Assembly: GCA_965261085.1 (NCBI GenBank)
Contig: OZ253442.1
Span: 3,168,001 to 3,232,000, forward strand
Source of the DNA: a bacterium
GTDB lineage: Bacteria; UBA8248
Reading direction: 5' to 3'
Length of the DNA stretch: 64,000 nt
This document shows positions 1 to 64,000 of this stretch, piece after piece. How positions within the stretch are numbered: the first letter of the stretch is position 1; every line of letters starts with the position of its first letter. The notes beneath the pieces are model-generated. The model was given only the letters and a program-made list of their open reading frames with translations. It was not told the DNA's origin and made no database searches. Position numbers and translations under genes: made by a program.

Positions 1-2
1 TA

Positions 3-452
3 GCGCTTCCGCCGAGGCCCGAGAACGTGGCCCCGCTAACAGAGGCCTTGGGCGTGCCGATCCACGCGGCGTATCTGGGCTCATGCGCTGCGGATCAATA
101 TGAGGACATGGCGGAGGCCGCCGGGATTCTGCGCGGGAAGAAACTCGCCCCGGGTGTAAGGATGATCGTGACGCCCGGCAGCCAGGAGGTGCTCGCCCGC
201 TGCGTCGAGGATGGCCTGATGGACATTTTCTGTGAGGCGGGCGCCATGGTGGGTCCGCCCGGGTGCGGCCCCTGCGCCATCGGCAAGGGAGGCCCCCTGG
301 CGGACGGGGAGACCTGCATCGCCACGGTGACGCGAAACGACGTGGGGCGGATGGGGAGCCGTAAGGCGCAAATCTACCTCGCCAGCGCGGCCACGGTGGC
401 CGCTTCCGCCGTGAGGGGCGAGATCGCAGACCCCAGAGAGTTCCTGACTTGA
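3..452 (+). CDS. Aconitase-family (LeuC/HacA-like) large subunit, 5'-truncated by window edge
   Basis: GSC and CGPC [4Fe-4S] ligand motifs, TRNxxGRMG, C-terminal LASAATVAASA..GEIADPR; frame open back to the window start. Confidence 0.9.
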   Translation, partial: ALPPRPENVAPLTEALGVPIHAAYLGSCAADQYEDMAEAAGILRGKKLAPGVRMIVTPGSQEVLARCVEDGLMDIFCEAGAMVGPPGCGPCAIGKGGPLADGETCIATVTRNDVGRMGSRKAQIYLASAATVAASAVRGEIADPREFLT

Positions 453-462
453 GGAGGACGCC

Positions 463-987
463 TTGAACTGGACGATGCAGGGGCGTTGCTGGAAATTCGG
501 GGATAATCTCTCGCTCGATGACGACATCCTCGAATTCGCAAAGGTCTTCGTGCAGGGTGTGCGCGTATCGGACCCCGAATACTTGAAGCAGCACGTCTTC
601 ACGAACCTGATTCCCGATTTCCCGGACCGGGCGAAACCGGGCGACATCGTGGTCGCTGGGAAACGATTCGGCCAGGGCAATCCACACATATACGGCCTCC
701 TCGGAATGGCGGGCCTGGGGGTCGGCCTCATCGCGGAGAGCGTTCCCCATTTCACCTACCGGATGATTGTGGCGGCGGGACTGCCGGCGCTTCCTTTCTT
801 CGCCGACATCGGAGCGCACGTGGAAGATGGGGACGAGTTGCGCGTAGATTTCCAGATCGGAGAAGTGGAGAATCTGAGTCGCGACGTTCAATGTAAGTCT
901 GAGCCATTGCCAAACGCGCTGAGGGATATCATCGAAACCGGAGGTTTTCTGCCCGCCCTGAAAAAACGACTGGAAACACTTCCATAA
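463..987 (+). CDS. Aconitase-family (LeuD-like) small subunit, atypical active-site loop
   Basis: GRCWKFGDN, GDIVVAGKRFGQG, C-terminal IIETGG; GAGGAGG RBS; directly follows the large subunit. Confidence 0.85.
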   Translation: MNWTMQGRCWKFGDNLSLDDDILEFAKVFVQGVRVSDPEYLKQHVFTNLIPDFPDRAKPGDIVVAGKRFGQGNPHIYGLLGMAGLGVGLIAESVPHFTYRMIVAAGLPALPFFADIGAHVEDGDELRVDFQIGEVENLSRDVQCKSEPLPNALRDIIETGGFLPALKKRLETLP

Positions 988-1236
988 TACGACGACCAGA
1001 AGAGCCGCCTCGTGTCCCCACCCAAAATATTTCTTGTCGAATGGTCCTCACCCATGAAATTTTATCTCCCAACAAAAATTTTTTTTTTATAATTTCTCAC
1101 ATGACGTTTCGCTTTGTGCGTGATTTTCCTATCGTGGGGGTGGGCGAATGGCGTCATCAGAAACAGGACTCGAACGGCGAGGCTTCATCGCCACCCTCTG
1201 CATGGTGGACGGTCTGCTCGTCAGCTACGGCACGGT

Positions 1237-2451
1237 TTAAGATTTTTTCGAAGTAGAATAACGCTTGAGTTCTTCGGCAACTTCGGGGTAGGTGAACCAC
1301 TCGGGGATTTCCTCCCCGTTTTCCATCATTTCACGGAGCCGCGTGCCGGATATGCTGAGGGTTCGGGTGCTTTCGGGAATCCGGTCCACCGGCAGGTAGC
1401 GCTTTTCATCGGGGGTGTAGATCATCTCCTGGAACGGGACCATTTCGATTCCGCATTCCGCCTGGTGGATTTTCAGCAAATCCTGAGCGGCGTATGGGTC
1501 GTAGAAAGCCTCGCCCCGGCCGTCGACGCCGGGGCCGGCGTGATCCCTGCCTACGATAAAATGGGTGCAGCCGTAGTTTTTTCGGATAAGCGCGTGCCAA
1601 AGCGCCTCTCTAGGACCGGCCATCCGCATCGCCAAGGGCAAAAGCGCCAGCATGACGGAACCCGGAGGATAATACCTGAGAACATGTTCGTAGCAGCGCA
1701 CCCGGCACGTATGGTCGATGTCTCCCGGCTTCGTCACCCCCACCACCGGGTGCAGGAGTATTTTTGCTCTATTCTCGGAAGCGGCGCGCAACGTCAATTC
1801 CACATGGGCCCTGTGCAGCGGGTTGCGCGTCTGAAAGGCGACAATCCTTTTCCAGCCCATTTCTTGGAATTTCCCTCGCAATTCTCCCGGTGTATGGTGA
1901 TAATCCGGAAAATCAAGATACCGGGGGAGCCGGATTCCGCGCAAACGGCCGCCGAGATACAAAGGGCCCGTTTCCTGAAAAAGATATCGAACCCCCGGAT
2001 GCGCCTGATCGAGAGTGCCGAAGACGTTTTTCGCTTCCCGTTCAAGGTCGGCCCGCCAGACGTCTTCCACGTCCAGAACGGCGAGCAATCTTCCATGGGG
2101 GTCCCGCAGGGCGAGCCGGGCGCGCTTCTCGAACCTGTTTCCCATGTTTTCGGATACATCGAGCACGATGGGAATGGGCCACAACGCCCCGTTTTCAAGC
2201 CGCATGGTTTCCAGAACGCAGTCGTAGTCCTTTCGATTTGCATATCCTCGCAGCGGCGCGAATGCGCCGTTCAGCAACAGTTCGAGATCGCATACCTGGC
2301 GGGTGTTGAGGGAAATTTGAGGCAAATCTACGGCCTCGTTTTCGAGAACCGCTTTTTCTTCCTCGGGGAGGAGGAGATTGGGCTGAAACGGGTGTTCGTT
2401 CTCTGGAGACAAACCGGATGCTCCTGTCAGGATAAGCGAATTCGAGGACAC
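1237..2451 (-). CDS. sat: Sulfate adenylyltransferase (ATP sulfurylase)
   Basis: AFQTRNPLHRAH, MRMAGPREALWHALIRKNYGCTHFIVGRDHAG, ISGT motifs. Confidence 0.95.
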   Translation of the reverse strand: MSSNSLILTGASGLSPENEHPFQPNLLLPEEEKAVLENEAVDLPQISLNTRQVCDLELLLNGAFAPLRGYANRKDYDCVLETMRLENGALWPIPIVLDVSENMGNRFEKRARLALRDPHGRLLAVLDVEDVWRADLEREAKNVFGTLDQAHPGVRYLFQETGPLYLGGRLRGIRLPRYLDFPDYHHTPGELRGKFQEMGWKRIVAFQTRNPLHRAHVELTLRAASENRAKILLHPVVGVTKPGDIDHTCRVRCYEHVLRYYPPGSVMLALLPLAMRMAGPREALWHALIRKNYGCTHFIVGRDHAGPGVDGRGEAFYDPYAAQDLLKIHQAECGIEMVPFQEMIYTPDEKRYLPVDRIPESTRTLSISGTRLREMMENGEEIPEWFTYPEVAEELKRYSTSKKS

Positions 2452-2484
2452 AGTTTAGCGACTGCCCGAATGCGGGCGCTTTCT

Positions 2485-3498
2485 CTAATGGAAACCCCAG
2501 AGAAGAGAATTCCTGTCGCTTTGCGCCCATACGCCCCGTTCGAGTCTGTCTTTTCTTCTTCCGTCATGCCAGCGTTTGTACTCGATGGACTGGATGTTGG
2601 TGATGGTGTCGTTCTCGAGCAGTTGACGCTTCTCGCGTAAGGAAAGATTATCCGGCGCCCCTTCGAGCGTATAGTCGAATTCGCGCAATGTCTCGCCGAT
2701 CAAACTTTCGATGACCCCGACGTCCGCCTTTGGCAGGCGATGCTTGTACATCTCGACAAAATCGGTCGTGATGGGGCGGGCCGTTTTGGCGTGTATCGGG
2801 GTTTCGGCCCATTGCTTCGTCGATGCGGTTTCCTGGTGGGCGAGCATGGCGGGCGAGAAATCCTCACCCAGAAATTCACACAGTTTCTCCAGAACGGGTA
2901 CCGGCTCGGCGCAGAGTTCCTCATACCTGACGACGAAGTAGGATTCGGGGTCCAGCTTTTTCGCCGAATCGCTCACGCTCCGAACAAAATCACGCCACAC
3001 CCCGGCGGCTGCGTAGAGGTTATTCGGCCAGAGGGCGGAATCCGCGATGTCGATGGCGACGTCCCGCCCGTCCCGGATGATGTGGACGAACTGTGCGCCG
3101 GGATACATGGATTTGAGGTCTTCCATATAAAAACAAACGCGCGGCGTTTTTTCTCCCCACCGCTCTTTTCCGTGGGATTTCGCATACAGCCGATGAAGGG
3201 CGGCGTACATCTCCGCAAAGGTGGGCTCTTTCATTTCATCGCTTACTTCCGCCGCGCTCGGCGAAATGGGCCATGCGCGGATCGTCGGAGTAGCCAGGGA
3301 GTCTTCGATCATCTCGGTGAGATTGGTTTCGTTCGATAAATCACCGTAGCTGTAAAGATAGGGATAGATGAAATGCGTGAGCCATGCGGGCGGGGGCACC
3401 GCCAGCCGTGGATGGGCGTCCAGTATCAACCGGAGAAGCGTGGAGCCCGAACGGGGTGAACTGGCGATGAATACGGGACGTTCCTGGATCTCAGTCAT
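2485..3498 (-). CDS. Sulfotransferase family protein (paralog 1)
   Basis: 5'-PSB-like SPRSGSTLL, WGEKTP, HIIRDGRDVA, RYEEL. Confidence 0.9.
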   Translation of the reverse strand: MTEIQERPVFIASSPRSGSTLLRLILDAHPRLAVPPPAWLTHFIYPYLYSYGDLSNETNLTEMIEDSLATPTIRAWPISPSAAEVSDEMKEPTFAEMYAALHRLYAKSHGKERWGEKTPRVCFYMEDLKSMYPGAQFVHIIRDGRDVAIDIADSALWPNNLYAAAGVWRDFVRSVSDSAKKLDPESYFVVRYEELCAEPVPVLEKLCEFLGEDFSPAMLAHQETASTKQWAETPIHAKTARPITTDFVEMYKHRLPKADVGVIESLIGETLREFDYTLEGAPDNLSLREKRQLLENDTITNIQSIEYKRWHDGRRKDRLERGVWAQSDRNSLLWGFH

Positions 3499-3580
3499 GA
3501 GAAGTTTCCTCTTGATGCGGACCCGGCGCCTTGGCGGCTGTTTCCGGGACGTGGTTTGAGCGGATGGATTCCTTCATCAT

Positions 3581-4459
3581 TCATGCGGAAAAACGCATCG
3601 CCTCCCAGGGGGTTAGGCTGGGGTTTCCCCGCGTGAAGTGCATGGTTTTATCGATCAGGTCGAAGATGACCGCCGTGAACGTCGAACATGGTTGGGCGCT
3701 GTTCGTTCGCGCTCCCGGCGCGCGGAGATTCAGCGCGCAAATCGAACCCAGACCCCCGTCCCCGCTGGGTCCTTTCCAGGAGAGAGTGTTTTTGAGGGCA
3801 TCGAGCGCCTCGTCCTTGCTCATTCCCTGCGGAACGGACTCGTGGAGCCTGTCCAGGGTGTTCTGCATGTATTCGCACCGCGTCTCCCGATCCTCGCGCA
3901 CGTGCTCGGGCAACCGGGCTTGCTCATTCAGCAGGATGAGGCGACCGTTATTCCCGCGCGCCGCGTAGCCTTCCGGGTAGACGTGCGATTCGATTCTGTC
4001 CTCGCAGTGTTCGAGCACGGCGACCTTGCCCGTCGCGTCGGCAAGGAGGAAGTTTCCGCCCCGCTGTCCGGTGCCTTTTCCCGTGTGTCTGGGAAGAACG
4101 TCGTGCAGGTAGGGAAGCGTCTCTTCGACGGTTCCGTAGATTTCCAGGAGGCCCGCGGCGATGGCGCTCCGGCGGTCGACGTCCAGCGGGAAGTCCTTGT
4201 GCTCTTTTACGGGTTCGTCTTTTTCATCGAAAGGCCCCCGGTAGTCCAGAAAAGAGCGTATGACGGCCAGTCCTTTTTCGTTCATACCGGAGTTCACGCC
4301 GGGCCGCGAGGCCGTGTTGAAGCCCATGAAATCGTGGCCGCATCCTCCCGTAATGCAGCCATGCCAATGGCTGACAGGCATGTAGTCCGAGGTTTTCAGC
4401 GCAAAGGCTACGGGATTTCCCCTCGAGTCGGACGTCGCAACAGCGCCTATCGTGCACAT
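3581..4459 (-). CDS. Ntn-hydrolase (peptidase C45/acyltransferase-like)
   Basis: N-terminal M-C-T nucleophile, GMNEKGLA, NFLLADATG, C-terminal RGNP. Confidence 0.75.
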   Translation of the reverse strand: MCTIGAVATSDSRGNPVAFALKTSDYMPVSHWHGCITGGCGHDFMGFNTASRPGVNSGMNEKGLAVIRSFLDYRGPFDEKDEPVKEHKDFPLDVDRRSAIAAGLLEIYGTVEETLPYLHDVLPRHTGKGTGQRGGNFLLADATGKVAVLEHCEDRIESHVYPEGYAARGNNGRLILLNEQARLPEHVREDRETRCEYMQNTLDRLHESVPQGMSKDEALDALKNTLSWKGPSGDGGLGSICALNLRAPGARTNSAQPCSTFTAVIFDLIDKTMHFTRGNPSLTPWEAMRFSA

Positions 4460-4543
4460 TTTATTCTCCTCACTGGATTCGTGAATCCTGGAATTCTGGG
4501 GAGTGGAAAGGAACGCCGGTCGATTCCCCGGCCCAACTCCCCT

Positions 4544-6739
4544 TTATTCCAGATTCACCCAAACGGGACTGCTCCAGGCTTTTTCCTGGTTCACCTGAAC
4601 CACCCGTACCCAATACGTGTTCAGCCCGGAAGGCGCATCGTTGTCGATATACTCGAAACGTGCCTCCCAGGGGCCATCCATCGCCGGAGTTTTGCCGACT
4701 TCTATTCGCTGGCCGAGTCTTCCGGCGTCCACCAAAGCAGGTTTTTCGAGAAAATCCCGGATTCTCCCCTGAAGCTCCGCGTGTTTCGTCTGGATTTGCA
4801 TCTCGCCGTCTTCGCCGCCGAATTCGAGATTGAACCCCCTGGAATCTCCCGCGGTGTAGAGACTCCACGAGATGCCGGATTCCGTGCTTTCGAGAAAGCG
4901 ATCGCGGTTTTGAACGAACGCGACGGGTTCGGACGCGAGGATTCGCGCTTCGCTTAAGGACAGCCGCCCGTCCCACAGGGTGGACCGGCCGCGTCCGCGC
5001 ACACGCGCTCCTGAGAACAGGACGCGAAGCCAGTTGCCCGGCCGATTCGCGGCGATTTGCTCGGAATGGATGCGCGTCATTCCGCGAAACAACTCGATAC
5101 GCTCGAGCGGGGCCGTGCCCACCGCCTCGACCGAGATTCGGGGAGCTCCTGTCGCATCGATTTCCTCCCCCATCCACCGATCGTTCACCATGAAACGCAG
5201 GTAAATCCGCTCACCGCTCGTGGCGTAACAGCGGCGCGCCTTGATGTCGGCCCAAATGGATTCCCGCGTCAGTTCCTTGGCGTAGAGCGCCGTCAGGCCG
5301 TTACGGGAGGCGAAATGGCTGATGTCCTCACTCGGATAACAGGCGCCGGGCTGCCCGTAGTGATCATCACTGCCGCCGGCGAAGCCCACCTTCATGTTTC
5401 GCTCTATGGATTCCTCCAGCATCCACTCGAACATGCCGTGTTTCGAGTGAATCTCGATGACGGGCTCGAGTTCCGGGTCGTGAAATTCCAGGTTGGCCGG
5501 CCGGCCGCCCACATGGGGCAGGCTGAGCGCTTGCGCGCCCCGAAGCTGCGCATGGAGCTTCGTAATGTGATCCCGATCGGTGTCGACGTCGGAGAGGTCG
5601 GTTTGCAGCCAATGGGAACAGCGGTGAATCGCGGCGTCCTCATCGAAGAAAAATATGGCGTGATCCCCGCCCATCGGGGTGGTGCCCGACCACTCATAGC
5701 CGAGGAACGGGACGAAGCGGCCCGGCTCATGGAAGGCGCGGGTCTGCTCTTTCAACTCTTCCATGTCCTGGTTCGTCACCTCGAAGCAGTTTCCCTGGTG
5801 GGTGGTGAACTCGAGCGCGCCCGCATCCCGGGCGAATCGGTAGAATTCCTCGAAACTGTTGACGCCCACCGTGCCTGCGGTCTGGCCCCCGTGAAAGTCT
5901 CCCCAATGGAGGCGGGGGCCTTCTATCCGCTCGCGCACCACGACCGGGTTGCTGAGCGCTTCGCGTCCCGCCCCGTCCCGGACGCGCACGCGGGCCACGC
6001 CCTCGTCTTCAAAAGAAACTTCCTCTGTTCTCAGCAGCGCAATCCCGTCTCCATCGAAGCGCAAACTCTCGGGAAGACCCAGATTCGCGCCCACGGCTTC
6101 AAGCGAAATTTCCTCCGAGCAGCCTTCCGCGATGTTGCCGTGCCTGTCTTCCGCCTTGACCAGCAGCCACCCTTTTTCACCGACGGCGGCTTCTGAAGTC
6201 ATGATCGCGACGAGGCGGCGCGCTTCTCCTCCCTTGATCTTAAGCGTCGGCGAATGAGGCAGGGGCTGAAAGTTTCCCGCACCGAAAGGATCGACGAACA
6301 TCTTGAATTCGAAATTGCTCTCGCAGAAGGTCTGCGCTTTGAGTCCGGGCCCGCCCTGGCTGGTATCGCCCAGAGTGATCTCGATAGAGTCTCCCTCCCA
6401 GATACACCCATCCAGAACGTCGATGGTCAGGGCCTGGCGCCAGTGGCGGATGTATCCGCGTCTTTCGAATCTGGGCGAGAGCACCGCTTCGGATTCGGAA
6501 TGGAGTTTAACAGTAGTGTAGTTCTCCCCTTTGGGGTCGCCAAATTGCGGCGCGCCCCAGTTGCTGACCTGCCTGAAGGCGATCTTGATGGAGCCTCGCT
6601 CGTCAATCCCCCAGCGGCCCACCTTGTAGCGGATTCGCCATGTCCCAAGTTCCCCGGCCACCGCATCGGCGGCGGGCTCGACTTCCGCGAAACCCAATTC
6701 ATCCGTCCAGGTCTGTATCGTCCAATCCGGGAGACGCAC
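4544..6739 (-). CDS. DUF3604-domain PHP-like metal-dependent hydrolase
   Basis: WGDFHG, GYEWS, PHVGGR, EIHSKHG, GGSDDH, RCYATSG, C-terminal AWSSPVW; GTG start after GGAG. Confidence 0.8.
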   Translation of the reverse strand: MRLPDWTIQTWTDELGFAEVEPAADAVAGELGTWRIRYKVGRWGIDERGSIKIAFRQVSNWGAPQFGDPKGENYTTVKLHSESEAVLSPRFERRGYIRHWRQALTIDVLDGCIWEGDSIEITLGDTSQGGPGLKAQTFCESNFEFKMFVDPFGAGNFQPLPHSPTLKIKGGEARRLVAIMTSEAAVGEKGWLLVKAEDRHGNIAEGCSEEISLEAVGANLGLPESLRFDGDGIALLRTEEVSFEDEGVARVRVRDGAGREALSNPVVVRERIEGPRLHWGDFHGGQTAGTVGVNSFEEFYRFARDAGALEFTTHQGNCFEVTNQDMEELKEQTRAFHEPGRFVPFLGYEWSGTTPMGGDHAIFFFDEDAAIHRCSHWLQTDLSDVDTDRDHITKLHAQLRGAQALSLPHVGGRPANLEFHDPELEPVIEIHSKHGMFEWMLEESIERNMKVGFAGGSDDHYGQPGACYPSEDISHFASRNGLTALYAKELTRESIWADIKARRCYATSGERIYLRFMVNDRWMGEEIDATGAPRISVEAVGTAPLERIELFRGMTRIHSEQIAANRPGNWLRVLFSGARVRGRGRSTLWDGRLSLSEARILASEPVAFVQNRDRFLESTESGISWSLYTAGDSRGFNLEFGGEDGEMQIQTKHAELQGRIRDFLEKPALVDAGRLGQRIEVGKTPAMDGPWEARFEYIDNDAPSGLNTYWVRVVQVNQEKAWSSPVWVNLE

Positions 6740-6896
6740 GTTCTCCTGCCTTTCCGACGCAGTCCTGCGTCAATTCCTGAGAATGCCCGATTCAGCGCTC
6801 GGCGCCGAATTGGTTTTCATTCACGCGGCCCGCACTTTACATAAACGAGACCGCTTCCTGATGTCTGAAAAAGTTTTCTCTCCCCAAAATGATTTT

Positions 6897-7901
6897 TTAC
6901 TTCGCCATGGCCGCTTTGGGAAGTTTGATGCCCTTTTCCTTGTAATAGCGAATTGCGCCCGGATGTACGGGGATGTTCGCCTTCTCCATGTTGGAAATTT
7001 TCAGCGCCTCCCAGGATTTGTGGGCGAGCGCCAGATCCTTCTTGTTCGCGAAAGTCGCCTTCACCACCTCGTAGACAAGATCGTTCGGCACGTGCATGCC
7101 CACCCCGAGCCAGTTCGTTTGCCCGATGGTCTTGACGGGCTTTGGGTTGCCCTTGTACATGCCGCCGACGATCGCGGTTTTCACGTAAAACGGATATTTC
7201 GCCAGCATCATGTCCGCCCATTTACCGTGCCCGAGCCCGAATACGCGGAAAGGCAGCTGGGAGGTGATGGAGGCGACGGCGGGATGAGGCGGCGCGCCAA
7301 TCGTGGCGGCGACGTCCAGGATGCCGTCCTGCATCATCCGGTTCGCCTGGCCGTGGCCCACGTTCGTCACCTGGCTGGGTTTGAGGCCGGTCACCTTCAT
7401 GAGGTTGCGGCCGAAGCGGTCCACGCCGCTTCCCGGGCGGCTGATGTTGAGGCGCTTACCGGCGATATCCTCGGCTTTCATGACGGGGCTTTTTACCGGG
7501 GTCCAGAACTGCACGCCGGAACTGTCCACCGGCGACATGATGCGCAGTTTATTGTACCGCACCCCCTTGGCGAACCCTCTGCCGAAATAGGCGGCGTCCG
7601 AGATGCTCGAACTCGTGCCGAAGCCGAAGTCCTGTCTTCCCTGGCTGATGAGCCTGGCGTTCACCGTTGCGCCGGCGGTCGACTCCACCGAGGAATGGAG
7701 CTTGAGAGCCTTGTTGAGCACGCTGGACCAGCCCAACGCCTGGAACTGGATGGTTCCCTGAAGAGGCCCGCCGCCGATGGTGATACGCTTGGGCCAGTCT
7801 TTTCTGGCGCCCTCGGCGGGAGCGGAATACAGGACTCCGAGAGCGAACACGGCGATAATCGCAAAAACTATGGGTTTAATCTGCTTGCCGGGGAAATTCA
7901 T
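6897..7901 (-). CDS. TAXI-family TRAP transporter solute receptor
   Basis: Signal peptide from MNFPGK, ESTAGATVN, PVHPGAIRYYKE. Confidence 0.9.
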   Translation of the reverse strand: MNFPGKQIKPIVFAIIAVFALGVLYSAPAEGARKDWPKRITIGGGPLQGTIQFQALGWSSVLNKALKLHSSVESTAGATVNARLISQGRQDFGFGTSSSISDAAYFGRGFAKGVRYNKLRIMSPVDSSGVQFWTPVKSPVMKAEDIAGKRLNISRPGSGVDRFGRNLMKVTGLKPSQVTNVGHGQANRMMQDGILDVAATIGAPPHPAVASITSQLPFRVFGLGHGKWADMMLAKYPFYVKTAIVGGMYKGNPKPVKTIGQTNWLGVGMHVPNDLVYEVVKATFANKKDLALAHKSWEALKISNMEKANIPVHPGAIRYYKEKGIKLPKAAMAK

Positions 7902-7958
7902 GGTCTTTCTCCTCTGGATGGTATGTGCAGGTTGCAAGGTTGAGTGGAGCATCCACGT

Positions 7959-9881
7959 TTATGGACTCTCCTCAAGTGCGTCCTCTTTTTGTCTTCCGTT
8001 ACGAATTGTTCGGAACCAGGCGAGGAGCTCGTCTCCCACGCCCAAGCCCAGCACGATGAGACCCAGCAAATCCGTCAGGCCGCCAGAGAGGATCAGCAAC
8101 AGGGCCGCCGCTCCCAGCACGCCTCTCCGCCATAGGGGAAGCCCACGATCAATGACGCACCGCGCCAGGGCGTAGACGCCGAAAAGCGCCGTGGCCACCG
8201 CTACGCCGATTCCTCCCCAGGAGCCTTGCATCAGGAGAGAATCCCCGTAGACGAACATAAACGGGACGATATAGGCGGCGATTCCGAGCCGCACCGCCAT
8301 GAAGCCGACCTGCATGGGATGGGCCCCGGCGAGCGCGCCAGCGGCGAAGGCGGAAGCCGCGACGGGCGGGGTCATCGTGGCGAGTACGGCGTAGTAGAAA
8401 ATAAACATGTGGGCGCTTAAGAGCGGGACCCCCAGCTTCACGAGAGCAGGGCCGGCGGCCGCCGCGGCGACGAGGTAGGCGGCGACGGTGGGCACGCCCA
8501 TGCCCAAGACGATGGAGACCAGCATGACGGCGAGGAGGCCCAAAAATTTACTCTCCCCCACGTAGGAGAGCAATAAATCCGTGACTTTGAGTCCCAGCCC
8601 CGTGAGAGACAAAACACCCACGACCACGCCCGCCAACGCGCTGGGAGTCGCGACGTGAATGACGCCTTCCATCGTCCGGTAGAGCGCCTCGGCCATTCTT
8701 TTCGCCCCCATGCGCGTTTCTTGCCTGAACCAACTGGCGACTACCGCCGCCCCGATGGCGTAAAAGGCCGACTTCATCGGCGAGACCCGCACGTAGACCA
8801 GAAAGTAGATGAGGACGAATATGGGCAGAAGCAAGTGGCCGTTCTGGCGCAAGACGTCCCACAAGCGGGGGAGTTCGCTTTTGGGCAGGCCGCTTAGCCC
8901 TAGATTCTTGGCTTCGACGCCGATCATGAAATAGACCGCCACGTAGAACAGAATGGCCGGTATGAGGCCCGCCGCGGCGATTTTGAGATAGGGAATACCT
9001 GTCACCTCGGCCATCACGAACGCCGTGACTCCCATGACGGGAGGCATGAGCTGCCCGCCGGTGGAAGCGACGGTTTCGACGGCGCCCGCGAAGGCGGGTC
9101 GATAGCCGATGTTCTTCATCAGGGGAATGGTGAAGGTGCCGGTCGTCACCACGTTCGTCACCGAACTGCCGGACATGGTGCCGAAGAGGCTGCTGGCGAA
9201 AACCGCCACCTTGGCCGGCCCGCCTCTCGCGCCCCCGGCGATGGCCAAAGACGTATCGATGAAGAGCCGGCCCGCGCCTGAGCTCTGAAGGGCGGCGCCG
9301 AAGAGGATGAAAAGGATGATGAAGGTTGACGAGGCCGCCAGTGGGGGCCCGAAAATTCCTTCCAGGCTGTAGAGATACGTGACGACACGCTGGAATGAAT
9401 AGCCCCTGTGCCCCCAAAGACCGGGGAGATAGTCGCCCCATAGCGCATAGGCCAGGCAGACGAGGGCGAGGATCGGGAGCACGAACCCCTGCAAGCGGCG
9501 TCCCATCTCCAGGATGATGAGGAACGTGATGGTAGCGAACAGAACGTCGTAACCATTCGGATCGACGCCGACCCGGTAGAGCATGTTGTCGAAGTCGACG
9601 ATGAGGTAGATAGTCGTCGTAACGAGGAGAAAAGCGAGGGAGTAATCGAGGAGGTTGGGGCCTTCGCTTTTCTTGTCGGCTCTCCAGGGGATGAGCGCGA
9701 AAACGAGGATTCCGGATGACGTCAGGTGAAAAGATCGCAATATCCAGGGCTGAATCGGCTGGACCATGAGAACGTAGAGGTGATAAGCGGTGCTCAGCGC
9801 CCCGAAGGCGAATATGATCTTCGCCAGAATACCGGAGAGGTTCCTGTGCTGGGACCCTATTCCCTCGGCTCTATCCTGCAT
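7959..9881 (-). CDS. TRAP transporter 4TM/12TM fusion permease
   Basis: GGPAKVAV, SGSSVTNVVTTG, ASTGGQLMPPVMG, TPPVA. Confidence 0.93.
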   Translation of the reverse strand: MQDRAEGIGSQHRNLSGILAKIIFAFGALSTAYHLYVLMVQPIQPWILRSFHLTSSGILVFALIPWRADKKSEGPNLLDYSLAFLLVTTTIYLIVDFDNMLYRVGVDPNGYDVLFATITFLIILEMGRRLQGFVLPILALVCLAYALWGDYLPGLWGHRGYSFQRVVTYLYSLEGIFGPPLAASSTFIILFILFGAALQSSGAGRLFIDTSLAIAGGARGGPAKVAVFASSLFGTMSGSSVTNVVTTGTFTIPLMKNIGYRPAFAGAVETVASTGGQLMPPVMGVTAFVMAEVTGIPYLKIAAAGLIPAILFYVAVYFMIGVEAKNLGLSGLPKSELPRLWDVLRQNGHLLLPIFVLIYFLVYVRVSPMKSAFYAIGAAVVASWFRQETRMGAKRMAEALYRTMEGVIHVATPSALAGVVVGVLSLTGLGLKVTDLLLSYVGESKFLGLLAVMLVSIVLGMGVPTVAAYLVAAAAAGPALVKLGVPLLSAHMFIFYYAVLATMTPPVAASAFAAGALAGAHPMQVGFMAVRLGIAAYIVPFMFVYGDSLLMQGSWGGIGVAVATALFGVYALARCVIDRGLPLWRRGVLGAAALLLILSGGLTDLLGLIVLGLGVGDELLAWFRTIRNGRQKEDALEESP

Positions 9882-10151
9882 CGGCTTCGCCTTTGTGCGG
9901 TCTGTGTTTCATGCGAAAAGGAATCTCCAAAAATCCTTTCCGGCACCATGGAATTTTCAATAGCGTCGTTTTTGGCAATCCCTCAAAAAAATTTTATGAG
10001 CGCTCGTCCTCGACGCGATTCGGGAGACATCGTTTCGGCCCCGGGTTTTCGCACGCGAAACGCAGAGGCGCCACGAAACCCTCGTCATCGGGAATCCGGC
10101 TTTCCTGAAACCCGGGAAGGACGCCTCGCTCTGAATAAGATGTTATGTAAG

Positions 10152-10181
10152 TGGTATACAAACAATCATTTTCCGGGTCAA
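10152..10181 (-). promoter_or_regulatory. Putative sigma70 promoter overlapped by a GntR/FadR-like operator
   Basis: Minus strand TTGACC-N17-TATACC; near-palindrome TTGTATACCA over the -10; upstream of the TRAP permease. Confidence 0.45.
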
Positions 10182-10221
10182 GCCCGCGTCATTTCGCTCA
10201 ATTTCGAAGGGACAGCCCGTG

Positions 10222-11748
10222 CTATTCTTCTCCCAGGGCGAACTCCTCTTCAGGCTGGCTTTTGTTCTTCCTGAAAAGAGCGGAAATTATCGGATATGCA
10301 AGGACGAGGGCGGTCAAAACGATAAGGGCGATGCTGATCGGCCGGGTCCATAGAATCGACCAGTCATCCTGCGACAGGCGAAGCGAAACCCTGAGGTTGA
10401 ACTCGACTTTTGGACCCAGGATGAGCCCGAGGATCAGGGGGGCGATGGGAAACTTCAGCCGCTCCAGGGCATAGCCGAACAAGCCGAACGCCAGCATCAG
10501 GTATACATTGAAGATGCTGTTCTCGAACGAATAGATCCCCACCACCGTCAGCGCGATGATGAGCGGCATCAATTGAACCTGCGCCAGCCGCAAGATGTTG
10601 GCGAACAGCTTCGTCGCGATGATGCCCCCGAACACGAACAAAGAAGCGGAGGTGAACAGCATCGCCCACATGTAGCCATATACCACGTCCGGCGCTTCCT
10701 TGAACAAGCGCGGGCCGGGTTCGAGTCCGTGGATCAAAAGGCCCGCTAGTATCAGGGCGGCCAGCCCGCTGCCGGGAACCCCCAGCGTGAGCGCCGGGAT
10801 CATGGCGGCCGCGTTGTCGGCGTTGTTGGCGCATTCGGCCACGGCGACACCAACGGGGTTTCCCTTGCCGAAGCTCTCGGGATCTTTCGATGAGCGTTTG
10901 GTTTCGTTATATGCGATGAAGGCGCCGACGACGCCCCCGACGCCGGGTAGAATCCCGATGATGATCCCGATGACGTTCGCGCGGATCCACGCGGGGAAAA
11001 TCTGCGCCCACGGCCAGTTCGACATGTCCGACTTGCCCTTGAACTCCAGGTCTTTCGATTTGACGCCGGTCATGATGGCGCGCTCGGCCATCTGAAACGC
11101 CGGCGGCAGCGCGTACACCCCGACCATGATGACGATGAGTTGCAGTCCGGCCGAGAGTTCCAGGGTGTCGAAAGTGAAGCGCTCATACCCGGTCACGTGG
11201 TCGAGCCCCACCATTCCCAGGACCAGCCCGATGCAAGACGCCATGAGGCCCTTGATGGGGTCCGAGCCCAACAGTACGGCGATGCTGGAAAGACCGAACA
11301 AGCTGATCCAGAAAATTTCGGGGGGGCCGAAGGCAAGGGCGAATTCGGCAAGCGGCGGGGAGAGTATCATTAGGGATACGGCGCTGACCATGCCTCCCAC
11401 CGCCGAGGAGACGCAGGCGATCTTGAGAGCACGCTCCGCGAGACCCTGCTGGGCCATCGGGTAGCCGTCGAACGTGGTGGCGATGGCGCCCGGCGTGCCC
11501 GGAATGCGCAATAAGACGGCGGGGATGGCGCCGCCGTATGAGCCGCCGTTGTGGATGCCGGCCATCATCCCCAGCGCCATGAGCGGGGACATGCCGAAGG
11601 TGAGGGGGATGAGAAGGGCGATGCCCATCGTCGCGGTCAGGCCCGGAATGGCGCCGAAGATGATGCCGCCAATCACCCCCACGACCATGGCGAGAATGTT
11701 CTGCCACTCGAGGATGACCCATAGGGAATTGTAGAAAGGCTCGATCAA
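10222..11748 (-). CDS. tctA: Tripartite tricarboxylate transporter permease TctA
   Basis: GAIPGL, IPGTPGAIATTFDGYPMA, ECANNA, PALTLGVPG. Confidence 0.93.
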   Translation of the reverse strand: MIEPFYNSLWVILEWQNILAMVVGVIGGIIFGAIPGLTATMGIALLIPLTFGMSPLMALGMMAGIHNGGSYGGAIPAVLLRIPGTPGAIATTFDGYPMAQQGLAERALKIACVSSAVGGMVSAVSLMILSPPLAEFALAFGPPEIFWISLFGLSSIAVLLGSDPIKGLMASCIGLVLGMVGLDHVTGYERFTFDTLELSAGLQLIVIMVGVYALPPAFQMAERAIMTGVKSKDLEFKGKSDMSNWPWAQIFPAWIRANVIGIIIGILPGVGGVVGAFIAYNETKRSSKDPESFGKGNPVGVAVAECANNADNAAAMIPALTLGVPGSGLAALILAGLLIHGLEPGPRLFKEAPDVVYGYMWAMLFTSASLFVFGGIIATKLFANILRLAQVQLMPLIIALTVVGIYSFENSIFNVYLMLAFGLFGYALERLKFPIAPLILGLILGPKVEFNLRVSLRLSQDDWSILWTRPISIALIVLTALVLAYPIISALFRKNKSQPEEEFALGEE

Positions 11749-11816
11749 GGTTTCATTCCTGTAGCTCGGCGTATGGGATCAAGTCGGCGTCCGGGCACGA
11801 TGTTTCTCGTTCCTCT

Positions 11817-12257
11817 TTAGTGGCGCAGGAAAAATTCCTGCGTGAGCGGGCGGTCGAAAAGCTGGTCGAAAACCACGAAGATGAACAGAAGATAACAAAC
11901 CGTGGTCGCCGCAATGACGAACCTGTTCCGGTAGCCCAGCGCCCAGGCTGCGGCGGGAATGAAAATCAACGAGGCGCTGTAGTAGCCGAGATACTGCACG
12001 CCGACGATGAAGCCCAGAGCCATGAAGGCGATCAGAACGAACCGTTTGTGGTGAATGAAGAACGGCTCGAAGGCTTTGATGCGCTCGGATTTGAGCCAGG
12101 ACTTCACGAACATGAGCACGGATAGGATGACCATCAACCCGATGACTATCCGCGGGTAGAAGGCCGCTTCCTCGGGGAAACTCCCGGCGTGGAAATAGAG
12201 GAAAGTCGTCACGACGAAGAAGATGACCGAGGCGACTCTGTCATGGTTTTCGAACAC
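11817..12257 (-). CDS. tctB: Tripartite tricarboxylate transporter small subunit TctB
   Basis: About 4 TM helices, AAFYP motif, position before tctA; GTG start after GGGGAAG. Confidence 0.8.
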   Translation of the reverse strand: MFENHDRVASVIFFVVTTFLYFHAGSFPEEAAFYPRIVIGLMVILSVLMFVKSWLKSERIKAFEPFFIHHKRFVLIAFMALGFIVGVQYLGYYSASLIFIPAAAWALGYRNRFVIAATTVCYLLFIFVVFDQLFDRPLTQEFFLRH

Positions 12258-12327
12258 GTGCGCTTCCCCCGCAAGCGTAGCCAGGGACAACCCGTCTGAG
12301 GCCGTATTTCACAGCGCCGCGTCTCTT

Positions 12328-13119
12328 TTAAGGCGCGGCGTCGACCTCCGCCAGGAACCCGAGCGTGTGCCGGCAGAACGCCTCGGGTCTTTCAATCGGG
12401 ATCAGGTGCCCGCAGTCGGGAACCTTGATCAGGCGCGAGCCGGGAATTCCTTCGTTCATGATTTTCGCATGGCCCATCACGTTGGTAATGTCCGTCTCGC
12501 CATTGAGAATCAGCGTCGGGGCTTTGATACCGGGGAGTTCCTCCTCGATGTCGAACGTCCCGAGCGCGGTGACCGTCAACTCGCGCATTTTTTGCGGTGA
12601 CTGGAGCGCGATTTCATACGCTTCTGCGATGTCCGCCTCATCGCTGCTCGGGCGAAACCAGTGGTGGATGAGACGCTCCGCGACGGCGGGCCACCCGTCT
12701 CGCTCCAACTCGGCCAGCGTTTCGGGGACGTTGCGCCCCGTCCGGTCGGGCATGGTCCCCACGAGCACCAGCCCGTCCACCCGCTCGGGGTAATCCAGAG
12801 CGAAGCACTGGGCGATCATCCCGCCCAGGGACAGGCCGCAGACGTGGGCCTTCTCGACGCCTAAGGCGTCCATCAAGCGCGCCAGTTCCCCGGCGAATCC
12901 GCTCGGTGAGAAATCGCCGGTTTCGGTTTTCTCCGATTCGCCGAATCCCTGACGATCATGGGCGATCACGCGGTAGCGTTTTTTGAATTCGGGCGTGATT
13001 TTGCGCCACACGCGGCCCGAACCCGCATTTCCGTGAAGAAAAAATACGGGTTTTCCCTCGCCTTCGTCGACGTAATGCAGATCGACTCCGGACACGTTGA
13101 TATGCGGCATACGCTCCAC
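12328..13119 (-). CDS. Alpha/beta hydrolase (enol-lactonase-like)
   Basis: FLHG, DRQGFG, GLSLGG nucleophile elbow, GETD, CGH. Confidence 0.88.
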   Translation of the reverse strand: MERMPHINVSGVDLHYVDEGEGKPVFFLHGNAGSGRVWRKITPEFKKRYRVIAHDRQGFGESEKTETGDFSPSGFAGELARLMDALGVEKAHVCGLSLGGMIAQCFALDYPERVDGLVLVGTMPDRTGRNVPETLAELERDGWPAVAERLIHHWFRPSSDEADIAEAYEIALQSPQKMRELTVTALGTFDIEEELPGIKAPTLILNGETDITNVMGHAKIMNEGIPGSRLIKVPDCGHLIPIERPEAFCRHTLGFLAEVDAAP

Positions 13120-13202
13120 CTGGCCCGAGGCGCAATAACACGTCGCGCCCTCGGGTTGCCTGTGATTCTATATAGTTGCCCGTCGAATCCCCTGGTGATG
13201 TT

Positions 13203-14180
13203 CTATTTCTTTTTCTTCTTCATCCAGGGATTCGTCTTCCAGAGCATCTCGTGGGCCATGTGAGAGTTGTTGGCGACTTTCGCCATCTCCTGCCCGCTCG
13301 TGTATTCCACCGCAACTTTTTGCTTATTCGCGACTTTCAGGAATCCCGGGTCTTCAATCGCCTTTTTGAAGGCGGCGCGCAGTTTCGCCAGTATGGGGGC
13401 CGGCACCCCTTTGGGAGCGGCCACGGGACGATAGACGAAGTTGGTGATGTCCACGCCTTGCTCCTTGAACGTCGGGATCCAGGAACCGAGCGACACTCGC
13501 TTGGGCGCCGCCTGGGCGATGATGCGCACCTTGTCCTTGAATTTCGCGATGGCCGAGAGCGATATCGCCAGGACCGGAACGTGGCCGCCCAGCAAGGCGT
13601 TGCGCGCGGGGCCGCCGCCGCCGAAGGGCACCTTGTTCAGTTTCAGTCCCGTCTTGACCATGAACTTGCTGGTCCCGATGCTGTGGACGCTGCTGAGCGC
13701 CGCCACGCCTATCGAGATTTTACCGGGATTCTTCTTGGCGTCGGCCATCAGGTCCGCCAGGGTTTTGTACTTGCTCGTATTGAGCACGGCGAACGTCGTA
13801 GGCCCCCTGTTGACGTTGCCCAGAAAGTCGAAGTCCTTGATGGTGTATTTCACCTTCCCCATGATGGGGCCGACGATGGCCTGCGGGAAGTTCGTCATAC
13901 CGATGGTGTAGCCGTCGGGCTTGGCGTTCGCTATCGCGTTGAACCCGATGTTGCCGCCCGCGCCCGGCTTGTTGATGATGGCGATTTTTGCACCTTTGCC
14001 CAGATGTTTCTCCAGGAAGGGAACGAAAGCGCGGGACGTCCTGTCGGAACCTCCCCCGACCCTGTAGGCGACGATGTAGTTGATGGCGCGTTCGGGATAA
14101 GCCGCCGTCGCCGGGGCGGAATGAAACCCCGTCAATACCAAAACACCACAGATGATGAAGCATTTCATAATCTTGGACAT
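13203..14180 (-). CDS. tctC: Tripartite tricarboxylate transporter substrate-binding protein (TctC/Bug)
   Basis: Signal peptide, YPER, GGGSD, NKPGAGG, PDGYT, VPFGGGG. Confidence 0.92.
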   Translation of the reverse strand: MSKIMKCFIICGVLVLTGFHSAPATAAYPERAINYIVAYRVGGGSDRTSRAFVPFLEKHLGKGAKIAIINKPGAGGNIGFNAIANAKPDGYTIGMTNFPQAIVGPIMGKVKYTIKDFDFLGNVNRGPTTFAVLNTSKYKTLADLMADAKKNPGKISIGVAALSSVHSIGTSKFMVKTGLKLNKVPFGGGGPARNALLGGHVPVLAISLSAIAKFKDKVRIIAQAAPKRVSLGSWIPTFKEQGVDITNFVYRPVAAPKGVPAPILAKLRAAFKKAIEDPGFLKVANKQKVAVEYTSGQEMAKVANNSHMAHEMLWKTNPWMKKKKK

Positions 14181-14434
14181 CAGGCTTCCTCCATGAGCAG
14201 ATTTTTCCCAGATTTCGTTTCAATTCCGTGAACTTGGCTCCTTTTTCTTGGTGGTTTTGCGCGCCGCGAGAGATGTTCCGCGAGCGAAAGGAAATATGAG
14301 CAAGCCGATTTTCCTCAAACGGCGCATGGCTCAAATACTATATGGATGGGCCTCATCATAGAGAATCCACGAAGGCGGCACAAGCGCGCCTCACCCGGCC
14401 GGGAAATCCCGATGCGCCGTGAATCGCCTCATCA

Positions 14435-15448
14435 TCAGCAAAGCGAGCGCAACAGGGATTTTCTGTCTTCGAGCTTCCAGACGCCTTCTCCGAGTCGCTC
14501 CCGCCGCCTTTCGGCATGCCATTTGCGGTAGGCGATCACTCGGGTGGCGGAAATCATCTCGCTCTCCATCAACTGGGCCGCTAGCTTGGCAGGGATGGGC
14601 TTTGCGCTTTCGCCTACCGGGTAGCCGAACTCGACGAGCAACTCCCCCATGACTTCCTCGAGCGCGGAAACATCACCTGCGGGGAGGCGCTTTTTGTACA
14701 TCTCGCAGTATTCCGTGGAAATAGGCCGCCCGCTCTTCACATGGTTGGGAAGTGAACTCCAGTTTTTGGAGGAATCCGTCTCATGATGGCTGAGCATTTG
14801 TCCGTCGAAGTCCTCGTTCAGAAATCCGCATAGTTTTTTAAGCGCATTCTCCGGGTCGGCGCACAAATCCTCGTACCGGATGACGTAGTAATCCGATTCG
14901 CTCAGACGTTTCCCCGATGCGTGCGCCGCGCCCGCAAAATCCTTCCAGACATGGGCGCCCGAATATACGTTCTCGGGCAGCATCTCGGGTGAGGCGGCGA
15001 TGTCGATCGCCATGTCGCGTCCATCGCGCACGATGTGCACGAATTGCGCATCCTCGAAATCTTGTTTGATCTCCTCCATCCAGAATGAATTCCGGGGAGA
15101 TTTTTCGCCCCACCGCTCCTTGCCCGTGCTCTCGGCGTAGTGGCGGTGCAAAGCGTCGTAAAGCCCGCGAAAGGTCGGCTCCCGAGAGGCGGAAACGAGG
15201 TCCTGAGGCGTGAAGTCGAGCTTCATGTTTTTGATAAAGGGGCTTTCGAAGAAGTCCTCGGCGAGCGCCGTGAGGTTCTCGGGGCTTGTGAGGTCGCCAT
15301 AGCTGTAAAGATAGGGATACACCATTTCATACAGCCAGGCGGGGGATGGCACGGCCAGGCGCGGGTGGGCGTCCAGGATGAGCCGAAACAGGGTCGAGCC
15401 CGACCGTGGGGCGCTGACGATGAATACGGGTTTTGAGAAATCCGGCAT
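14435..15448 (-). CDS. Sulfotransferase family protein (paralog 2)
   Basis: APRSGSTL, WGEKSP, HIVRDGRD, RYEDL; collinear with 2485..3498 over the full length. Confidence 0.9.
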   Translation of the reverse strand: MPDFSKPVFIVSAPRSGSTLFRLILDAHPRLAVPSPAWLYEMVYPYLYSYGDLTSPENLTALAEDFFESPFIKNMKLDFTPQDLVSASREPTFRGLYDALHRHYAESTGKERWGEKSPRNSFWMEEIKQDFEDAQFVHIVRDGRDMAIDIAASPEMLPENVYSGAHVWKDFAGAAHASGKRLSESDYYVIRYEDLCADPENALKKLCGFLNEDFDGQMLSHHETDSSKNWSSLPNHVKSGRPISTEYCEMYKKRLPAGDVSALEEVMGELLVEFGYPVGESAKPIPAKLAAQLMESEMISATRVIAYRKWHAERRRERLGEGVWKLEDRKSLLRSLC

Positions 15449-15688
15449 GTTTCCTCCTTCGTGGATTCTTAATCCCTTTTCGGGCGGGTGCTCACGACGT
15501 CCCCTTGCCCCGATATGAACAGAGTGTGTCTCATATACTCACGCGAGTGAGGTTCATAATCAAGCGGTGGTGAGGGAGAATCAGGTCATGCCTCCAATCG
15601 GTTCCCATCCTTGCAACCGCAGGGTTGATGCGATTTACTGCGAATCATGACCCCGCAGCAAAACTAACGAGCGCAAAAGGAGTTCAAG

Positions 15689-16501
15689 ATGGCAAGATTC
15701 GCCTTCGATTTCGTTCCTCTCCCCGAAGAGCGCAGCATGGAAAAACCCAGAACCAGCGGGATCACCATGATGATCGACAAGGGGGAGACCATCGAGTATC
15801 TCCAGGGCCTGCTTCGGATGAGCGGTTCGTTCATCGACCTGGGCAAAATAGCGGTGGGTACTTCACGCCTTTATCTCGAGGATTATTATCGAGAGAAGCT
15901 CGATCTGTTCAAAAGCCACGATATCAAACCCTTCATCGGTGGGCAGTTTCTGGAATTCATTTTCGCCACGCAGGGCTGGGGCGGGGTTCAGCCCTATTTC
16001 GAGGCGGCGGCGGAATACGGGGTCGAGGCGATAGAGATTTCCGACAATTGCGTTTCCTTATCCGACAATGAGAGAGAGCGAATGGTTCGCTCGGCCGTAG
16101 ACGCGGGCCTTGATGTGCACGGCGAGGTGGGCTCCAAGACCGGCAAGCAGGACATAGCGGAGTTAATCTCCCAGGCCGGCATCTGTCTGGAGGCGGGAGC
16201 CTCGGTAGTGCTTTTCGAGGCGGCCGAACTCATGCCGGGTGGAGAGATCGATAGGGATCTGATCGATGCTATTCGCAACCGGATGGACGCGCGGAAGGTC
16301 ATTTTCGAGCTGCCCGGCTGGTGGATCGAAGGCACGACGAACAACGTCATCTATGAACTCCAGAAATTCCTGATCACAGAATTCGGCCCTGACGTCAACA
16401 TCGGGAACGTGCCTCCCTGGATGACGTTCAATCTCGAGGCCTTGCGCTGCGGCCTCAGCTCGGCCGGCCCGACGGAGCGGAGCTTCGAATCCGCCGGATG
16501 A
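15689..16501 (+). CDS. comA: Phosphosulfolactate synthase (ComA family)
   Basis: KPRxxGITMMIDKG, IEISD, EVGSK, FGPDVNIGN, LEALRCGL. Confidence 0.88.
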   Translation: MARFAFDFVPLPEERSMEKPRTSGITMMIDKGETIEYLQGLLRMSGSFIDLGKIAVGTSRLYLEDYYREKLDLFKSHDIKPFIGGQFLEFIFATQGWGGVQPYFEAAAEYGVEAIEISDNCVSLSDNERERMVRSAVDAGLDVHGEVGSKTGKQDIAELISQAGICLEAGASVVLFEAAELMPGGEIDRDLIDAIRNRMDARKVIFELPGWWIEGTTNNVIYELQKFLITEFGPDVNIGNVPPWMTFNLEALRCGLSSAGPTERSFESAG

Positions 16502-16679
16502 GGAAATTTTTCTCTGGAACGAGAGCCTGCGCGTATGAAAAGCTATTTCTCGATAAGGAATCCGAGAGCGGTTTCACGAGATAGCTGAACTGCGATCCGG
16601 ATATGGACCTCGACGGGCATCTCCGGCGTGAGCGAAAGCTCGTTTGAGAGAGCGGTCAGCGGTCTCTTTCCCGCCGGGA

Positions 16680-17756
16680 TCAGCCTCCCACCCGCGCCCC
16701 GGTGTCGCCGTCGAACAGATGGGCGTTGTCCATGTCGAAGAACACCCGGATGCCCTCTCCCACCTGAGCGCGAAAATGGCCCTCTTCTTTCACGGTGAGG
16801 ACCTCTCCACCCAAATCGAGGGCGACGAAGGTGTCCGAGCCCAGGGGCTCGACGAGCTCCACCCGGCCCTCGCCGGAGACGAGGCGCGCGCCCCCGTCCT
16901 GAAAACCCAGATGCTCGGGGCGGAAGCCGAGAGTGTAGGCGTCTTCCTCGCGGCACCCTTCCGGCAGGGGGAAGCGCAGGGCGCCCGCATCCAGTTCGAG
17001 CCGTCCCTCCGCCCGGCGGACGCAGCCCTCGATGAAGTTCATGGCCGGGCTACCGAGGAACCCCGCCACGAAGCGGTTGACGGGGCGGTCGTAGAGCTCG
17101 ATGGGGGGGCCCACCTGGAGTATCTTCCCCTCGTCCATCACGACGATGCGGTCGCCCATCGTCATCGCCTCGGTCTGGTCGTGGGTGACGTAGATGGAAG
17201 TGGTGCCCAGGCGGCGCTGAAGTTTGCGGATCTCGGCCCGGGCGGTGACGCGGAGCTTGGCGTCGAGGTTGCTCAGGGGTTCGTCGAAGAGGAAGGCGAC
17301 CGGGTCGCGCACGATGGCCCGGCAGACCGCCACGCGCTGCCGCTGGCCGCCGGAGAGCTGGCGGGGCTTGCGGTGGAGGAGGTCTTCGAGCCCCATGAGG
17401 GCGGCGGCCTCCTTGACGCGGCGGTCGATGTCGCCCTGGGAAATCCGCCGGACGCGCAGGCCAAAGGCCATGTTTTCATAGACCGTCATGTGGGGGTAAA
17501 GGGCGTAGTTCTGGAACACCATGGCCATGTTGCGATCCTTGGCGGGAATCTCGTTCACGCGCTCGCCCGACACGCGGATCTCGCCGTCGGTGGGAAACTC
17601 CAGCCCGGCCACCATGCGCAGCGTCGTCGTCTTCCCGCAGCCCGAAGGCCCCACCAGAACGAGGAACTCCCCCTCGGCCACTTCGAGGTCGATCCCGTCC
17701 ACGGCGCGCACGCTGCCGAAGTGCTTGCTCAGGTTCTCGATGCTGACGGTGCTCAA
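16680..17756 (-). CDS. CUT1 ABC transporter ATP-binding protein (MalK/UgpC-like)
   Basis: GPSGCGKT, LSGGQRQR, DEPLSNLDAKLR, TOBE-like tail. Confidence 0.95.
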   Translation of the reverse strand: MSTVSIENLSKHFGSVRAVDGIDLEVAEGEFLVLVGPSGCGKTTTLRMVAGLEFPTDGEIRVSGERVNEIPAKDRNMAMVFQNYALYPHMTVYENMAFGLRVRRISQGDIDRRVKEAAALMGLEDLLHRKPRQLSGGQRQRVAVCRAIVRDPVAFLFDEPLSNLDAKLRVTARAEIRKLQRRLGTTSIYVTHDQTEAMTMGDRIVVMDEGKILQVGPPIELYDRPVNRFVAGFLGSPAMNFIEGCVRRAEGRLELDAGALRFPLPEGCREEDAYTLGFRPEHLGFQDGGARLVSGEGRVELVEPLGSDTFVALDLGGEVLTVKEEGHFRAQVGEGIRVFFDMDNAHLFDGDTGARVGG

Positions 17757-17767
17757 GTCGACTCCTC

Positions 17768-18616
17768 CTACTTCACCGCTCCGGCCGTGAGGGCGCGGAT
17801 GAGATAGCGCTGCATGAAAAAGCCCACGAGCAGGGCAGGCAGCATGATCAGCGTCGCCAGGGTGGACATGTCCTGCCAGAAGACCTGCATCTCGCCCATG
17901 GTCTCCGCCAGCCGGACGGGGATGGTCCGCGCGTGCACGTTCGTCAGCATGAACGCGAACATGAACTCGTTCCAGGCCAGCAGGAAGACGAAGATGGAGG
18001 TCGCGGCGATACCCGAGGACGCGAGGGGAAAGGTCACCCGCGCCAGGGTGCGCAGCGCGCCGCAGCCGTCCAGGGCGGCGGCTTCTTCGAGTTCTTTCGG
18101 AATGCCGTCAAAAAACGCCTTCATCAGCCAGGTGGCGAAGGGGATGTTGAGGGCGGTGTAGATGAGGATCAGGATGAACCGCGTATCGAGTATCTCGAGG
18201 TAGCGGAACAGCAGATAGAGCGGGACCACCGCGGTGACGGGCGGCAGGAGGCGCGTGGCCAGCATGAAGAATAGCAGGTAGTTCGACGCCCGGAAGCGGT
18301 AGCGCGAGAACGCGTAGGCCGCCAGGGAGGAGACCAGCAGGGTGATAAAGGTCGTGACCACCGCGATCAAGGTGCTGTTCCAGATGAACCGGAGGGCGGA
18401 TTCGTTTCCGACCCCGAGGAACTTCCAGTATGAGGAGAAATCCGGGATCACGAAGACCTGGGGCGGAATGCTGAAGATGGCGGTCTCGTTCTTCACCGAG
18501 GTGAGCATGATCCAGACGATCGGAAACAGGCTGAACGCGAGGAGGACCATCATCGCCCCGCGCGCCGCCGGGAAGGAGGGGATCCCCGGCCCGATCTGTT
18601 GTTCGCCCCGCGCCAT
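17768..18616 (-). CDS. CUT1 ABC transporter permease (MalG-like)
   Basis: IPKELEEAAALDG EAA loop, WNEF, C-terminal GAVK. Confidence 0.93.
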   Translation of the reverse strand: MARGEQQIGPGIPSFPAARGAMMVLLAFSLFPIVWIMLTSVKNETAIFSIPPQVFVIPDFSSYWKFLGVGNESALRFIWNSTLIAVVTTFITLLVSSLAAYAFSRYRFRASNYLLFFMLATRLLPPVTAVVPLYLLFRYLEILDTRFILILIYTALNIPFATWLMKAFFDGIPKELEEAAALDGCGALRTLARVTFPLASSGIAATSIFVFLLAWNEFMFAFMLTNVHARTIPVRLAETMGEMQVFWQDMSTLATLIMLPALLVGFFMQRYLIRALTAGAVK

Positions 18617-18619
18617 CGC

Positions 18620-19549
18620 CTAGCCGTCCCTGTCCTGAATGAGCCGCAGGTAGGCGAACGCGATCCCCGCGCCGAGCACGAGGAGGACGACCGAGGTGGC
18701 CGCCGCGTTGCCCACGTCGAAATAGCGAAAATAAGTGCGCTGAATGAGCAGGCCGTAGGGCATGGTGGACGTCCCGGGGCCTCCCTCGGTGAGAATGTAG
18801 GGAATGTCGAACACCCGCAGCTTGAAAATGGTCTGAAACAGCAGCGCCACCACCAGCGGGGGAAGTATGAGCGGAAATGTGATCCGCCGGAACACCTGTA
18901 TGCGGTTCGCGCCGTCCACGTGGGCGGCCTCGAATACATCGTTGGGCAGGGCGGTAATGCCCGCCAGGAGGATCATGGTGACGAAGGGCGTCGAGCGCCA
19001 GACCTCGCATATCACGATGGCCCAGAAGGCGGGCCCGGTCTCGGCGAGCCAGTTCACCTTGGCGATCCCCACGAGGGTGATGAGGAAGTTCACGATGCCG
19101 ATATCGCGGTCCCACATGAGCCGCCAGCCGAGACCCACCGCGATGGGAGCGACCATATAGGGGGTGAGGAGAAAAGAAGTCATGAGCCGCCGGCCGCGCA
19201 CCAGGCCGTAGAGCAGAAGAGCGCTCGCCACCCCCAGGATGAACTCCAGAGCGATGGTGGCCACGGTGAAGCCCAGGCTGAAGCGGGTCACCTGCCAGAA
19301 GTCGGGGTCGACCGTGAGCAGGCGGACGTAGTTCGAAAGGCCGACGAAGCTCGAGAGATGGGGCGTGGTGAGGCGCCATTTCCACATGGAGAGATAGATG
19401 TTGTAGATGGAGGGATAGACCAGTATTCCGCCGAGGATGACGAAGGCGGGCGCCATGAGCAGATAAGGCGCCATCGCCTGCTTTCGCGCGGGGGTGAGCC
19501 ACGCCCGGCCTCTCCTCCGCGCCGTTTCCTGAACGGCTCCTGTATTCAC
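18620..19549 (-). CDS. CUT1 ABC transporter permease (MalF-like)
   Basis: FVGLSNY, EAAHVDGA, LTEGGPG. Confidence 0.93.
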   Translation of the reverse strand: MNTGAVQETARRRGRAWLTPARKQAMAPYLLMAPAFVILGGILVYPSIYNIYLSMWKWRLTTPHLSSFVGLSNYVRLLTVDPDFWQVTRFSLGFTVATIALEFILGVASALLLYGLVRGRRLMTSFLLTPYMVAPIAVGLGWRLMWDRDIGIVNFLITLVGIAKVNWLAETGPAFWAIVICEVWRSTPFVTMILLAGITALPNDVFEAAHVDGANRIQVFRRITFPLILPPLVVALLFQTIFKLRVFDIPYILTEGGPGTSTMPYGLLIQRTYFRYFDVGNAAATSVVLLVLGAGIAFAYLRLIQDRDG

Positions 19550-19605
19550 GACCCTCTCCGTCCCTCCGCCTGCGGCCGCTTCCTGCGGATGAAGAACCAG
19601 GCCCT

Positions 19606-19639
19606 CCCCCGGGAGGATGAATCGACCTCCTCCCGGGGG
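19606..19639 (-). terminator. GC-rich hairpin after the binding-protein gene (attenuator or mRNA stabiliser)
   Basis: CCCCCGGGAGGA...TCCTCCCGGGGG 12-bp stem; no U-tract. Confidence 0.45.
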
Positions 19640-19675
19640 GTGCGCCTCCGCGTCCGTCTTCCGGCCACGGGCGTT

Positions 19676-20947
19676 TTACTTCAGAACCGCACTGATTTGC
19701 TTGCAGGCGTCCTGCATGGCCTGCTTGGCGCTCTTCTTCTTCTGCAGGAAGTTGATGACTTCCTGCGAGGTGGCGTCGCTGATCTCCGACGCGCGTGGAT
19801 GCTGGGCGGCGCCGCTTCCCCTGCTGAGGGCGGTCAGCCACGCCTTCGCCACCGGAAACCTCTTTAGATAGTCCGCGTTGGTGTAGACCGAACTGCGGAT
19901 GGGGCCGTTCGCCCATTGAAGGGCGCCCCGGAGTTGGTTCTTCTTGTTGCTGAGCGCCATGATGAGCTCCCAGGCCGCCGCTTTATTTTTGCTCTTCTTA
20001 TCCATGATGAGGTACCAGCCGCCGTTCAGGGTGGCGCCGCGGTTCTTCCCGTCCATCGAGGGGACGAGGAACCAGCCCAGCTTGTCGGCCGTCTTGGACT
20101 TCTTGGGGTTGGTCATCAGGCCCCAGTAGGGGGAGAAGTACACCCCCATGGCCGCGCGGCCCTGCATCATGGCTGTGCGGTATTCGTCCCGCCCCCAGGC
20201 CAGCATGTCGGGAGGGGACCAGCCGCTCTGGAAGGGTTTACCGAAGATTTCGAGCATCTTGATCGAATCGGCGCGGTCGAGCAGGCAGGTCTTGTTGTCG
20301 GCGGAGAGCACGCCGTGGCCCGTGCTGTGGAGATAGCGCAGGAAATCCTGCTCCACGTGGACGCCGGGCTTTCCGCGTTGGACGACGCCGTAGACCTTGC
20401 CGGGCTGGTTCAGCTTCTCGGCCGCGGCGAGAAACTCGTCCCAGGTTTTGGGAATCGAGACTTTGGCCGCCGCGAAGAGGTCCTTGCGGTAGTAGACGAT
20501 TCCCGTTCCCGTCCGGTAGGGAACTCCGTAGGAGGGCCCATTAGGTTTGGGAAAGCGGGTGGTCGCCGAGAGGGCGGGGATGATGTCCCCAAAGGCGTAT
20601 TCCGCCGGAGCGCTCTTGATGTATGTGTCCAGCGGTTCGAGAAAGCCGATGGTTTCGGGGTTGACCCACGCGTCCACCCAGGACACCACGTCGAACTGCC
20701 CGCCCCCGGCCGCGAAGGAAAGCACCGCTTTGTCCTTGATCTTCCCGTAGGGGGTGGTCACCACGGTCACCTTGATGCCCATTTCCTTCTCGAGGTCGGC
20801 CACGACGCCCTTCGGCCCGCCCGCCGCCTTGAACAGGGTCGGGTGGATGAGGAGGGTGACCTTCTTGGCCGCCGCGGCGGGCAGCGCGAGCCCCGCTACG
20901 AGGGCGGCCACGGCAACAAGGCACAGCCAGCGTCTGGAACGTTTCAT
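19676..20947 (-). CDS. CUT1 ABC transporter substrate-binding protein
   Basis: Signal peptide from MKRSRR after GGAGG; YYRKDLF, PKTWDEF, SKNKAAAWE. Confidence 0.9.
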   Translation of the reverse strand: MKRSRRWLCLVAVAALVAGLALPAAAAKKVTLLIHPTLFKAAGGPKGVVADLEKEMGIKVTVVTTPYGKIKDKAVLSFAAGGGQFDVVSWVDAWVNPETIGFLEPLDTYIKSAPAEYAFGDIIPALSATTRFPKPNGPSYGVPYRTGTGIVYYRKDLFAAAKVSIPKTWDEFLAAAEKLNQPGKVYGVVQRGKPGVHVEQDFLRYLHSTGHGVLSADNKTCLLDRADSIKMLEIFGKPFQSGWSPPDMLAWGRDEYRTAMMQGRAAMGVYFSPYWGLMTNPKKSKTADKLGWFLVPSMDGKNRGATLNGGWYLIMDKKSKNKAAAWELIMALSNKKNQLRGALQWANGPIRSSVYTNADYLKRFPVAKAWLTALSRGSGAAQHPRASEISDATSQEVINFLQKKKSAKQAMQDACKQISAVLK

Positions 20948-20999
20948 CGTTTTTCCTCCCTTTTCTGGGTAATCGGATGATGCGAATTCCAAGGAGCGG

Positions 21000-22385
21000 T
21001 CATACCACCGCTCCATCCTGGCGAAGCTTATCCCGCAGGGGCTCGACCGGCAGTTCGCGCGGGGTCGTCCTGCGCTCCACGCACATGGCCGCCGCCGTAC
21101 CCGCCGCCTGGCCGATGGTCATGATGTGGGCCTGGTTGCGCACGGAGCCGTTCGCGAAGCGGTCGCTCGAGACGGGCCGGCCCGCCACGAGGCAGTTCTC
21201 TATCTTCTGGGGGAGCATGACGCCGTAGGGAATGCCGTAGGACTCGCCGTCCCTGATGTGCTTGTGCTCGATCACGCCGGAGGGCTGGTGGACGTCCAGG
21301 CAATAGGCCCCCTGGCCGATGTCGCGCGGCCCCTTGCGCGCCTCGACGCAATCCTCGGTGGTGAGGGTCTCCTCACCCACGATGCGGCGCGTCTCGCGCA
21401 CCCCGATGGCCGAGGCCGAATCCATGACGTAGCACTCCTCGAAGCCGGGCGCGTATTTGCGGTAGAAATCGCGCACCTTGAATATCTGCTCGCGGCCCTC
21501 GATGGCGACCTGGTTCAGATCGTCGTTGTCGATCCCGCTGTAGCCCAGCATGCTCGTCGAGTTGATGGTGACCACGCCGGGAATGTTGGTGATGGAGAAC
21601 ACCACCCGCTGTCTGTTCGGGTGAAACTCCCCGCGCGACTGGGCGAGCTTGACCGACTCGTAATAGCCGGTGACGAGGGGGTAGTCCTTATGGGTGCGAA
21701 GCCCTGCGGCGATTTCCTCGCGGCTCTTCCCGATATAGGGGTCCTCTCCGAGCATGAAATTACGCGGGTTGGCCTTGACGTGCTGGATATGCCGGTCCAG
21801 GTCCACGTTCCCCATGCGGGAGAAGAGGCTGATGGACATCATCTGGCCCTCTTCGTTCCCGAGGTGGAAGGGCGCGCCCGCCTGCGCGGCGATGTCCGCG
21901 TCCCCGCTCGCGTCGATGACGATTTGCGCGCGGATATCACTCTCCCCGCTCTTGTTCACGATGCGCGCGCCGGCCACCCTGTCGCCATCCATGACGGGTC
22001 CGATGGTGTAGGTGTTCAGCACCAGGTCCACCCCTGCGTCCAGGCAGAGCTTCTGGTTCACGAGCTTGAGCACTTCGCCGTCCTGGGGCGTTACGGAGTA
22101 GGAGTTGCCATAAGCGTTGTGGAGGTGGCCCTCCGGAAAGGCGCCGCCCAGCCGGATGAGCTCGTCCACGATCTCCTGGGGGATGCCGTTGCAGATTTGC
22201 TCCCCCTTCATGTTGTGGAAGGTGAGGAAGTTGCCGAGAAGGCCCGCTGTCGCGTTGCCTCCCAGGAAGGCGTAGCGATCCGTGAGGACGGTGCGCGCTC
22301 CATGGCGCGCCGCGGCGATCGCGGCGCACACACCGGCCATGCCTGCTCCCACGACGAGGACGTCGACGTTGCTCCTATCGGCCAT
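21000..22385 (-). CDS. FAD-dependent oxidoreductase (FAD_oxidored-type)
   Basis: DVLVVGAGMAG, LGG, IDASGDAD, GVRETRRIVG, YGIPY, GQAAGTAAA; ATG at 22385 after AGGAG. Confidence 0.9.
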   Translation of the reverse strand: MADRSNVDVLVVGAGMAGVCAAIAAARHGARTVLTDRYAFLGGNATAGLLGNFLTFHNMKGEQICNGIPQEIVDELIRLGGAFPEGHLHNAYGNSYSVTPQDGEVLKLVNQKLCLDAGVDLVLNTYTIGPVMDGDRVAGARIVNKSGESDIRAQIVIDASGDADIAAQAGAPFHLGNEEGQMMSISLFSRMGNVDLDRHIQHVKANPRNFMLGEDPYIGKSREEIAAGLRTHKDYPLVTGYYESVKLAQSRGEFHPNRQRVVFSITNIPGVVTINSTSMLGYSGIDNDDLNQVAIEGREQIFKVRDFYRKYAPGFEECYVMDSASAIGVRETRRIVGEETLTTEDCVEARKGPRDIGQGAYCLDVHQPSGVIEHKHIRDGESYGIPYGVMLPQKIENCLVAGRPVSSDRFANGSVRNQAHIMTIGQAAGTAAAMCVERRTTPRELPVEPLRDKLRQDGAVV

Positions 22386-22470
22386 CGGTGTCTCCTTTTC
22401 TCTCCGAGTAAACCTCCGCCGGGAGGCGTTGTCAGTCTTTCGCGCGGGGTCTCCCCCCGCCGTATCCCGC

Positions 22471-23505
22471 CTAGTCCCGTATCGGCTTCGTGACCGCCCG
22501 GGTCTCGCCGTAGGTGGGGAAGAAAAGCGTGTGGCTCCCTGGCCCCCCCGCCACAGCGAGGAGAATGTTTTCCGGCCCATCCACCACCGGAACGGCCTCG
22601 GGTCCCGAGTCCGCAAAAAGCTGCGGACGCCTGCCCCGCACGCGCTCGGCGATCTCGGGTGAAAAACTCGAGAGCGGCACCCACGCTTGTTCGAAGAGCG
22701 CGCGCTGCACGTCCTCGCGGCCCATGCCGCCCGAGGCGAGGAGACCTAGGTGCTGGGGGCTGATGACGAGGAGCACCTCGCCGCCGCCCTGGGCGTTGTT
22801 CGAGCCGGGGTAGGCCATCGTGCCGGCTATCATGCGGAGCACGCTTTCTGCGCTGCCGCTCGCGTAATCGTTCACGTTCACCGGGGCGTCCGCACCCACC
22901 ACCGTCACCGCGCTTTGTTCCGCGCGAAAGCCCCGCGTCGTATGGAGCGGCTCCCAGCCGCAGGCCGCCTCGGTGAAACACGCGGAGAACTTACCCCCGT
23001 GGCCGAAAGTGGCCATGTCGGTCTCGCCGGGCACCGCCATCCCCAGCCGCACGGCGGCCAGGCGGACGGCGCGGCCGATGGTGGCGTTCGCCCTAAAGCC
23101 CGGCCCCAGGCATCCGCTCCCCGAATGCATCCCGAGCCGCTCGGCAATCGGCCCGTGGACGATCACCAAAGGGGAGGCGAGTTCGGTAGTCGCCTGGACG
23201 GCCAGGAAATTGAACTCAGGTTCCATAACGGCTTCGAGCGCCGCCAGAACCACCGGGAAGTACGCCGGCTTGCACCCCGCGATAACCGCGCAGAGGGCCG
23301 CATCTCCAACCGTCACCTCTTCCATGCCGGGCGCCATGATCCCCAGAACGTGGCCGGAACCCTCCTGCACGGCGGCGAGCATGGCGTCGACCGCTCTGCG
23401 CGTGGGGGGGATAAGGGGAAGTCCGTCGCCCGGCCCTGCCTCCATCGCGGCTTCGAGGGCGGCTTCCGCACCTGGCGGCAGTTCACTCAGCAGCGCCTCG
23501 GGCAT
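22471..23505 (-). CDS. Uncharacterised UGSC-associated 'DGLP' family protein (copy 3)
   Basis: DGLPLIPPT, AGCKP, NATIGRA, TFGHGGKF, GGPGSH; collinear with 33824..34879 and with the C-terminal domain of 23509..25116. Confidence 0.85.
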   Translation of the reverse strand: MPEALLSELPPGAEAALEAAMEAGPGDGLPLIPPTRRAVDAMLAAVQEGSGHVLGIMAPGMEEVTVGDAALCAVIAGCKPAYFPVVLAALEAVMEPEFNFLAVQATTELASPLVIVHGPIAERLGMHSGSGCLGPGFRANATIGRAVRLAAVRLGMAVPGETDMATFGHGGKFSACFTEAACGWEPLHTTRGFRAEQSAVTVVGADAPVNVNDYASGSAESVLRMIAGTMAYPGSNNAQGGGEVLLVISPQHLGLLASGGMGREDVQRALFEQAWVPLSSFSPEIAERVRGRRPQLFADSGPEAVPVVDGPENILLAVAGGPGSHTLFFPTYGETRAVTKPIRD

Positions 23506-23508
23506 GGT

Positions 23509-25116
23509 CTAGTCGATCTTCCGCGTGATGGATCGGTGGTTCAGCGCGCCCGGAGCAAGGAGGGAGTTCGGCCCCGCGCCGCCGTGCACCAAGATGGTGA
23601 TGTCGTCCTTGTCCTCGACGAAGGGCATCGTCGCGCCCTCCACCGTGTTCACTCCGTAGAGCATCTGCTTCCAGTCGCTCCAGCGCTCCCGTGATTCGGG
23701 GGGATAGGCCTGGACCGGAACCCGGTAGACCTCATAGAGGAAATCGCGCACGAGCTTCTTGTCGAACCCGGCCTCGGCGACCTTGTTCGCATGGGTGGGG
23801 CCGAAGATGAGCATGATCTCGCAGCGGCCGAACTGCGGCCGGGTGCCCGAGCAGGCGGCGACGGTCCCGAAGGTGCCCAGGATGCCTTGCGCGGTGAGCG
23901 CGCTGTGGTCGTCCACCATGTGGAGCGGTTCGGCGGTGAACACCGTCACCACGCTGTCCGTCTCGGAAAAACCCTTCTCCACGTGGAGCGGTTCCCAGGG
24001 GCTCTGCTCGACGTTCTCGGTGATGGCGTCGAAATACTTGGCGAAATGACCCTGGCATGTCGCGCCCCGGCTTTCCAGGTCGCCGATGCAGTTGAACATG
24101 ATGAGCTTGACCGCGCGGCCGATGGAGGCGTTCACCCCCCAGCCCTGCGCGCTCAAATCGCGCCCGTCGCTCATCCCGATCTCCCGGGCGATGGGGCCGC
24201 TCACCACGACGATGGGAAACAGGGTATGCGCCGTGGTGATGACGTGGTTGACGTGGTACTCCTCGGCCGCCATGGCCTGCACCGCCGTCACGAGGATGGG
24301 CATGGCTCCAGGCTTACAGCCCGCCATAATGGCGTTGGCCGCGATGCGCTCGACGGTGATGTCCGCGAGCCTCGGCATGAGGCGGGTGATGACCTCATCC
24401 CCCTTGCGGCCCGAGGCCGCCACGAACCTCTCCACCATTTCCAGGGTGGGGGGGATGATGGGCAGTCCGTCCGTCGCCCCCAGATCCAAGAGCGTTTGGT
24501 TAGCGCCGGCGGGGTCTCCGTCGATCGTGAGGACCCGCTCGATGGGGTCCTCCTCGGTCTCGGCGGCTCCTCCGTTCGCGGTGTTCATCCACTCGGCGGC
24601 CACCGAATCCACGCCGTTTTGCGCGATGCGCATCAGGGCGTCTCCGCCCTGGTGGGCCACGGAGTCATCCACGAGAAGTAGGCGGAGGTGGGGGGATTTG
24701 TAGGCGCGGGCGAAGCTGCGCGCCGCCGTCTCGAACCCGTTGCCCACCACCACGACGGTGGGGACGCCGCGTTTTTCCAGCTCGGCCGAGTCGTGGACAC
24801 TCCACGACGTGCAGCCCCCTCAGACCCCGAAGCCGGTCACCGCCACGTCGCAGTTCGAGGCGATCTCGTCCAGCGTTTCCTGCCCGGCGCCCTGGGCGGC
24901 CCAGCCCTTCTTGCGCACCAAGAGCTTCGCGTCGTGGCGCTGCGCGAAGGCTTCGCCGACGAAGTTCAGAAAATCACCCGCGTGGGGCATGCTGTTGTCG
25001 AGGAGGGCGATGCGGAGCCCGTCCAGGCCCGTCACCGTAGCGTCTGCGCGGGGGCCGTCATCCTGGGCCACGGCGGCGACGGGATTGATGATTTCGATTC
25101 GACTGTTTGCATCCAT
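23509..25116 (-). CDS. Probable selenoprotein (535 aa, Sec99, UGGC): UGSC-family domain fused to a 'DGLP' domain
   Basis: ORFs 24820..25185 and 23509..24753 are in one frame and separated only by TGA 24820-24822; read-through gives VTGFGV-U-GGCTSWSVHDSAELEKRGVPTV; SECIS-like hairpin; ATG 25116 after GGAGGGAG. Confidence 0.88.
24790..24808 (-). promoter_or_regulatory. Bacterial SECIS-like hairpin
   Basis: GUCGUGGA-GUG-UCCACGAC, perfect 8-bp stem beginning after an 11-nt spacer from the UGA; loop starts GU. Confidence 0.75.
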
Positions 25117-25204
25117 ACCCGAACTCCCTCCGAATATGCGGGGAACACGCACTCCGCTCCCTAGGGGACAGCCAGTGGTCTTCAATTTTTTTCAGATAAG
25201 GCAC

Positions 25205-25232
25205 TTTATAGCAAAATCTGATCGCATGTCAA
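25205..25232 (-). promoter_or_regulatory. Sigma70 promoter of the UGGC-fusion operon
   Basis: TTGACA-N16-TATAAA with TGn extended -10, about 90 nt upstream of ATG 25116. Confidence 0.65.
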
Positions 25233-25368
25233 TTCTTCCGGGGGTGCGTCCGATGACTGCAGCCCGCTTTCCCCAGCCGAAAATTTTCATTCGGCACGAA
25301 ACGATATCAAGGCCAGGTCAAGGAGCCAGTATTGGAGGGCGCAGCACGTCACTATAGATAAACTTTCC

Positions 25369-26499
25369 TTAAAGCAAACTGACCACCCGCTCTAGTTCTT
25401 CTTCGGTATTATAAAAATGCGGCGCAAAACGAAGAGCACTGTCGCGAGCGCTGGCGATGATTCTCTTCTCACGCAGAAGCTCCACCACCTTCCTGGGATT
25501 GGACGACTCGATGCTCACAATGGCGGCGCGCTCCTCCCAGGAACGAGGAGTCAGAATCTTCTCCCCCCGCCTCTCCAGTAACTCCATCAAATAAGTCGTC
25601 AACTGCCGTACACGCTCCTCGATGTGCTCAAGTCCCACCCCTGCAAGGAACTCGGCCGAGCGGCCAAGGACCCACAGACCCAGATAATTGGGATTTCCGA
25701 TCTCGAACCGGTGGGCATCCGGGGCCAGTCCGACTTCCATCCGGTCGAGCACTTCGCGAACCATGCTGGCGCGGGCATAGAAAGGAGGCTTCATCTCGGG
25801 AATCAAGTCTTCGCGGCAATAGAGAAAACCCGTGCCAGGCAGACCGAGCAATCCCTTGTGCCCGCCACAGACCACGATATCCGCCCCGAGGGCCGGCAAT
25901 GATGCCGAGAGGATCCCGATTCCCTGAATCGCATCCGTCATCAAAAGAATCCCGCGCTCGCGGCAGGCCGCGCTCAGGGCAGGCAGGTCTATTCGGCAAC
26001 CGGTCCCGAAAATCACGTAGGAAACCGCTACGACGCGCGTTCTCTCATCCATCAGTTCGATGAACGCCTCCGGCGGGAAGCGGCCGTCCCGATTTCGCAC
26101 CCATCGCAATTCGACGCCTCTTTCCTCGAGGCGCTTCCAGGCATACACCTGGTTCGGGTGGTCCATTTCCGTCTGGACGACGTTATCTCCCGCCTTGAGA
26201 TCCAGGGCCTGTACAGCGATGTTCAAACCCTCTGAAGTATTTTTGATGAACGCGATTGTCCGGGGCGAGACGCCCAGGAGCGAAGCCAGCGAAGAACGAA
26301 TCTCTTCCACACGGAGTTTGGAAAAAGCCCCACGAACGCCGAGTTCATTCAACTCTCGCAGGAATTCCGGAATGGCGTCCTGAGCGCACTGGGGAAGGGG
26401 CGCTTTGTTGGCGAGGTCCAGATAGGTCCAATGCTGCGTGACCGGAAATTCATTCCGGAGGGCCGTGAAATCCGGAGCAATCGCCTGTTTTTCGATCAT
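25369..26499 (-). CDS. Aminotransferase class V PLP enzyme (lyase-like)
   Basis: YLDLA..APLP, NTSEGLN, DAIQG, CGGHKGLLG, RFEIG, RFAPHFYN. Confidence 0.88.
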   Translation of the reverse strand: MIEKQAIAPDFTALRNEFPVTQHWTYLDLANKAPLPQCAQDAIPEFLRELNELGVRGAFSKLRVEEIRSSLASLLGVSPRTIAFIKNTSEGLNIAVQALDLKAGDNVVQTEMDHPNQVYAWKRLEERGVELRWVRNRDGRFPPEAFIELMDERTRVVAVSYVIFGTGCRIDLPALSAACRERGILLMTDAIQGIGILSASLPALGADIVVCGGHKGLLGLPGTGFLYCREDLIPEMKPPFYARASMVREVLDRMEVGLAPDAHRFEIGNPNYLGLWVLGRSAEFLAGVGLEHIEERVRQLTTYLMELLERRGEKILTPRSWEERAAIVSIESSNPRKVVELLREKRIIASARDSALRFAPHFYNTEEELERVVSLL

Positions 26500-26631
26500 C
26501 AGTCTTTCTCCTGTCACAAAAGTCCGGAAACCCATTTTCGCCTGCTCATTATGGATCGCGCTACGATGGGTAATTACGTTCTCAAGAATTCAGGCAACAT
26601 GCAAACACATCATCAGGCGCCGGGCGCCCGC

Positions 26632-27933
26632 TTACGCCACGCCGCACCACTCGAGTATCAAGTGGAGCAACCCGTCGACAGAAAGCTGCAACTCGTCGAT
26701 ATAGGTAAATTCGTCGGGGATGTGACCCCGCGGGCAATTTCCTCCAAACATGATGGTGGGCGTGTCGCCGTAGAGAATCGGGAATCGCATATCCGTTGTC
26801 CCGTTCAGGGCCTGAAGCTGGGAAGGACGGCCCGTGACCCGTTCGGCTACGGACAAAGCCGTTCGGACAAACGGGTGCTCAGAATCGGTGAGGCAAGATT
26901 GCGCGCGTCTCTCCGTCCATTCCAAACGGGGCGGATGCTCACGAAGCCACGAGTCGGCCTCGGCGGCTCGGGTGAGGTGGTCTTCCACCAGTTTTTTCAC
27001 CTCCTCGATGCTTTCTTTAGGCGCCACCCCCGCCACGCCCTCCAGTACGCATTCGGCCGGGAGTTGCCCGATGGACACACCAGCACGCACCATGGTCACC
27101 ACAAGGTTCACCGTGCGAGGTTCGAGTCCGCTTATCTCAAAACGTTTTTCCACCAGGGGTTCGCGAACCGTGGCTCCTCTATGCGCGTCCAGCTCTCTGA
27201 GCGCGGCGTGGATATTCTCGGCTTTCTCGATGGCGTTCACGAAAAGATGCGCCGAACCTTTGTGACCGGCCTGGCCCGGCACGGTGATCCGGAAACTCAC
27301 ATCGCCGCCCGAACCGATATCCACGCCGCCGAATCCTCCCGGTTTCATATGGGTGTAGACGGCTCCATCCGCCTTAAGGCCGCGAAAAACGCACGCCAGC
27401 ATCCCCCCTCCGCCTCCTTCTTCTTCTTCGACGGTGGAGAGGAGAGTCAGATCCCCCTTGAGACGCACTCCGGCGCCTTGTAAGGCCCGGGCGCACGCAA
27501 TCATGACGGCCAACCCCGACTTGGCGTCTCCTGAACCCCGTCCATAGAGGCGATTGTCCTCCACCTCGCCCCCGAATGGATCTCGCGTCCAGGCAGTTCG
27601 CGGCCCAGGGGGAACCGTGTCGGCGTGACAAAACAGGAGGAGCGACCTGCCGCCTCCCGCTCCCCGCATGCGGCCGAGCACGTTCGGCCGGCCGGCATAC
27701 CCCTTCTCCAGCGAGAAGCGGGGGGCCGAAAACGCCGGATGCTCTCTCAACTCTTCCAGGTTCGCCTCGAACGCCTCCATCTCGAGACCGGTATCGGCAA
27801 ATCGTTTTTGCACCAGGGCCTGAACCGCCCCCTCCTCTCCCGTGGGGCTGGGAATTCGAACAAGTTCCTGAAGAAGAGCAACCACGTCGATTTGCCGAGC
27901 TTGGGAAATCACCTTTTCGAGAGCATCGTTCAT
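26632..27933 (-). CDS. M20 family deacylase/peptidase (ArgE/DapE-like)
   Basis: CHADTVP, LYGRGSGDAK, VEEEEGG, GHIPDE. Confidence 0.9.
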   Translation of the reverse strand: MNDALEKVISQARQIDVVALLQELVRIPSPTGEEGAVQALVQKRFADTGLEMEAFEANLEELREHPAFSAPRFSLEKGYAGRPNVLGRMRGAGGGRSLLLFCHADTVPPGPRTAWTRDPFGGEVEDNRLYGRGSGDAKSGLAVMIACARALQGAGVRLKGDLTLLSTVEEEEGGGGGMLACVFRGLKADGAVYTHMKPGGFGGVDIGSGGDVSFRITVPGQAGHKGSAHLFVNAIEKAENIHAALRELDAHRGATVREPLVEKRFEISGLEPRTVNLVVTMVRAGVSIGQLPAECVLEGVAGVAPKESIEEVKKLVEDHLTRAAEADSWLREHPPRLEWTERRAQSCLTDSEHPFVRTALSVAERVTGRPSQLQALNGTTDMRFPILYGDTPTIMFGGNCPRGHIPDEFTYIDELQLSVDGLLHLILEWCGVA

Positions 27934-28057
27934 TAAAAATCCTCCGGGAAAATCTTCTGCTTTTTTTGGATGGTACGTATTGTGCTTCCGTTTCGCCATC
28001 AAGCGTGCGAACCCAAGATCACCGGGCCTAATTTAGTGGAAAAGAAAGGCCCATTGA

Positions 28058-29083
28058 CTAAATGAGTGAACCGGCCGTGACGCCGACGCTCCCCGCAAAA
28101 TGACAGGCCACCGTGTGGCCGGGTTGGAACTCTCTCAGCACTGGCTTCTCTTCCACGCAACGCTGCTCGCTGTACGGACAACGGGTATGGAAACGGCATC
28201 CGGTCGGCGGGTCAAGGGCGGAAGGAACCTCTCCCTTGAGGATGATGCGCCGCCGCTGCCTGGCCTTCACCGGATCCGCCACCGGAGTGGCCGATAGCAG
28301 CGCCTGCGTATAAGGGTGTAATGGGGTGGTGAAGAGAGACTCAACCGCCGCAAGCTCCACGATCTCACCGAGGTACATGACCCCCACCCTGTCACAGACC
28401 GAGCGCACAACCCCCAGGTCGTGCGTGATGAAGAGGTAGGAGAGATCATGTTGCGCCTGAAGAGCTTTCATGAGGTTCAGGATCTGGGCGCGGATGGAGA
28501 TGTCGAGTGAGGAGACAGGCTCATCGGCGATCACCAGCCGGGGCTTCAGCGTGAGAGCCCGCGCGATGCCGATACGCTGACGCTGGCCGCCGCTGAGCTG
28601 GTGAGGATAGCGGTCCATGAAGATTTCGCCCGGCTCCATGCCCACCTGGTTCAGGAGATCAACGACGGTCTCATCAATCTCCCCTTTATTCACCACGTCA
28701 TGATTGAGGAAAGGCTGGCGCAGGATTGCCCGCACGGTGCGCCTGGGATTCAAGGATTCGAAGGGATCCTGAAAAATCATCTGCACTTCTCGATTGTACT
28801 GCTTGAGAGCGGGTCCTCTCAATTCCGCGACCTCTTGTTCGTCGAAGAGGATGCTTCCATCGTCGGGCTTTTCCAATTTCGCCAGCAAGCGGGCCGTCGT
28901 CGTTTTCCCGCAGCCGCTTTCACCCACCAGGGCGAACGATTCACCGGCTTTGACCGAGAAACTGATGTCGTCCACGGCGTGCACGTGGCGAGGAGGCCGG
29001 AACCATCCCCCTTCGACGGGAAAATGTTTCGTCAGCCTGCGCACTTGCAAGAGTGAATGATTCATGGAGGCGGGATCACTCAT
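28058..29083 (-). CDS. Peptide/nickel ABC ATP-binding protein (DppF-like)
   Basis: GESGCGKT, LSGGQRQR, C-terminal CRFHTRCP..C..C. Confidence 0.93.
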   Translation of the reverse strand: MSDPASMNHSLLQVRRLTKHFPVEGGWFRPPRHVHAVDDISFSVKAGESFALVGESGCGKTTTARLLAKLEKPDDGSILFDEQEVAELRGPALKQYNREVQMIFQDPFESLNPRRTVRAILRQPFLNHDVVNKGEIDETVVDLLNQVGMEPGEIFMDRYPHQLSGGQRQRIGIARALTLKPRLVIADEPVSSLDISIRAQILNLMKALQAQHDLSYLFITHDLGVVRSVCDRVGVMYLGEIVELAAVESLFTTPLHPYTQALLSATPVADPVKARQRRRIILKGEVPSALDPPTGCRFHTRCPYSEQRCVEEKPVLREFQPGHTVACHFAGSVGVTAGSLI

Positions 29084-30059
29084 AAAGCCAGCAAGCCACC
29101 ATCCGCCCCTTCCCCAAACTCAAGGAAGGCGGCGACTCTTCGCGGCAGATGTCTTTAACGTGGGGACAGCGCGGATGGAAGCGGCAACCCGACGGCATGT
29201 CTGTCGGGTTTGGCACCTGCCCTTCAATGGTTTCAAAAACCTCAACGCGCTTGTCGGGGCTGAGCGTCGAACGCAAGAGACCCACCGTATAGGGATGTTT
29301 CGGTTCGGCGAACAGGGTAAAGGTGTCGGCGTGCTCTACAATCTGGCCCGCATACATGATGTAGATTCGGTCGCAATGCTCCGCCACCAGGCCGATATCG
29401 TGGGTGATCAGGAACAGGGCGTTCTGGAGTTCCTCGCGAAGTTGGGCGAGCAGGTCCATGATTTGCGCCTGAATGGTTACATCCAGCGCCGTGGTGGGCT
29501 CATCGGCGATGAGCAGGGACGGGCGGCACGAAATGGCCATGGCGATGAGCACCCGTTGGCGCATGCCGCCGCTCAGCTGATGGGGGTAGCTATCGTAGAC
29601 CCTTTGGGGGGAAGGGATGCCGACATGATCGAATGCATCGAGCACCTGTGAGCGAGCTTCGCGTTTCGTGACCTCCTGGTGCTCCAACACCACCTCCGCC
29701 ACTTGGGCCCCGGCCCGCATGACGGGGTTCAAATAAGTCATGGGATCCTGAAAGACCATGGCGACCTCCTTTCCGCGGAGGTTGCGCATACTCGCCGCAT
29801 CCAGCGTCAGAAGATCCACGTCGTTCAACAGCACTTCGCCTGAGAGGATGCGGGCCACGACCGGCTGGAGCCGGATGATGCTGAGAGCCGTCATGGATTT
29901 CCCCGACCCCGACTCTCCAACCAGCGCAACCGCCTCCTTGCGGTTCACTTCCAGCGACACGCCGTCAACGGCTTTGATCACGCCGGCAGGGACATCGAGG
30001 TAGGTCCTCAGATCGGAGACCCGCAGGAGGCCATTTCGATTTTCCGCCTTCTTGTTCAT
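29076..30059 (-). CDS. Peptide/nickel ABC ATP-binding protein (DppD-like)
   Basis: [34 protein letters not shown]. Confidence 0.93.
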
Positions 30060-30955
30060 AGTCCGGTCCGATGAATTTCGGAAGAGCGAGGATTGAGCAC
30101 GTCGTTTAAGCCGTCTCCCAGCAGATTGAGCGTCAAGACCGAAAGAAAGATGCCCAAACCAGGATACACGGCCATCCACCACGCTTGTCGCAGAAAAGGC
30201 TGAGCTTCGTAAAGCATCCGCCCCCAGGTCACCAGGCTGGGGTCTCCCAGACCCAGATAGCTCAAACCCGCTTCCAGCAGCATCGCCTGCGCCGTTAAAA
30301 GAGAGGCATTTACGACTACAACCCCCATGGCGTTCGGCAGAATCTCACGAAAGATAATGGTCGAGCGCCTCGTCCCGATCACATGCGCGGCATCCACGAA
30401 TTGCCGTGTGCGCAGGGTCAGAAATTCCGAGCGAACGATGCGGGCCGTCACCGGCCACGTTAAAATGGAGATGGCGAAGATGATGATCCAGATGCTCGCC
30501 CCGAAGAAGGCGACGATGATCAGGGCAAGGAAGAAGCGCGGAATCACCATGAAAGTCTCGGTGAGCCTCATCAGAATGTCGTCGACCCACCCGCCCAGGT
30601 AACCGGAGATTGTGCCCACGAGAAGGCCTACGACCGTCGTGGCAAAGGCCGCCGAGAAACCGACGAAGATCGAGACCCGCCCGCCCCACAGGATTCGGCT
30701 TAAGACGTCGCGGCCGAGATTGTCGACGCCCATGAGGTTGCGGTAACTATGCCCGCCCAGCCGCGAACCCGAACCCAGGGCGTAAGGATCATAGGGCGCC
30801 AGGACGGGCGCGAATAAAACCAGTAAAACCAGCAACAACAACACGGACGCTGCGATGGGCACCGCGCGATTCTGGCTGAATGCTCCCCAGATGGCCCTCC
30901 ACTGCGGCCCTCTTTTCGAGCTTCGGTGAGCGATTGGCTTTGTTGTTGTCGTCAC
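30056..30955 (-). CDS. Peptide/nickel ABC permease (DppC-like)
   Basis: GVDNLGRD, EILPN, LSYLGLG, LLGDGL. Confidence 0.93.
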   Translation of the reverse strand: MTTTTKPIAHRSSKRGPQWRAIWGAFSQNRAVPIAASVLLLLVLLVLFAPVLAPYDPYALGSGSRLGGHSYRNLMGVDNLGRDVLSRILWGGRVSIFVGFSAAFATTVVGLLVGTISGYLGGWVDDILMRLTETFMVIPRFFLALIIVAFFGASIWIIIFAISILTWPVTARIVRSEFLTLRTRQFVDAAHVIGTRRSTIIFREILPNAMGVVVVNASLLTAQAMLLEAGLSYLGLGDPSLVTWGRMLYEAQPFLRQAWWMAVYPGLGIFLSVLTLNLLGDGLNDVLNPRSSEIHRTGL

Positions 30956-30967
30956 GGTTCCAGATTC

Positions 30968-31951
30968 CTATCCATAAGCCACACGCGGGTCAATCATGGC
31001 GTAGAGAATGTCCGTGATGAGGTTTGCAAGCACTATCATCATCGAGACGACGAGGAAGATTCCCAGAATCATCGGATAGTCCCGCGCGGTAATCGATTCG
31101 AAAATCAGCCTGCCCATGCCCGGCCACCCGAACACGGTCTCGGTGAACACCGAGCCCGCCATGACGTATGCGAAATTGATGCCGATCACGGTAACCACCG
31201 GGAGCAGCGCATTGCGCAGGGCATGCCGGTAGAGCACGCGGCGTTCGTTCAACCCCTTGGATTTCGCGGTCAGGATGAAGTCCTGCGCAAGTGTTTCCTG
31301 CATCTTGCCCCGTGTGATTCGGAATACGAGGGTCATATGATAAGTGGCGTAGGTAATGGCGGGAAGGATCAAGTGCTTCAAGACGTCAAGAACCGCAGGC
31401 CAGCCGGGCTCCACCCCGCGCATCGAATACATGCCCTGGCTCGGCAGCCAGTCCAGGTAAAGAGCGAAGAAAAGTATGAGAAGTTGACCCAGCCAGAAAA
31501 TGGGCATCGAATAGCCGGCGAGCGAAGCCAGGGTCGCCAGGTGGTCACCCACCGAATAGGAGTAACGCGATGCAATAACGCCCAGTATGACTCCCATGAC
31601 GCTGGCTATGGAGAAGGCCGTCGCCATGAGGAGCATGGTGGCCGGCAGGCGATCCAGAATAACGCCGAGTACGGGGGAGTTGTGCCAGGTGGAATAGCCC
31701 AAATCCAGATGAAGAAGCTTCCACAAATAAATTCCCATCTGGACGTGAAGAGGCTTGTCCAGGCCGAACTCAATGCGCAGTTCCTCGTATGCCTCCGGGG
31801 TGGCTTCGGTGACGCTGGCCAGGTAAATGGCCGGATCTCCCGGAGCGAGATGGATGATGGTGAAGTTGATGATGACGACCCAGAAGACAAGAGGGACAGC
31901 TTGAAGGATACGCCTTACGGTGTAACGCAGAAGCGGATGTCCACCTGCCAT
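30968..31951 (-). CDS. Peptide/nickel ABC permease (DppB-like)
   Basis: APGDP, TAKSKGL, HALRNA, ETVFGWPGMG, DPR. Confidence 0.93.
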   Translation of the reverse strand: MAGGHPLLRYTVRRILQAVPLVFWVVIINFTIIHLAPGDPAIYLASVTEATPEAYEELRIEFGLDKPLHVQMGIYLWKLLHLDLGYSTWHNSPVLGVILDRLPATMLLMATAFSIASVMGVILGVIASRYSYSVGDHLATLASLAGYSMPIFWLGQLLILFFALYLDWLPSQGMYSMRGVEPGWPAVLDVLKHLILPAITYATYHMTLVFRITRGKMQETLAQDFILTAKSKGLNERRVLYRHALRNALLPVVTVIGINFAYVMAGSVFTETVFGWPGMGRLIFESITARDYPMILGIFLVVSMMIVLANLITDILYAMIDPRVAYG

Positions 31952-31986
31952 GGATTGCCCCTCAGTGAGACGTCAAGAGACCTATA

Positions 31987-32010
31987 GGGCCCCGCCCGGA
32001 GACGGGGCCC
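31987..32010 (-). terminator. GC-rich hairpin after the binding-protein gene
   Basis: GGGCCCCG...CGGGGCCC 8-bp stem; no U-tract. Confidence 0.4.
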
Positions 32011-32036
32011 CTGCAACAGAAATTCAAATTCTAGGC

Positions 32037-33653
32037 CTACTTAAGGTAAGCGTCCTCCCGCGTACAATAAGCGCAGTAGGGACGCGTGACCACATCCGCC
32101 CATTTTGCTGAATGCGTGTGGACGAACGGCGTCTCGAACAGCGGGATCACGGGCGCGTCGGCCGCGACCATATCGGCGATCTGACGCCAAGCGGCGCCCC
32201 GCTTCTTTACGTCCTGGATCTGCCATTCGGCGTCAAGAAGACTCTGAACGCCGACGTTGATGTAGGATGGTGCATTGTTGAAGTTCGCCGAGCCGATGTT
32301 GTTTCTGTCATAGACCCGGGTCACGCTGATCTTGGGGTCCGGACCGGTGGTGAAGAACTGCATCATGATGTCGAAGTTGTGGTTGATGTACACCTTCTGC
32401 AGTGTCGCCGCCCGGTCGAAGGATTCGATCTTGATGTCGATGCCGACCTTCTTGAGTTGTTGCTTGATCACCTCGGCCGCCAATCCCTCAAAGTTGCGGC
32501 CACGAGCCCAGGTTAGCGTGAGGCCGAAGCGTTTGCCTCCTTTCATCGGGTAGCCCGCCTCATCGAGCAGCCTGTTCGCCATGGCCACGTCATGCTTGTA
32601 CTGATCAAAGCTGCCCTTGTGCGCCCACCTCATGGCAGAGTGCATGATGCCGTTCGCCACTTTCGCGGTGCCCCCGGAAGCCAGTTGGCTGATCTGGTTC
32701 TTATCCAGCGCATACGCAATCGCCTGGCGAACCTTCACGTTTCCGGTAATCGGCCGCCGGAGGTTCAAGAGCATGAAGTCGACCTGTCCTGTCGCCTCTC
32801 CCCCTTTATCTAGGACGACGAGTTTCGGGTTCTTCCTGAGACGGTCGGCCTGATCCCAGGGGACGAGGGCTGCGCGCAGATAGTCGATCTCCCCTTTCTC
32901 CAGGGCAATGAGCCGGGTGTTGGCGTCCGAGATGAACCGGATAACCAATTCATCCGCGTAGGGCTTGGGCGCGTTCCAGTAATTCGGGTTCCGCACGAGC
33001 CTGACGTGGCTTCCCTTCTTGTATTCCTTGAGCATGAAGGGCCCCGTTCCTACGGGTTTCTTGCTCCACGGAGCGTTCAGGAACGCCTTGCGGCTGCCCA
33101 CATGATCCTTCCAGAGATGCTTGGGGTAGATGGCGGGTCCACCGAAGATCACGCCCATAACCGTGAGCAACGGGGCGAAAGGCTTCTTGAGGCGCACGAC
33201 GACGGTGTACTTGTCCGGCGCTTCCACCTTCTCCGCCACCGGCTTCCAGAAAACGCGCGACCGGGGATTGTACGGGAGGCACTTCTCCAGCGAGAACTTG
33301 ACGTCCTCGCTCGTCATCTCCTTGCCGTCATGGAACTTCACGCCCTTTCGGAGGTGGAAAATGAGCGTTTTCCCTCCGTCTTTGACCTCCCAGGACTTCG
33401 CCAATTCCGGCTTCGGATTGAGATTGAAGTCGAGGGTGATCAGCTTGTTGTAGATGTTGACGGCCGGCACCTGGACCGTGGTGCCCGGTTTGACGATCAG
33501 GTTGAAGTGCCCCGGGTCGGCTTCCAGGCCGATAACCAGCGTGCCTCCCCGCTTCTGTGCCCATGCGACCCCTTGAACCTGGCCGAGGGCAAGCAACGCC
33601 GCGAGAACAAAGAAAATAGCGACGCTTCCAAATCGGATCTTATTCCGTTCCAT
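32037..33653 (-). CDS. Family 5 ABC substrate-binding protein (DppA/NikA-like) with C-terminal CxxC
   Basis: Signal peptide from MERNK, PELAKSW, LRKGVKFHDG, GTGPF, ends RPYCAYCTREDAYLK. Confidence 0.92.
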   Translation of the reverse strand: MERNKIRFGSVAIFFVLAALLALGQVQGVAWAQKRGGTLVIGLEADPGHFNLIVKPGTTVQVPAVNIYNKLITLDFNLNPKPELAKSWEVKDGGKTLIFHLRKGVKFHDGKEMTSEDVKFSLEKCLPYNPRSRVFWKPVAEKVEAPDKYTVVVRLKKPFAPLLTVMGVIFGGPAIYPKHLWKDHVGSRKAFLNAPWSKKPVGTGPFMLKEYKKGSHVRLVRNPNYWNAPKPYADELVIRFISDANTRLIALEKGEIDYLRAALVPWDQADRLRKNPKLVVLDKGGEATGQVDFMLLNLRRPITGNVKVRQAIAYALDKNQISQLASGGTAKVANGIMHSAMRWAHKGSFDQYKHDVAMANRLLDEAGYPMKGGKRFGLTLTWARGRNFEGLAAEVIKQQLKKVGIDIKIESFDRAATLQKVYINHNFDIMMQFFTTGPDPKISVTRVYDRNNIGSANFNNAPSYINVGVQSLLDAEWQIQDVKKRGAAWRQIADMVAADAPVIPLFETPFVHTHSAKWADVVTRPYCAYCTREDAYLK

Positions 33654-33823
33654 TGCTCTTCCCTCCAAAATGATGGATTGACACCAACACCCCTGTATGG
33701 AACGGGATGTTGCGCCGCAATGTCCTATCACCCCCGGCATTGAACCCCCGCCATTCGGCAAGGGCTCAATTATCGGGTCCGATAGGGTGTTGACTCCGTT
33801 CCTCTCCCGAGTCCGACTCACGT

Positions 33824-34879
33824 TCAGTCGGTGAAAGAAAATTCAATCTTGCGCGTAACGCTATGCGTGGTTCCGAATGTCGGGATGACGAGGCTATGCT
33901 TCCCGAGACCTCCTGCGACGAACAGGCAGATGCTCTCCTCATCGTCGACGACGGGAATGCTCTCCAGGTCTTCTCTGGCGAAGAGTTCGCCTCGGCGCCC
34001 CCGCGCCCGTTCGAGGTTCGCCGGCGCAAAGAAAGACGTTGGCACCCTGCCCCTCTCATAAAGGAAAGCCCGGATTCGCGGTGGATCCCAGCCGTCGCGA
34101 ACAAACATGTCGACGTGTTCGGGGCCGAGAATGACCACCATCTCCCCGCCGAAAAGCGCGTTGTTGCTCCCCGCCTGCATCATCGACGAGGCGATGGATT
34201 GAAGCACTCCCTCGCCCTCCGTGCTGCTCGCGTCGTTGACCATAATATGCGGGTCGATGGCGATAACCGTCACGGCGCTGTCCGAACGCTCGAGGCCGCG
34301 CTCGACGTGGAGCGGCGGCCACGGGCTCGCCTCTTCGTTTTCGCCGATACAGCTTGAAAACTTGCCCTGGTGGCCGAAGGTGCTGCGATCGGTGTCGCCC
34401 GGTATGGCGCCCCCGATGTTTTGCAGGATGAACCGGAATGCCCTGCCGATGGTGGCGTTGGCCCGCCAACCCTGGCCGAAGAGGTTTTCCTTGCAATTGA
34501 TTCCCAGCGCGTGGCGAGCGGGCCCGTGGACAACGATGAGCTGCGCGATACAGTTCGTGGTCCCCTGAACTCCCGGGAGGTTGTAAATGGGGTCAAAGAT
34601 GGCATTGACGGCGGTAATGAGGATAGGCATGTACTCGGGCTTACAGCCCGCCATGGCGGCGTTGATGGCGATCTTCTCGATCGTGGCGTCGCCGAAGAGG
34701 TGGGGGATGCGTCCATGGGACTCCGGGGGTGGCCGCCCCGAAGCCTCCACCATGTTTGCCACCAGCTCTTCGGTGGGCGGGATGACGGGCATTCCATCTC
34801 CCCAGCCCTGTTGCATTATGTATTCAAGCAGTTCCAGGGGGGAGTCCGCCACCTCGTGGCGCTTGGAGGTCAGTTTCAT
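33824..34879 (-). CDS. Uncharacterised UGSC-associated 'DGLP' family protein (copy 1)
   Basis: DGMPVIPPT, NAAMAGCKP, NATIGRA, TFGHQGKF, ENEEASPW, GGLGKHS; start overlaps the upstream stop (ATGA). Confidence 0.87.
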   Translation of the reverse strand: MKLTSKRHEVADSPLELLEYIMQQGWGDGMPVIPPTEELVANMVEASGRPPPESHGRIPHLFGDATIEKIAINAAMAGCKPEYMPILITAVNAIFDPIYNLPGVQGTTNCIAQLIVVHGPARHALGINCKENLFGQGWRANATIGRAFRFILQNIGGAIPGDTDRSTFGHQGKFSSCIGENEEASPWPPLHVERGLERSDSAVTVIAIDPHIMVNDASSTEGEGVLQSIASSMMQAGSNNALFGGEMVVILGPEHVDMFVRDGWDPPRIRAFLYERGRVPTSFFAPANLERARGRRGELFAREDLESIPVVDDEESICLFVAGGLGKHSLVIPTFGTTHSVTRKIEFSFTD

Positions 34880-35433
34880 TCTTTGTCTTCCGGAGGTGGC
34901 GTCACTGTAAGAGACTTCGCGACGCTTTCCAGTATCTGGTCCGCGTGGGTATGCACCGTATCGATCGGGATTCCAGTGATGGGGTGGGGGATCGAGACCA
35001 TGGGGAGGTCCGCAAAACCCAAGGCCCCCGCCTTCTTGCGACCAAAGGCCTCGAACATATCCGTGATGATGGTGAGAGTGGGTATCCCGCGCTGTTCCAG
35101 CTTAATCGCGTCGTGGATACTCCACGGCGTGCAAGACCCTCAGTCGGGCACCGCGTTCACCACGAAGTCGCACTCACTGGCCATCCGTTCGACCAGATCC
35201 TCCTCCAGGGGGAGCGCGCTGCCTCCCTTGCGGTAGTGAGTGAACGAGCCGATAGGAAATTTCCCGCGCAACCGCTCCTCCAACCGGCGGAGCAGCTTGT
35301 CGGAGTTGGGTTTCGTGTTGTCGAGAAGCCCGAGGCGAATTCCCTCAAGCAAGGCGGGCCGGGCGGCCGGCCGCACCTTTTCAATCAAAGGGGGTATTCC
35401 CGAGGGATCGAGGATCACCAAAGTCTTCCCCAA
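34876..35433 (-). CDS. Probable UGSC-family selenoprotein (185 aa, Sec98)
   Basis: ORFs 35140..35433 and 34876..35058 are in one frame and separated only by TGA 35140-35142; read-through gives [27 protein letters not shown]...IPHPITG; SECIS-like hairpin; TTG start after GGAGGAG. Confidence 0.9.
35110..35128 (-). promoter_or_regulatory. Bacterial SECIS-like hairpin
   Basis: GCCGUGGA-GUA-UCCACGAC (7 of 8 pairs) after an 11-nt spacer from the UGA; loop starts GU. Confidence 0.72.
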
Positions 35434-35499
35434 AAAAGACTCCTCCCCAACAAATACGTGGATTCGCGCTCAACTTGGTTTGCACTTATTAAAGCAAGA

Positions 35500-35560
35500 T
35501 CCGATATTGATATGATGTTTTAAGATAAATCATCCTGTCATATATCATGGATTGTGTCAA
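35500..35560 (-). promoter_or_regulatory. Putative promoter/operator region of the UGSC operon
   Basis: TTGACA at 35555-35560, weak TGn-CAGGAT -10 at 17 nt, and GntR-like TGATATATGA / ATCATATCA elements in an AT-rich gap. Confidence 0.45.
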
Positions 35561-35780
35561 CAAACCCTTGATTTGCCCCTGCGCCAAAGGGTTCGACAGA
35601 ATCGGCATTCAATATGGGCAGCTAACTGATCTCACGCCCGTTCAGAAATTCCCGCACGGCTGAATGAGCCGAACCGCTCCGCCGCCATACATGCCCGCGC
35701 CCGGCATCCACCCACCGCAAATGCGGATTTAACCCATCCAGGAAAGGAGTGATTTTGAAGGCCGCGCTCTTTTGAAGTCT

Positions 35781-37085
35781 TTACAACTCGATCACGTCCA
35801 TCGCGTCGGGAGTGAGAATCCGGGGGCCGCTCTCCTCGACTATCACCTGGGGGCCGAAGACGATGAACATCCTGTCCTCGTGCGCGGCCTTTACCTCCAC
35901 AGCCAAGGCCATGCCCGCCTCGACCTCGAAATCCTCCAGAAAACCGTAGCGATCGCCCGCTAGTTCGCGCCATTCGGGGTTCTCGGCGAGGCTCCCCTCA
36001 ACGTACGGCTCGCGCCACGAAGAATCTCTTGGAATATCACCCGCGCATATCGTCGTCATGGGCGGCTCGATGCCGTCGATTCCCACGCCGTGCACCTGGG
36101 GGATTTCGTGGTAATACCCGCTTCTGAGCACCGCCTCGTTCGATGCCCTGTCCACCTCGGACCATGGCGTCCCGGGCTTCAAGGCGCCCAGCGCGGCGCT
36201 TAAGCTCTCCAGCACCGCCTCGCGCAGGGGCTTGTATTCCTCATCCATCGGGCCAATCGACATCGACGTGTGCGGGTGGCTCCAGTAGCCCCCGTAGCGC
36301 GCGTAATAGCCGATGCACAGCATGTCGCCCGTGCGCAGAATCCTGTCCGTGGGTCTTCTGTTCACCGGATATCCCTTGCCCGAGCAGAGGATGAGCCAGC
36401 TATCGCGGCCCGGCTCCGCCCCCGCGCGCAGGCTCGCGCTGAAAAGCTGCGCGTACACCTCGCTCTCCCGCACGCCCGGGCGGCAGCAGCCGAGCACGGC
36501 GTCTATCTCGATGTTCACCATCTCGGCCGCTTTTTCCAGCATCGCGACTTCCTCGGCGCTCTTCACCATGCGGAGGCGCGTCAAGATGTCCGAAGCGTCG
36601 GCGAACGCCGCGTTCGGCAGGAGGCGCTTCAGGTTTTGGTACGTCATGTAGGGAATCGCGCCCTCGGCGCCGTATCCCCCGCCGATCAGGCCGACGATTC
36701 CGATTCTCCCGCTCTCATACCCCAGTTCCTTGATGGCGTCGGTGGCCACGATGCTCACCTTCCCCTCGTGCCCCCGGTAGCGCACCCCCTCGAAACACGA
36801 TTCGGTGTACCACTTGCCCCAGTTCTGCAGGAGCCAGAAGGTGACGGGCGCTCCTTTCCGGGGAAACACCATGCTGCGCTCCCCGTAATCACCCCCGTCG
36901 AGCCAGCGGGTGTCGCCGTTTCCGTTCGAGCCGCGTCCGATGACGATGAGGCAATCGAGCCCGCGCTCATCCATGGCGGCGCGAACCGCGTTCCACCGCC
37001 TGTCGCGCTCTTCAGCAGAAAACGAAGCCGCAGCGTCGCCCGCGCGGCCGTCTTTCGGGAAAAACCTGGGATCCGTTACCATCAT
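35781..37085 (-). CDS. M24 (Xaa-Pro peptidase/creatinase-fold) protein
   Basis: FSAEERDRRW N-domain, RMVKSAEE, RPGVRESE, HGVG, GMALAVE. Confidence 0.85.
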   Translation of the reverse strand: MMVTDPRFFPKDGRAGDAAASFSAEERDRRWNAVRAAMDERGLDCLIVIGRGSNGNGDTRWLDGGDYGERSMVFPRKGAPVTFWLLQNWGKWYTESCFEGVRYRGHEGKVSIVATDAIKELGYESGRIGIVGLIGGGYGAEGAIPYMTYQNLKRLLPNAAFADASDILTRLRMVKSAEEVAMLEKAAEMVNIEIDAVLGCCRPGVRESEVYAQLFSASLRAGAEPGRDSWLILCSGKGYPVNRRPTDRILRTGDMLCIGYYARYGGYWSHPHTSMSIGPMDEEYKPLREAVLESLSAALGALKPGTPWSEVDRASNEAVLRSGYYHEIPQVHGVGIDGIEPPMTTICAGDIPRDSSWREPYVEGSLAENPEWRELAGDRYGFLEDFEVEAGMALAVEVKAAHEDRMFIVFGPQVIVEESGPRILTPDAMDVIEL

Positions 37086-37201
37086 CTTCTCCTGAAATTT
37101 TCGGGGCGAATCTCCTCCGCGCGACTGGACGCCGACGCGCGGAATCATTTAGCCTCAGTTGTCATTTACCCTCACTATAATGGATGCGCAGGCGCCTGAA
37201 A

Positions 37202-38335
37202 ATGATGGATACGGAATTCGCTTGTATCGACTGCGGGGAGAAATACCCCGCGAACCTCCCCCGCTGGCGGTGCGGCTGCGGCGGACCTTTGGAAGTGGAG
37301 CCGAGCGGCATATTCACGCGCGAGTCCCTCGCAAAACGCCCCGCCACCCTTTGGCGCTACCGGGAGGCGATTCCCATCGAAGCGGATGAGAACATCGTCA
37401 GCATGAACGAGGGCATGACGCCGCTCGTCCCCCTCGATTTTTGGGGGATGGAAATTCTCTGCAAGCTCGATTTCCTTTTTCCCACGGGCTCTTTCAAGGA
37501 TCGGGGCGCCACCGTACTGATGAGCAAGATGAAGGAGTGGGGACTCAAGCAAGTGCTCATGGATTCTTCGGGCAACGCCGCCGCCGCCATCGCCGCCTAC
37601 GCCGCCCGCGCAGGCATCGAATGCGATGTCTACGCGCCCGCTTCCACCTCAGCGGCCAAGTGCGCGCAAATCACCGCCTATGGCGCGAATCTTCACAAAA
37701 TACCCGGCCCCCGGGCCGCCTCCACAGACGCCGCCATGAAAGCGGCGAAAGAGCGCTTCTACGCCTCTCATTTCTGGAACCCCTGGTTCAACCACGGAAC
37801 CAAGACCTGGGCGTTCGAGGTATGGGAGCAGCTTGGATTCCGTGCGCCCGACGCCGTGGTCGCCCCCGCCGGACACGGTTCGGCCCTCATCGGCGCGTAC
37901 CTGGGCTTTTCGGAACTCCTCCGGGCGGGCTATATCGATAAACTCCCCAAAATCTTCGCGGCCCAGGCGGCCAATTGCGCGCCGATGGTGCGGATGTGGG
38001 AGGAAAACCTCAAAACCGTCCCCGAAGTCACTCCTCAAGATACGCTCGCGGAGGGCATATCCATCTCTACGCCCGTGCGCTGGAAGCAGATGCTTGAAGC
38101 TATCCGCGAGAGCGGGGGTTGTTTCATCGCTGTCGACGATGCAATGCTCCCTCCCCTCCTCCGGGAGTTCGGCGGAAAAGGAATCCTGATGGAGCCTACG
38201 AGCGCCGTCGCCTTCGCGGCGCTCGCTCTTTTGAAGGAGCAGGGAAAGGTCAAGCCGTCTGAAATCGTGGTCGTTCCGGTGACGGGCCACGGCCTCAAGG
38301 CCGCCGATAAACTCGAAAAGATAATGAGCGCCTGA
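37202..38335 (+). CDS. Threonine synthase-like PLP enzyme
   Basis: N-terminal CxxC/CxC, EGMTPL, PTGSFKDRG, DSSGNA, EPTSA, TGHGLK. Confidence 0.88.
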   Translation: MMDTEFACIDCGEKYPANLPRWRCGCGGPLEVEPSGIFTRESLAKRPATLWRYREAIPIEADENIVSMNEGMTPLVPLDFWGMEILCKLDFLFPTGSFKDRGATVLMSKMKEWGLKQVLMDSSGNAAAAIAAYAARAGIECDVYAPASTSAAKCAQITAYGANLHKIPGPRAASTDAAMKAAKERFYASHFWNPWFNHGTKTWAFEVWEQLGFRAPDAVVAPAGHGSALIGAYLGFSELLRAGYIDKLPKIFAAQAANCAPMVRMWEENLKTVPEVTPQDTLAEGISISTPVRWKQMLEAIRESGGCFIAVDDAMLPPLLREFGGKGILMEPTSAVAFAALALLKEQGKVKPSEIVVVPVTGHGLKAADKLEKIMSA

Positions 38336-39060
38336 TGGATTTTCGCCTCACGGAAAAGACCAGGGGAGCCTATTTTCGCCAGGGCATGAAACATTGCGTC
38401 CAGGCGCCCGGAATCGGGCTTTTCGCCGCCATGTCGGGCTTCGGCGCCCTCGCCAAGGAGAGCGGCGTGTCGCTCCTGATCGCGCTGGGCATGACGGGCG
38501 GCCTCTGGAGCACGCCGGGCCAGGTGGCCTTCGCGGAGCTGTTCGCCACAGGCATCGGAGGAGTCGCCCTCATCGCCTCGGTCACCATCGCCAACGTGAG
38601 AATGTTCCCCTTGACCATCGCCACCATGCCGCTCTTGAGATCGCGGCCGGGTCTGCAGCCCGTGCAATTCTGGATAGCACACATCAACTCGGTCACCTCC
38701 TTCGTCCAGGTCGTCGAGATGAGCCACCACGTCTCGGACAGGAGCCTGCGCACCGCCTATTTCTTCGGCTTCACGACGGCCACGATGTCCCTCGGGCTTC
38801 TCGGCACCACGTTCGGCTACACGGTGGCCAATCAATTGCCCGGCGTGGTGGGCCAGTCGCTGGTGTTCATCACCCCTTTGTATATGCTGCTGCTGGCGGC
38901 CCAGAGCAGCCAGCGCTCGGTTCTGATGTCGGTGGTCCTGGGCTGCGTCCTCGTGCCCCTGGGGCACCTCGTCTCCACCAACTGGGGGCTGCTCACGGGC
39001 GGCGTCCTGGCCGGAACGCTCGCGTACGCAATCGAAAGAGCGAGGAAGCGCCATGCCTGA
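38335..39060 (+). CDS. AzlC family permease
   Basis: GFGALA, PGQV, NVRM, multi-TM; paired with AzlD. Confidence 0.75.
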   Translation: MDFRLTEKTRGAYFRQGMKHCVQAPGIGLFAAMSGFGALAKESGVSLLIALGMTGGLWSTPGQVAFAELFATGIGGVALIASVTIANVRMFPLTIATMPLLRSRPGLQPVQFWIAHINSVTSFVQVVEMSHHVSDRSLRTAYFFGFTTATMSLGLLGTTFGYTVANQLPGVVGQSLVFITPLYMLLLAAQSSQRSVLMSVVLGCVLVPLGHLVSTNWGLLTGGVLAGTLAYAIERARKRHA

Positions 39061-39385
39061 CGCCGCGAGTCTGCTGGGAATCGCCATCGTCTGCACGTAT
39101 TCCTGGCGGTGGCTGGGCGTACTCGTCGCGGGCCGGATGGATGACGACAGCCCCATTTTCGAGTGGGTGACCTGCGTGGCCTACGCCATCGCCACCGGCT
39201 TGATGATGAAGATCATCCTGCTGCCCGGCGGCGCGCTCACCGAGACGCACCTCGTCGACCGCCTCGCGGGGCTGGCGGTCTGCGTGGGCGTCTTCTATTG
39301 TGCGGGAAAAAACCTGCTCGCAGGACTTGGCGCGGGCGTGTTCGTATTCATGCTGTTTCCGGGCTTGCGGAGCCTGCTGTTCTAG
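39053..39385 (+). CDS. AzlD family membrane protein
   Basis: TYSWR, small 3-4 TM protein overlapping the azlC-like gene. Confidence 0.72.
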   Translation: MPDAASLLGIAIVCTYSWRWLGVLVAGRMDDDSPIFEWVTCVAYAIATGLMMKIILLPGGALTETHLVDRLAGLAVCVGVFYCAGKNLLAGLGAGVFVFMLFPGLRSLLF

Positions 39386-39412
39386 CGTCACACAAACGAG
39401 AGGAGAGAAGCC

Positions 39413-40252
39413 ATGGACACCCCGGACACCCCCTGGACGCATGAAAAAAGCTGGCGCGAGGTGCGCGAATATCTCGATTCCGGCCACGATCTGGCCCTCC
39501 TGCCCGTGGGAAGCGTGGAGCAGCACGGCCCGCACATGCCCATGGGCCACGACGCGTTCGCCGCGCACTACGTCGCTCGAGACGCGGGGCAGCGAGCGGG
39601 CGTTCTCGCCTACCCCACCCTCTGGTACGGGTGGAGCAACAACCACATGGCGCTTCCGGGCACGATAACGCTCAGGCCCGAAACCCTGACCGCGATCGTC
39701 ACCGACATCATCGCGAGCATCCTCTACCACGGCTTCAACCGGGTGATCGTGGTGAACGGGCACAGAAGGGGCAACCTGGCGCCGCTCGAAATCGCCGTCA
39801 ACCAGATGCGGCAGAAAACGGGGGCCGCAATCGCCGTGGTGGACGTAGGGATCATCGCCTTCGATAAGGTGGCGGAAATCAGGACGACTCCTCCCGGCGG
39901 CGTGGGCCACGCGGATGAGCTGGAAACATCGCACGCGCTTCACATGTATCCCCACCTCGTGAACCAGGAGAAGGCCAAGCCCCGGATGTCCAACCCCAAC
40001 CCTGATTGGATGACGGCGCACCACATCACCGACCCGGCGGTGGACGCCCCCCGGTTTTTTTACCCCAAGACGGTCGCCGAATACCGGGCCGAGATTGGAG
40101 ACCAGGGGCAATCCGGCGACCCGACGGCGGCGACCGCAGAGAAAGGGCGCGCCTTCCACGAGGCCGTGGTGGAGAGGCTCATGGGCGTCATCGAATATAT
40201 CAAGACGCGCGAGGTGAAGGTCCACCACCGGCCCGCGCCGTTTGATGATTAA
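39413..40252 (+). CDS. Creatininase family amidohydrolase
   Basis: LPVGSVEQHGPHMPMGHD, PGTI, NGHRRGN, HADELETS, GDPTAATAEKG. Confidence 0.9.
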   Translation: MDTPDTPWTHEKSWREVREYLDSGHDLALLPVGSVEQHGPHMPMGHDAFAAHYVARDAGQRAGVLAYPTLWYGWSNNHMALPGTITLRPETLTAIVTDIIASILYHGFNRVIVVNGHRRGNLAPLEIAVNQMRQKTGAAIAVVDVGIIAFDKVAEIRTTPPGGVGHADELETSHALHMYPHLVNQEKAKPRMSNPNPDWMTAHHITDPAVDAPRFFYPKTVAEYRAEIGDQGQSGDPTAATAEKGRAFHEAVVERLMGVIEYIKTREVKVHHRPAPFDD

Positions 40253-40348
40253 AAAAAAAGGCGCATACCACAAGGCTTTTTCACCAATAGGGACTTTGAA
40301 AAAATCCCTTGAACGAGGGTTTGACGCGACCGATGAATGAGCAAGAAA

Positions 40349-40517
40349 CACTCCCCCCTTGAGGGGGAGTCGACGAGCTAAGGGCGCAAGCCCGAAAGCG
40401 AATCGGTGGGGGGTATGAATTTGAAGCGAATTCCTGCAGAAAACCAGAAGCATCCCCCCACCAGCTCGACTTCGGGCTTCGCCCTCGTCTTGCTGGCTCC
40501 CCCTCAAGGGGGGAGCG
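40349..40517. repeat. Inverted pair of ~67-bp REP-like palindromic units
   Basis: CTCCCCCCTTGAGGGGGAG..GGGCG(C)AAGCCCGAA..GGTGGGGGG at 40349-40417 and its imperfect reverse complement at 40450-40517. Confidence 0.8.
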
Positions 40518-40669
40518 ATTCTTCCTCTTTAATTTGACGCCAATGACCCTCAAGGAGGAGTGGTTGGTGAGTGCTCTAAAATGGGGGAGTGTTGTATCCT
40601 GACTCGTCGGTCATCTAAATACCCAGAATCACGAAATCAGTTTTTTTTAACAACCCCCAATACGGGAGA

Positions 40670-41854
40670 ATGAGGTTGCCTAGAAAAAGAGTAGGAAATT
40701 CCTTCATGGGCTACAGGCGGCCGAGCGGACCGCCCGGGGCCAGGAACCACCTCGTCGTAGTGAGCGCGATGGACAACGCCAACCCCCTCGTGCGCCGGAT
40801 CGGAAAACTCCTGCGCGAGGCGGTCATCGTGAACACCACTTTTGGCAGAAATCTCTTTGGGGATGATGAGAGGCAGCACTACCGGGTGATGGGCCGCACG
40901 GCGGGCCACCCGAACGTGGGGGCGGCCATCGTCGTGAGCCTGGAACCCAAAAGCGCGCAGGACGTGGCCGACGTGGCGGCGGAGGCGTCCCCCTGGATGC
41001 CCATCGAGACCCTCACCATCCACGAGACGGGCGGTACGCTTCAGACGGCGGCGCGCGGAGTGGTAATCGCCCAGAAATTGTATCAACACTTAAGCGCCGC
41101 AAGACGCAGGCGGTGTAATCTGTCCGAAATCACCCTGGGCACGGAATGCGGCGGTTCCGACACCACGAGCGGGCTGGTGGCCAACCCGGTCACCGGAGTC
41201 CTCTCGGACAGAATCGTGGACGCAGGGGGCGTGGTGCTTTTTTCAGAAACCATGGAAATCGTCGGCGCCGAACACCTTCTCGCAAAACGGGCGGCGAACG
41301 CGAAGGTGCGGAAAAAACTACTGGGAGCGGTCGCGCGCACGATGGACTACGCCCATGAGATGGGGATGGACATCATCGGCTGCAACCCGACGGAGGACAA
41401 CATTCAGGGCGGTCTTTCCTCGATTGAAGAAAAAAGCCTGGGCGCGGTGAAAAAAGCGGGCACGCGCGATATCGTGGACGTCATCTTTCCCGGCGAGCGG
41501 ACGAAAGAGCGCGGCTGCGTATTCCTGGACGCCCCGAGCGCGGGGGTCGAGAACGTCACGGCGCTGGCGGCGTGCGGGTCGCAGGCCATCGTATTCAACA
41601 CGGGGAACGGAAACCCTCTTGGGCATCCCGTCTCCCCCACCATCAAGGTGACGGCCAACCCCCGGACGGCGGCGCGCATGGCGGAGAACACGGATTTGGA
41701 CATCAGCGGCGTCATGCGCGGCGAACTCTCAAAGGATGAGGCCGTGGACCTCCTCCACGAGGAGTTGATAGCCGTTTTGAGCGGGAAATGGACGCGGGCG
41801 GAAATTCTGGAGGAAACCGAAATCACCGTGAGCCGCCTCGCGCTTAATTTGTAG
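40670..41854 (+). CDS. UxaA/GarD/SuyB family dehydratase, beta-subunit-like (no SAF domain); start uncertain
   Basis: GYRR..GARNH, HPNVG, ECGGSD, NIQGGLSSIEEKSLG, FNTGNG. Confidence 0.85.
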   Translation: MRLPRKRVGNSFMGYRRPSGPPGARNHLVVVSAMDNANPLVRRIGKLLREAVIVNTTFGRNLFGDDERQHYRVMGRTAGHPNVGAAIVVSLEPKSAQDVADVAAEASPWMPIETLTIHETGGTLQTAARGVVIAQKLYQHLSAARRRRCNLSEITLGTECGGSDTTSGLVANPVTGVLSDRIVDAGGVVLFSETMEIVGAEHLLAKRAANAKVRKKLLGAVARTMDYAHEMGMDIIGCNPTEDNIQGGLSSIEEKSLGAVKKAGTRDIVDVIFPGERTKERGCVFLDAPSAGVENVTALAACGSQAIVFNTGNGNPLGHPVSPTIKVTANPRTAARMAENTDLDISGVMRGELSKDEAVDLLHEELIAVLSGKWTRAEILEETEITVSRLALNL

Positions 41855-41928
41855 ATTTCCAACCGGGCGGACATTTCACTCGCCCGGATTCTTATCAGAT
41901 GAATTTTTCGATTGGATAGGAGTTTTTC

Positions 41929-43134
41929 ATGAACAACGCCATCACCCCCGTTCCCGTGGATGGGGACTACGTCGTCAGCCTCGCGCAGGAACTGATTCGT
42001 ATACCGGCGGAAAACCCGCCGGGGGACTGCTCCGCCATGGCCGAGCGCATTCTCGCGGAACTGAAAGCCATCGGCGTCGATGACGTCACCACCCATGAAT
42101 ACGAGGCGGGGATGCCCAATTTCATCATCCGCACAGGCGATGGCGGGCCGGGCGGGCACTTAGTCATCGGCGGCCACATGGACACCGTGCCCGTTCATCC
42201 CGACGAGGTGGAAGCCTGGGAGGTTCCCCCCTTCAGCGGAGAGCTCATAGGCGGTGAAATCTGGGGACGCGGCGCCGCCGACATGAAGGGCGCGCTCGCT
42301 TCGACCATCGGCGCGCTGAAAGCTCTCAAGGATGAGAAAATCTCTCTCAAGGGCACGCTCACCTGGGTCCTGCTCTCAGACGGGGAGAAGGGTGATTACT
42401 ACGGCGCGCAATCGCTCGTGAACCACGGCGTCCTGAAAGAAATCGGCGGCGACATGGTGCTCTACACCGAATCGACGGGCAACAACATCATCCGCTCCTT
42501 CAAGGGGCGGGTATTCTTCGAGGTGAAGGTGCGGGGCCGCTCGGTGCACGTGAGCGTGCCCGAGAAGGGAATCAACGCCATCGAGAAGATGGCCAAAATC
42601 ATCGACGCCTTCAGGGCGGAGCGCATCGCGCCGCCGCCGCACCCCTTCCTCGGGCCGGGTACTCTTGCCTTTTCCACCATCAAGGGGGGCTCCGCCGTGA
42701 ACGTCGTGGGCGGGCGGTGCAGCGCCACCTTAGACGTGCGCATGCTGCCGGGCCAAACTTCTGCGGGCGTCAAGGAGAAGTTAGAGGGCATTCTCGCCGA
42801 ACTCGCGGCGGATGACCCCGAATTCGACGCATCGGTGGAGATAATGCCCAGCGGCGCGCGCGAGGTGACCGAAGTCGCCGAGGATGAGCCCGTCGTCCAG
42901 CTCATGCGGGAAGTCGTCCCCGCCGTGCGCGGCAGGCCGAACGAGTATCTGCCCGGCATCGAATCGCCCGGCGCGCTCAGGCTCTTCATCGATAACGGAA
43001 TTCCGGGCGTTTTCTTCGGGCCGGGCGAATTCATCTCCGAGGCCCATCTGCCGAACGAGCGCGTGCCCGCGCAAAACCTCATCGACGCCGCCGGCATGTT
43101 CGCCACGGCCGCACGGGCGCACTGCAACGGGTAA
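41929..43134 (+). CDS. M20 family metallohydrolase (ArgE/DapE-like)
   Basis: GHMDTVP, GRGAADMKG, INAIEK, AHLPNE. Confidence 0.88.
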   Translation: MNNAITPVPVDGDYVVSLAQELIRIPAENPPGDCSAMAERILAELKAIGVDDVTTHEYEAGMPNFIIRTGDGGPGGHLVIGGHMDTVPVHPDEVEAWEVPPFSGELIGGEIWGRGAADMKGALASTIGALKALKDEKISLKGTLTWVLLSDGEKGDYYGAQSLVNHGVLKEIGGDMVLYTESTGNNIIRSFKGRVFFEVKVRGRSVHVSVPEKGINAIEKMAKIIDAFRAERIAPPPHPFLGPGTLAFSTIKGGSAVNVVGGRCSATLDVRMLPGQTSAGVKEKLEGILAELAADDPEFDASVEIMPSGAREVTEVAEDEPVVQLMREVVPAVRGRPNEYLPGIESPGALRLFIDNGIPGVFFGPGEFISEAHLPNERVPAQNLIDAAGMFATAARAHCNG

Positions 43135-43181
43135 GAAAGGGGGAGAGATACCAAGATACGCCTGCGGCATCTGCGCGAATA

Positions 43182-43475
43182 CTAGTCCGCGTCCTCGCGC
43201 CTGAGAAATTCCACCTTGAACCGAACCATTCCGAGGAGTTCCACGCGGTGTGGTTCGGTGGGCCTGATGACGCCGTCGAAGCCGGGTTCTAACCTTTGAT
43301 ATCGCTCGGGCGCATCCGGAACGACATAGTCGAGGCTGCCTTCGAGAACCACGATTCGGGCCCAAACGCCCGGCTTCGTGTCGTGCAGGGTCAGGAGTTT
43401 CTCGGGTACGGTCTTCTCGGTGAAGACTTCGCTTTCGAAGTACTTGACGAGCCCGTCTGGAATACTCTCGCTCAT
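43182..43475 (-). CDS. DUF1971 (YeaR/TehB N-terminal cupin-like) protein
   Basis: FTEKTVPEKLL.HDTKPGVWA, PHRVE, FKVEF; ATGA overlap with the globin. Confidence 0.82.
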   Translation of the reverse strand: MSESIPDGLVKYFESEVFTEKTVPEKLLTLHDTKPGVWARIVVLEGSLDYVVPDAPERYQRLEPGFDGVIRPTEPHRVELLGMVRFKVEFLRREDAD

Positions 43476-43921
43476 ACGCCCGACCTCCCGAGACCGGATG
43501 CGCCGAACATGGCGATTTGGAGACCTTTGGCGATTTGCCCGGCGTGATCCATGAAATAAGTGACCGCCTCCGTCGTCGGCGCCGTGTCCCTCAAGGTTTC
43601 TTCGAACAACTCCAGCCAGACGTCGAAATGCCAGGGCTGGACCTCCAGGAGTTTTTTGTGGGCGGGGATCGGCTCCCCCGAGTAGCGCCCGGCGTTCAAG
43701 GCCACCGACGCCCAAAAATCCTTCATCTTCCCGAGGTGGTGCTCCCAGTTATCGCGAATGGTTTCTTCAAAAATCGGTCCGATGAGCCGATCTGCACGGA
43801 TGCGGCTGTAGAAGGTATCCACGAGCACCGAGATGTAGGCGTCGTCAACCCCCATCGCGGCGGCCTTCTCCTGCACTTCTTGTCGGTGCTCACCCACGAT
43901 ATGGAGATGCGTCTTGTTCAT
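43472..43921 (-). CDS. Group III truncated hemoglobin
   Basis: LVDTFYSRIRAD.LIGPIF, WEHHL.KM.DFW, YSGEP..H, HFDVWLELF. Confidence 0.9.
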   Translation of the reverse strand: MNKTHLHIVGEHRQEVQEKAAAMGVDDAYISVLVDTFYSRIRADRLIGPIFEETIRDNWEHHLGKMKDFWASVALNAGRYSGEPIPAHKKLLEVQPWHFDVWLELFEETLRDTAPTTEAVTYFMDHAGQIAKGLQIAMFGASGLGRSGV

Positions 43922-44358
43922 GCGGCGTCTCCTGCAAGCAGGTCGAGAAGCGCGGGGTTGCGTTTCACGAGATCATAGACGGTATAGCGATCGAGAACGG
44001 TGAAAAAGGCTTCCTGCGCTTCGGCCAAAACGCTCTTGAGTTTGCAGTATGGCGTGATGAGGCACCCCCCGTTGCCGCCCGGAAAACACTCGACGAGGGC
44101 GCTGGCGCGCTCAGTTTGTCTCGCCACGGCCCCGACGGGGATATCCTCCGCCGGCTTGGCGAGCCTAAGGCCGCCGTTGCGGCCACGGAGCGTTTCGATA
44201 AACCCTGCGCGGCCCAACCCATGCGCGACCTTCATCAAATGGTTTTTCGAGATCCCGTATCGCTCCGCGATTTCGTGGATCGTGACAAGAGCATCCGTGT
44301 GGATGGCCAGATGCATCAGCATCCGCAGGGCATAGTCTGTTTGAAGCGTCAGCCGCAT
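43918..44358 (-). CDS. nsrR: Rrf2 family NO-sensing repressor (NsrR-like)
   Basis: MRLTLQTDYALR, ISKNHLMK, RGRNGG, LVECF..C....C three Fe-S cysteines. Confidence 0.85.
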   Translation of the reverse strand: MRLTLQTDYALRMLMHLAIHTDALVTIHEIAERYGISKNHLMKVAHGLGRAGFIETLRGRNGGLRLAKPAEDIPVGAVARQTERASALVECFPGGNGGCLITPYCKLKSVLAEAQEAFFTVLDRYTVYDLVKRNPALLDLLAGDAA

Positions 44359-44374
44359 CGGATGTCCTCCATAT

Positions 44375-44397
44375 AACATATATATAATATACATCTT
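44375..44397 (-). promoter_or_regulatory. NsrR-type operator
   Basis: AAGATGTAT-ATTAT-ATATATGTT versus the consensus AAGATGYAT-N5-ATRCATCTT, just upstream of the nsrR RBS. Confidence 0.7.
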
Positions 44398-44886
44398 TTT
44401 AGGAAACTTGCAACACCCACTCCCAACACAAAGGATGTATTCCCTGCCCGGTCAAAACCTCATCGCCCCCGTGGACATGTCCGCGGCCCCTACAGGCTCG
44501 CAAGGCATTCGATGAGGCCCCCTGAAACGAATACGGAAGAACACACAGGCAACATATATGTCTGCCCCTGCGAAACGATCGCAATTCCTCTCTCCCCGGT
44601 CCGCAATCGCTCCCTTTAGAGGCATCGAGCCGTTTTCATCGGCCATCAAATCTTGCTGTCATATTGATATTACTTTGCTACATTCATTATTTCCAATTTC
44701 GCTCGGAACAATGAATATTCATGATAATAGGGTTTCACGGCTGGAAAGAACGTTCGTGCTTATATAAGATAAAGCTGGCCAAACGCGCCGCATGAGATAC
44801 CCGTCACCAGCTTTCGGGCATAGTTCCGGATTGCCCTGGTATGACTACTGTGCCGCTGGGTTAAAAGCTGTTTCCGGCTCAAATAA

Positions 44887-44986
44887 ACTCGTACGCCATG
44901 CCGAACAGCAGGGGCTTACCCCGCACCGGCTGGAGGTGGAGGAGTTGTTCGGCGAAAAAGTGCGCGGAGACGAATTTTTGTCCTGA
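44887..44986 (+). pseudogene. 3' remnant of a 4,5-dihydroxyphthalate decarboxylase/SBP-like gene
   Basis: LVRHAEQQGLTPHRLEVEELF resembles that family's C-terminus; the upstream DNA is unrelated and AT-richer. Confidence 0.45.
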
Positions 44987-45004
44987 TATTCATGGAGAAG
45001 ACGC

Positions 45005-45691
45005 ATGGCAATCCTCAAAGCACGTCCCCAGGACGTGGAAATCGACTTGGCTCGAACCGCTTTCATCGTGGTCGACATGCAGAACGCATACGCAAAGAAG
45101 GGCGGAATGCTCGACCTGGGAATAGGCATTGACGAATCCCGCACGAACCCTGTCATCGCGGCCAACCAGCGCCTGCTCTCAGCGGCGCGCGCGGCCGGCG
45201 TCCAGGTATTCTATCTCCAGTTCGGGTACAAGCCCGACCTCAGCGACGCGGGGGGGCCGCGGTCGCCCAACATCCGCAAGCAGATGGCCATCAGGATGAT
45301 CAAGGAACGCCCGGCGGACCGCGATAAGCTCATCATCGAGGGAACGTGGGGGTGGGAGATTATCGACGAGCTCAAGCCCGAGCCGGGCGACCTGGTGGTA
45401 AAGAAAGCCCGCTACAGCGGCTTCGCGGGAACGACGCTGGAAAACCAACTCAATGGCCTCGACATCCGGCACATTCTCTTCACCGGCGTGGCCACGAACG
45501 TCTGCGTGGAGAGCACGGCGCGCGAGGCCTTTTTCCGCGAATTCTGGCCCATTCTCATCGAGGATGCGATGGATCACACCGGCCCGGACTTCACTCGCCA
45601 GGCCACCCTGTACAATTTCGAATCAAAATTCGGCTGGGTGACGAAAACGGATGACGTGCTGGACATGATGGAGCGCAACCAGGTCTCGTAG
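45005..45691 (+). CDS. Isochorismatase-family cysteine hydrolase (RutB-like)
   Basis: VVDMQN, KARYSGF, GVATNVCVEST, FGWV. Confidence 0.88.
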   Translation: MAILKARPQDVEIDLARTAFIVVDMQNAYAKKGGMLDLGIGIDESRTNPVIAANQRLLSAARAAGVQVFYLQFGYKPDLSDAGGPRSPNIRKQMAIRMIKERPADRDKLIIEGTWGWEIIDELKPEPGDLVVKKARYSGFAGTTLENQLNGLDIRHILFTGVATNVCVESTAREAFFREFWPILIEDAMDHTGPDFTRQATLYNFESKFGWVTKTDDVLDMMERNQVS

Positions 45692-46233
45692 AGCATCTCC
45701 CGCGTGGCGAATCGGCGAGCCCGCCGAGATGGAAGCCGCCTGGTTCTCGTTTCCCCGGCAAACGCCCGGCTTCATGAAATATTCGGGATGAACATCACTC
45801 GGTCCGTATAGGTAAAGAGTGCTCTGGTCCGAATTCCAGGGGCAACGCCACTACCCATACCATCGAGCCGATGAACTGAATTCCCTGATCCAGTTAGAAT
45901 CACAATCAATCAGGCTCGTTGGAATCCCGCCGAGCCACGTCGCTCAGTCCGCCCTTCGTCACCCGGATGCTGAGGATCTCGGCGTGCGAACCCTGCGAAA
46001 CAAGCGACAGGATCAGCGCTATGGCAGAAGACTTGGCCCTATGCATTGCCATCTCCTCTATTTCCAACGTTTGATCGGCAATATTCAGTAATCAGTTTTG
46101 CGTTGCGACGATCCCTTTTCCCGTCTCTTTTTCACGAAGCGCCCTCTCCCCCGCATACCGGAGGCGGGACACCTATGCTACAATGGGTGTAGTAGGGAGG
46201 AATCCTCCTCCCTCAGAAGGAAAAGGATTCCCC

Positions 46234-46623
46234 ATGAAAACGCCTTCTTTTTTGGCTCCCCTGGTTGAAGGAAACTCCCTGAAAAGACTATTCCAGGGTT
46301 TTGCGGCAGGTGTAATTTGCACGATGATCATCGGCTTTGGCTGGGGCGGATGGGTGCTCGGCGGCACTGCTGAGCAAATGGTGGAAACAGCAAGCGAAAC
46401 AGCCATGGTCGCGGCTTTGGCGCCCGTCTGCGCTGACAAGTTTCAGCGGGCGGTCAATACCGATAACGGTTTGGTTCCTAAACTCGCAGCGGTCAGTTCA
46501 TGGGAACGGGGCAGTCATTTGCTGAAAGCCGGCTGGGCAACTGCACCGGGAGGAGCAAAGCCAGACGACAATGTGGCGGAAGCGTGCGCCAACTTGCTCA
46601 ACAAGACCTTTAAACTGAAGTAG
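46234..46623 (+). CDS. Hypothetical membrane-anchored protein
   Basis: TM segment IIGFGWGGWV, APVCADKF, VAEACA; AAGGA RBS. Confidence 0.7.
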   Translation: MKTPSFLAPLVEGNSLKRLFQGFAAGVICTMIIGFGWGGWVLGGTAEQMVETASETAMVAALAPVCADKFQRAVNTDNGLVPKLAAVSSWERGSHLLKAGWATAPGGAKPDDNVAEACANLLNKTFKLK

Positions 46624-46774
46624 GTCGACAAAACCGGCCTCTAGCAGAAACCGCTCGCCCGTCGGCTATCGGGAGCAGCCTTTTACATCCCAGACGGGTT
46701 CGAATGCGGTACAGAGGCAGGGTGGTGAAATAGGTCCGATTTGTTGGACAGCCTGTCGGCTTGTTCATGTGTAT

Positions 46775-46814
46775 TCCGGATGCCCCCGCTACGGCCGTAG
46801 CGGGGGCATCCGGA
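46775..46814. repeat. Perfect 40-bp palindrome without spacer
   Basis: TCCGGATGCCCCCGCTACGG|CCGTAGCGGGGGCATCCGGA. Confidence 0.9.
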
Positions 46815-46831
46815 TCGCATCCTCCTCCAGC

Positions 46832-47146
46832 ATGTTGGCCAAGGTCGCGAGGCCCGCCGTCAGGCGGAAACCCTCGAAACTTGATGGACGCCGGCGGCTC
46901 GTGCGCTATCTCCTGGATCATCCGAAGGCCGGGACGGCCCGTGAAAGCCACGTTTCCGTCGACGTGCGGCTCATGAAGGGGCAAGTACGCAGAGGGCTTT
47001 CCAGGCCGGCGAGGGCGCGGAAGATGATTGCGGCCGATGAGGCCGTACTCTCCGGCGCCGCGTGCATCAAGGGAACCCGCATACCCGCTCACGATATCAC
47101 CGAAATGCTCGACAACGGCGACGGCGTGGACGACGTCCGCGCGGCT
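46832..47146 (+). pseudogene. DUF433 (antitoxin-like) gene remnant
   Basis: DEAVLSGAACIKGTRIPAHDITEMLDNGDGVDDVRAA, cut off where the msrA 3' end begins. Confidence 0.6.
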
Positions 47147-47758
47147 TCAGTTGTGGCCGGGGATGCCCTCGTAGGCATGTTCGCCCCAGACTTGCTTGAC
47201 CGTTTTGTCGCGGCCGCAACCCCAGCGGTAAAATTGGTAGCGGCGCGGGTTCTTTTCATAATAGTTCTGGTGATAATCTTCTGCGGCGTAAAACGGCGCT
47301 GCGGCGAGGATCGGGGTGACGATCGGTTTGTCGAGCAACTTTTGCGCCGACTTCTTGGAGGCCCCGGCCGCGCCGCGTTGCTTCTCGTTCGCGACGAAGA
47401 CGGCGGTCTGGTAGGACTGGCCGCGGTCGCAGAACTGGCCGCCGCCATCGGTCGGGTCGACCGAGCGCCAGAAAGCGGTGAGCAGCGCCTCATAGCCGAC
47501 CTTTGCCGGATCGTAGGTGATCTCGACCGCCTCGTAGTGCCCTGTGCCGCCGGCCGTAACTTGATCGTAGGTCGGGTTTTCGGTCTTGCCGCCGGTATAG
47601 CCGGAGATCGTCGCGACTACGCCCGGCACCTTGTCGAAATCCGACTCGACGCACCAGAAGCAGCCGCCGGCGAAGATCGCCTTGTCGAGTTGCTGTGCGC
47701 TTGCGGTGTGAGCGCAGAGTGAAAGCACCGCGACAACCGTCAGCATGATCCATTTCAT
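47147..47758 (-). CDS. msrA: Peptide-methionine (S)-S-oxide reductase, secreted
   Basis: Signal peptide, FAGGCFWCVE, SGYTGG, TGHYEAV, AEDYHQNYY. Confidence 0.95.
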   Translation of the reverse strand: MKWIMLTVVAVLSLCAHTASAQQLDKAIFAGGCFWCVESDFDKVPGVVATISGYTGGKTENPTYDQVTAGGTGHYEAVEITYDPAKVGYEALLTAFWRSVDPTDGGGQFCDRGQSYQTAVFVANEKQRGAAGASKKSAQKLLDKPIVTPILAAAPFYAAEDYHQNYYEKNPRRYQFYRWGCGRDKTVKQVWGEHAYEGIPGHN

Positions 47759-48285
47759 GATACGTCTCCGTTGTTGTGGCTCGGCCTTTATAGGCAAGGC
47801 CGGCGTAGCGATGGGCTACGCGCCGATTATAATCGCTCAGATTATTACACCAAAGCCCTCTGAAGGCGACTCTCGGAGCGGGTTTTCACCGGGTTCGATG
47901 CCAGGGTGCATCCGCCGGGGCCGGGACCGCATCCGGAGATCGACTGGCTCGCGGTCCTGTCGAGGAACTCCGAACCCTCACCGGAGCGGACTCGTCCGGG
48001 TGGCGCTGGCCGGTTACGCAACAACATGCGAAAATCCGTCCTCTGCCGGTTCCTCGAAGTTGCCGGGAGGCGCCGACGCAGATTGGCTTCGGAACCAGGG
48101 GCGAGAGCGCCATATCATGAAGGATGAGACAGGTCGACGACTTGGCCGCTAACCTTGGCGGACACCGGTTCGGTAGAGGTTTTCGACCCCGATGATTCAC
48201 GAGACGCCAACCGGGCCGGGCGGTTACCGGAGCCCGAACCGCGAACCGGCGGGCGGAAGCTCCGCGTGGGCGTACAGGGAGCGTT

Positions 48286-51200
48286 ATGATTAGCCAGCCG
48301 CTGACCAATTTCCGCCGAATACTGGTAGCCAACCGGAGCGAAATCGCCATCCGTGCGTTTCGCGCCGCGGTCGAACTCGGCATCACGACGATCGCGATCT
48401 ACTCACAGGAGGACCGCTTCGCGCTGCACCGCTTCAAGGCCGACGAGGCCTATCCGCTGGGCCGGGGAATGGGCCCGATCGAGGCCTACCTCAGCATCGA
48501 CGAGGTGATCCGCGTTGCGCGCGAGAACGCCGCCGATGCGATCCACCCGGGCTATGGCTTCCTAGCCGAGAACCCGGACTTCGCCGAGGCGTGCGCGAAT
48601 GCGGGAATCGCCTTCGTCGGCCCGCGGCCCGGGATCATGCGCGCACTCGGCAACAAGGTGGCGGCGCGGGAGATCGCGCAATCGGCCGGCGTTCCGGTGG
48701 TTCCGGCGACCGGCCCGCTCCCCCCCGACCCGGAGGATGCCGCGCGTCTCGCCCGGGAGGTCGGTTTTCCCGTCATGCTCAAGGCGAGCTGGGGCGGCGG
48801 CGGGCGCGGAATGCGCACGATCGAGAGCGAGGCCGATCTCGCCGATGGGGTCGAGGCCGCGCGGCGCGAGTGCCTGGCGGCGTTCGGCAATGACGAGGTC
48901 TATCTCGAAAAACTGATTCGCCGCGCGCGCCACGTCGAGGTCCAGATACTCGGTGATAATCACGGCAACCTGGTGCATCTCCACGAGAGGGACTGCTCGG
49001 TGCAGCGGCGCAACCAGAAGATCGTCGAGCGCGCGCCGGCGCATTATCTCGACGCGGCGACCCGCGCGGCGATCCACGAGAGCGCGCTGAAGATCGGCCG
49101 CGCGGTGGGCTACAACAATGCCGGCACCGTCGAGTTCCTCGTCGACGACGACACCGGCGCGTTCCACTTCATCGAGGTCAATCCGCGCATCCAGGTCGAG
49201 CACACGGTCACCGAGGTGGTGACCGGCGTCGACTTGGTGAAGGCGCAGATCCGCATCGCCGACGGGGCCGTGATCGGTAAGCCTGAGAGCGGAATCCCGA
49301 GCCAGGGCGACATTCGGGTGAACGGCCATGCCGTGCAGTGCCGGGTGACCACCGAGGACCCGGAGAACAACTTTATTCCGGATTACGGCGTGCTCACCGC
49401 CTATCGCGGCGCCACCGGGTTCGGCGTGCGCCTCGACGGCGGCACCGCCTATTCGGGCGCCCGAATCACGCCGTTCTACGACTCGCTGCTCGAAAAGGTG
49501 ACGGCATGGGCGCCGACGCTGGATGAGGCGATCCGGCGGATGGACCGGGCGCTCCGCGAATTCCGCATCCGCGGCGTCGCCACCAACCTCGCCTTTCTCG
49601 AGAACGTCATCAGCCATCCGCAGTTCCTCGAAGGCGCTTGCACGACGCGCTTCGTCGACGAGACGCCGGAGCTGTTCAGCTTCGCCTACAGGCGGGACCG
49701 CGCGACCCGGCTGCTGCGCTATGTGGGGGAGGTGATCGTCAACGGCAACGGCGCCGTCGAAGGCCGGCCCGAACCCCCGACGCGCCAGACTCCGAGCGTG
49801 CCGGAGGTTATCGGCGTCGACATACAGGACGGTTCGCGCCAGTTGCTCGATTCCCTCGGTCCTAAGGCTTTCGCCCGGTGGATGCGCGACCAGGAACGGG
49901 TGCTGATGACCGACACCACGTTCCGGGACGCGCATCAGTCGCTGCTGGCGACACGGGTGCGAAGCTACGACCTTATCGCCATCGCGCCGGCCTATGCGCG
50001 GCTGCTGCCCCAGCTTCTCTCGGTCGAATGCTGGGGCGGCGCGACCTTCGACGTGGCGATGCGCTTTCTCGGCGAATGTCCCTGGGCGTGGCTCGAACGG
50101 CTGCGCGCCGCGATGCCCAACCTCCTGACCCAGATGCTGCTGCGCGCGTCGAACGGCGTCGGCTACACCACCTATCCCGACAATGTGGTGCGCTATTTCG
50201 TGCGCCAATCGGCCGAGAACGGGATCGACCTGTTCCGCATCTTCGATTCGCTCAACTGGGTCGAGAACATGCGCCCGGCGATGGACGCGGTGCTGGAGAC
50301 CGGCAAGCTCTGCGAGGCGGCGATCTGCTACACCGGCGACATCACCGACCCCAACCGCACCAAGTACGACCTCGGGTACTATGTCGCGCTCGCCCGCGAG
50401 CTTGAGGCCGCGGGCGCCCATATCCTGGGCCTCAAGGACATGGCGGGTCTGTGCAAGCCGGCGGCGGCCCGGCTCCTCGTCGAGACCCTGAGGCAGGAGA
50501 TCGGCATCCCCATCCACTTCCACACCCACGACACCAGCGGGATTTCCGCGGCAAGCGCGCTCGCCGCGGTGGAGGCCGGGGTCGACGCCGTCGATGTGGC
50601 GATGGATTCGATGAGCGGGCTCACCTCCCAGCCGAGCTTCGGCTCGATCACCGCGGCTTTGCGCCACTCCGCGCGAGACCCCGGAATCGACCCCGATACG
50701 GTGATGACGCTGTCCACCTATTGGGAGCAGGTGCGCAACCTCTATCGCGCCTTCGAGAGCGATTTCCGCGCCGGCACGTCGGATGTCTACAACCACGAAA
50801 TTCCGGGCGGCCAGTACACCAATCTGCGCGAGCAGGCGCGGGCGCTGGGTATCGACAACCAGCGCTGGCCGGAGGTCTCGCGGACTTATGCCGAGGTCAA
50901 CCGAATGTTCGGCGACATCGTGAAGGTCACCCCGTCCTCCAAGGTGGTCGGCGACATGGCGCTGATGATGGTGACGGGCGGGCTGACGCCGGAAGACGTG
51001 GCCAGCCCCGACCGCGAGATCGCCTTTCCGGAATCGGTGGTCTCGCTGTTCGCGGGCGAGATGGGGCAGCCGCATGGCGGCTTCCCGCGCGCCCTGCAGG
51101 AGAAGATCCTCAAGGGGCGGGAGCCGATCACCGTACGGCCCGGCTCGGTGATGCCCGACGCCGATCTCGAAGCCTGCCGCGAGGAGGCGGAAAGGTGCGC

Positions 51201-51750
51201 CCAGCGCCCGATCAGCGATGTCGAGTTCGCGTCCTGGCTGATGTACCCGCAGGTTTTCGCCGACTACGCCGCCGCGCGGCGCAAATACGGCGATGTCAGC
51301 GTGCTGCCGACGCCGGTTTATTTCTACGGAATGGAACCGGGCGAGGAGGTCGCCGTCGATATCGCGCGCGGGCGCACCCTGTTCATCCGCTACGTCGCGC
51401 GCAGCGAGACCGACCGGAAGGGCGAATGCACGGTCTTCTTCGAGTTGAACGGGCAGCCCCGGACGGTGCGCGTCGCCGACCGCAGCGCCGCCGCCGCGGA
51501 CATGGCGCTGCCCAAGGCCGAGGAAGGCAACCCCGGCCACCTCGGCGCGCCGATGCCGGGGATGGTGGTCAAGGTGTTCTTCGCCGAAGGCGAGGCGGTC
51601 GAGGAAGGCGACGTGTTGGTGGCGATCGAGGCGATGAAGATGGAAACCGTGATCCGCGCCGAGCGGAGCGGCGTCGTCCAGGAGGTCGTTGCGCCGGCCG
51701 GCACCACGGTCGACGCCAAGGATCTGCTGGTCGTCGTCGGCGACGCCTAG
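48286..51750 (+). CDS. pyc: Pyruvate carboxylase
   Basis: ANRSEIA, GGGGRGMR, RDAHQS, HFHTHDT, DIVKVTPSSK, biotinyl EAMKM. Confidence 0.97.
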   Translation: MISQPLTNFRRILVANRSEIAIRAFRAAVELGITTIAIYSQEDRFALHRFKADEAYPLGRGMGPIEAYLSIDEVIRVARENAADAIHPGYGFLAENPDFAEACANAGIAFVGPRPGIMRALGNKVAAREIAQSAGVPVVPATGPLPPDPEDAARLAREVGFPVMLKASWGGGGRGMRTIESEADLADGVEAARRECLAAFGNDEVYLEKLIRRARHVEVQILGDNHGNLVHLHERDCSVQRRNQKIVERAPAHYLDAATRAAIHESALKIGRAVGYNNAGTVEFLVDDDTGAFHFIEVNPRIQVEHTVTEVVTGVDLVKAQIRIADGAVIGKPESGIPSQGDIRVNGHAVQCRVTTEDPENNFIPDYGVLTAYRGATGFGVRLDGGTAYSGARITPFYDSLLEKVTAWAPTLDEAIRRMDRALREFRIRGVATNLAFLENVISHPQFLEGACTTRFVDETPELFSFAYRRDRATRLLRYVGEVIVNGNGAVEGRPEPPTRQTPSVPEVIGVDIQDGSRQLLDSLGPKAFARWMRDQERVLMTDTTFRDAHQSLLATRVRSYDLIAIAPAYARLLPQLLSVECWGGATFDVAMRFLGECPWAWLERLRAAMPNLLTQMLLRASNGVGYTTYPDNVVRYFVRQSAENGIDLFRIFDSLNWVENMRPAMDAVLETGKLCEAAICYTGDITDPNRTKYDLGYYVALARELEAAGAHILGLKDMAGLCKPAAARLLVETLRQEIGIPIHFHTHDTSGISAASALAAVEAGVDAVDVAMDSMSGLTSQPSFGSITAALRHSARDPGIDPDTVMTLSTYWEQVRNLYRAFESDFRAGTSDVYNHEIPGGQYTNLREQARALGIDNQRWPEVSRTYAEVNRMFGDIVKVTPSSKVVGDMALMMVTGGLTPEDVASPDREIAFPESVVSLFAGEMGQPHGGFPRALQEKILKGREPITVRPGSVMPDADLEACREEAERCAQRPISDVEFASWLMYPQVFADYAAARRKYGDVSVLPTPVYFYGMEPGEEVAVDIARGRTLFIRYVARSETDRKGECTVFFELNGQPRTVRVADRSAAAADMALPKAEEGNPGHLGAPMPGMVVKVFFAEGEAVEEGDVLVAIEAMKMETVIRAERSGVVQEVVAPAGTTVDAKDLLVVVGDA

Positions 51751-52041
51751 CGCGCCGGACCGGACGGCAACAAACCGGGGGATGAGGAACGTACCTCGCG
51801 AGCTTAAGCCAAAGGGGTTCCGAACGCATCGGCGCCCGCATCGACGGTGATTTTTCCAGTTCGTCCACATCGAGACGAAGGCGCATTCGCCCGCATTTGC
51901 GGTGACGGGTTTTCGGGGCGATGGGGTATGCTCGGAAGGCCGCCCGACGGCCTTCGGTTTTTCAGGCGGCGGAACGGGCGCGGACCGCAGGAGTCGGGTG
52001 GTCGCTCAGGCGAAGTGAGGGACATGCAAAATGCAAAAAAT

Positions 52042-52125
52042 AGGGACTTATATACTTAACTATGCAGCATTAAGTATATATTTCTGGGTGTTACCACCCT
52101 GCGGGGAAAGTCCCTCCCGCAATAT
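52042..52125 (-). ncRNA. Putative omegaRNA/reRNA scaffold at the tnpB 3' end
   Basis: Three hairpins plus 8-nt complementarity between AGGGACUU and the terminal AAGUCCCU (pseudoknot). Confidence 0.55.
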
Positions 52126-52489
52126 ATTTATACTAGCATTTATGTCTCTATCCATAGAATGCCCACAATGTTTACATTCATACATCCTATCTCGAAGTGT
52201 CAATTTCTTATCAGGTAATTTTCCACAATTACTACATCTTTGTGTGGTATTCTTTGGATTAATTTTCTTTACCCATCCACCAGCATTTTCAGCTTTGTAA
52301 GTAAGTAATTGATAAAACAAACCCCAAGTCTGTTCTAACATATTTCGATTCTTTCTTTGCCTTGTATCTCATAATGCAATATTCGAGACTTGAATTCCAT
52401 AATTGTCTTTGTTGTTCTAAAAACAATTCAAGATTTTTATGTGTTGATTTACTTAAATATGCTTTATGTGTTTTGGTATAAATAGGAAT
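52060..52489 (-). pseudogene. tnpB: tnpB remnant: ~45-aa N-terminus fused out of frame to ~100-aa C-terminus
   Basis: N part KTHKAYLSKSTHKNLELFLEQQRQLWNSSLE; C part NRNMLEQTWGLFYQLLTYKA, TTQRCSNC, CKHC, DRDINASINI. Confidence 0.85.
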
Positions 52490-52744
52490 AGCTGACTCTC
52501 CACCTTAGAGTTAGGAGCCTTGGGAATTCGCGTTCCGTGAAGGCTATTACTTCTATTTATACAATATAAAATTTCTCCACATAGTTAAGTTTATAATTCC
52601 CAAAAAATAATATGTGAAAATATCGATAAAATTCGATAAATTCACGATGGTTTTCGATAAATAAATGAATGCTTTTGGGAGGGTCGAAAAGACGCCGCCG
52701 CATCGCGGCGCAGGGGAATTCTGCCATGGCCCACTACTCCTGCG

Positions 52745-53157
52745 ATGACGGAAAATGCGCGGATTTACGGGGAGTTGCGCGCACGCGCGGGATACCCGCC
52801 GCTGGGACCGCTCCTTCGGGGCGAGGTCGAGGCGTTCCTGGCCGTGAGCGGGACTAAGGCCTCGATACTGGGCGAGGAGGCCGCGGGCAATCCCTCCTTC
52901 GCGGGGAGGCTGCGCCGGGGGACCTCGCCGCGCCTTGCGACCTTCGACCGGGTGCGGGCCTGGATGGCGGCCAACGCGAGCGAGGACGAGCTCCGGGCCA
53001 TCCGCGTGAGGCTGGCGGACGTAGCGGACCCTTTCGCCGGGAGGGGGGACGCCGTACAGGCCCCGTCTGCCGGGGCAGACACCGAACGGGAAGGAGACCT
53101 GCGCATGCACGGGGACGCCGGGAACCGCCTGGACACGCGGGAGGCGGCCGCCTACAG
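52745..53157 (+). pseudogene. Phage/ICE Cro-like HTH protein followed by a truncated excisionase-like HTH
   Basis: EVEAFL..SG....LG..A.GNPSF..RLRRG.SPRLATFDRVRAWM, then MHGDAGNRLDTREAAAY breaking off at about 53157. Confidence 0.55.
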
Positions 53158-53496
53158 GTCGGGTGAGGACGCAACCAATGAAACACAACGCACTGAAGTC
53201 ATTCAATTCATTACGGGCCGGACCCTTAGGCAATTCTTCGTTGAAGAATCGTGAGCCACGGCGTCGTTGGTCGCCTGCTGGACTTCGGCGCCGGGCGCAT
53301 CCGAGCGGCCACGGCGGATGTGCTCAAGGGAACGGCCGTCGAGATGTTTGTGTCTGATCTCGAAGTCGTGTAGATTACCCTCACCTAGTATCCTTAGCGT
53401 GGGCTGTTCATACGATGTTGCGGGTCTTGCGGTTAATGCCGGGGGCCGACAATTCAAGCTAGCGGGAATGCCCAATCTATAGAGGAGCATGGTGCA

Positions 53497-55266
53497 ATGT
53501 CATCTCGCCGAGCCCTGATCGATGTTGCCCTTGGCAATGAACCGGCGGAGCTCGCGATAACGAACGGTCGTGTCGTCAATGTACTGACCCGTGAAATCTA
53601 CAGCGCCGGGGTCGCAATCAAGGGCGACCGGATTGCGGCGGTCGGCGACATCGATTATGCGATCGATGAGAACACAGAAGTGATCGACGCGGAAAATCGC
53701 TATGTGACACCCGGCCTGATCGACGGCCACCTCCATATGTATCACTCCTACCTAGGCGTTAACGAGTTCGTCGAGGGGATGCTGCGCCATGGCGTCACCG
53801 CCTACGCAGACGGCTTCTATGGCCAGGGGATCGTCGGCGGTCGGGACGCGGTCCGATTTTTCAAGGATGCGTTAGAGGCCACCCCTCTCAGGCTTATATT
53901 CTTGGTTCCCACTCTCGCGCACCTGCAGAACCGCGAACTCGGCCTCAAGCCCGCACCAGGCATCAGCGTCGAAGAGATGAACGAGATGCTTGACTGGGAA
54001 GGCTGCCTGGGCTTGGAGGAGCCGCCGTTCTTGCCGATCTGCGAGAAGTGGAACGATTATCTGGACCTCTTCGACCGGTGCCTGGAGCAGCGCAAAACGA
54101 TTACGGGGCATGGCGCCGGTGCCAATTGGCGCCAGATGCAAGCATATGCCGCGGTCGGAACCAGTACCGAACACGAGGCCATTGCGGCCAACGAGGCGGT
54201 CGACAAGGCCCGGGCCGGCTTTCGCCTGCTCATGCGCCTCGGGTCAGGCGCGATTGACGTGCCGGAGCTCGTCAAGGCGTATCTTGAGCACAAGATCGAT
54301 CCGAGAACGCTTGCCATGTGCGCTGATCTTGCATCGCCGGAGAAACTGCTGCGCGAGGGCGGGGTCGACGCAAATATCCGCTTGGCCATTCGAAATGGCG
54401 TGCCGCCCGATCTCGCGGTTCAGATGGCGACCATCAATGTTGCCGAGGCCTTCTATCTGCAGCGGGATATGGGGGCGGTTGCTCCTGGCCGCTACGCTGA
54501 CATCCTGCTCGTCGACGACCTGGCCACATTTGATATCACTCGCGTATTCGTCGGCGGGGAGACCGTAGTCCGGGACGGCGAGTTCCTGGCGGATCTGACC
54601 CCCATCGAGTATCCAAGCAACTTCCGTGGGACGGTCAAGATCGAGCGTGAGATCACCGCTGGTAATCTCGAACCACGGACCGATGCCAAGGGCCCAGTGA
54701 CCGTTCGAGTGATCGGCGTGACGGACGGCAGCCTCGTAACCGATGATGGAAGGGCGGTCCTCAACGTCGAAGACGGCGTGATACAACCGGATCTCGTCAA
54801 CGACGTCCTGCCGCTGACGATGGCCGATCGGTTCGGCAAGGGAAAGGGGCGCATCGGTAACGGCTACGTCCGCGGCTTCGGACTAAAGCGCGGGGCGATT
54901 GCGTCGACTGTCAACGCCGTCTGCGAGAATCTGGTTGCGGTCGGCGCGAGCACATCCGATATGGCATTTGCCATGAACAAGCTCGCCGAGATCGGTGGCG
55001 GGAAGATCGTCGTTGCCGATGGTGAGATCCTCGCGCTGGTGGAGTTGCCCCTTCTCGGGCTTTTGTCCGAAGAACCGACGGAGGCGGTTACGGCGAAGTT
55101 CGATAAGGTGTTCGACGCCATACGCGAACTCGGGTGCGATCTCGCGAGCCCGTTCTCACAGCTTGAGTTCAGCTTCGCCTGCGGCGAAATCGGCGACCTG
55201 CGACTTTCTGACGAAGGGTTGTTGCGGGTTGACCCACCGGAGATGGTGTCGTTGGTCGTGGCATGA
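53497..55266 (+). CDS. Adenine deaminase-like amidohydrolase (divergent active site)
   Basis: PGLIDGHLH, MATINVA, GAVAPGRYADI, GFGLKRGAIAST, LPLLGLLS; full Ade architecture. Confidence 0.85.
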   Translation: MSSRRALIDVALGNEPAELAITNGRVVNVLTREIYSAGVAIKGDRIAAVGDIDYAIDENTEVIDAENRYVTPGLIDGHLHMYHSYLGVNEFVEGMLRHGVTAYADGFYGQGIVGGRDAVRFFKDALEATPLRLIFLVPTLAHLQNRELGLKPAPGISVEEMNEMLDWEGCLGLEEPPFLPICEKWNDYLDLFDRCLEQRKTITGHGAGANWRQMQAYAAVGTSTEHEAIAANEAVDKARAGFRLLMRLGSGAIDVPELVKAYLEHKIDPRTLAMCADLASPEKLLREGGVDANIRLAIRNGVPPDLAVQMATINVAEAFYLQRDMGAVAPGRYADILLVDDLATFDITRVFVGGETVVRDGEFLADLTPIEYPSNFRGTVKIEREITAGNLEPRTDAKGPVTVRVIGVTDGSLVTDDGRAVLNVEDGVIQPDLVNDVLPLTMADRFGKGKGRIGNGYVRGFGLKRGAIASTVNAVCENLVAVGASTSDMAFAMNKLAEIGGGKIVVADGEILALVELPLLGLLSEEPTEAVTAKFDKVFDAIRELGCDLASPFSQLEFSFACGEIGDLRLSDEGLLRVDPPEMVSLVVA

Positions 55267-55294
55267 CGCAAACCGGAAACACGAGGGCGAGATC

Positions 55295-56056
55295 ATGAGT
55301 AATGGAAAGCTGGCGGGCCGAGTCGCAATCGTGACCGGTGGATCGCGGGGGCTTGGACAGGCGATTGCGTGGGAATTCGCGAATGAGGGTGCTGACGTGG
55401 CGGTGGTCGGGCGAGACGAAGGCGCCCTCGCTGAAACAGTTCTCGGCATCGAGCAGCGTGGCGGAAAGGCCGTCGCTATCGCGGCGGAACTCCGTGAAGT
55501 CGCCTCGATTCCTGGGGTCTTCGACAAAGCCGAGAAGGAACTCGGCGAATCGACGATCCTTGTCAATAGTGCGGGCCTACAGGGGGATCGTCCTGCACTC
55601 GATGTCACTGAGGACCAATATGACGAGGTAGCCGATACCAACATGAAGGCGCTGTTCTTCTGCTGCCAGGAGGCCGGCAAGCGGTGGATCGATCGCAAGA
55701 GTGGAGGGCGCATCATCAACCTCGGTTCTATTTTCGCCGTCGTCGGGATGCCTAATTTCTCGGTCTATTGTTCAACAAAAGGCGGCGTGCTGCTGCTGTC
55801 CAAAGCTCTCGCGATCGAGTGGGGGAAACACGGAATTAACGTCAACCTAATCGGCCCCTGCGCCACGATGACAGACATGGTCAGGCCGCTGTTCGACGAC
55901 CCCGCATTCAAGGCAGCGTACATGCCGAGGGTGCCCGCCGGCGCCCTGCCTGATCCCTTGGACATCGGTAGAGCTGCCGTCTTCTTGGCCTCGGACGACG
56001 CACGGATGATTCATGGACACCATCTACTCGTCGACTCCGGCTATACGACCAACTAA
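55295..56056 (+). CDS. SDR family oxidoreductase
   Basis: TGGSRGLG, NSAG, YCSTK, VDSGY. Confidence 0.93.
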   Translation: MSNGKLAGRVAIVTGGSRGLGQAIAWEFANEGADVAVVGRDEGALAETVLGIEQRGGKAVAIAAELREVASIPGVFDKAEKELGESTILVNSAGLQGDRPALDVTEDQYDEVADTNMKALFFCCQEAGKRWIDRKSGGRIINLGSIFAVVGMPNFSVYCSTKGGVLLLSKALAIEWGKHGINVNLIGPCATMTDMVRPLFDDPAFKAAYMPRVPAGALPDPLDIGRAAVFLASDDARMIHGHHLLVDSGYTTN

Positions 56057-56074
56057 TCGAGGTTCGGGGGAGCT

Positions 56075-57178
56075 GTGACCCTGGTGACTGACCAGAGCGA
56101 AACACCAGGCGGTCCTGCAACAGGCGACCATTTCGGTAACGGTCCCCAACAGGAAACGACTTGGGCCGTCGGCGCTTTGGAACGAACGCGTGGTTTGTTG
56201 CGTCTCGAGGTGCAGCTACTGCTCGCCCTCGTCCTCCTCTACCTCGGGTTTTCGATCATAGAACCCGACATCTTTATTTCCGTTAGGACAATTGAGAATC
56301 TCGCCAGACAGGCGGGGGTGCTGCTGGTCGTCAGCGTTGGGCAGATGCTGGTGCTTGTCGTGGGTGGTTTCGACATCTCGGTCGGCGCGACTGCGGGATT
56401 CGCCTCCACAGCGCTCGCGCTGCTCGTTGACGATTTCGGGTTGTACGGGGCCATCACAGCGGCGTTGGCGCTTGGAGCCGTTGTTGGATCCGTCAACGGT
56501 CTTGTTATCGCGTATCTGGGGGTCAACCCCTTTGTGGCTACTTTGGCGATGCTGACATTCCTGACCGGATTGTCAAACGAACTGAGCAGCGGTGCTTCGG
56601 TTCCGATTACCGCCCGGGGAGTGAGTGCGTTCGGGGCGGACGAGTGGGGGCCGCTGCCGGGGACAATAAGCATTGGACTGGTTGTCGTATTCATTGCGTA
56701 CCTGCTTCTCAACCGCGTCAGGGCGGGTCTCTACATCTATGCGATCGGGGGGTCTCGTGAGACGGCGCGTCTGTCGGGGATTTCGGTCGCCCGTTACGAG
56801 GTTCTTGCCTATGCGATGTGTGGCCTTTTTGCGGCCGTCGCCGGGGTCATGCTCGCATCCAGGGTCACGCTTGGACAGGCAAGTCTCGGGGCTGGTTTGG
56901 AGCTTGAATCTATCGCCGCGGCGGTAATTGGGGGCGCCGCGATCGGTGGCGGAGTCGGTCGACTGCTTGGCGCTGCGATGGGGGTGGGGATCCTGACGGT
57001 ACTCACCAGCGGTCTCGAGATCGTCGGTATTTCGGAGTTCGCGCGCCAGATGGTTACCGGCGTTGTGCTGGTCGTAGCGGTCGCCTTCAACCAACGACGA
57101 CGGCTAGGTGAATGGGCGATCTTCAAGCGAGCTAAATCACTGCTTCGCGGCCGCGGGGCACGGTCCAGCGGTCCTTGA
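56075..57178 (+). CDS. CUT2 (RbsC-like) ABC permease
   Basis: GGFDISVG, PFVATL, YAIGGSRETARLSGI, IAAAVIGG. Confidence 0.92.
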   Translation: MTLVTDQSETPGGPATGDHFGNGPQQETTWAVGALERTRGLLRLEVQLLLALVLLYLGFSIIEPDIFISVRTIENLARQAGVLLVVSVGQMLVLVVGGFDISVGATAGFASTALALLVDDFGLYGAITAALALGAVVGSVNGLVIAYLGVNPFVATLAMLTFLTGLSNELSSGASVPITARGVSAFGADEWGPLPGTISIGLVVVFIAYLLLNRVRAGLYIYAIGGSRETARLSGISVARYEVLAYAMCGLFAAVAGVMLASRVTLGQASLGAGLELESIAAAVIGGAAIGGGVGRLLGAAMGVGILTVLTSGLEIVGISEFARQMVTGVVLVVAVAFNQRRRLGEWAIFKRAKSLLRGRGARSSGP

Positions 57179-57214
57179 CGCAACATATCGTTTTCACTGC
57201 CAAAGGAGAACACA

Positions 57215-58339
57215 ATGCGAATGAAATCTTTGATTGCCCTGCTGAGTTTCGTCATGTTTATGCCTATGTTCTGGGGAGGGAACGAGGTTAGCGCCCAGAC
57301 CATCAAAATCAGTCCCAACGATAAAGCCTATGCGAAGTATCAGGCGCTTCCGACGGCGAAGAAGTTGCATTCGAATCTTCCCTGCACGGTTTCTCCTACC
57401 CCAGAGGAAGCCGCGGCGTACCGCGTGCCAAAGGCGAAGCGCAGATACACAATCGGCTTTATGGAGCCCACGTTGGCCGGACACTACTATCAGGCAGGTT
57501 CCAGCGGCGCGGTTAAGGCTGCTGCCGAAGCGGGCGTGAAGCTGGAGTTCGTTTCGGCGGGTACCGGATACGCGTCGCCCGAGCAGCAGTTCAAACAGGC
57601 CGAGCGTCTCCTGCTGAAAGATGTAGACGCAGTCGCAGTCATCCCGACCGATATTCAGGGTGGCGTCGCAATCACCAATCTTTTCCTCCGCGAGAAAATT
57701 CCGGTTGTGATCGTGGCTACTGAGGCTAGCTCGCCAGATGCATACATGATTATGCAGGACGACTACCAGATGGGTCGTGATTCGGCTGACCTACTGGTGA
57801 AAGCGCTCGGCCCAAATGCCGGGTCGGGCATCGTGATCGCCGGTCCAGCCAACGCCACCTGGTCGGCCAAACGGGCAGCCGGTTTCGCGGATCGGGTTAA
57901 AGAACGGTACCCGGGTGTCAAGATCGTCGTCTCGGCGACGCAGAATGTCGATCCTGCCCAAGGGCTGAAATCATTCGAGAACGCGGTTCAGGCCCATCCT
58001 GATATCAAATGGGTGTATTCGGTCTTTAACCTGCTACTTGATCCCGACTCGTTGCCAGCGCGGTACAAGAACGTGGCTTTCATCACGAACGGTTTGGACC
58101 CTGCCTCCATTGGGGATTTGAAAGAGGGTCAATACTCGACGATCATAGGCATCACACCGACTCCGATGGGGTATCAGGGGGTCGGTCACGCTGTGTCGAT
58201 CCTGAATGGCGATCAAAACGTGCCCGCCCTGGTGTGCATCCCGCTGACGCGGTACACCGCAGATGACATGCCGCCCGACAAAACTGCGGTGACGTTGGAG
58301 CTTATCCAGAAAGGGTTTGAGGTCTCGGCTCAAAAATGA
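57215..58339 (+). CDS. CUT2 (RbsB-like) ABC substrate-binding protein
   Basis: Signal peptide, AAAEAGV, KRAAGF, AHPDIK; AAGGAG RBS. Confidence 0.88.
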   Translation: MRMKSLIALLSFVMFMPMFWGGNEVSAQTIKISPNDKAYAKYQALPTAKKLHSNLPCTVSPTPEEAAAYRVPKAKRRYTIGFMEPTLAGHYYQAGSSGAVKAAAEAGVKLEFVSAGTGYASPEQQFKQAERLLLKDVDAVAVIPTDIQGGVAITNLFLREKIPVVIVATEASSPDAYMIMQDDYQMGRDSADLLVKALGPNAGSGIVIAGPANATWSAKRAAGFADRVKERYPGVKIVVSATQNVDPAQGLKSFENAVQAHPDIKWVYSVFNLLLDPDSLPARYKNVAFITNGLDPASIGDLKEGQYSTIIGITPTPMGYQGVGHAVSILNGDQNVPALVCIPLTRYTADDMPPDKTAVTLELIQKGFEVSAQK

Positions 58340-58382
58340 CCAACCAGCAGCGCTTCGCTCGCAAGCTTGGTGGTCACAGAGG

Positions 58383-59921
58383 ATGGAATTGCTGAATTCC
58401 CCAGTCGCAGAACGCCGTGTCCCTGCCATCAGGATGCTGAACGTCACCAAAACGTTCCCCGGCGTAAGGGCTCTGGATAGCGTCAGTTTTGAAGTCGACC
58501 ACGGTGAGATACACGCGTTGGTCGGAGAGAATGGGTCAGGAAAGTCCACACTTTTGAAGTTGATGGTGGGCTCTTTCCCGATGAACTCCGGGCTGATCCA
58601 CATCAATGGGGATGAGGTTCGGCTGCGCTCACCGCGTGAAGCCAGGAAGCGATACGGTATCAAGATGATGCCGCAGGATGTCGAGTTGTGCGGACAACTG
58701 ATTACCGGTCGCAACATCATGCTGGGACTTGAGGGAGCGCTGGTCGACCGAAATAGACTGTCGCGGCGCGAGCGAGCAATAACGACGGAAGTGCTCCGCC
58801 TGATCGGTGCTCACGTGGATCCCCAGATCAAAGCGGAGGATTTAAGTACATCGGAGGCTCGATTTATCCAGATCGCTAACGCGCTCTTGCCTCCGGTGAG
58901 CGTGGTCCTTTGCGACGAGCCGACGGCGGTACTCTCCGCAGTGGATGCCGAGGCGCTTCTGGCCACCTTGACCAGGATTCGGAGCGAGGCAGGTACGGCC
59001 ATTGTATATGTCAGCCACCGGATCGGTGAGGTCCTCCAGATAGCTGACCGCATCACAATCCTGCGCGACGGCCGCAGCGTCGGTACGTTTCGACGCGACG
59101 AGATCAACCGACAACAAATGATTGAGCTGATGACCAAGTCCGCGCGCGTCGGCAAGCAAGGGGCGCCGGCTCAAGACGCTGCCCAGAGCGCAGCGAAAGG
59201 AGGCAAGCTGGCGGTTAAGGCACTTGGGCTTGGTCGAAGCTTTTCAGACGTCTCGTTCGAAGTAGCGGCGGGACAAATTGTGGGAATCGCCGGCGCACAA
59301 GGTGCGGGATTTGGTCCGCTGCTCGCTGCAATTGCGGGTCGTATCATATACGATGTCGGTACTATCGAGCTGGACGAGGTCACCATTCCGCCCGGCTCGA
59401 CCACGAAAGCGTACAAGCTTGGGATCGCGCTGGTCCCTGCCGATCGGCGGCAAGCGGGTATCGTCCCAACGCTCACGGTTCGGGAGAACATCGCCTTACC
59501 CGTTTCAGGCTCGCTTGGACGATACGGTTTCCGGCTTCGACGGGCCGAGCGAGAGACGAGCCGAAAGTGCGCTGAGTTATTCGATATCAGGGGAGCCGGG
59601 CTTAACACCAAGGCCGGAAACCTGAGCGGCGGCAACCAACAGAAATTAGCGATTGCTCGATCCCTTCAGGGGGACCCCAAGTTTCTTCTACTCGAAGAAC
59701 CCACGCAAGGCATCGATATTGGCGCCAAGACCGAGATCCGTCATCACATCAGCCAACTCGTTCGTAACGAGGGAATGGGCGCGTTGGTTGCAAGCTCCGA
59801 GTTTGAAGATCTAATCGGCTTTTCGGATGTCCTCCATGTGATGCGTCTGGGCCAGATAGTCGCAACATTCGACGGGAAGACGGCGACCTACTCGCAGATC
59901 CTTCACGCGGCGCTCCCATAG
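58383..59921 (+). CDS. CUT2 (RbsA-like) ABC ATP-binding protein
   Basis: GENGSGKST, DEPTA, LSGGNQQK, EEPTQGID. Confidence 0.92.
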   Translation: MELLNSPVAERRVPAIRMLNVTKTFPGVRALDSVSFEVDHGEIHALVGENGSGKSTLLKLMVGSFPMNSGLIHINGDEVRLRSPREARKRYGIKMMPQDVELCGQLITGRNIMLGLEGALVDRNRLSRRERAITTEVLRLIGAHVDPQIKAEDLSTSEARFIQIANALLPPVSVVLCDEPTAVLSAVDAEALLATLTRIRSEAGTAIVYVSHRIGEVLQIADRITILRDGRSVGTFRRDEINRQQMIELMTKSARVGKQGAPAQDAAQSAAKGGKLAVKALGLGRSFSDVSFEVAAGQIVGIAGAQGAGFGPLLAAIAGRIIYDVGTIELDEVTIPPGSTTKAYKLGIALVPADRRQAGIVPTLTVRENIALPVSGSLGRYGFRLRRAERETSRKCAELFDIRGAGLNTKAGNLSGGNQQKLAIARSLQGDPKFLLLEEPTQGIDIGAKTEIRHHISQLVRNEGMGALVASSEFEDLIGFSDVLHVMRLGQIVATFDGKTATYSQILHAALP

Positions 59922-60314
59922 GCGTCGGCGCTGATGCTGCGGCGAACGGCGCAGCGTTAAACTCCGGTGATATTGCAGTTGCACGTAATGTCGGAGTACA
60001 GCAGCCCTCTCTCATCTGCGTTCACATGGTGGACCAACTGACATTGCTGAATGTTGGCGCGCGGTGGCGGCTACACGCGGATGCCTCTCTCGACCTTGCC
60101 GGCACGCGGCGCGAGCGCGAGGACGCCGAGGAGCACGAACTCATGTTGCAGGCGATGCTGCGCTGGTAGCGGACGAGGTCCGCATACCGCTCACGGGTTG
60201 CTTCTCCCGCCCGCTGCGAGGAGAATGGCGCGTACCGATGAGCGGGAACCGGATGGTGGAGTCCCCGGCGCCGTAACGATGAAGGCCCGGACGGCGCCCT
60301 CGTCGCCTTCGCGC

Positions 60315-60587
60315 GCATCAACGCCTTCGTGGCCACCCTTGCCGGGATGACCATCTACCACGGCATCGCCCTCGTGGTCACGGATTCCTTTCCCGGTTAC
60401 GCGCTTCGGCGGGTGGTACCGCAACTTCGGGCAGGGGCACCCCTTCGGGCTGCCGATACCGATCTACGTTCTCATCATCGTCTACGTGGTGGCCCACATC
60501 GTGCTGACGCGCACGGCCTTCGGCGCGTCCGTCTACGCCGTGGGCGGGAATCAAGAGGCCGCCCGGCTCGGCCTCCCGTCGAGGTGA
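60315..60587 (+). pseudogene. Frameshifted internal fragment of an RbsC-like permease
   Basis: AFVATLAGMTIYHGIALVVT then, in another frame, GLPIPIYVLIIVYVVAHIVLTRTAFGASVYAVGGNQEAARLG. Confidence 0.7.
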
Positions 60588-61145
60588 GGCAAGGCTCAAG
60601 GATCTCTTACCGAGACTCGCGCCTCGCTTTTTTCTCACCCGCACGGGAATCGGTGCGCGATTATGCAGCAGAAAGGCCGGCCTCATCCGCATCTCCGCCT
60701 CCGACCCCCCTGAATCATGAAATTCCCCCCTTCGCAAACAGCCTCTCAAACTCAAACACCGGGGAAACCGCGTCTTTCAGGAAGTGAAGCCCGTTCGCAA
60801 ATAACCGGGAGCCGGAACGATGCATCCGCGGCACATCGGCGCGCGACGCCATCCTTCGAGGACACGCGCTCCACCCGCTCTCTCCCGAACCTCTCGGATC
60901 CGCAACCGGGTTCCGTCCTCCCGCGCTTTCGCTTGCATCGGCGGGGGTCCCGGTTGTATCATATGCGCATGTACAACCAGTTGAGCAGTCAGTCGACAAT
61001 CCATCGTGCGGGACGTAACGAACCGCCCGGCGTTTGAATTGCGGCGTGAGAGGTCGTCGGCTCGCGATGGCGCCCGTTCTCACACCCGTCGGGGATGGCC
61101 CGCATAGCGTAACGGTCCGATCGCACCCATTAGGGAGGAACAGAA

Positions 61146-62429
61146 ATGTCCAAGATCACGAGACGCGAGTTCCTGAAGTATTCGACCGCTGGTTCGTTGG
61201 CCGGCCTCGGCTCCCTGGCGGCGCCGGGAATCCTGACGTCGGCACGCGCCGCGTCCAAGCCCATTCGGATCGGCTGCCCGATGCCGCTCACCGGGCGGTA
61301 TTCCCGCGAGGCGCTGTACTGCGTCGAGGGCTACAAACTTTGGGCCAAGCACATCAACGAGAAGGGGTATAGCTACGGCAACGAGGGGCTTCCGCACCGC
61401 GAGCCCGGGCTCATCGGCGGGCGCAAGGTCGAGTTGACCATTCTCGACGATACGAGCGACCCCACCCAGGGCGCGCGGCTCATGCTTCATCTCATCCACA
61501 ACCAGAAGATCGACCTGCTGCTCGGTCCCTACGCCAGCTCCATCAACCTGGCGGTGCGGCCCATCATCGCCGCGGCGAAGATTCCTACTGTCAGCGCCAC
61601 CGCCTCCAGCCAGAAGATCTGGCTGGGCCAGAAGCTCAACTGGCAGGTGCAGCTCATGGTCCCGAGCCGCGACCGCTTCGCCGGCATGGAAGTGATGTGC
61701 AAGAACGCCGGGATGAAGAAGGTCGCCCTGTTGCACATCGACGACGCGATGCCGATCGCCGCGGCGGAGGGCGTGCGCAAGCGGATCCTGGCCGCGGGCC
61801 TCGACCTCGTCCTCGACGAGGCCTATCCCATCGGGATTCAGGACATGGTTCCGCTGGTCCGCAAGGCCCGGGACGCCGGCGCCGAGGTGCTCTGCGGCGG
61901 CGGCTACTCGGCCGACTCCATCCTGATCGCCAAGGCCGCCCTTTCGTTGAGATGGGCGCCCAAGGCGATCTGGTACATGTCCGCTCTCGGCCACGTGGAT
62001 TTCAATCAGGCGCTCGGGAAGAACGCGGCCTGGCATTGCAGCGACACCGAATGGCTCCCGACGGCCAACTGGCCCGGCAACAAGAAGTTCGTCGACGCCT
62101 TTAGCCGGGAGTACCGCAAGGCGCCCGACTGGCTCGCGGCGGCCGGATACGGCGGCTGTCAGATTCTCGAGGAGGCGGTCAAACGGGCCGGCTCGGTGGA
62201 GAATCGGGCGGCGATCCGCGACGTCATGTTCTCGCTCGACCGCGCCACCGTGTTCGGACGCTTCAGGGTGAACCCGTTGGGCCATCCCGACTCTGGGCTG
62301 CAGGTCGGCGGCACACGACTCGCTTTGCAGAACCAGCTCAAGAACGGCAAGGTGATGCCGGAGGTGATCTTCCCGAGCAAGATCGCCACCGCCAAGTTCG
62401 TGCACCCGTTCAAGTGGGAAGCCATGTAG
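61146..62429 (+). CDS. Branched-chain amino acid-type ABC substrate-binding protein, Tat signal
   Basis: TRREFLK, IG.PMPLTG, DDTSDP, LLGPYAS. Confidence 0.9.
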   Translation: MSKITRREFLKYSTAGSLAGLGSLAAPGILTSARAASKPIRIGCPMPLTGRYSREALYCVEGYKLWAKHINEKGYSYGNEGLPHREPGLIGGRKVELTILDDTSDPTQGARLMLHLIHNQKIDLLLGPYASSINLAVRPIIAAAKIPTVSATASSQKIWLGQKLNWQVQLMVPSRDRFAGMEVMCKNAGMKKVALLHIDDAMPIAAAEGVRKRILAAGLDLVLDEAYPIGIQDMVPLVRKARDAGAEVLCGGGYSADSILIAKAALSLRWAPKAIWYMSALGHVDFNQALGKNAAWHCSDTEWLPTANWPGNKKFVDAFSREYRKAPDWLAAAGYGGCQILEEAVKRAGSVENRAAIRDVMFSLDRATVFGRFRVNPLGHPDSGLQVGGTRLALQNQLKNGKVMPEVIFPSKIATAKFVHPFKWEAM

Positions 62430-62549
62430 GCGCAAGCGCCCCCCGGCGGAACCGTTGCATGCCGGAGGGAGTCCGCCTCGATTCGGGCTCCCGGCGGCTG
62501 CGCCGAGTCGCCGGCTTCGGCCAACCACCCATCGTTTGGGAAACCCGGC

Positions 62550-63425
62550 ATGATCGAAACACTCGGTACCTTCGGCGAGTTGATCGCGTTCGGGATCATC
62601 CTGGGGACGATGTACGCCCTGGTGGCCATCGGTCTGAGCCTGATCTTCGGCGTCTGCGGGGTCGTCAACGCGGCCCACGGCGACTTCGTGATGCTCGGCG
62701 CCTTCACCACCTTCGGCGCCTGGGCTTTCCTCGGACTGAACCCGCTGGTGGCGCTGCCCCTCAGCATGGCGGTGCTCTTCGCCGTCGGCTTCGGGCTGGG
62801 GCGTTTCCTGATCAACGTCGTCGCCGTCCGCGGGCTGATGCCGCCGATGATGCTGACCTTCGGGATCTCCATGATCCTGTGGAACACGGCGGAGGTGATC
62901 TTCACGCCGACCTTTCGCTCGGTCGACTATCTAGGCGAGCCGGTCACGCTCGGATTTCTCACCACCAGCAAGGCATATCTCGTCGCCTTCGCGCTGGCGC
63001 TGCTTCTGCTCGCCGCTTTCTTCGCCCTCCTCCGGTTCACGGCATACGGCGAGGCCATCCGCGCCACCGCGCAGAACCGGAATCTGGCGCAAGCCTGCGG
63101 AATCGACGTCAAACACGTCATGGCGGTGACCTTCGGCCTCGGCATCGCGCTCGCGGGCGCCTGCGGGACCATGGTGGCGATGGTATGGACGATATACCCG
63201 CAAATGGGGTTGATCTACGTAGCCAAGGCCTTCGCCATCGTCGTCATCGGCGGACTCGGGAGTCTGCCAGGCGCGTTTCTGGGGGCCTACATCTTCGGCA
63301 TCGTAGAGAGCGTCGGCACCTATTACCTGACGACGCGCATGGCGCAGGTGCTGCCTTTCCTGATCATCGTGCTGATTCTGGCCGTCCGGCGACGAGGTTT
63401 ACTCGGCCACGCGGTGGAGGATTGA
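62550..63425 (+). CDS. LivH-like ABC permease
   Basis: YALVAIGLSLIFG, VNAAHG, IRATAQN, VVIGGLGS. Confidence 0.92.
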   Translation: MIETLGTFGELIAFGIILGTMYALVAIGLSLIFGVCGVVNAAHGDFVMLGAFTTFGAWAFLGLNPLVALPLSMAVLFAVGFGLGRFLINVVAVRGLMPPMMLTFGISMILWNTAEVIFTPTFRSVDYLGEPVTLGFLTTSKAYLVAFALALLLLAAFFALLRFTAYGEAIRATAQNRNLAQACGIDVKHVMAVTFGLGIALAGACGTMVAMVWTIYPQMGLIYVAKAFAIVVIGGLGSLPGAFLGAYIFGIVESVGTYYLTTRMAQVLPFLIIVLILAVRRRGLLGHAVED

Positions 63426-63432
63426 TTCGGCT

Positions 63433-64000
63433 ATGACCTGGAGACGCGCGGTTCCCGTCGTCGGCGCCGTGGGCCTGATCGCCTACGCGGTCCTCGCGGG
63501 TACTGCGCCGCTCTATCTGGGCCCGGCGGCGCTCTCCCTGCTGTTCCTGACCCTCTACTACATCTGCCTCGCCGGCGCCTGGAACTTCTTCTCCGGCTTT
63601 TCCGGCTATATCAATTTCGGCTTCGTCCTGTTCGTCGGGCTCGGCATGTACGCCTCGGTGATCGGCTTCGTCGATTTCAAAATGGGACTGATCCCGGGCT
63701 ACCTGACGGGCGGGCTCGCCGCCGCCCTCGTCGCGGCGGTGATAGGCTATCCGCTGCTGCGCATTCGCGGGGCCTATTTCGCGATCTCCATGCTGGCCCT
63801 GGCCGAGGGAGCCCGGGTGCTCATATCCACCAAATACCTGACGCCGTTTACGCGCGGCGGCGCCGGCATGCCCGTCCTCGCGGGAAACCTGACCCAGAAG
63901 TACTACGCCATCTTCCTGCTCGCGGTCTGCATCGTGCTGGCGACCATGTTCTTTGCCCGCTCGTACTTCGGCCTGTTGCTTATCGCCGTACGGGAAGACG
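63433..64000 (+). CDS. LivM-like ABC permease, 3'-truncated by window edge
   Basis: ATG 63433 open to the end; WNFFSGFSGYINFG, LRIRGAYFAISML, IAVRED. Confidence 0.88.
   Translation, partial: MTWRRAVPVVGAVGLIAYAVLAGTAPLYLGPAALSLLFLTLYYICLAGAWNFFSGFSGYINFGFVLFVGLGMYASVIGFVDFKMGLIPGYLTGGLAAALVAAVIGYPLLRIRGAYFAISMLALAEGARVLISTKYLTPFTRGGAGMPVLAGNLTQKYYAIFLLAVCIVLATMFFARSYFGLLLIAVRED

Follow-up and report, generated by a model that had tools for sequence, protein, structure and literature searches.

UGSC selenoproteins and the unnamed DGLP family as candidate halves of one widespread thiol/selenol-dependent reductase

Introduction

Selenoproteins of the UGSC family, first listed by metagenome selenoproteome surveys, have ranked among the most abundant families of aquatic selenoproteins since 2005–2008. 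The family is named in both Pfam (PF24696) and NCBIfam (NF041046) and has no assigned function, as the first-pass annotation of the present locus had stated; a 2026 review still keeps it among the uncharacterised ones (PMC13188914). UGSC has been grouped with redox proteins of thioredoxin-like fold (PMC2398784, PMC13188914), the fold being a suggestion of the authors of the earlier work (PMC2398784). Which reaction such a small selenoprotein serves, and with which partner, is the question raised by a 64,000-nt stretch of a bacterial contig (OZ253442.1; hereafter, the window), in which two UGSC genes occur in consecutive operons, each together with members of a second family, DGLP, and an ABC importer.

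Organisation of the locus

Both operons lie on the minus strand (−), and open reading frames together with Pfam and NCBIfam profile matches returned the gene content that the first-pass annotation had given for them. Operon A starts with the selenoprotein gene UGSC-A (34876..35433; Sec TGA 35140–35142, stop TGA 34876–34878), which is initiated by a TTG at 35433, seven nucleotides 3′ of the ribosome-binding site GGAGGAG. It is followed by DGLP-A (33824..34879; 351 aa, no named family), the start of which overlaps the UGSC-A stop (ATGA), and by a Dpp/Opp-type importer (DppABCDF; 28058..33821), recognised from an SBP_bac_5 binding protein (32037–33821), two BPD_transp_1 permeases (30968–31951, 30056–30955), and two ABC_tran/oligo_HPY ATPases (29076–30182, 28058–29083) in a row; none of the NCBIfam equivalog cut-offs was reached by this importer. 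The operon further encodes an M20 (ArgE/DapE-type) metallohydrolase (26632..28002; TIGR01910, 217.1 bits, cut-off 217.6) and a class-V PLP enzyme (25369..26535; Aminotran_5), which comes closest to the named families SufS and selenocysteine lyase without reaching any of their cut-offs.

Operon B comprises a UGGC-DGLP fusion gene (23509..25116; 535 aa, Sec TGA 24820–24822), a stand-alone paralogue of the DGLP family, DGLP-B2 (22471..23505; 344 aa), an FAD-dependent oxidoreductase (21000..22385; PF12831, 2.6e-108), and a CUT1-type importer (16680..21016). The latter consists of an SBP_bac_1 binding protein (19676–21016), two BPD_transp_1 permeases (18620–19549, 17768–18616), and a MalK/UgpC-type ATPase with OB/TOBE domains (16680–17756; NF008653, 467 bits against a cut-off of 432). 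While the genes listed for operon B in the first-pass annotation were all found, the boundary set there was too narrow, since both permeases, the ATPase and a terminator-like hairpin (16548..16567, about 110 nt 3′ of the ATPase stop) lie beyond it.

A TTGACA promoter had been claimed for each operon. Both hexamers are present (35555–35560 and 25227–25232), and a usable −10 element accompanies only the second, in a promoter-like site (25203..25232, −) within the 250-nt gap that precedes operon B, where an 18-nt spacer leads to TAAAGT (10 of 12 matches). Given this single −10 element and a count of six promoter-like sites, close to the 4.3 ± 1.9 of shuffled sequences, the promoters of operons A and B are only plausible. 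Contigs from RNA libraries end at 25176 and 25169, close to the promoter-like site of operon B, which is a weak hint.

Selenocysteine decoding

UGSC-A carries the motif D-U-G-S-C-T around its in-frame TGA and scores above both family models (PF24696, 1e-51, 175.9 bits, cut-off 25; NF041046, 148.5 bits, cut-off 125). In the fusion protein, a UGSC domain (approximately residues 8–176) with the motif V-U-G-G-C-T precedes a DGLP domain that begins at about residue 215; this UGSC domain exceeds the Pfam cut-off (1.6e-37, 129.8 bits against 25) and stays below that of the NCBIfam equivalog model (97.5 bits against 125).

Downstream of both TGA codons, a SECIS-type hairpin is found: that of UGSC-A (35110..35128, −) has eight base pairs and a 3-nt loop and begins 12 nt 3′ of the UGA, and that of the fusion gene (24790..24808, −) was recognised from fold and covariation. 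Across 78 genes, 89.3% of cells are paired, six of the eight pairs change on both sides (e.g., pair 21–27, which is GC in 44 genes and CG in 33), and the observed covariation score was matched by none of 500 shuffles; no match to an Rfam family reached the gathering threshold. The host genome encodes tRNA-Sec and SelA, each of its eight UGSC genes has one in-frame TGA, and a TGA occupies the Sec position in 75 of 76 full UGSC genes. RNA-library contigs from all four runs (two studies) span the TGA in both Sec genes of the window. Because of the in-frame TGAs, the decoding machinery, the covarying hairpin and the RNA coverage across the TGA, both UGSC genes of the window are real selenoproteins with their Sec decoding signals. 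The preference is mirrored in the GOS survey, which gives 255 Sec forms versus 21 Cys forms of UGSC (PMC2398784).

DGLP, the partner of UGSC

DGLP proteins are about 345 aa long and share the motifs W-x-DGLP-V-x-PPT, A-M-A-G-C-x-P-E-Y and R-A-N-A-T-I-G-R-A, with the Cys of the second (C79) being nearly invariant. At E ≤ 1e-10, the family comprises 5,487 clusters at 50% identity; even so, neither a match nor a characterised function was found for it in Pfam, NCBIfam or PDB sequences, and 60 members scanned against Pfam showed no similarity to peroxidases or Msr. With several thousand clusters, the family merits its own Pfam model. The main text of the 2008 survey (PMC2398784) records a “UGSC/Unknown_1” fusion, and this Unknown_1 is likely DGLP.

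The module is duplicated within the window in the sense that its parts are paralogous; the duplication is an ancient one, with the two UGSC copies being 28% identical and DGLP-A sharing 38–42% identity with the two copies of operon B. The genome as a whole holds 15 DGLP genes, seven of which are without a UGSC gene of their own, and seven of its eight UGSC genes are fused to DGLP or at most 131 nt away from it, the eighth being separated by 2.6 kb from four DGLP genes in tandem.

The co-occurrence expected by the first-pass annotation extends well beyond this genome. UGSC adjoins DGLP on the same strand, in either order, in 75 of 80 DGLP-centred loci from many phyla, a set that consists of the nearest relatives of the query (40–48% identity) and may over-represent a UGSC-paired subfamily. 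Among the best 146 DGLP cluster representatives, 56 contain UGSC. Seen from the other side, DGLP lies within about 1 kb of 20 of the 23 UGSC matches in five unrelated genomes, and only three matches, all in a fragmented assembly and two of them at contig ends, are without it. In the phylum of the window, 43 of 51 genomes contain both families, as do 113 of 121 in an alphaproteobacterial order, so that the 172 genomes of the two lineages divide into 156 with both, 16 with neither and none with one alone, counts which, coming from related genomes, stand for only a few independent acquisitions or losses. Between neighbouring UGSC and DGLP proteins, pairwise identities are correlated across 80 pairs (r = 0.86; maximum of 500 permutations, 0.09); the eight paralogue pairs of the host genome showed no significant mirroring (r = 0.38, reached or exceeded in 3563 of 40320 permutations).

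Fusion and active-site conservation complete this picture. All five long UGSC proteins are UGSC-DGLP fusions, and the reversed order exists as well (P0218). The putative active-site residues, i.e., the U/C of UGSC, the Cys three residues on and the DGLP Cys, are all kept in 120 of 130 pairs. Where the U/C is retained (124 pairs), the DGLP Cys is lost in only two (L086 and P0170, which keep U..C), and where the U/C is lost (six pairs), the DGLP Cys is gone as well in four, a correlated loss that amounts to at least two but few independent events, since P0209–P0211 are related; two pairs have U..S and lack the resolving Cys. UGSC is, thus, all but inseparable from DGLP, and co-inheritance, linkage and frequent fusion bear out the notion of a reusable two-component module.

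Relation to glycine and proline reductase

A resemblance to the Sec region of GrdB/PrdB, pointed out in the first-pass annotation, holds at the level of profiles. With an alignment of 34 GrdB/PrdB sequences from one phylum only, hhalign placed UGSC on their Sec region with a probability of 95.5% (P = 1.3e-8, 94 columns, Sec on Sec), and full-length GrdB was matched at columns 342–428 (95.7%, P = 1e-8); “LE..GIPT” falls on “LE..GIPTV” and “HP” on “HPFG”. The controls gave P = 0.17 (reversed), 0.31 (DGLP) and 0.018 (GrdE). These comparisons support homology of the UGSC Sec region with that of GrdB/PrdB, while the UGSC proteins had no match to the Pfam GRDB family (PF07355) at E ≤ 0.01. For DGLP, the second domain proposed for such a comparison, no kinship emerged, with hhalign rating it unrelated to GrdE (P = 0.51) and without similarity to the N-terminal half of GrdB (P = 0.024). 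The window is free of grdA and grdE, as had been noted, the only matches to PF09338 and PF04723 being at 1.20 Mb and 2.15 Mb of the genome, beyond the window; two GrdA-GrdE-GrdB clusters are present elsewhere in the host genome.

Redox fusions and genomic contexts of DGLP

Among 87 long forms of DGLP, 28 are fused to a low-Mr flavoprotein of the thioredoxin reductase (TrxR) type, with the redox motif CAVCD or CADCD in the four sequences examined. Other members are fused to an AhpC-TSA/Redoxin domain with a CATC motif (P0313) or to the catalytic chain of ferredoxin:thioredoxin reductase (FTR-beta; P0318), and Atlas clusters with the DGLP fold include ones named TlpA or thioredoxin. These fusions to TrxR, AhpC/Trx-like domains and the FTR catalytic chain suggest that DGLP accepts reducing power of the disulfide type, delivered via a thiol/selenol relay into its conserved Cys. 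In 7 of 80 loci, a TrxR-like gene immediately precedes UGSC-DGLP, and no TrxR-type gene was found beside the eight modules of the host genome.

The neighbours of UGSC-DGLP modules include CoA-transferase III, acyl-CoA dehydrogenases, enoyl-CoA hydratases, LLM enzymes, TctC proteins and amidohydrolases. Rarer fusions join DGLP to an AMP-binding domain (P0163) or UGSC-DGLP to rhodanese (P0169), and some Bacteroidales fusions (P0174) are equipped with both a signal peptide and a T9SS sorting domain.

Proposed function

We propose, with a probability of roughly one half, that UGSC and DGLP are two halves of one widespread thiol/selenol-dependent reductase, in which DGLP is the core and UGSC the reductant. 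DGLP would be the catalytic core with Cys79 and a fold without a name, and UGSC a small domain acting as its private selenol reductant. The selenolate would attack the oxidised or substrate-loaded Cys79, the Cys three residues after Sec would resolve the adduct under formation of a Se–S bond, and the general thioredoxin system would re-reduce the latter. Module A would be wired to the Dpp importer, the M20 enzyme and the class-V PLP enzyme, and module B to the CUT1 importer and the flavoprotein; because each sits with an importer and tailoring enzymes, each may perform a single reduction during the degradation of some small molecule taken up by the cell. In this scheme, we infer the course of electron flow, the part played by Cys79, a reductive chemistry and the substrates, and we read the relay from gene fusions.

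The first-pass annotation had let the Sec protein do the chemistry and DGLP set the specificity. The sequence data suggest the reverse, with DGLP as the catalytic part and UGSC as its dedicated selenol reductant, because DGLP is alternatively fused with TrxR, with an AhpC/Trx-like domain or with FTR-beta, and because it occurs without a UGSC of its own, while UGSC is hardly seen without DGLP. Some observations speak against this reading, namely, that the GrdB/PrdB homology equally favours UGSC as the catalytic part, that signal peptide and T9SS fusions (P0174) are hard to square with a cytoplasmic thioredoxin supply, and that TrxR-type genes are lacking at the eight modules of the host.

The division of labour might also resemble that of Stickland enzymes, close to the scheme of the first-pass annotation, a possibility that we regard as less likely. 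DGLP would hold and activate the substrate, the UGSC selenolate would attack one of the substrate carbons and cleave a C–N, C–S or C–O bond, and the Cys three residues on would free the product via Se–S formation; DGLP would, thus, be a functional analogue, not a homologue, of PrdA/GrdE and might replace the pyruvoyl group by a thioester or some other activating group, as the acyl-CoA enzymes in the neighbourhood would allow. The Sec-on-Sec homology with GrdB/PrdB, the strong preference of Sec over Cys (TGA in 75/76 genes; 255 versus 21, PMC2398784), the AMP-binding-DGLP fusion and the spread of paralogous modules over varied catabolic contexts, as for substrate-specific reductases, are in line with it, and the TrxR and FTR fusions would equally fit re-reduction of a Se–S bond. 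However, DGLP resembles neither GrdE (P = 0.51) nor the N-terminal half of GrdB (P = 0.024), UGSC does not match Pfam GRDB at E ≤ 0.01, and DGLP occurs without UGSC or with a generic AhpC/Trx-like CxxC domain instead, a free swapping that is not expected of a specialised, substrate-attacking domain.

A role without net reduction, be it sulfur/selenium trafficking (persulfide/perselenide) or redox-neutral acid-base catalysis by Cys/Sec (isomerase, epimerase, lyase), is improbable. It could draw on the rhodanese fusion, the SufS/selenocysteine-lyase-like PLP enzyme of operon A and a carboxymuconolactone-decarboxylase/AhpD-like gene (recognised by eye) adjoining one orphan DGLP; however, the rhodanese fusion is a single cluster whose DGLP lacks the Cys, a desulfurase-like neighbour exists at only one of the eight host modules, and the TrxR, Trx-like and FTR-beta fusions point to net electron input. 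General antioxidant defence or protein repair (peroxidase or sulfoxide-reductase type), with the genes scattered among catabolic operons, is very improbable, for although UxxC motifs and AhpC-TSA/TlpA fusions are typical of it and the published grouping with Trx-like-fold redox proteins (PMC2398784, PMC13188914) agrees with it, the 15 DGLP and eight UGSC paralogues, 25–45% identical and each set among transporters and catabolic enzymes in a different operon, fit substrate-specific enzymes rather than housekeeping defence, and peroxidase or Msr similarity was absent from 60 DGLP members scanned with Pfam.

Significance

With a nearly inseparable partner, redox fusions and kinship to GrdB/PrdB, the question of UGSC function becomes testable. 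The results name the pair to study, its key residues (Sec, the Cys three on and DGLP Cys79) and the likely electron donor, and the ligands of the operon-encoded binding proteins should point to the substrates. It is unlikely, yet worth stating, that a novel-fold catalytic partner has taken on a Sec domain of the PrdB/GrdB type for a Stickland-like reductive removal of alpha- or beta-substituents (N, S, O, halogen), acting, under the same low estimate, on diverse imported acids or CoA thioesters and not on a pyruvoyl Schiff base. If this were true, the host, with its eight modules and 15 DGLP genes, would possess a whole battery of reductive cleavage enzymes. UGSC-DGLP ranges from Proteobacteria to Chloroflexota, Bacillota and Bacteroidota, with at least 5,487 clusters at 50% identity, and catabolism, beside antioxidant defence, may account for the selenium demand of many bacteria from soil, groundwater and freshwater.

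Comparison with known systems

Within the UGSC family, the window proteins share the U-G-S/G-C motif, the length and the SECIS hairpin, while the second copy differs in being fused and in falling below the NCBIfam equivalog cut-off.

In GrdB/PrdB, the Sec attacks the substrate itself. UGSC is like these proteins (PF07355) in that the homology spans the strand before Sec to the C-terminus, in the U-x-x-C/T motif followed by LE-x-x-GIPT and HP-x-G, and in having a larger second subunit encoded next door, but it is without the N-terminal half of GrdB. DGLP, on the other hand, is unrelated to GrdE/PrdA, and the pyruvoyl proprotein (PF09338) is absent from the UGSC-DGLP loci in the window.

The relays from Trx, TrxR and FTR to terminal reductases (e.g., Msr, PAPS reductase and peroxiredoxins) are comparable in that DGLP is likewise fused to redox donors and that UGSC, as Trx-type carriers do, has a UxxC-type redox motif (U-G-S-C or U-G-G-C in 120 of 130 pairs, Cys forms included). 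They differ in that DGLP is unlike the known terminal reductases and in that UGSC is not detectably thioredoxin by sequence, its best hit among PDB sequences (E = 0.062) being unrelated and no match.

Two Sec-dependent gene runs and their surroundings

The two consecutive minus-strand runs of genes described in the first-pass annotation are borne out in content. Run A (35433 down to 25369, −) opens with the stand-alone selenoprotein gene UGSC-A (34876–35433, −; 185 codons), whose in-frame TGA at 35140–35142 is read as selenocysteine (Sec), and continues with DGLP-A (33824–34879, −; 351 aa), whose ATG overlaps the stop of UGSC-A; its 3' part comprises a five-gene Dpp/Opp-type ABC importer, an M20 hydrolase and a class-V PLP enzyme (all −). 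Run B (25116 down to 16680, −), separated from run A by a 250-nt gap, starts with a UGGC-DGLP fusion (23509–25116, −; 535 codons) with the TGA at 24820–24822 in the context ...GFGV-U-G-G-C-TSWSVHD..., the C-terminal 320 residues of which are a paralogue of the 351-aa DGLP-A. It is followed by DGLP-B2 (22471–23505, −; 344 aa), a further stand-alone paralogue, and closed by a PF12831 flavoprotein and a complete CUT1-type ABC importer (−). The extent first given for run B was correct through the binding protein, but two permeases and a MalK/UgpC-type ATPase also belong to it. Likewise, TTGACA elements do lie upstream of both runs, but a reasonable −10 element is present only before run B, and the promoter scan as a whole gave no excess over shuffled sequence.

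Logan contigs from RNA libraries (four runs, two studies) span the TGA codons of both Sec genes, e.g., 34586–35440 over UGSC-A and 24183–25176 across the Sec codon of the fusion, while 31975–34570 covers DppA and DGLP-A; because the data are assembled contigs, which report presence and bridging and not transcript ends, strand or level, this cover shows presence only. Cover is nearly absent at 35456–36100 and low at 25496–28151; neither is counted as evidence.

Directly upstream of UGSC-A lies an M24 creatinase/prolidase-like gene (35781–37148, −), whose best NCBIfam matches, ectoine hydrolase and Xaa-Pro dipeptidase, are weak, and beyond it a divergent threonine-synthase-like PALP enzyme (37184–38335, +); both may act in the same pathway as run A. 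Just downstream of run B, on the opposite strand, an open reading frame (15689–16501, +) starting with MARFAFDFVPLPEERSMEKPRTSGITMMIDKG presumably resembles phosphosulfolactate synthase (ComA).

UGSC selenoproteins and their kinship to selenoprotein B

Both Sec genes encode real selenoproteins of the named family UGSC. The products match the Pfam family PF24696 "UGSC" (1e-51 for UGSC-A, 1.6e-37 for the fusion); UGSC-A also passes the NCBIfam equivalog NF041046, with the fusion remaining below its cut-off (97.5 vs. 125 bits). The source genome, a single contig of 4.27 Mb, contains tRNA-Sec and SelA together with eight UGSC genes, each of which has a single TGA. A hairpin of 8 bp, with a loop of 3 nt, starts 12 nt downstream of this codon. 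Over a set of 78 UGSC genes drawn from many phyla, 89.3% of cells pair; both sides vary in six of the eight pairs, and one pair occurs as G-C in 44 genes but as C-G in 33. The observed covariation was reached in none of 500 shuffles, and the signal was lost when the partner columns were slid; the support for the hairpin is this covariation, given that the single-sequence folding z-scores of the two hairpin regions are weak (−1.5). The loop G and U are conserved at >90%, a trait shared with the E. coli fdhF SECIS. At the gathering threshold, no SECIS family of Rfam matches here.

The first-pass annotation had likened the U-x-x-C-T...LE-RGIPT...IPHP region of UGSC to that of selenoprotein B, and profile comparison confirms this. 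With 84 UGSC sequences set against 34 GrdB/PrdB C-terminal regions from the phylum of the source genome, hhalign returned a probability of 95.5% (P=1.3e-8) over 94 columns with Sec on Sec; against full-length GrdB the probability was 95.7%, aligned to columns 342–428. The controls gave P=0.17 for the reversed alignment, P=0.31 for DGLP and P=0.018 for GrdE, and the resemblance is therefore one of homology of the Sec-bearing region. The Pfam GRDB model itself is not matched by UGSC, which is therefore related to this family without belonging to it. A comparison of UGSC with PDB sequences gave nothing meaningful.

DGLP, a very large unnamed family

For the 345-aa DGLP protein, Pfam, NCBIfam and PDB sequences all came up empty, and no characterised function of the family was found there. 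Sixty members scanned singly at E≤5 pointed to no consistent family, and the best hit of the DGLP profile among PDB sequences (E 0.45) was to HisF, by chance. For a member with 76% identity, a confident model is available in the ESM Atlas (pTM 0.92), whose structural neighbours are members of the DGLP family only. Among 8,000 candidates scored, 6,879 clusters at 90% identity belong to DGLP; a profile search run exhaustively over 1.84 billion representatives yielded 8,354, 5,487 and 2,621 clusters at 50% identity for E≤1e-3, 1e-10 and 1e-30, respectively.

Members share the N-terminal motif W-x-D-G-L-P-V-x-P-P-T and A-x-N-A-V-M-A-G-C-x-P-E-Y, the cysteine of which (Cys79) is retained in >90%, as well as G-P, R-A-N-A-T-I-G-R-A, E-N-E-E-x-S-P-W and a C-terminal G-G-x-G. 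A profile comparison with Grd proteins had been suggested for DGLP, too; here no relationship emerged. Descent from GrdE/PrdA was rejected (hhalign vs. GrdE P=0.51), as was the idea that DGLP represents an N-terminal half of GrdB encoded separately after a gene split (vs. full-length GrdB P=0.024), and an internal duplication was rejected as well (N-terminal vs. C-terminal half P=0.11).

The source genome carries 15 DGLP copies. Four paralogues stand in tandem in one locus (L003:4334-8538; genome 654334–658541), beside which a divergently oriented molybdenum-hydroxylase large subunit is found, followed by UGSC, two enoyl-CoA hydratases and an acyl-CoA dehydrogenase.

Near-obligate pairing of UGSC and DGLP

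Seven of the eight UGSC genes of the source genome are fused to DGLP or lie ≤131 nt from one; the eighth is separated by 2.6 kb from four DGLP genes in tandem. Among the best 80 of 593 DGLP loci, with one genome per species, UGSC stands beside DGLP on the same strand, upstream or downstream, in 75; the 80 loci come from groups including Delta-, Beta- and Alphaproteobacteria, Dehalococcoidia, Methylomirabilota/Rokubacteria, Binatia, Acidobacteriota, Actinomycetota, a Bacillota isolate and Entotheonella. Two of the five loci in this set that lack UGSC are at contig ends, and the three with full flanks (L059, L062, L121) show no obvious Trx or TrxR gene among their neighbours. In L059 (9290-12627), 800-aa and 312-aa proteins follow DGLP which, by eye, look like a glycyl-radical enzyme and an activase. 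Viewed from UGSC, DGLP lies within ~1 kb of 20 of 23 matches in five unrelated genomes, the remaining three all belonging to one fragmented assembly. The reusable two-component module of the first-pass annotation is real.

The two families co-occur in 43 of 51 genomes of the window's own small phylum and in 113 of 121 genomes of an alphaproteobacterial order, neither set holding a genome with one family alone; because the genomes are kin, these counts represent few independent events. Pairwise identities of neighbouring UGSC and DGLP correlate with r=0.86 over 80 pairs (maximum of 500 permutations 0.09); therefore, the two have been inherited as a unit. Inside the source genome, the mirror-tree test with eight pairs was not significant (r=0.38, equalled or exceeded in 3563 of 40320 permutations).

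Fusion is frequent: 56 of the best 146 DGLP representatives carry UGSC, 35 of them represented by the post-Sec piece because gene callers restart after TGA. All five long proteins found from a UGSC query are UGSC-DGLP fusions, and a further representative (P0218), truncated at the Sec codon, has the two domains the other way round. Alphaproteobacterial operons (L085, L096, L097, L099, L103, L108, L109, L122) consist of a TrxR-like gene, UGSC, DGLP and a second DGLP-like gene that is shorter (~270 aa) and weaker (195–250 bits).

Alternative fusions of DGLP and a proposed electron relay

The range of fusion partners of DGLP weighs most for the mechanism. DGLP also occurs in the absence of UGSC, and no partner other than DGLP was ever seen for UGSC. 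A low-Mr TrxR-type flavoprotein is C-terminal to DGLP in 28 of 87 long forms, its redox motif (CAVCD or CADCD) being intact in all four such fusions read; P0313 carries an N-terminal AhpC-TSA/Redoxin domain with C-A-T-C, and in P0318 the ferredoxin:thioredoxin reductase (FTR) catalytic beta chain is fused to DGLP. Atlas clusters with the DGLP fold have been auto-named TlpA or thioredoxin, and a TrxR-like gene directly precedes UGSC-DGLP in 7 of the best 80 of 593 loci. Thus, four different disulfide-reducing modules are found beside DGLP. Other architectures comprise an AMP-binding domain joined to DGLP (P0163), a partial UGSC with a rhodanese domain joined to a DGLP without the Cys (P0169), and a protein with an unnamed 195-aa N-terminal domain that itself ends in C-D-C (P0262).

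The U/C position of UGSC, the Cys three residues on and Cys79 of DGLP are all kept in 120 of 130 fused or adjacent pairs. Cys79 is lost in 4 of 6 pairs without the UGSC site vs. 2 of 124 retaining it, counts that reflect few independent events because P0209–P0211 are related.

We propose, with a probability of about one half, that DGLP is the catalytic subunit of a relay in which NAD(P)H or ferredoxin would feed electrons to a Trx system, which would pass them to UGSC (Se-S) and, from there, via Cys79 of DGLP to the substrate. The main rival follows the logic of GrdB/PrdB, with the UGSC selenolate itself attacking a substrate held by DGLP. This comes close to the first-pass annotation, in which DGLP sets specificity; the kinship of UGSC with GrdB/PrdB on which it draws is real, but the fusions favour DGLP as the core, and we consider selenolate attack the less likely of the two. 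Both the relay and selenolate attack predict a reductase and differ in the atom that touches the substrate.

A set of gut/Bacteroidales-type proteins (P0171–P0208; e.g., P0174, 701 aa) combines a signal-like N-terminal segment, a UGSC domain in Cys form (C-G-I/L-C-T), DGLP and a long C-terminal extension. One member is named "T9SS type A sorting domain-containing protein" by its source, which would put the module outside the cytoplasm.

Genomic contexts

Module A keeps company with a peptide-type importer, an M20 deacylase-type hydrolase and a SufS/kynureninase-like PLP enzyme, module B with a sugar-type importer and a flavoprotein. The other six modules of the source genome adjoin CoA-transferase III (2 loci), acyl-CoA dehydrogenases (2), enoyl-CoA hydratases (2), luciferase-like oxidoreductases and a molybdenum hydroxylase. 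In the best 80 of 593 DGLP loci, the neighbours found most often are TctC receptors (17), LLM (12) and ECH (10), followed by SDR-like (9, by eye), NHL (8), TrxR-like (7), CoA-transferase III (7) and MmgE/PrpD (6). A housekeeping antioxidant fits less well than substrate-specific enzymes, because there are many old paralogues (25–45% identity), each in its own catabolic operon.

Comparison with known systems

The UGSC family itself is known, and so is a UGSC fusion, noticed in 2008: the available part of that survey mentions "UGSC/Unknown_1" (PMC2398784). What appears to be new is that UGSC pairs almost obligately with an unnamed family of very large size, that DGLP is alternatively fused to TrxR, Trx and FTR modules, and that UGSC is linked to selenoprotein B at profile level. 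The available portions of PMC2398784, PMC1976440, PMC13188914 and PMC9312934 assign no function to UGSC, state no homology with GrdB/PrdB and contain neither the UGSC-DGLP pairing nor the TrxR/Trx/FTR fusions; pairing, alternative fusions and selenoprotein B link were equally absent from the accessible text of the literature searched on UGSC selenoproteins, PrdB and GrdB.

Five PF07355 proteins are encoded in the source genome, two GrdB-like and three short PrdB-like. The latter (G000:C1:813395-813787, 320133-320534 and 505350-505658 of the source contig) are selenoproteins with P-V-U-P-L-C or P-A-U-G-L-C; no PF09338 partner for them is found in the source genome, and, like UGSC, they may rely on some other partner. 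Outside the window, at 1.20 and 2.15 Mb (G000:C1:1202842-1207121 and 2149655-2153159), lie two canonical GrdA(Sec)-GrdE-GrdB(Sec) clusters. The GrdB-like copies read ...AT-U-G-T-G-T-R-S...LEREAIPTVIV...HHPFGDP, and GrdB of these two clusters, with A-T-U-G-T/S-G-T, has no Cys three residues after Sec; relatives in the phylum read U-G-T-C-T or U-G-T-S-T.

Follow-up and report, generated by a model that had tools for sequence, protein, structure and literature searches.

The stretch from 25116 down to 23509 on the minus strand of the window, i.e. of the whole 64,000-nucleotide stretch of DNA analysed here, is a real selenocysteine gene that encodes one chain of 535 residues and is cut in two by gene callers. 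It is highly probable that the product is a single selenoprotein in which the UGA at codon 99 is decoded with the help of a downstream hairpin and in which a UGSC part and a DGLP part are combined, likely as a redox pair. The relevant features are compiled in Table 1.

Table 1. Features of the fused gene and of the related genes in the window.
Feature	Position	Strand	Basis or remark
Fused selenoprotein CDS	23509..25116	-	535 residues and TAG stop; open frame with one TGA, also in relatives
Ribosome-binding site GGAGG	25127..25131	-	10 nt upstream of ATG 25116
UGSC-family domain, residues 8-176	24589..25095	-	Pfam PF24696 and NCBIfam NF041046 scores
UGA codon 99, read as selenocysteine, motif U-G-G-C	24820..24822	-	frame, homologue alignment, orthologue loci, run contigs
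SECIS-like hairpin	24790..24808	-	8-bp stem, 3-nt loop, onset 11 nt after UGA
Variable acidic linker, residues 177-200	24517..24588	-	orthologue substitutions and pLDDT dip
DGLP domain, residues 201-535, uncharacterised family	23512..24516	-	conserved motifs; no Pfam or NCBIfam match
Codon of Cys267, a residue nearly invariant in the DGLP domain	24316..24318	-	Cys in 131 of 138 aligned sequences
Stand-alone DGLP paralogue	22471..23505	-	ATG 3 nt downstream of the TAG that ends the fused gene
Second UGSC selenoprotein gene, stand-alone, motif U-G-S-C	34876..35433	-	in-frame TGA 35140-35142; Pfam E 9.8e-52
Stand-alone DGLP gene	33824..34879	-	ATGA overlap with the UGSC gene upstream

A single frame of 535 codons leads from ATG 25116 to the stop codon TAG 23509-23511. 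Its sole in-frame TGA (24820-24822) is codon 99 and is embedded in the context ...VTGFGV-U-GGCTSWSVHD.... Further downstream the linker ...NGGAAETEEDP... runs into ...TDGLPIIPPT.... In the ORF list made with translation table 11 the gene is represented by two pieces, a 121-residue ORF that stops at the TGA and a second one of 414 residues from GTG 24753 (codon 122). The first-pass annotation had proposed that the ORF caller splits one gene at this TGA and that the frame continues into a DGLP domain. Both points are borne out by re-reading the frame and by the Pfam search. An open frame by itself is weak evidence, since the DNA is GC-rich and the ORF list contains many spurious ORFs. The decisive point against a chance open frame is the UGSC match, which runs through the TGA: PF24696 covers residues 8-176 in one match with an E value of 1.6e-37.

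That the gene encodes a selenoprotein had also been suggested in the first-pass annotation, which called for a look at the residue that homologues carry at the UGA, at the Sec genes of the genome and at a possible sequencing error. All three lines argue for a selenoprotein, as does a SECIS-like hairpin with covariation. Among 47 aligned fused homologues, the residue at position 99 is Cys in 32, Ser in seven, Ala in three, Ile in two and His, Gly or Leu in one each; Trp occurs in none of the 47. The second Cys of the motif (position 102) is present in 27 of the 49 rows without a gap at this column, the query row counted, and stand-alone Cys-type UGSC forms carry an invariant D-C-G-S-C motif. 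Homologues with Cys at the Sec position are found as full-length single ORFs of 528-574 residues. The genome contains selA (579 bits), selB (384 bits), selD (336 bits) and tRNA-Sec (selC, 75.9 bits), all above the curated cut-offs. The selD gene of this genome itself has one in-frame TGA.

In each of the eight UGSC copies of the genome, the hairpin begins 11 nt downstream of the UGA. When these copies are aligned, 93.8% of the cells are paired, compared with 17-50% in a control with the partners slid against each other. Compensatory changes were detected in two of the eight hairpin pairs, a change of GC to CG in three copies and a change of GC to AU via two synonymous changes. The conservation of the hairpin is partly a protein constraint, because the stem overlaps the codons of the conserved T-S-W-S-V-H-D motif, which is also carried by the Cys forms. 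A conserved in-frame UGA, a downstream hairpin, Cys homologues and sel genes are the general hallmarks of a bacterial selenoprotein gene and, judged from its sequence, the fused gene would be assigned to this class.

The TGA is kept with identical flanks in 12 of the 12 orthologous loci examined. Of the 23 genomes of the genus, 16 contain the complete fused frame with its single TGA, and two more hold parts of it at contig ends. It is also carried by one genome of a sister genus with 65% identity. In codons 100-122, i.e. from the TGA to the GTG at which the downstream ORF was called, 11 orthologues show 25 synonymous differences versus a single non-synonymous one, which points to strong purifying selection on these codons. 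For the linker, 35 synonymous and 62 non-synonymous differences were counted among the orthologues, together with in-frame indels of one codon. Both the TGA and the linker are spanned by contigs of four sequencing runs, each from a different study; these contigs agree with the window sequence at 24820-24822 and contain no indels. Two of these runs are RNA libraries; all four exist as contigs only and are thus silent on expression level, transcript ends and read-through, so that the RNA-library contigs are no proof of transcription or read-through. A peak in contig depth at 24764-24825, with short pieces at 24790-24822, is read as resulting from contigs of paralogues that share the conserved motif and the hairpin. 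Three listed joints (sides of 20-24 letters, likeness cut-off 90) were likewise treated as cross-matches between paralogues.

If the TGA were a true stop, the locus would consist of a truncated UGSC remnant of 98 residues and a separate gene of 414 residues starting at GTG 24753. This is exactly what ORF calling with table 11 gives, and the public predictions of the orthologues are 'hypothetical proteins' of 413-415 residues starting MVVGNGFET.... Such a split is nevertheless very improbable, since the Pfam match crosses the TGA, the codons behind it show the substitution pattern of a coding region under constraint, the Cys-type homologues are uninterrupted, and both the Sec machinery and the hairpin are present in the genome. 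Moreover, the GTGs at codons 122-124 are not preceded by a Shine-Dalgarno core, and ATG codon 162 has only a weak GGAG upstream. The first-pass annotation had already remarked that the downstream ORF lacks a convincing ribosome-binding site or start. The observation holds, but it does not discriminate between the two readings, because the two stand-alone DGLP genes of the window are also without a Shine-Dalgarno core. An artefact of sequencing or assembly, the real state being a sense codon or a pair of genes like that at 33824-35433, has a practically negligible probability. Fusions and in-frame stops that are seen in a single genome are often errors, and the second locus of the window does have the split arrangement. 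Here, however, the fused frame with its one TGA recurs in 16 of the 23 genomes of the genus and in one genome of the sister genus, the flanks of the TGA are identical between loci, the linker lengths of the orthologues vary by whole codons only, and the contigs of four studies leave the TGA unchanged.

PF24696 recognises the N-terminal part with 129.8 bits (cut-off 25) over model positions 1-170 of 172. The equivalog model NF041046 gives 97.5 bits, which is under its curated cut-off of 125. On these scores the fused protein appears to be a divergent, fused member of the UGSC family and not an equivalog of the stand-alone protein. The family corresponds to the 'UGSC-containing protein' of Zhang and Gladyshev, and its function is stated as unknown in the passages that deal with it (PMC1976440, PMC2398784, PMC9312934, PMC13188914). 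Shared with the family are the end-to-end Pfam match, Sec at the U-G-x-C position, Cys homologues and a hairpin after the UGA. In contrast to the family proteins, which have about 180-210 residues, the domain forms the N-terminal third of a 535-residue chain, and its motif is UGGC instead of UGSC. A passage in PMC2398784 calls the UGSC fold Trx-like. Our model, however, shows a domain of alternating strands and helices, and its best solved matches are flavodoxin-like or receiver-like. In a Foldseek search with the whole-chain model, 5lji (TM of the target 0.55) and 3eul were obtained for the UGSC part, with a range of 0.5-0.55 and no thioredoxin among the matches listed. The U-G-G-C motif is predicted to sit at the start of a helix.

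The novelty attributed to this gene in the first-pass annotation was too high, since the N-terminal domain is a known family (PF24696, NF041046) and its fusion to DGLP is widespread. A 'UGSC/Unknown_1' fusion is described in the 2008 selenoproteome of the Global Ocean Sampling, in the section 'Novel Domain Fusions Involving Selenoproteins' and in the legend of Figure S1A (PMC2398784). According to these parts of the paper, UGSC is likewise fused to a conserved domain with a conserved Cys, of unknown function, that also exists as a separate protein. We infer that Unknown_1 is the DGLP domain, because every UGSC fusion found is to DGLP. This includes both longer matches from a search for longer UGSC-containing proteins; with two matches in all, this search says little about how varied the fusion partners are. 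Literature using both 'UGSC-containing' and 'Unknown_1', in that wording, was not found beyond PMC2398784. Hence, the UGSC-DGLP fusion is not new: many public genomes carry it, and the 2008 passages of PMC2398784 mentioned above probably already describe it.

The DGLP family comprises proteins or domains of about 335-340 residues with the conserved motifs DGLP..PPT, NAxMAGC, GRA, PWxPLHVExG and GGxGxxS. Neither Pfam, even at E values up to 10, nor NCBIfam yielded a model for it. A DGLP profile searched against the sequences of the Protein Data Bank gave only chance-level matches to HisF (E 0.6-2). In the ESM Atlas the DGLP clusters are unnamed or carry the automatic names 'thioredoxin family' and 'thiol-disulfide oxidoreductase', with no Pfam family; these names are leads only. 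The family may already be described in the literature by a different name. The stand-alone DGLP protein encoded at 33824-34879 was modelled with a pLDDT of 96.2. Foldseek searches of the PDB with the whole-chain and DGLP domain models gave nothing convincing (for DGLP, E 6.8e-4 to 1e-2 and TM 0.16-0.27). When DGLP was compared with 48,161 representative chains in VIA-align, the top match was chorismate mutase (1fnk; Z 5.5, 90 residues), and no chain came to Z 8 or more. Weak matches were class I fumarate hydratase (7xky, Z 4.5, 186 residues at an rmsd of 5.1) and a cyclic amide hydrolase of the Toblerone fold (5hy4, Foldseek E 6.8e-4, TM 0.18). Thus, in these comparisons no solved relative of the DGLP fold was recognised, and we do not claim a new fold. 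Since there is no convincing solved relative, no chemistry can be read from the structure.

The association of the two parts is not confined to the fused gene. As described in the first-pass annotation, the same two domains are encoded at 33824-35433 by separate genes that are coupled through ATGA, and the coordinates were found to be correct. The upstream UGSC gene at this second locus also has an in-frame TGA (35140-35142), which had not been stressed before. The genome as a whole contains 15 DGLP and eight UGSC copies, and all eight UGSC copies have exactly one in-frame TGA. Seven of them lie directly beside a DGLP gene or are fused to one, and the eighth is located 2.6 kb from a DGLP tandem. 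In a genome-wide scan, the best 80 loci included 25 in-frame Sec fusions and 43 more with UGSC adjoining DGLP; these fractions are biased upward, because the 80 loci were picked as the best matches to the fused query. The Sec fusions, present in at least 25 of the 80 loci, come from many phyla; Robertmurraya sp. and Vineibacter terrae are examples of carriers. In most genomes, DGLP is encoded by a gene of its own next to a UGSC gene. DGLP is also fused elsewhere to AhpC-TSA/Redoxin (P0105, P0117, P0216, P0233, P0239) and to Pyr_redox_2 (P0180).

In total, 40 neighbouring ORFs were annotated, around the window copies and at eight of the nine loci elsewhere in the genome. They include peptide ABC transport, peptidases of the M20, M24 and S15 types, PLP enzymes and an FAD oxidoreductase. 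Further types are family III CoA-transferases, enoyl-CoA hydratases, acyl-CoA dehydrogenases, an HpcH/HpaI-type lyase, E1 and E2 of a 2-oxoacid dehydrogenase, luciferase-like monooxygenases and xanthine-dehydrogenase-like and AhpD/CMD-like proteins. The neighbour ORFs were taken from a crude ORF caller and some lie on the wrong strand; a clustering of neighbours was unreliable and not used. As the neighbours vary from locus to locus, no single substrate follows from them.

For the fused protein, the whole-chain model has a pLDDT of 91.9 and a pTM of 0.92; the pLDDT dips to 63 at residues 181-190. A natural split pair of the Cys type from a Sphingomonas MAG gave a complex prediction of 0.84, whereas the best control reached 0.02. 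A value of 0.84 is attained by 58 of 80 solved complexes and by two of 110 mismatched pairs, counts that hold only roughly here, because the split pair was predicted with alignments made for this analysis. Both partners were modelled with a pLDDT of 86 or more, and the contacts agree between the runs to 79% or more. The predicted interface includes UGSC residues 94-96, of which C94 occupies the Sec position, and, on the DGLP side, residues 73-74 and 77, which adjoin the invariant Cys80 (Cys267 in the fused protein). These models predict that the two parts bind each other and that the Sec-equivalent position lies at their interface. The proposal that the fusion implies a physical partnership, made before any of these predictions, has thus gained support from gene adjacency within the genome, from the wide occurrence of the fusion and from both structure predictions.

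The UGA at codon 99 is most probably decoded as selenocysteine, aided by the hairpin that begins 11 nt downstream, with SelA, SelB, SelD and tRNA-Sec as the machinery. In the mechanism that we propose, the UGSC and DGLP parts presumably form one enzyme. The DGLP part would offer a polar pocket holding the nearly invariant Cys267, and the UGSC part would bring Sec99, usually together with Cys102, to this pocket. Sec99 may act as a redox-active or nucleophilic centre, and the pair may work as a selenol- or thiol-dependent oxidoreductase on a small substrate. It is a reasonable inference that the C-terminal domain depends on the supply of selenium. Against a strict redox role stands that the Sec position is taken by Ser, Ala, Ile or some other residue in 15 of 47 fused homologues and that position 102 is Cys in only 27 of 49 rows.

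In the glycine and D-proline reductases, the Sec subunit (GrdB/PrdB; PF07355) acts with a separate substrate-binding partner. The U-x-x-C motif of the fused protein is shared with this subunit, and the system may serve as a working analogy for a Sec at an interface that attacks a bound substrate. For PrdB, Table 2 of PMC2398784 gives U-x-x-C as the Sec motif. A kinship of UGSC with GrdB/PrdB was considered and rejected at the sequence level, since a Pfam scan with E values up to 10 did not list PF07355 for either the UGSC or the DGLP part. In contrast to the reductases, DGLP matches no Grd or Prd family, and the genome encodes PF07355 proteins at other loci.

A real Sec fusion could also harbour a DGLP domain without redox function, e.g. 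a hydratase, an isomerase or a hydrolase that acts on small organic acids or amides, with UGSC in a regulatory, sensing or structural role. The weak fold matches to 7xky and 5hy4 would fit this view, as would the CoA-transferases, enoyl-CoA hydratases, acyl-CoA dehydrogenases and HpcH/HpaI-type lyase among the neighbours of other loci and the 15 fused homologues with neither Cys nor Sec at position 99. We consider it rather unlikely. Those fold matches are far under the level of kinship, the recurrent fusion partners of DGLP (UGSC, AhpC-TSA/Redoxin and Pyr_redox_2) are all thiol-redox modules, and the Sec-equivalent residue is predicted at the interface beside an invariant Cys. Furthermore, Sec is kept in every UGSC copy of the genome, which would be costly unless it were catalytic. 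The redox pair remains the preferred reading of the fused protein.

With respect to annotation, public gene predictions contain only split or shortened versions of the fused gene and its orthologues, and the same is to be expected for many Sec-type fusions in other phyla. More tentatively, UGSC and DGLP may possibly constitute a widespread two-part Sec-dependent oxidoreductase, with DGLP as a new fold acting on diverse small substrates. UGSC would then bring the Sec or Cys redox centre to the invariant DGLP Cys, and the 15 DGLP paralogues of the genome would sit in operons for the catabolism of peptides, amino acids and acyl-CoA. In non-fermenting environmental bacteria, such a system would fill the functional place that the glycine and proline reductases have in clostridia. 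For the UGSC family, handles on its function are now provided by a constant companion that has an invariant Cys and is covered by no family model, by the predicted binding of the two, and by the peroxiredoxin-like and thioredoxin-reductase-like fusions of this companion. For expression, the natural split pair of the Cys type (L053) would need no Sec machinery.

The fused gene is a selenoprotein gene. Its sole in-frame interruption is the TGA at codon 99 (context VTGFGV-U-GGCTSWSVHD). Past residue 176 a short, acidic linker (NGGAAETEEDP) carries the frame into TDGLPIIPPT and roughly 330 more residues, as the first-pass annotation had read it. The splitting by the ORF caller that it described is reproduced by the table 11 listing, which cuts the frame into a 121-residue ORF up to the TGA and a 414-residue ORF starting at GTG 24753. 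A GGAGG is located 10 nt upstream of ATG 25116. The claim that the downstream ORF has no convincing ribosome-binding site or start holds for the GTGs at codons 122–124, which lack an upstream Shine-Dalgarno core, and has to be qualified for ATG codon 162, which is preceded by a weak GGAG and nothing stronger. The missing core carries little weight, since the stand-alone DGLP genes in the window have none either. The separate, ATGA-coupled UGSC and DGLP genes reported for a second locus are indeed present, and the gene caller shortens this UGSC gene to 97 residues.

Features of the window (plain positions), the source genome (G000), a same-genus genome (G015) and two scan loci (L056, Chloroflexi MAG; L053, Sphingomonas MAG)
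Feature	Position	Strand	Remark
Fused UGSC-DGLP gene	23509-25116	minus	ATG 25116 to TAG 23509-23511; single frame, 535 sense codons
TGA codon 99	24820-24822	minus	
Second UGSC selenoprotein gene	34876-35433	minus	in-frame TGA 35140-35142; motif UGSC
DGLP gene of second locus	33824-34879	minus	ATGA overlap with UGSC gene 34876-35433
Cluster holding both UGSC/DGLP sets	~21000-37148	minus	
selD	G000:C1:3459-4421		one in-frame TGA
Four DGLP paralogues in tandem	G000:C1:654322-658532		
DGLP gene without UGSC neighbour	G000:C1:1674591-1676276		adjoins PF02627 gene
GrdB/PrdB-family (PF07355) genes	G000:C1:2149655-2150692 and 1206087-1207121		full-length, no internal stop
Distant fused paralogue	G015:C1:3266427-3267944		546-residue open frame, two in-frame TGAs
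Three consecutive UGSC-DGLP motif pairs	L056, ~1195-5500		within 7.5 kb; TGA at Sec position in all, each in a different frame
Confident predicted interface, UGSC side	L053, residues 2-14, 94-96, 98-100		C94 = Sec position
Confident predicted interface, DGLP side	L053, residues 35-38, 73-74, 77, 155		35-38 = PPT motif

The match to Pfam PF24696 (UGSC family) covers residues 8–176, spanning the TGA (E 1.6e-37); with NF041046, the NCBIfam equivalog named 'UGSC family (seleno)protein', the score is 97.5 bits, under the cut-off of 125. The source genome, a single contig of 4.27 Mb, contains selA (579 bits), selB (384 bits), selD (336 bits) and tRNA-Sec (75.9 bits), all over curated cut-offs. Since selD has an in-frame TGA of its own, SelD is itself a selenoprotein in this genome. 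Besides the two full-length PF07355 genes, three partial matches to this family occur elsewhere in the genome. Each of the eight UGSC-family copies has exactly one in-frame TGA, and in all eight an 8-bp hairpin starts 11 nt past the UGA. In the alignment of these copies 93.8% of the cells are paired, versus 17–50% with the 3' partners slid by 1–3 columns; this conservation is partly protein constraint, because the stem is made up of codons for the conserved motif T-S-W-S-V-H-D. Compensatory changes affect two pairs, one going from GC to CG in three copies and the other from GC to AU via two synonymous changes.

The TGA and identical flanking residues were found in 12 of 12 orthologous loci (the fused gene and 11 from relatives). 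Against these 11 orthologues, codons 100–122, from the TGA to the called GTG, show 25 synonymous versus 1 non-synonymous difference. The linker is variable (35 synonymous, 62 non-synonymous), with length shifts of whole codons only. Of 138 aligned homologues, 47 besides the query have a residue in the Sec column, which is Cys in 32, Ser in 7, Ala in 3, Ile in 2, and His, Gly or Leu in one each; Trp occurs in none. In four runs from as many studies, contigs bridge the TGA; no difference is listed at this codon and no insertion or deletion across the stretch. Metatranscriptome libraries account for two of the runs; being contigs, the data of all four indicate presence, not expression. Homologues, selenocysteine machinery and sequencing data, on which the first-pass annotation had proposed to check its reading, all agree with it. 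Summed contig depth peaks at 24764–24825 in all four runs (up to 604 in run X17), and many short contig pieces lie at 24790–24822, the site of the conserved motif and hairpin common to UGSC paralogues and same-community relatives.

The UGSC-DGLP fusion is genuine, conserved and widely found. A complete fused frame with a single TGA is present in 16 of the 23 genus genomes (source genome counted) at 81–100% identity; two others hold pieces at contig ends, five have paralogues only, and one sister-genus genome carries the fused gene at 65% identity. The distant fused paralogue of G015 is 34% identical over residues 26–535. The best 150 of 4383 representative proteins include many single ORFs of 528–574 residues, aligned from about residue 6–30 to about 530. 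Many others, of 414–453 residues, start at query residues 104–130 and are the remnant of a Sec-type fusion after gene calling.

In a genome-wide scan of one genome per species, the best 80 loci were classed by motif. In-frame fusions whose Sec position is a TGA make up 25 of them. A UGSC motif lies upstream in 16 loci in a different frame (Sec type) and in 13 in the same frame but separated by a stop (12 Sec, 1 Cys); in 14 it lies downstream of DGLP, and in 12 no motif was found with the search pattern used. These fractions are biased upward, because the loci were picked as best matches to the fused query. These loci belong to many phyla, with representatives of Alpha-, Beta-, Gamma- and Deltaproteobacteria, Chloroflexi/Dehalococcoidia, Methylomirabilota, Binatia and Acidobacteriota; two come from the isolates Robertmurraya sp. 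2P01SA and Vineibacter terrae.

The DGLP part had no match in Pfam or NCBIfam, and its profile had none among Protein Data Bank sequences; public names seen for DGLP proteins and fusions are 'hypothetical protein'. Nearly invariant are D216-G-L-P219, P223, N261..M264-A-G-C267, G307-P308, G333-R-A335, N342, E367, P373-W374 and G512, with Cys at position 267 in 131 of 138 aligned sequences. The whole chain (pLDDT 91.9, pTM 0.92) and a stand-alone DGLP paralogue (pLDDT 96.2) were modelled. No solved relative of DGLP was recognised by Foldseek (TM-scores of 0.16–0.27 to cyclic amide hydrolases and class I fumarate hydratase) or by VIA-align (top Z 5.5 over 90 residues, no chain at Z 8).

The source genome has 15 DGLP paralogues. 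Seven of the eight UGSC copies directly adjoin, or are fused to, a DGLP, and the eighth lies 2.6 kb from the tandem of four. Genes beside this tandem encode a molybdenum enzyme resembling xanthine dehydrogenase, a Sec-type UGSC protein and two enoyl-CoA hydratases. In other organisms, proteins of about 710 residues are tandem fusions of DGLP with DGLP (P0132, P0165, P0166, P0170, P0205, P0210).

For the L053 locus, a natural split UGSC and DGLP pair with Cys replacing Sec and both genes readable by table 11, complex prediction gave a median of 0.84 versus 0.02 for the best control. Among solved complexes 58 of 80 score that high, and among mismatched pairs 2 of 110, counts that are only approximate here because the alignments of each family were made for this analysis. 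Partner pLDDT is at least 86, and the runs share at least 79% of contacts. These values express the confidence of a model and are not measured binding. In the model, DGLP interface residues 73–74 and 77 adjoin the invariant Cys80, the counterpart of Cys267. The two domains are predicted to pack together with the Sec motif facing a conserved DGLP pocket. Together with the adjacency of the genes, the wide spread of the fusion and the confident whole-chain model, this supports the physical partnership suggested by the first-pass annotation.

The fused gene encodes one chain with Sec, whose two domains occur elsewhere as adjacent genes. We slightly favour a selenol/thiol-dependent oxidoreductase, in which DGLP would bind the substrate and also supply Cys267, and Sec99, usually together with Cys102, would form the reactive centre. 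The other fusion partners of DGLP are all thiol-redox modules: N-terminal AhpC-TSA/Redoxin domains in five proteins (P0105, P0117, P0216, P0233, P0239) and a C-terminal pyridine nucleotide-disulphide oxidoreductase domain in one (P0180), all from other organisms. Against a strict redox role, Sec/Cys is absent at position 99 in 15 of 47 fused homologues, and position 102 is Cys in only 27 of the 49 rows that are not gapped at it (query row counted). The main alternative, rather unlikely in our view, is that DGLP is a non-redox enzyme and UGSC its accessory subunit. The PF02627 gene (carboxymuconolactone decarboxylase/AhpD-like, another thiol-redox family) beside a DGLP without UGSC neighbour might be a stand-in for UGSC.

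An undecoded UGA would stop translation of the fused form before DGLP, from which it follows that this DGLP domain would, as the first-pass annotation inferred, depend on selenium supply. The window cluster also contains two peptidases (one M24/creatinase-like, one M20), two Opp-type ABC ATPases, a family-5 solute-binding protein, a class-V aminotransferase and a PF12831 FAD oxidoreductase; the gene list leaves out 30200–32000, where permease genes would be expected. The gene neighbours suggest a role in breaking down peptides, amino acids and acyl-CoA compounds, with no single substrate indicated.

In the literature, UGSC-containing protein has been listed since 2007 among the selenoprotein families whose function is unknown. 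It is described as a major family of aquatic metagenomes, represented in the Global Ocean Sampling data by 255 sequences with Sec and 21 with Cys (PMC1976440, PMC2398784, PMC9312934, PMC13188914). Since every UGSC fusion met in this analysis has DGLP as partner, the partner domain in the 'UGSC/Unknown_1 fusion' of PMC2398784 is probably DGLP, and the arrangement is probably already in the literature. The initial finding is correct both as observation and as interpretation: the fused gene belongs to a known selenoprotein family, is mis-annotated and has a widespread arrangement. Going beyond the papers cited, our results describe the partner family, its 15-copy expansion in the source genome and its other redox fusions, and they provide a predicted interface and a Cys-type split pair suited to expression; all of these additions are testable.
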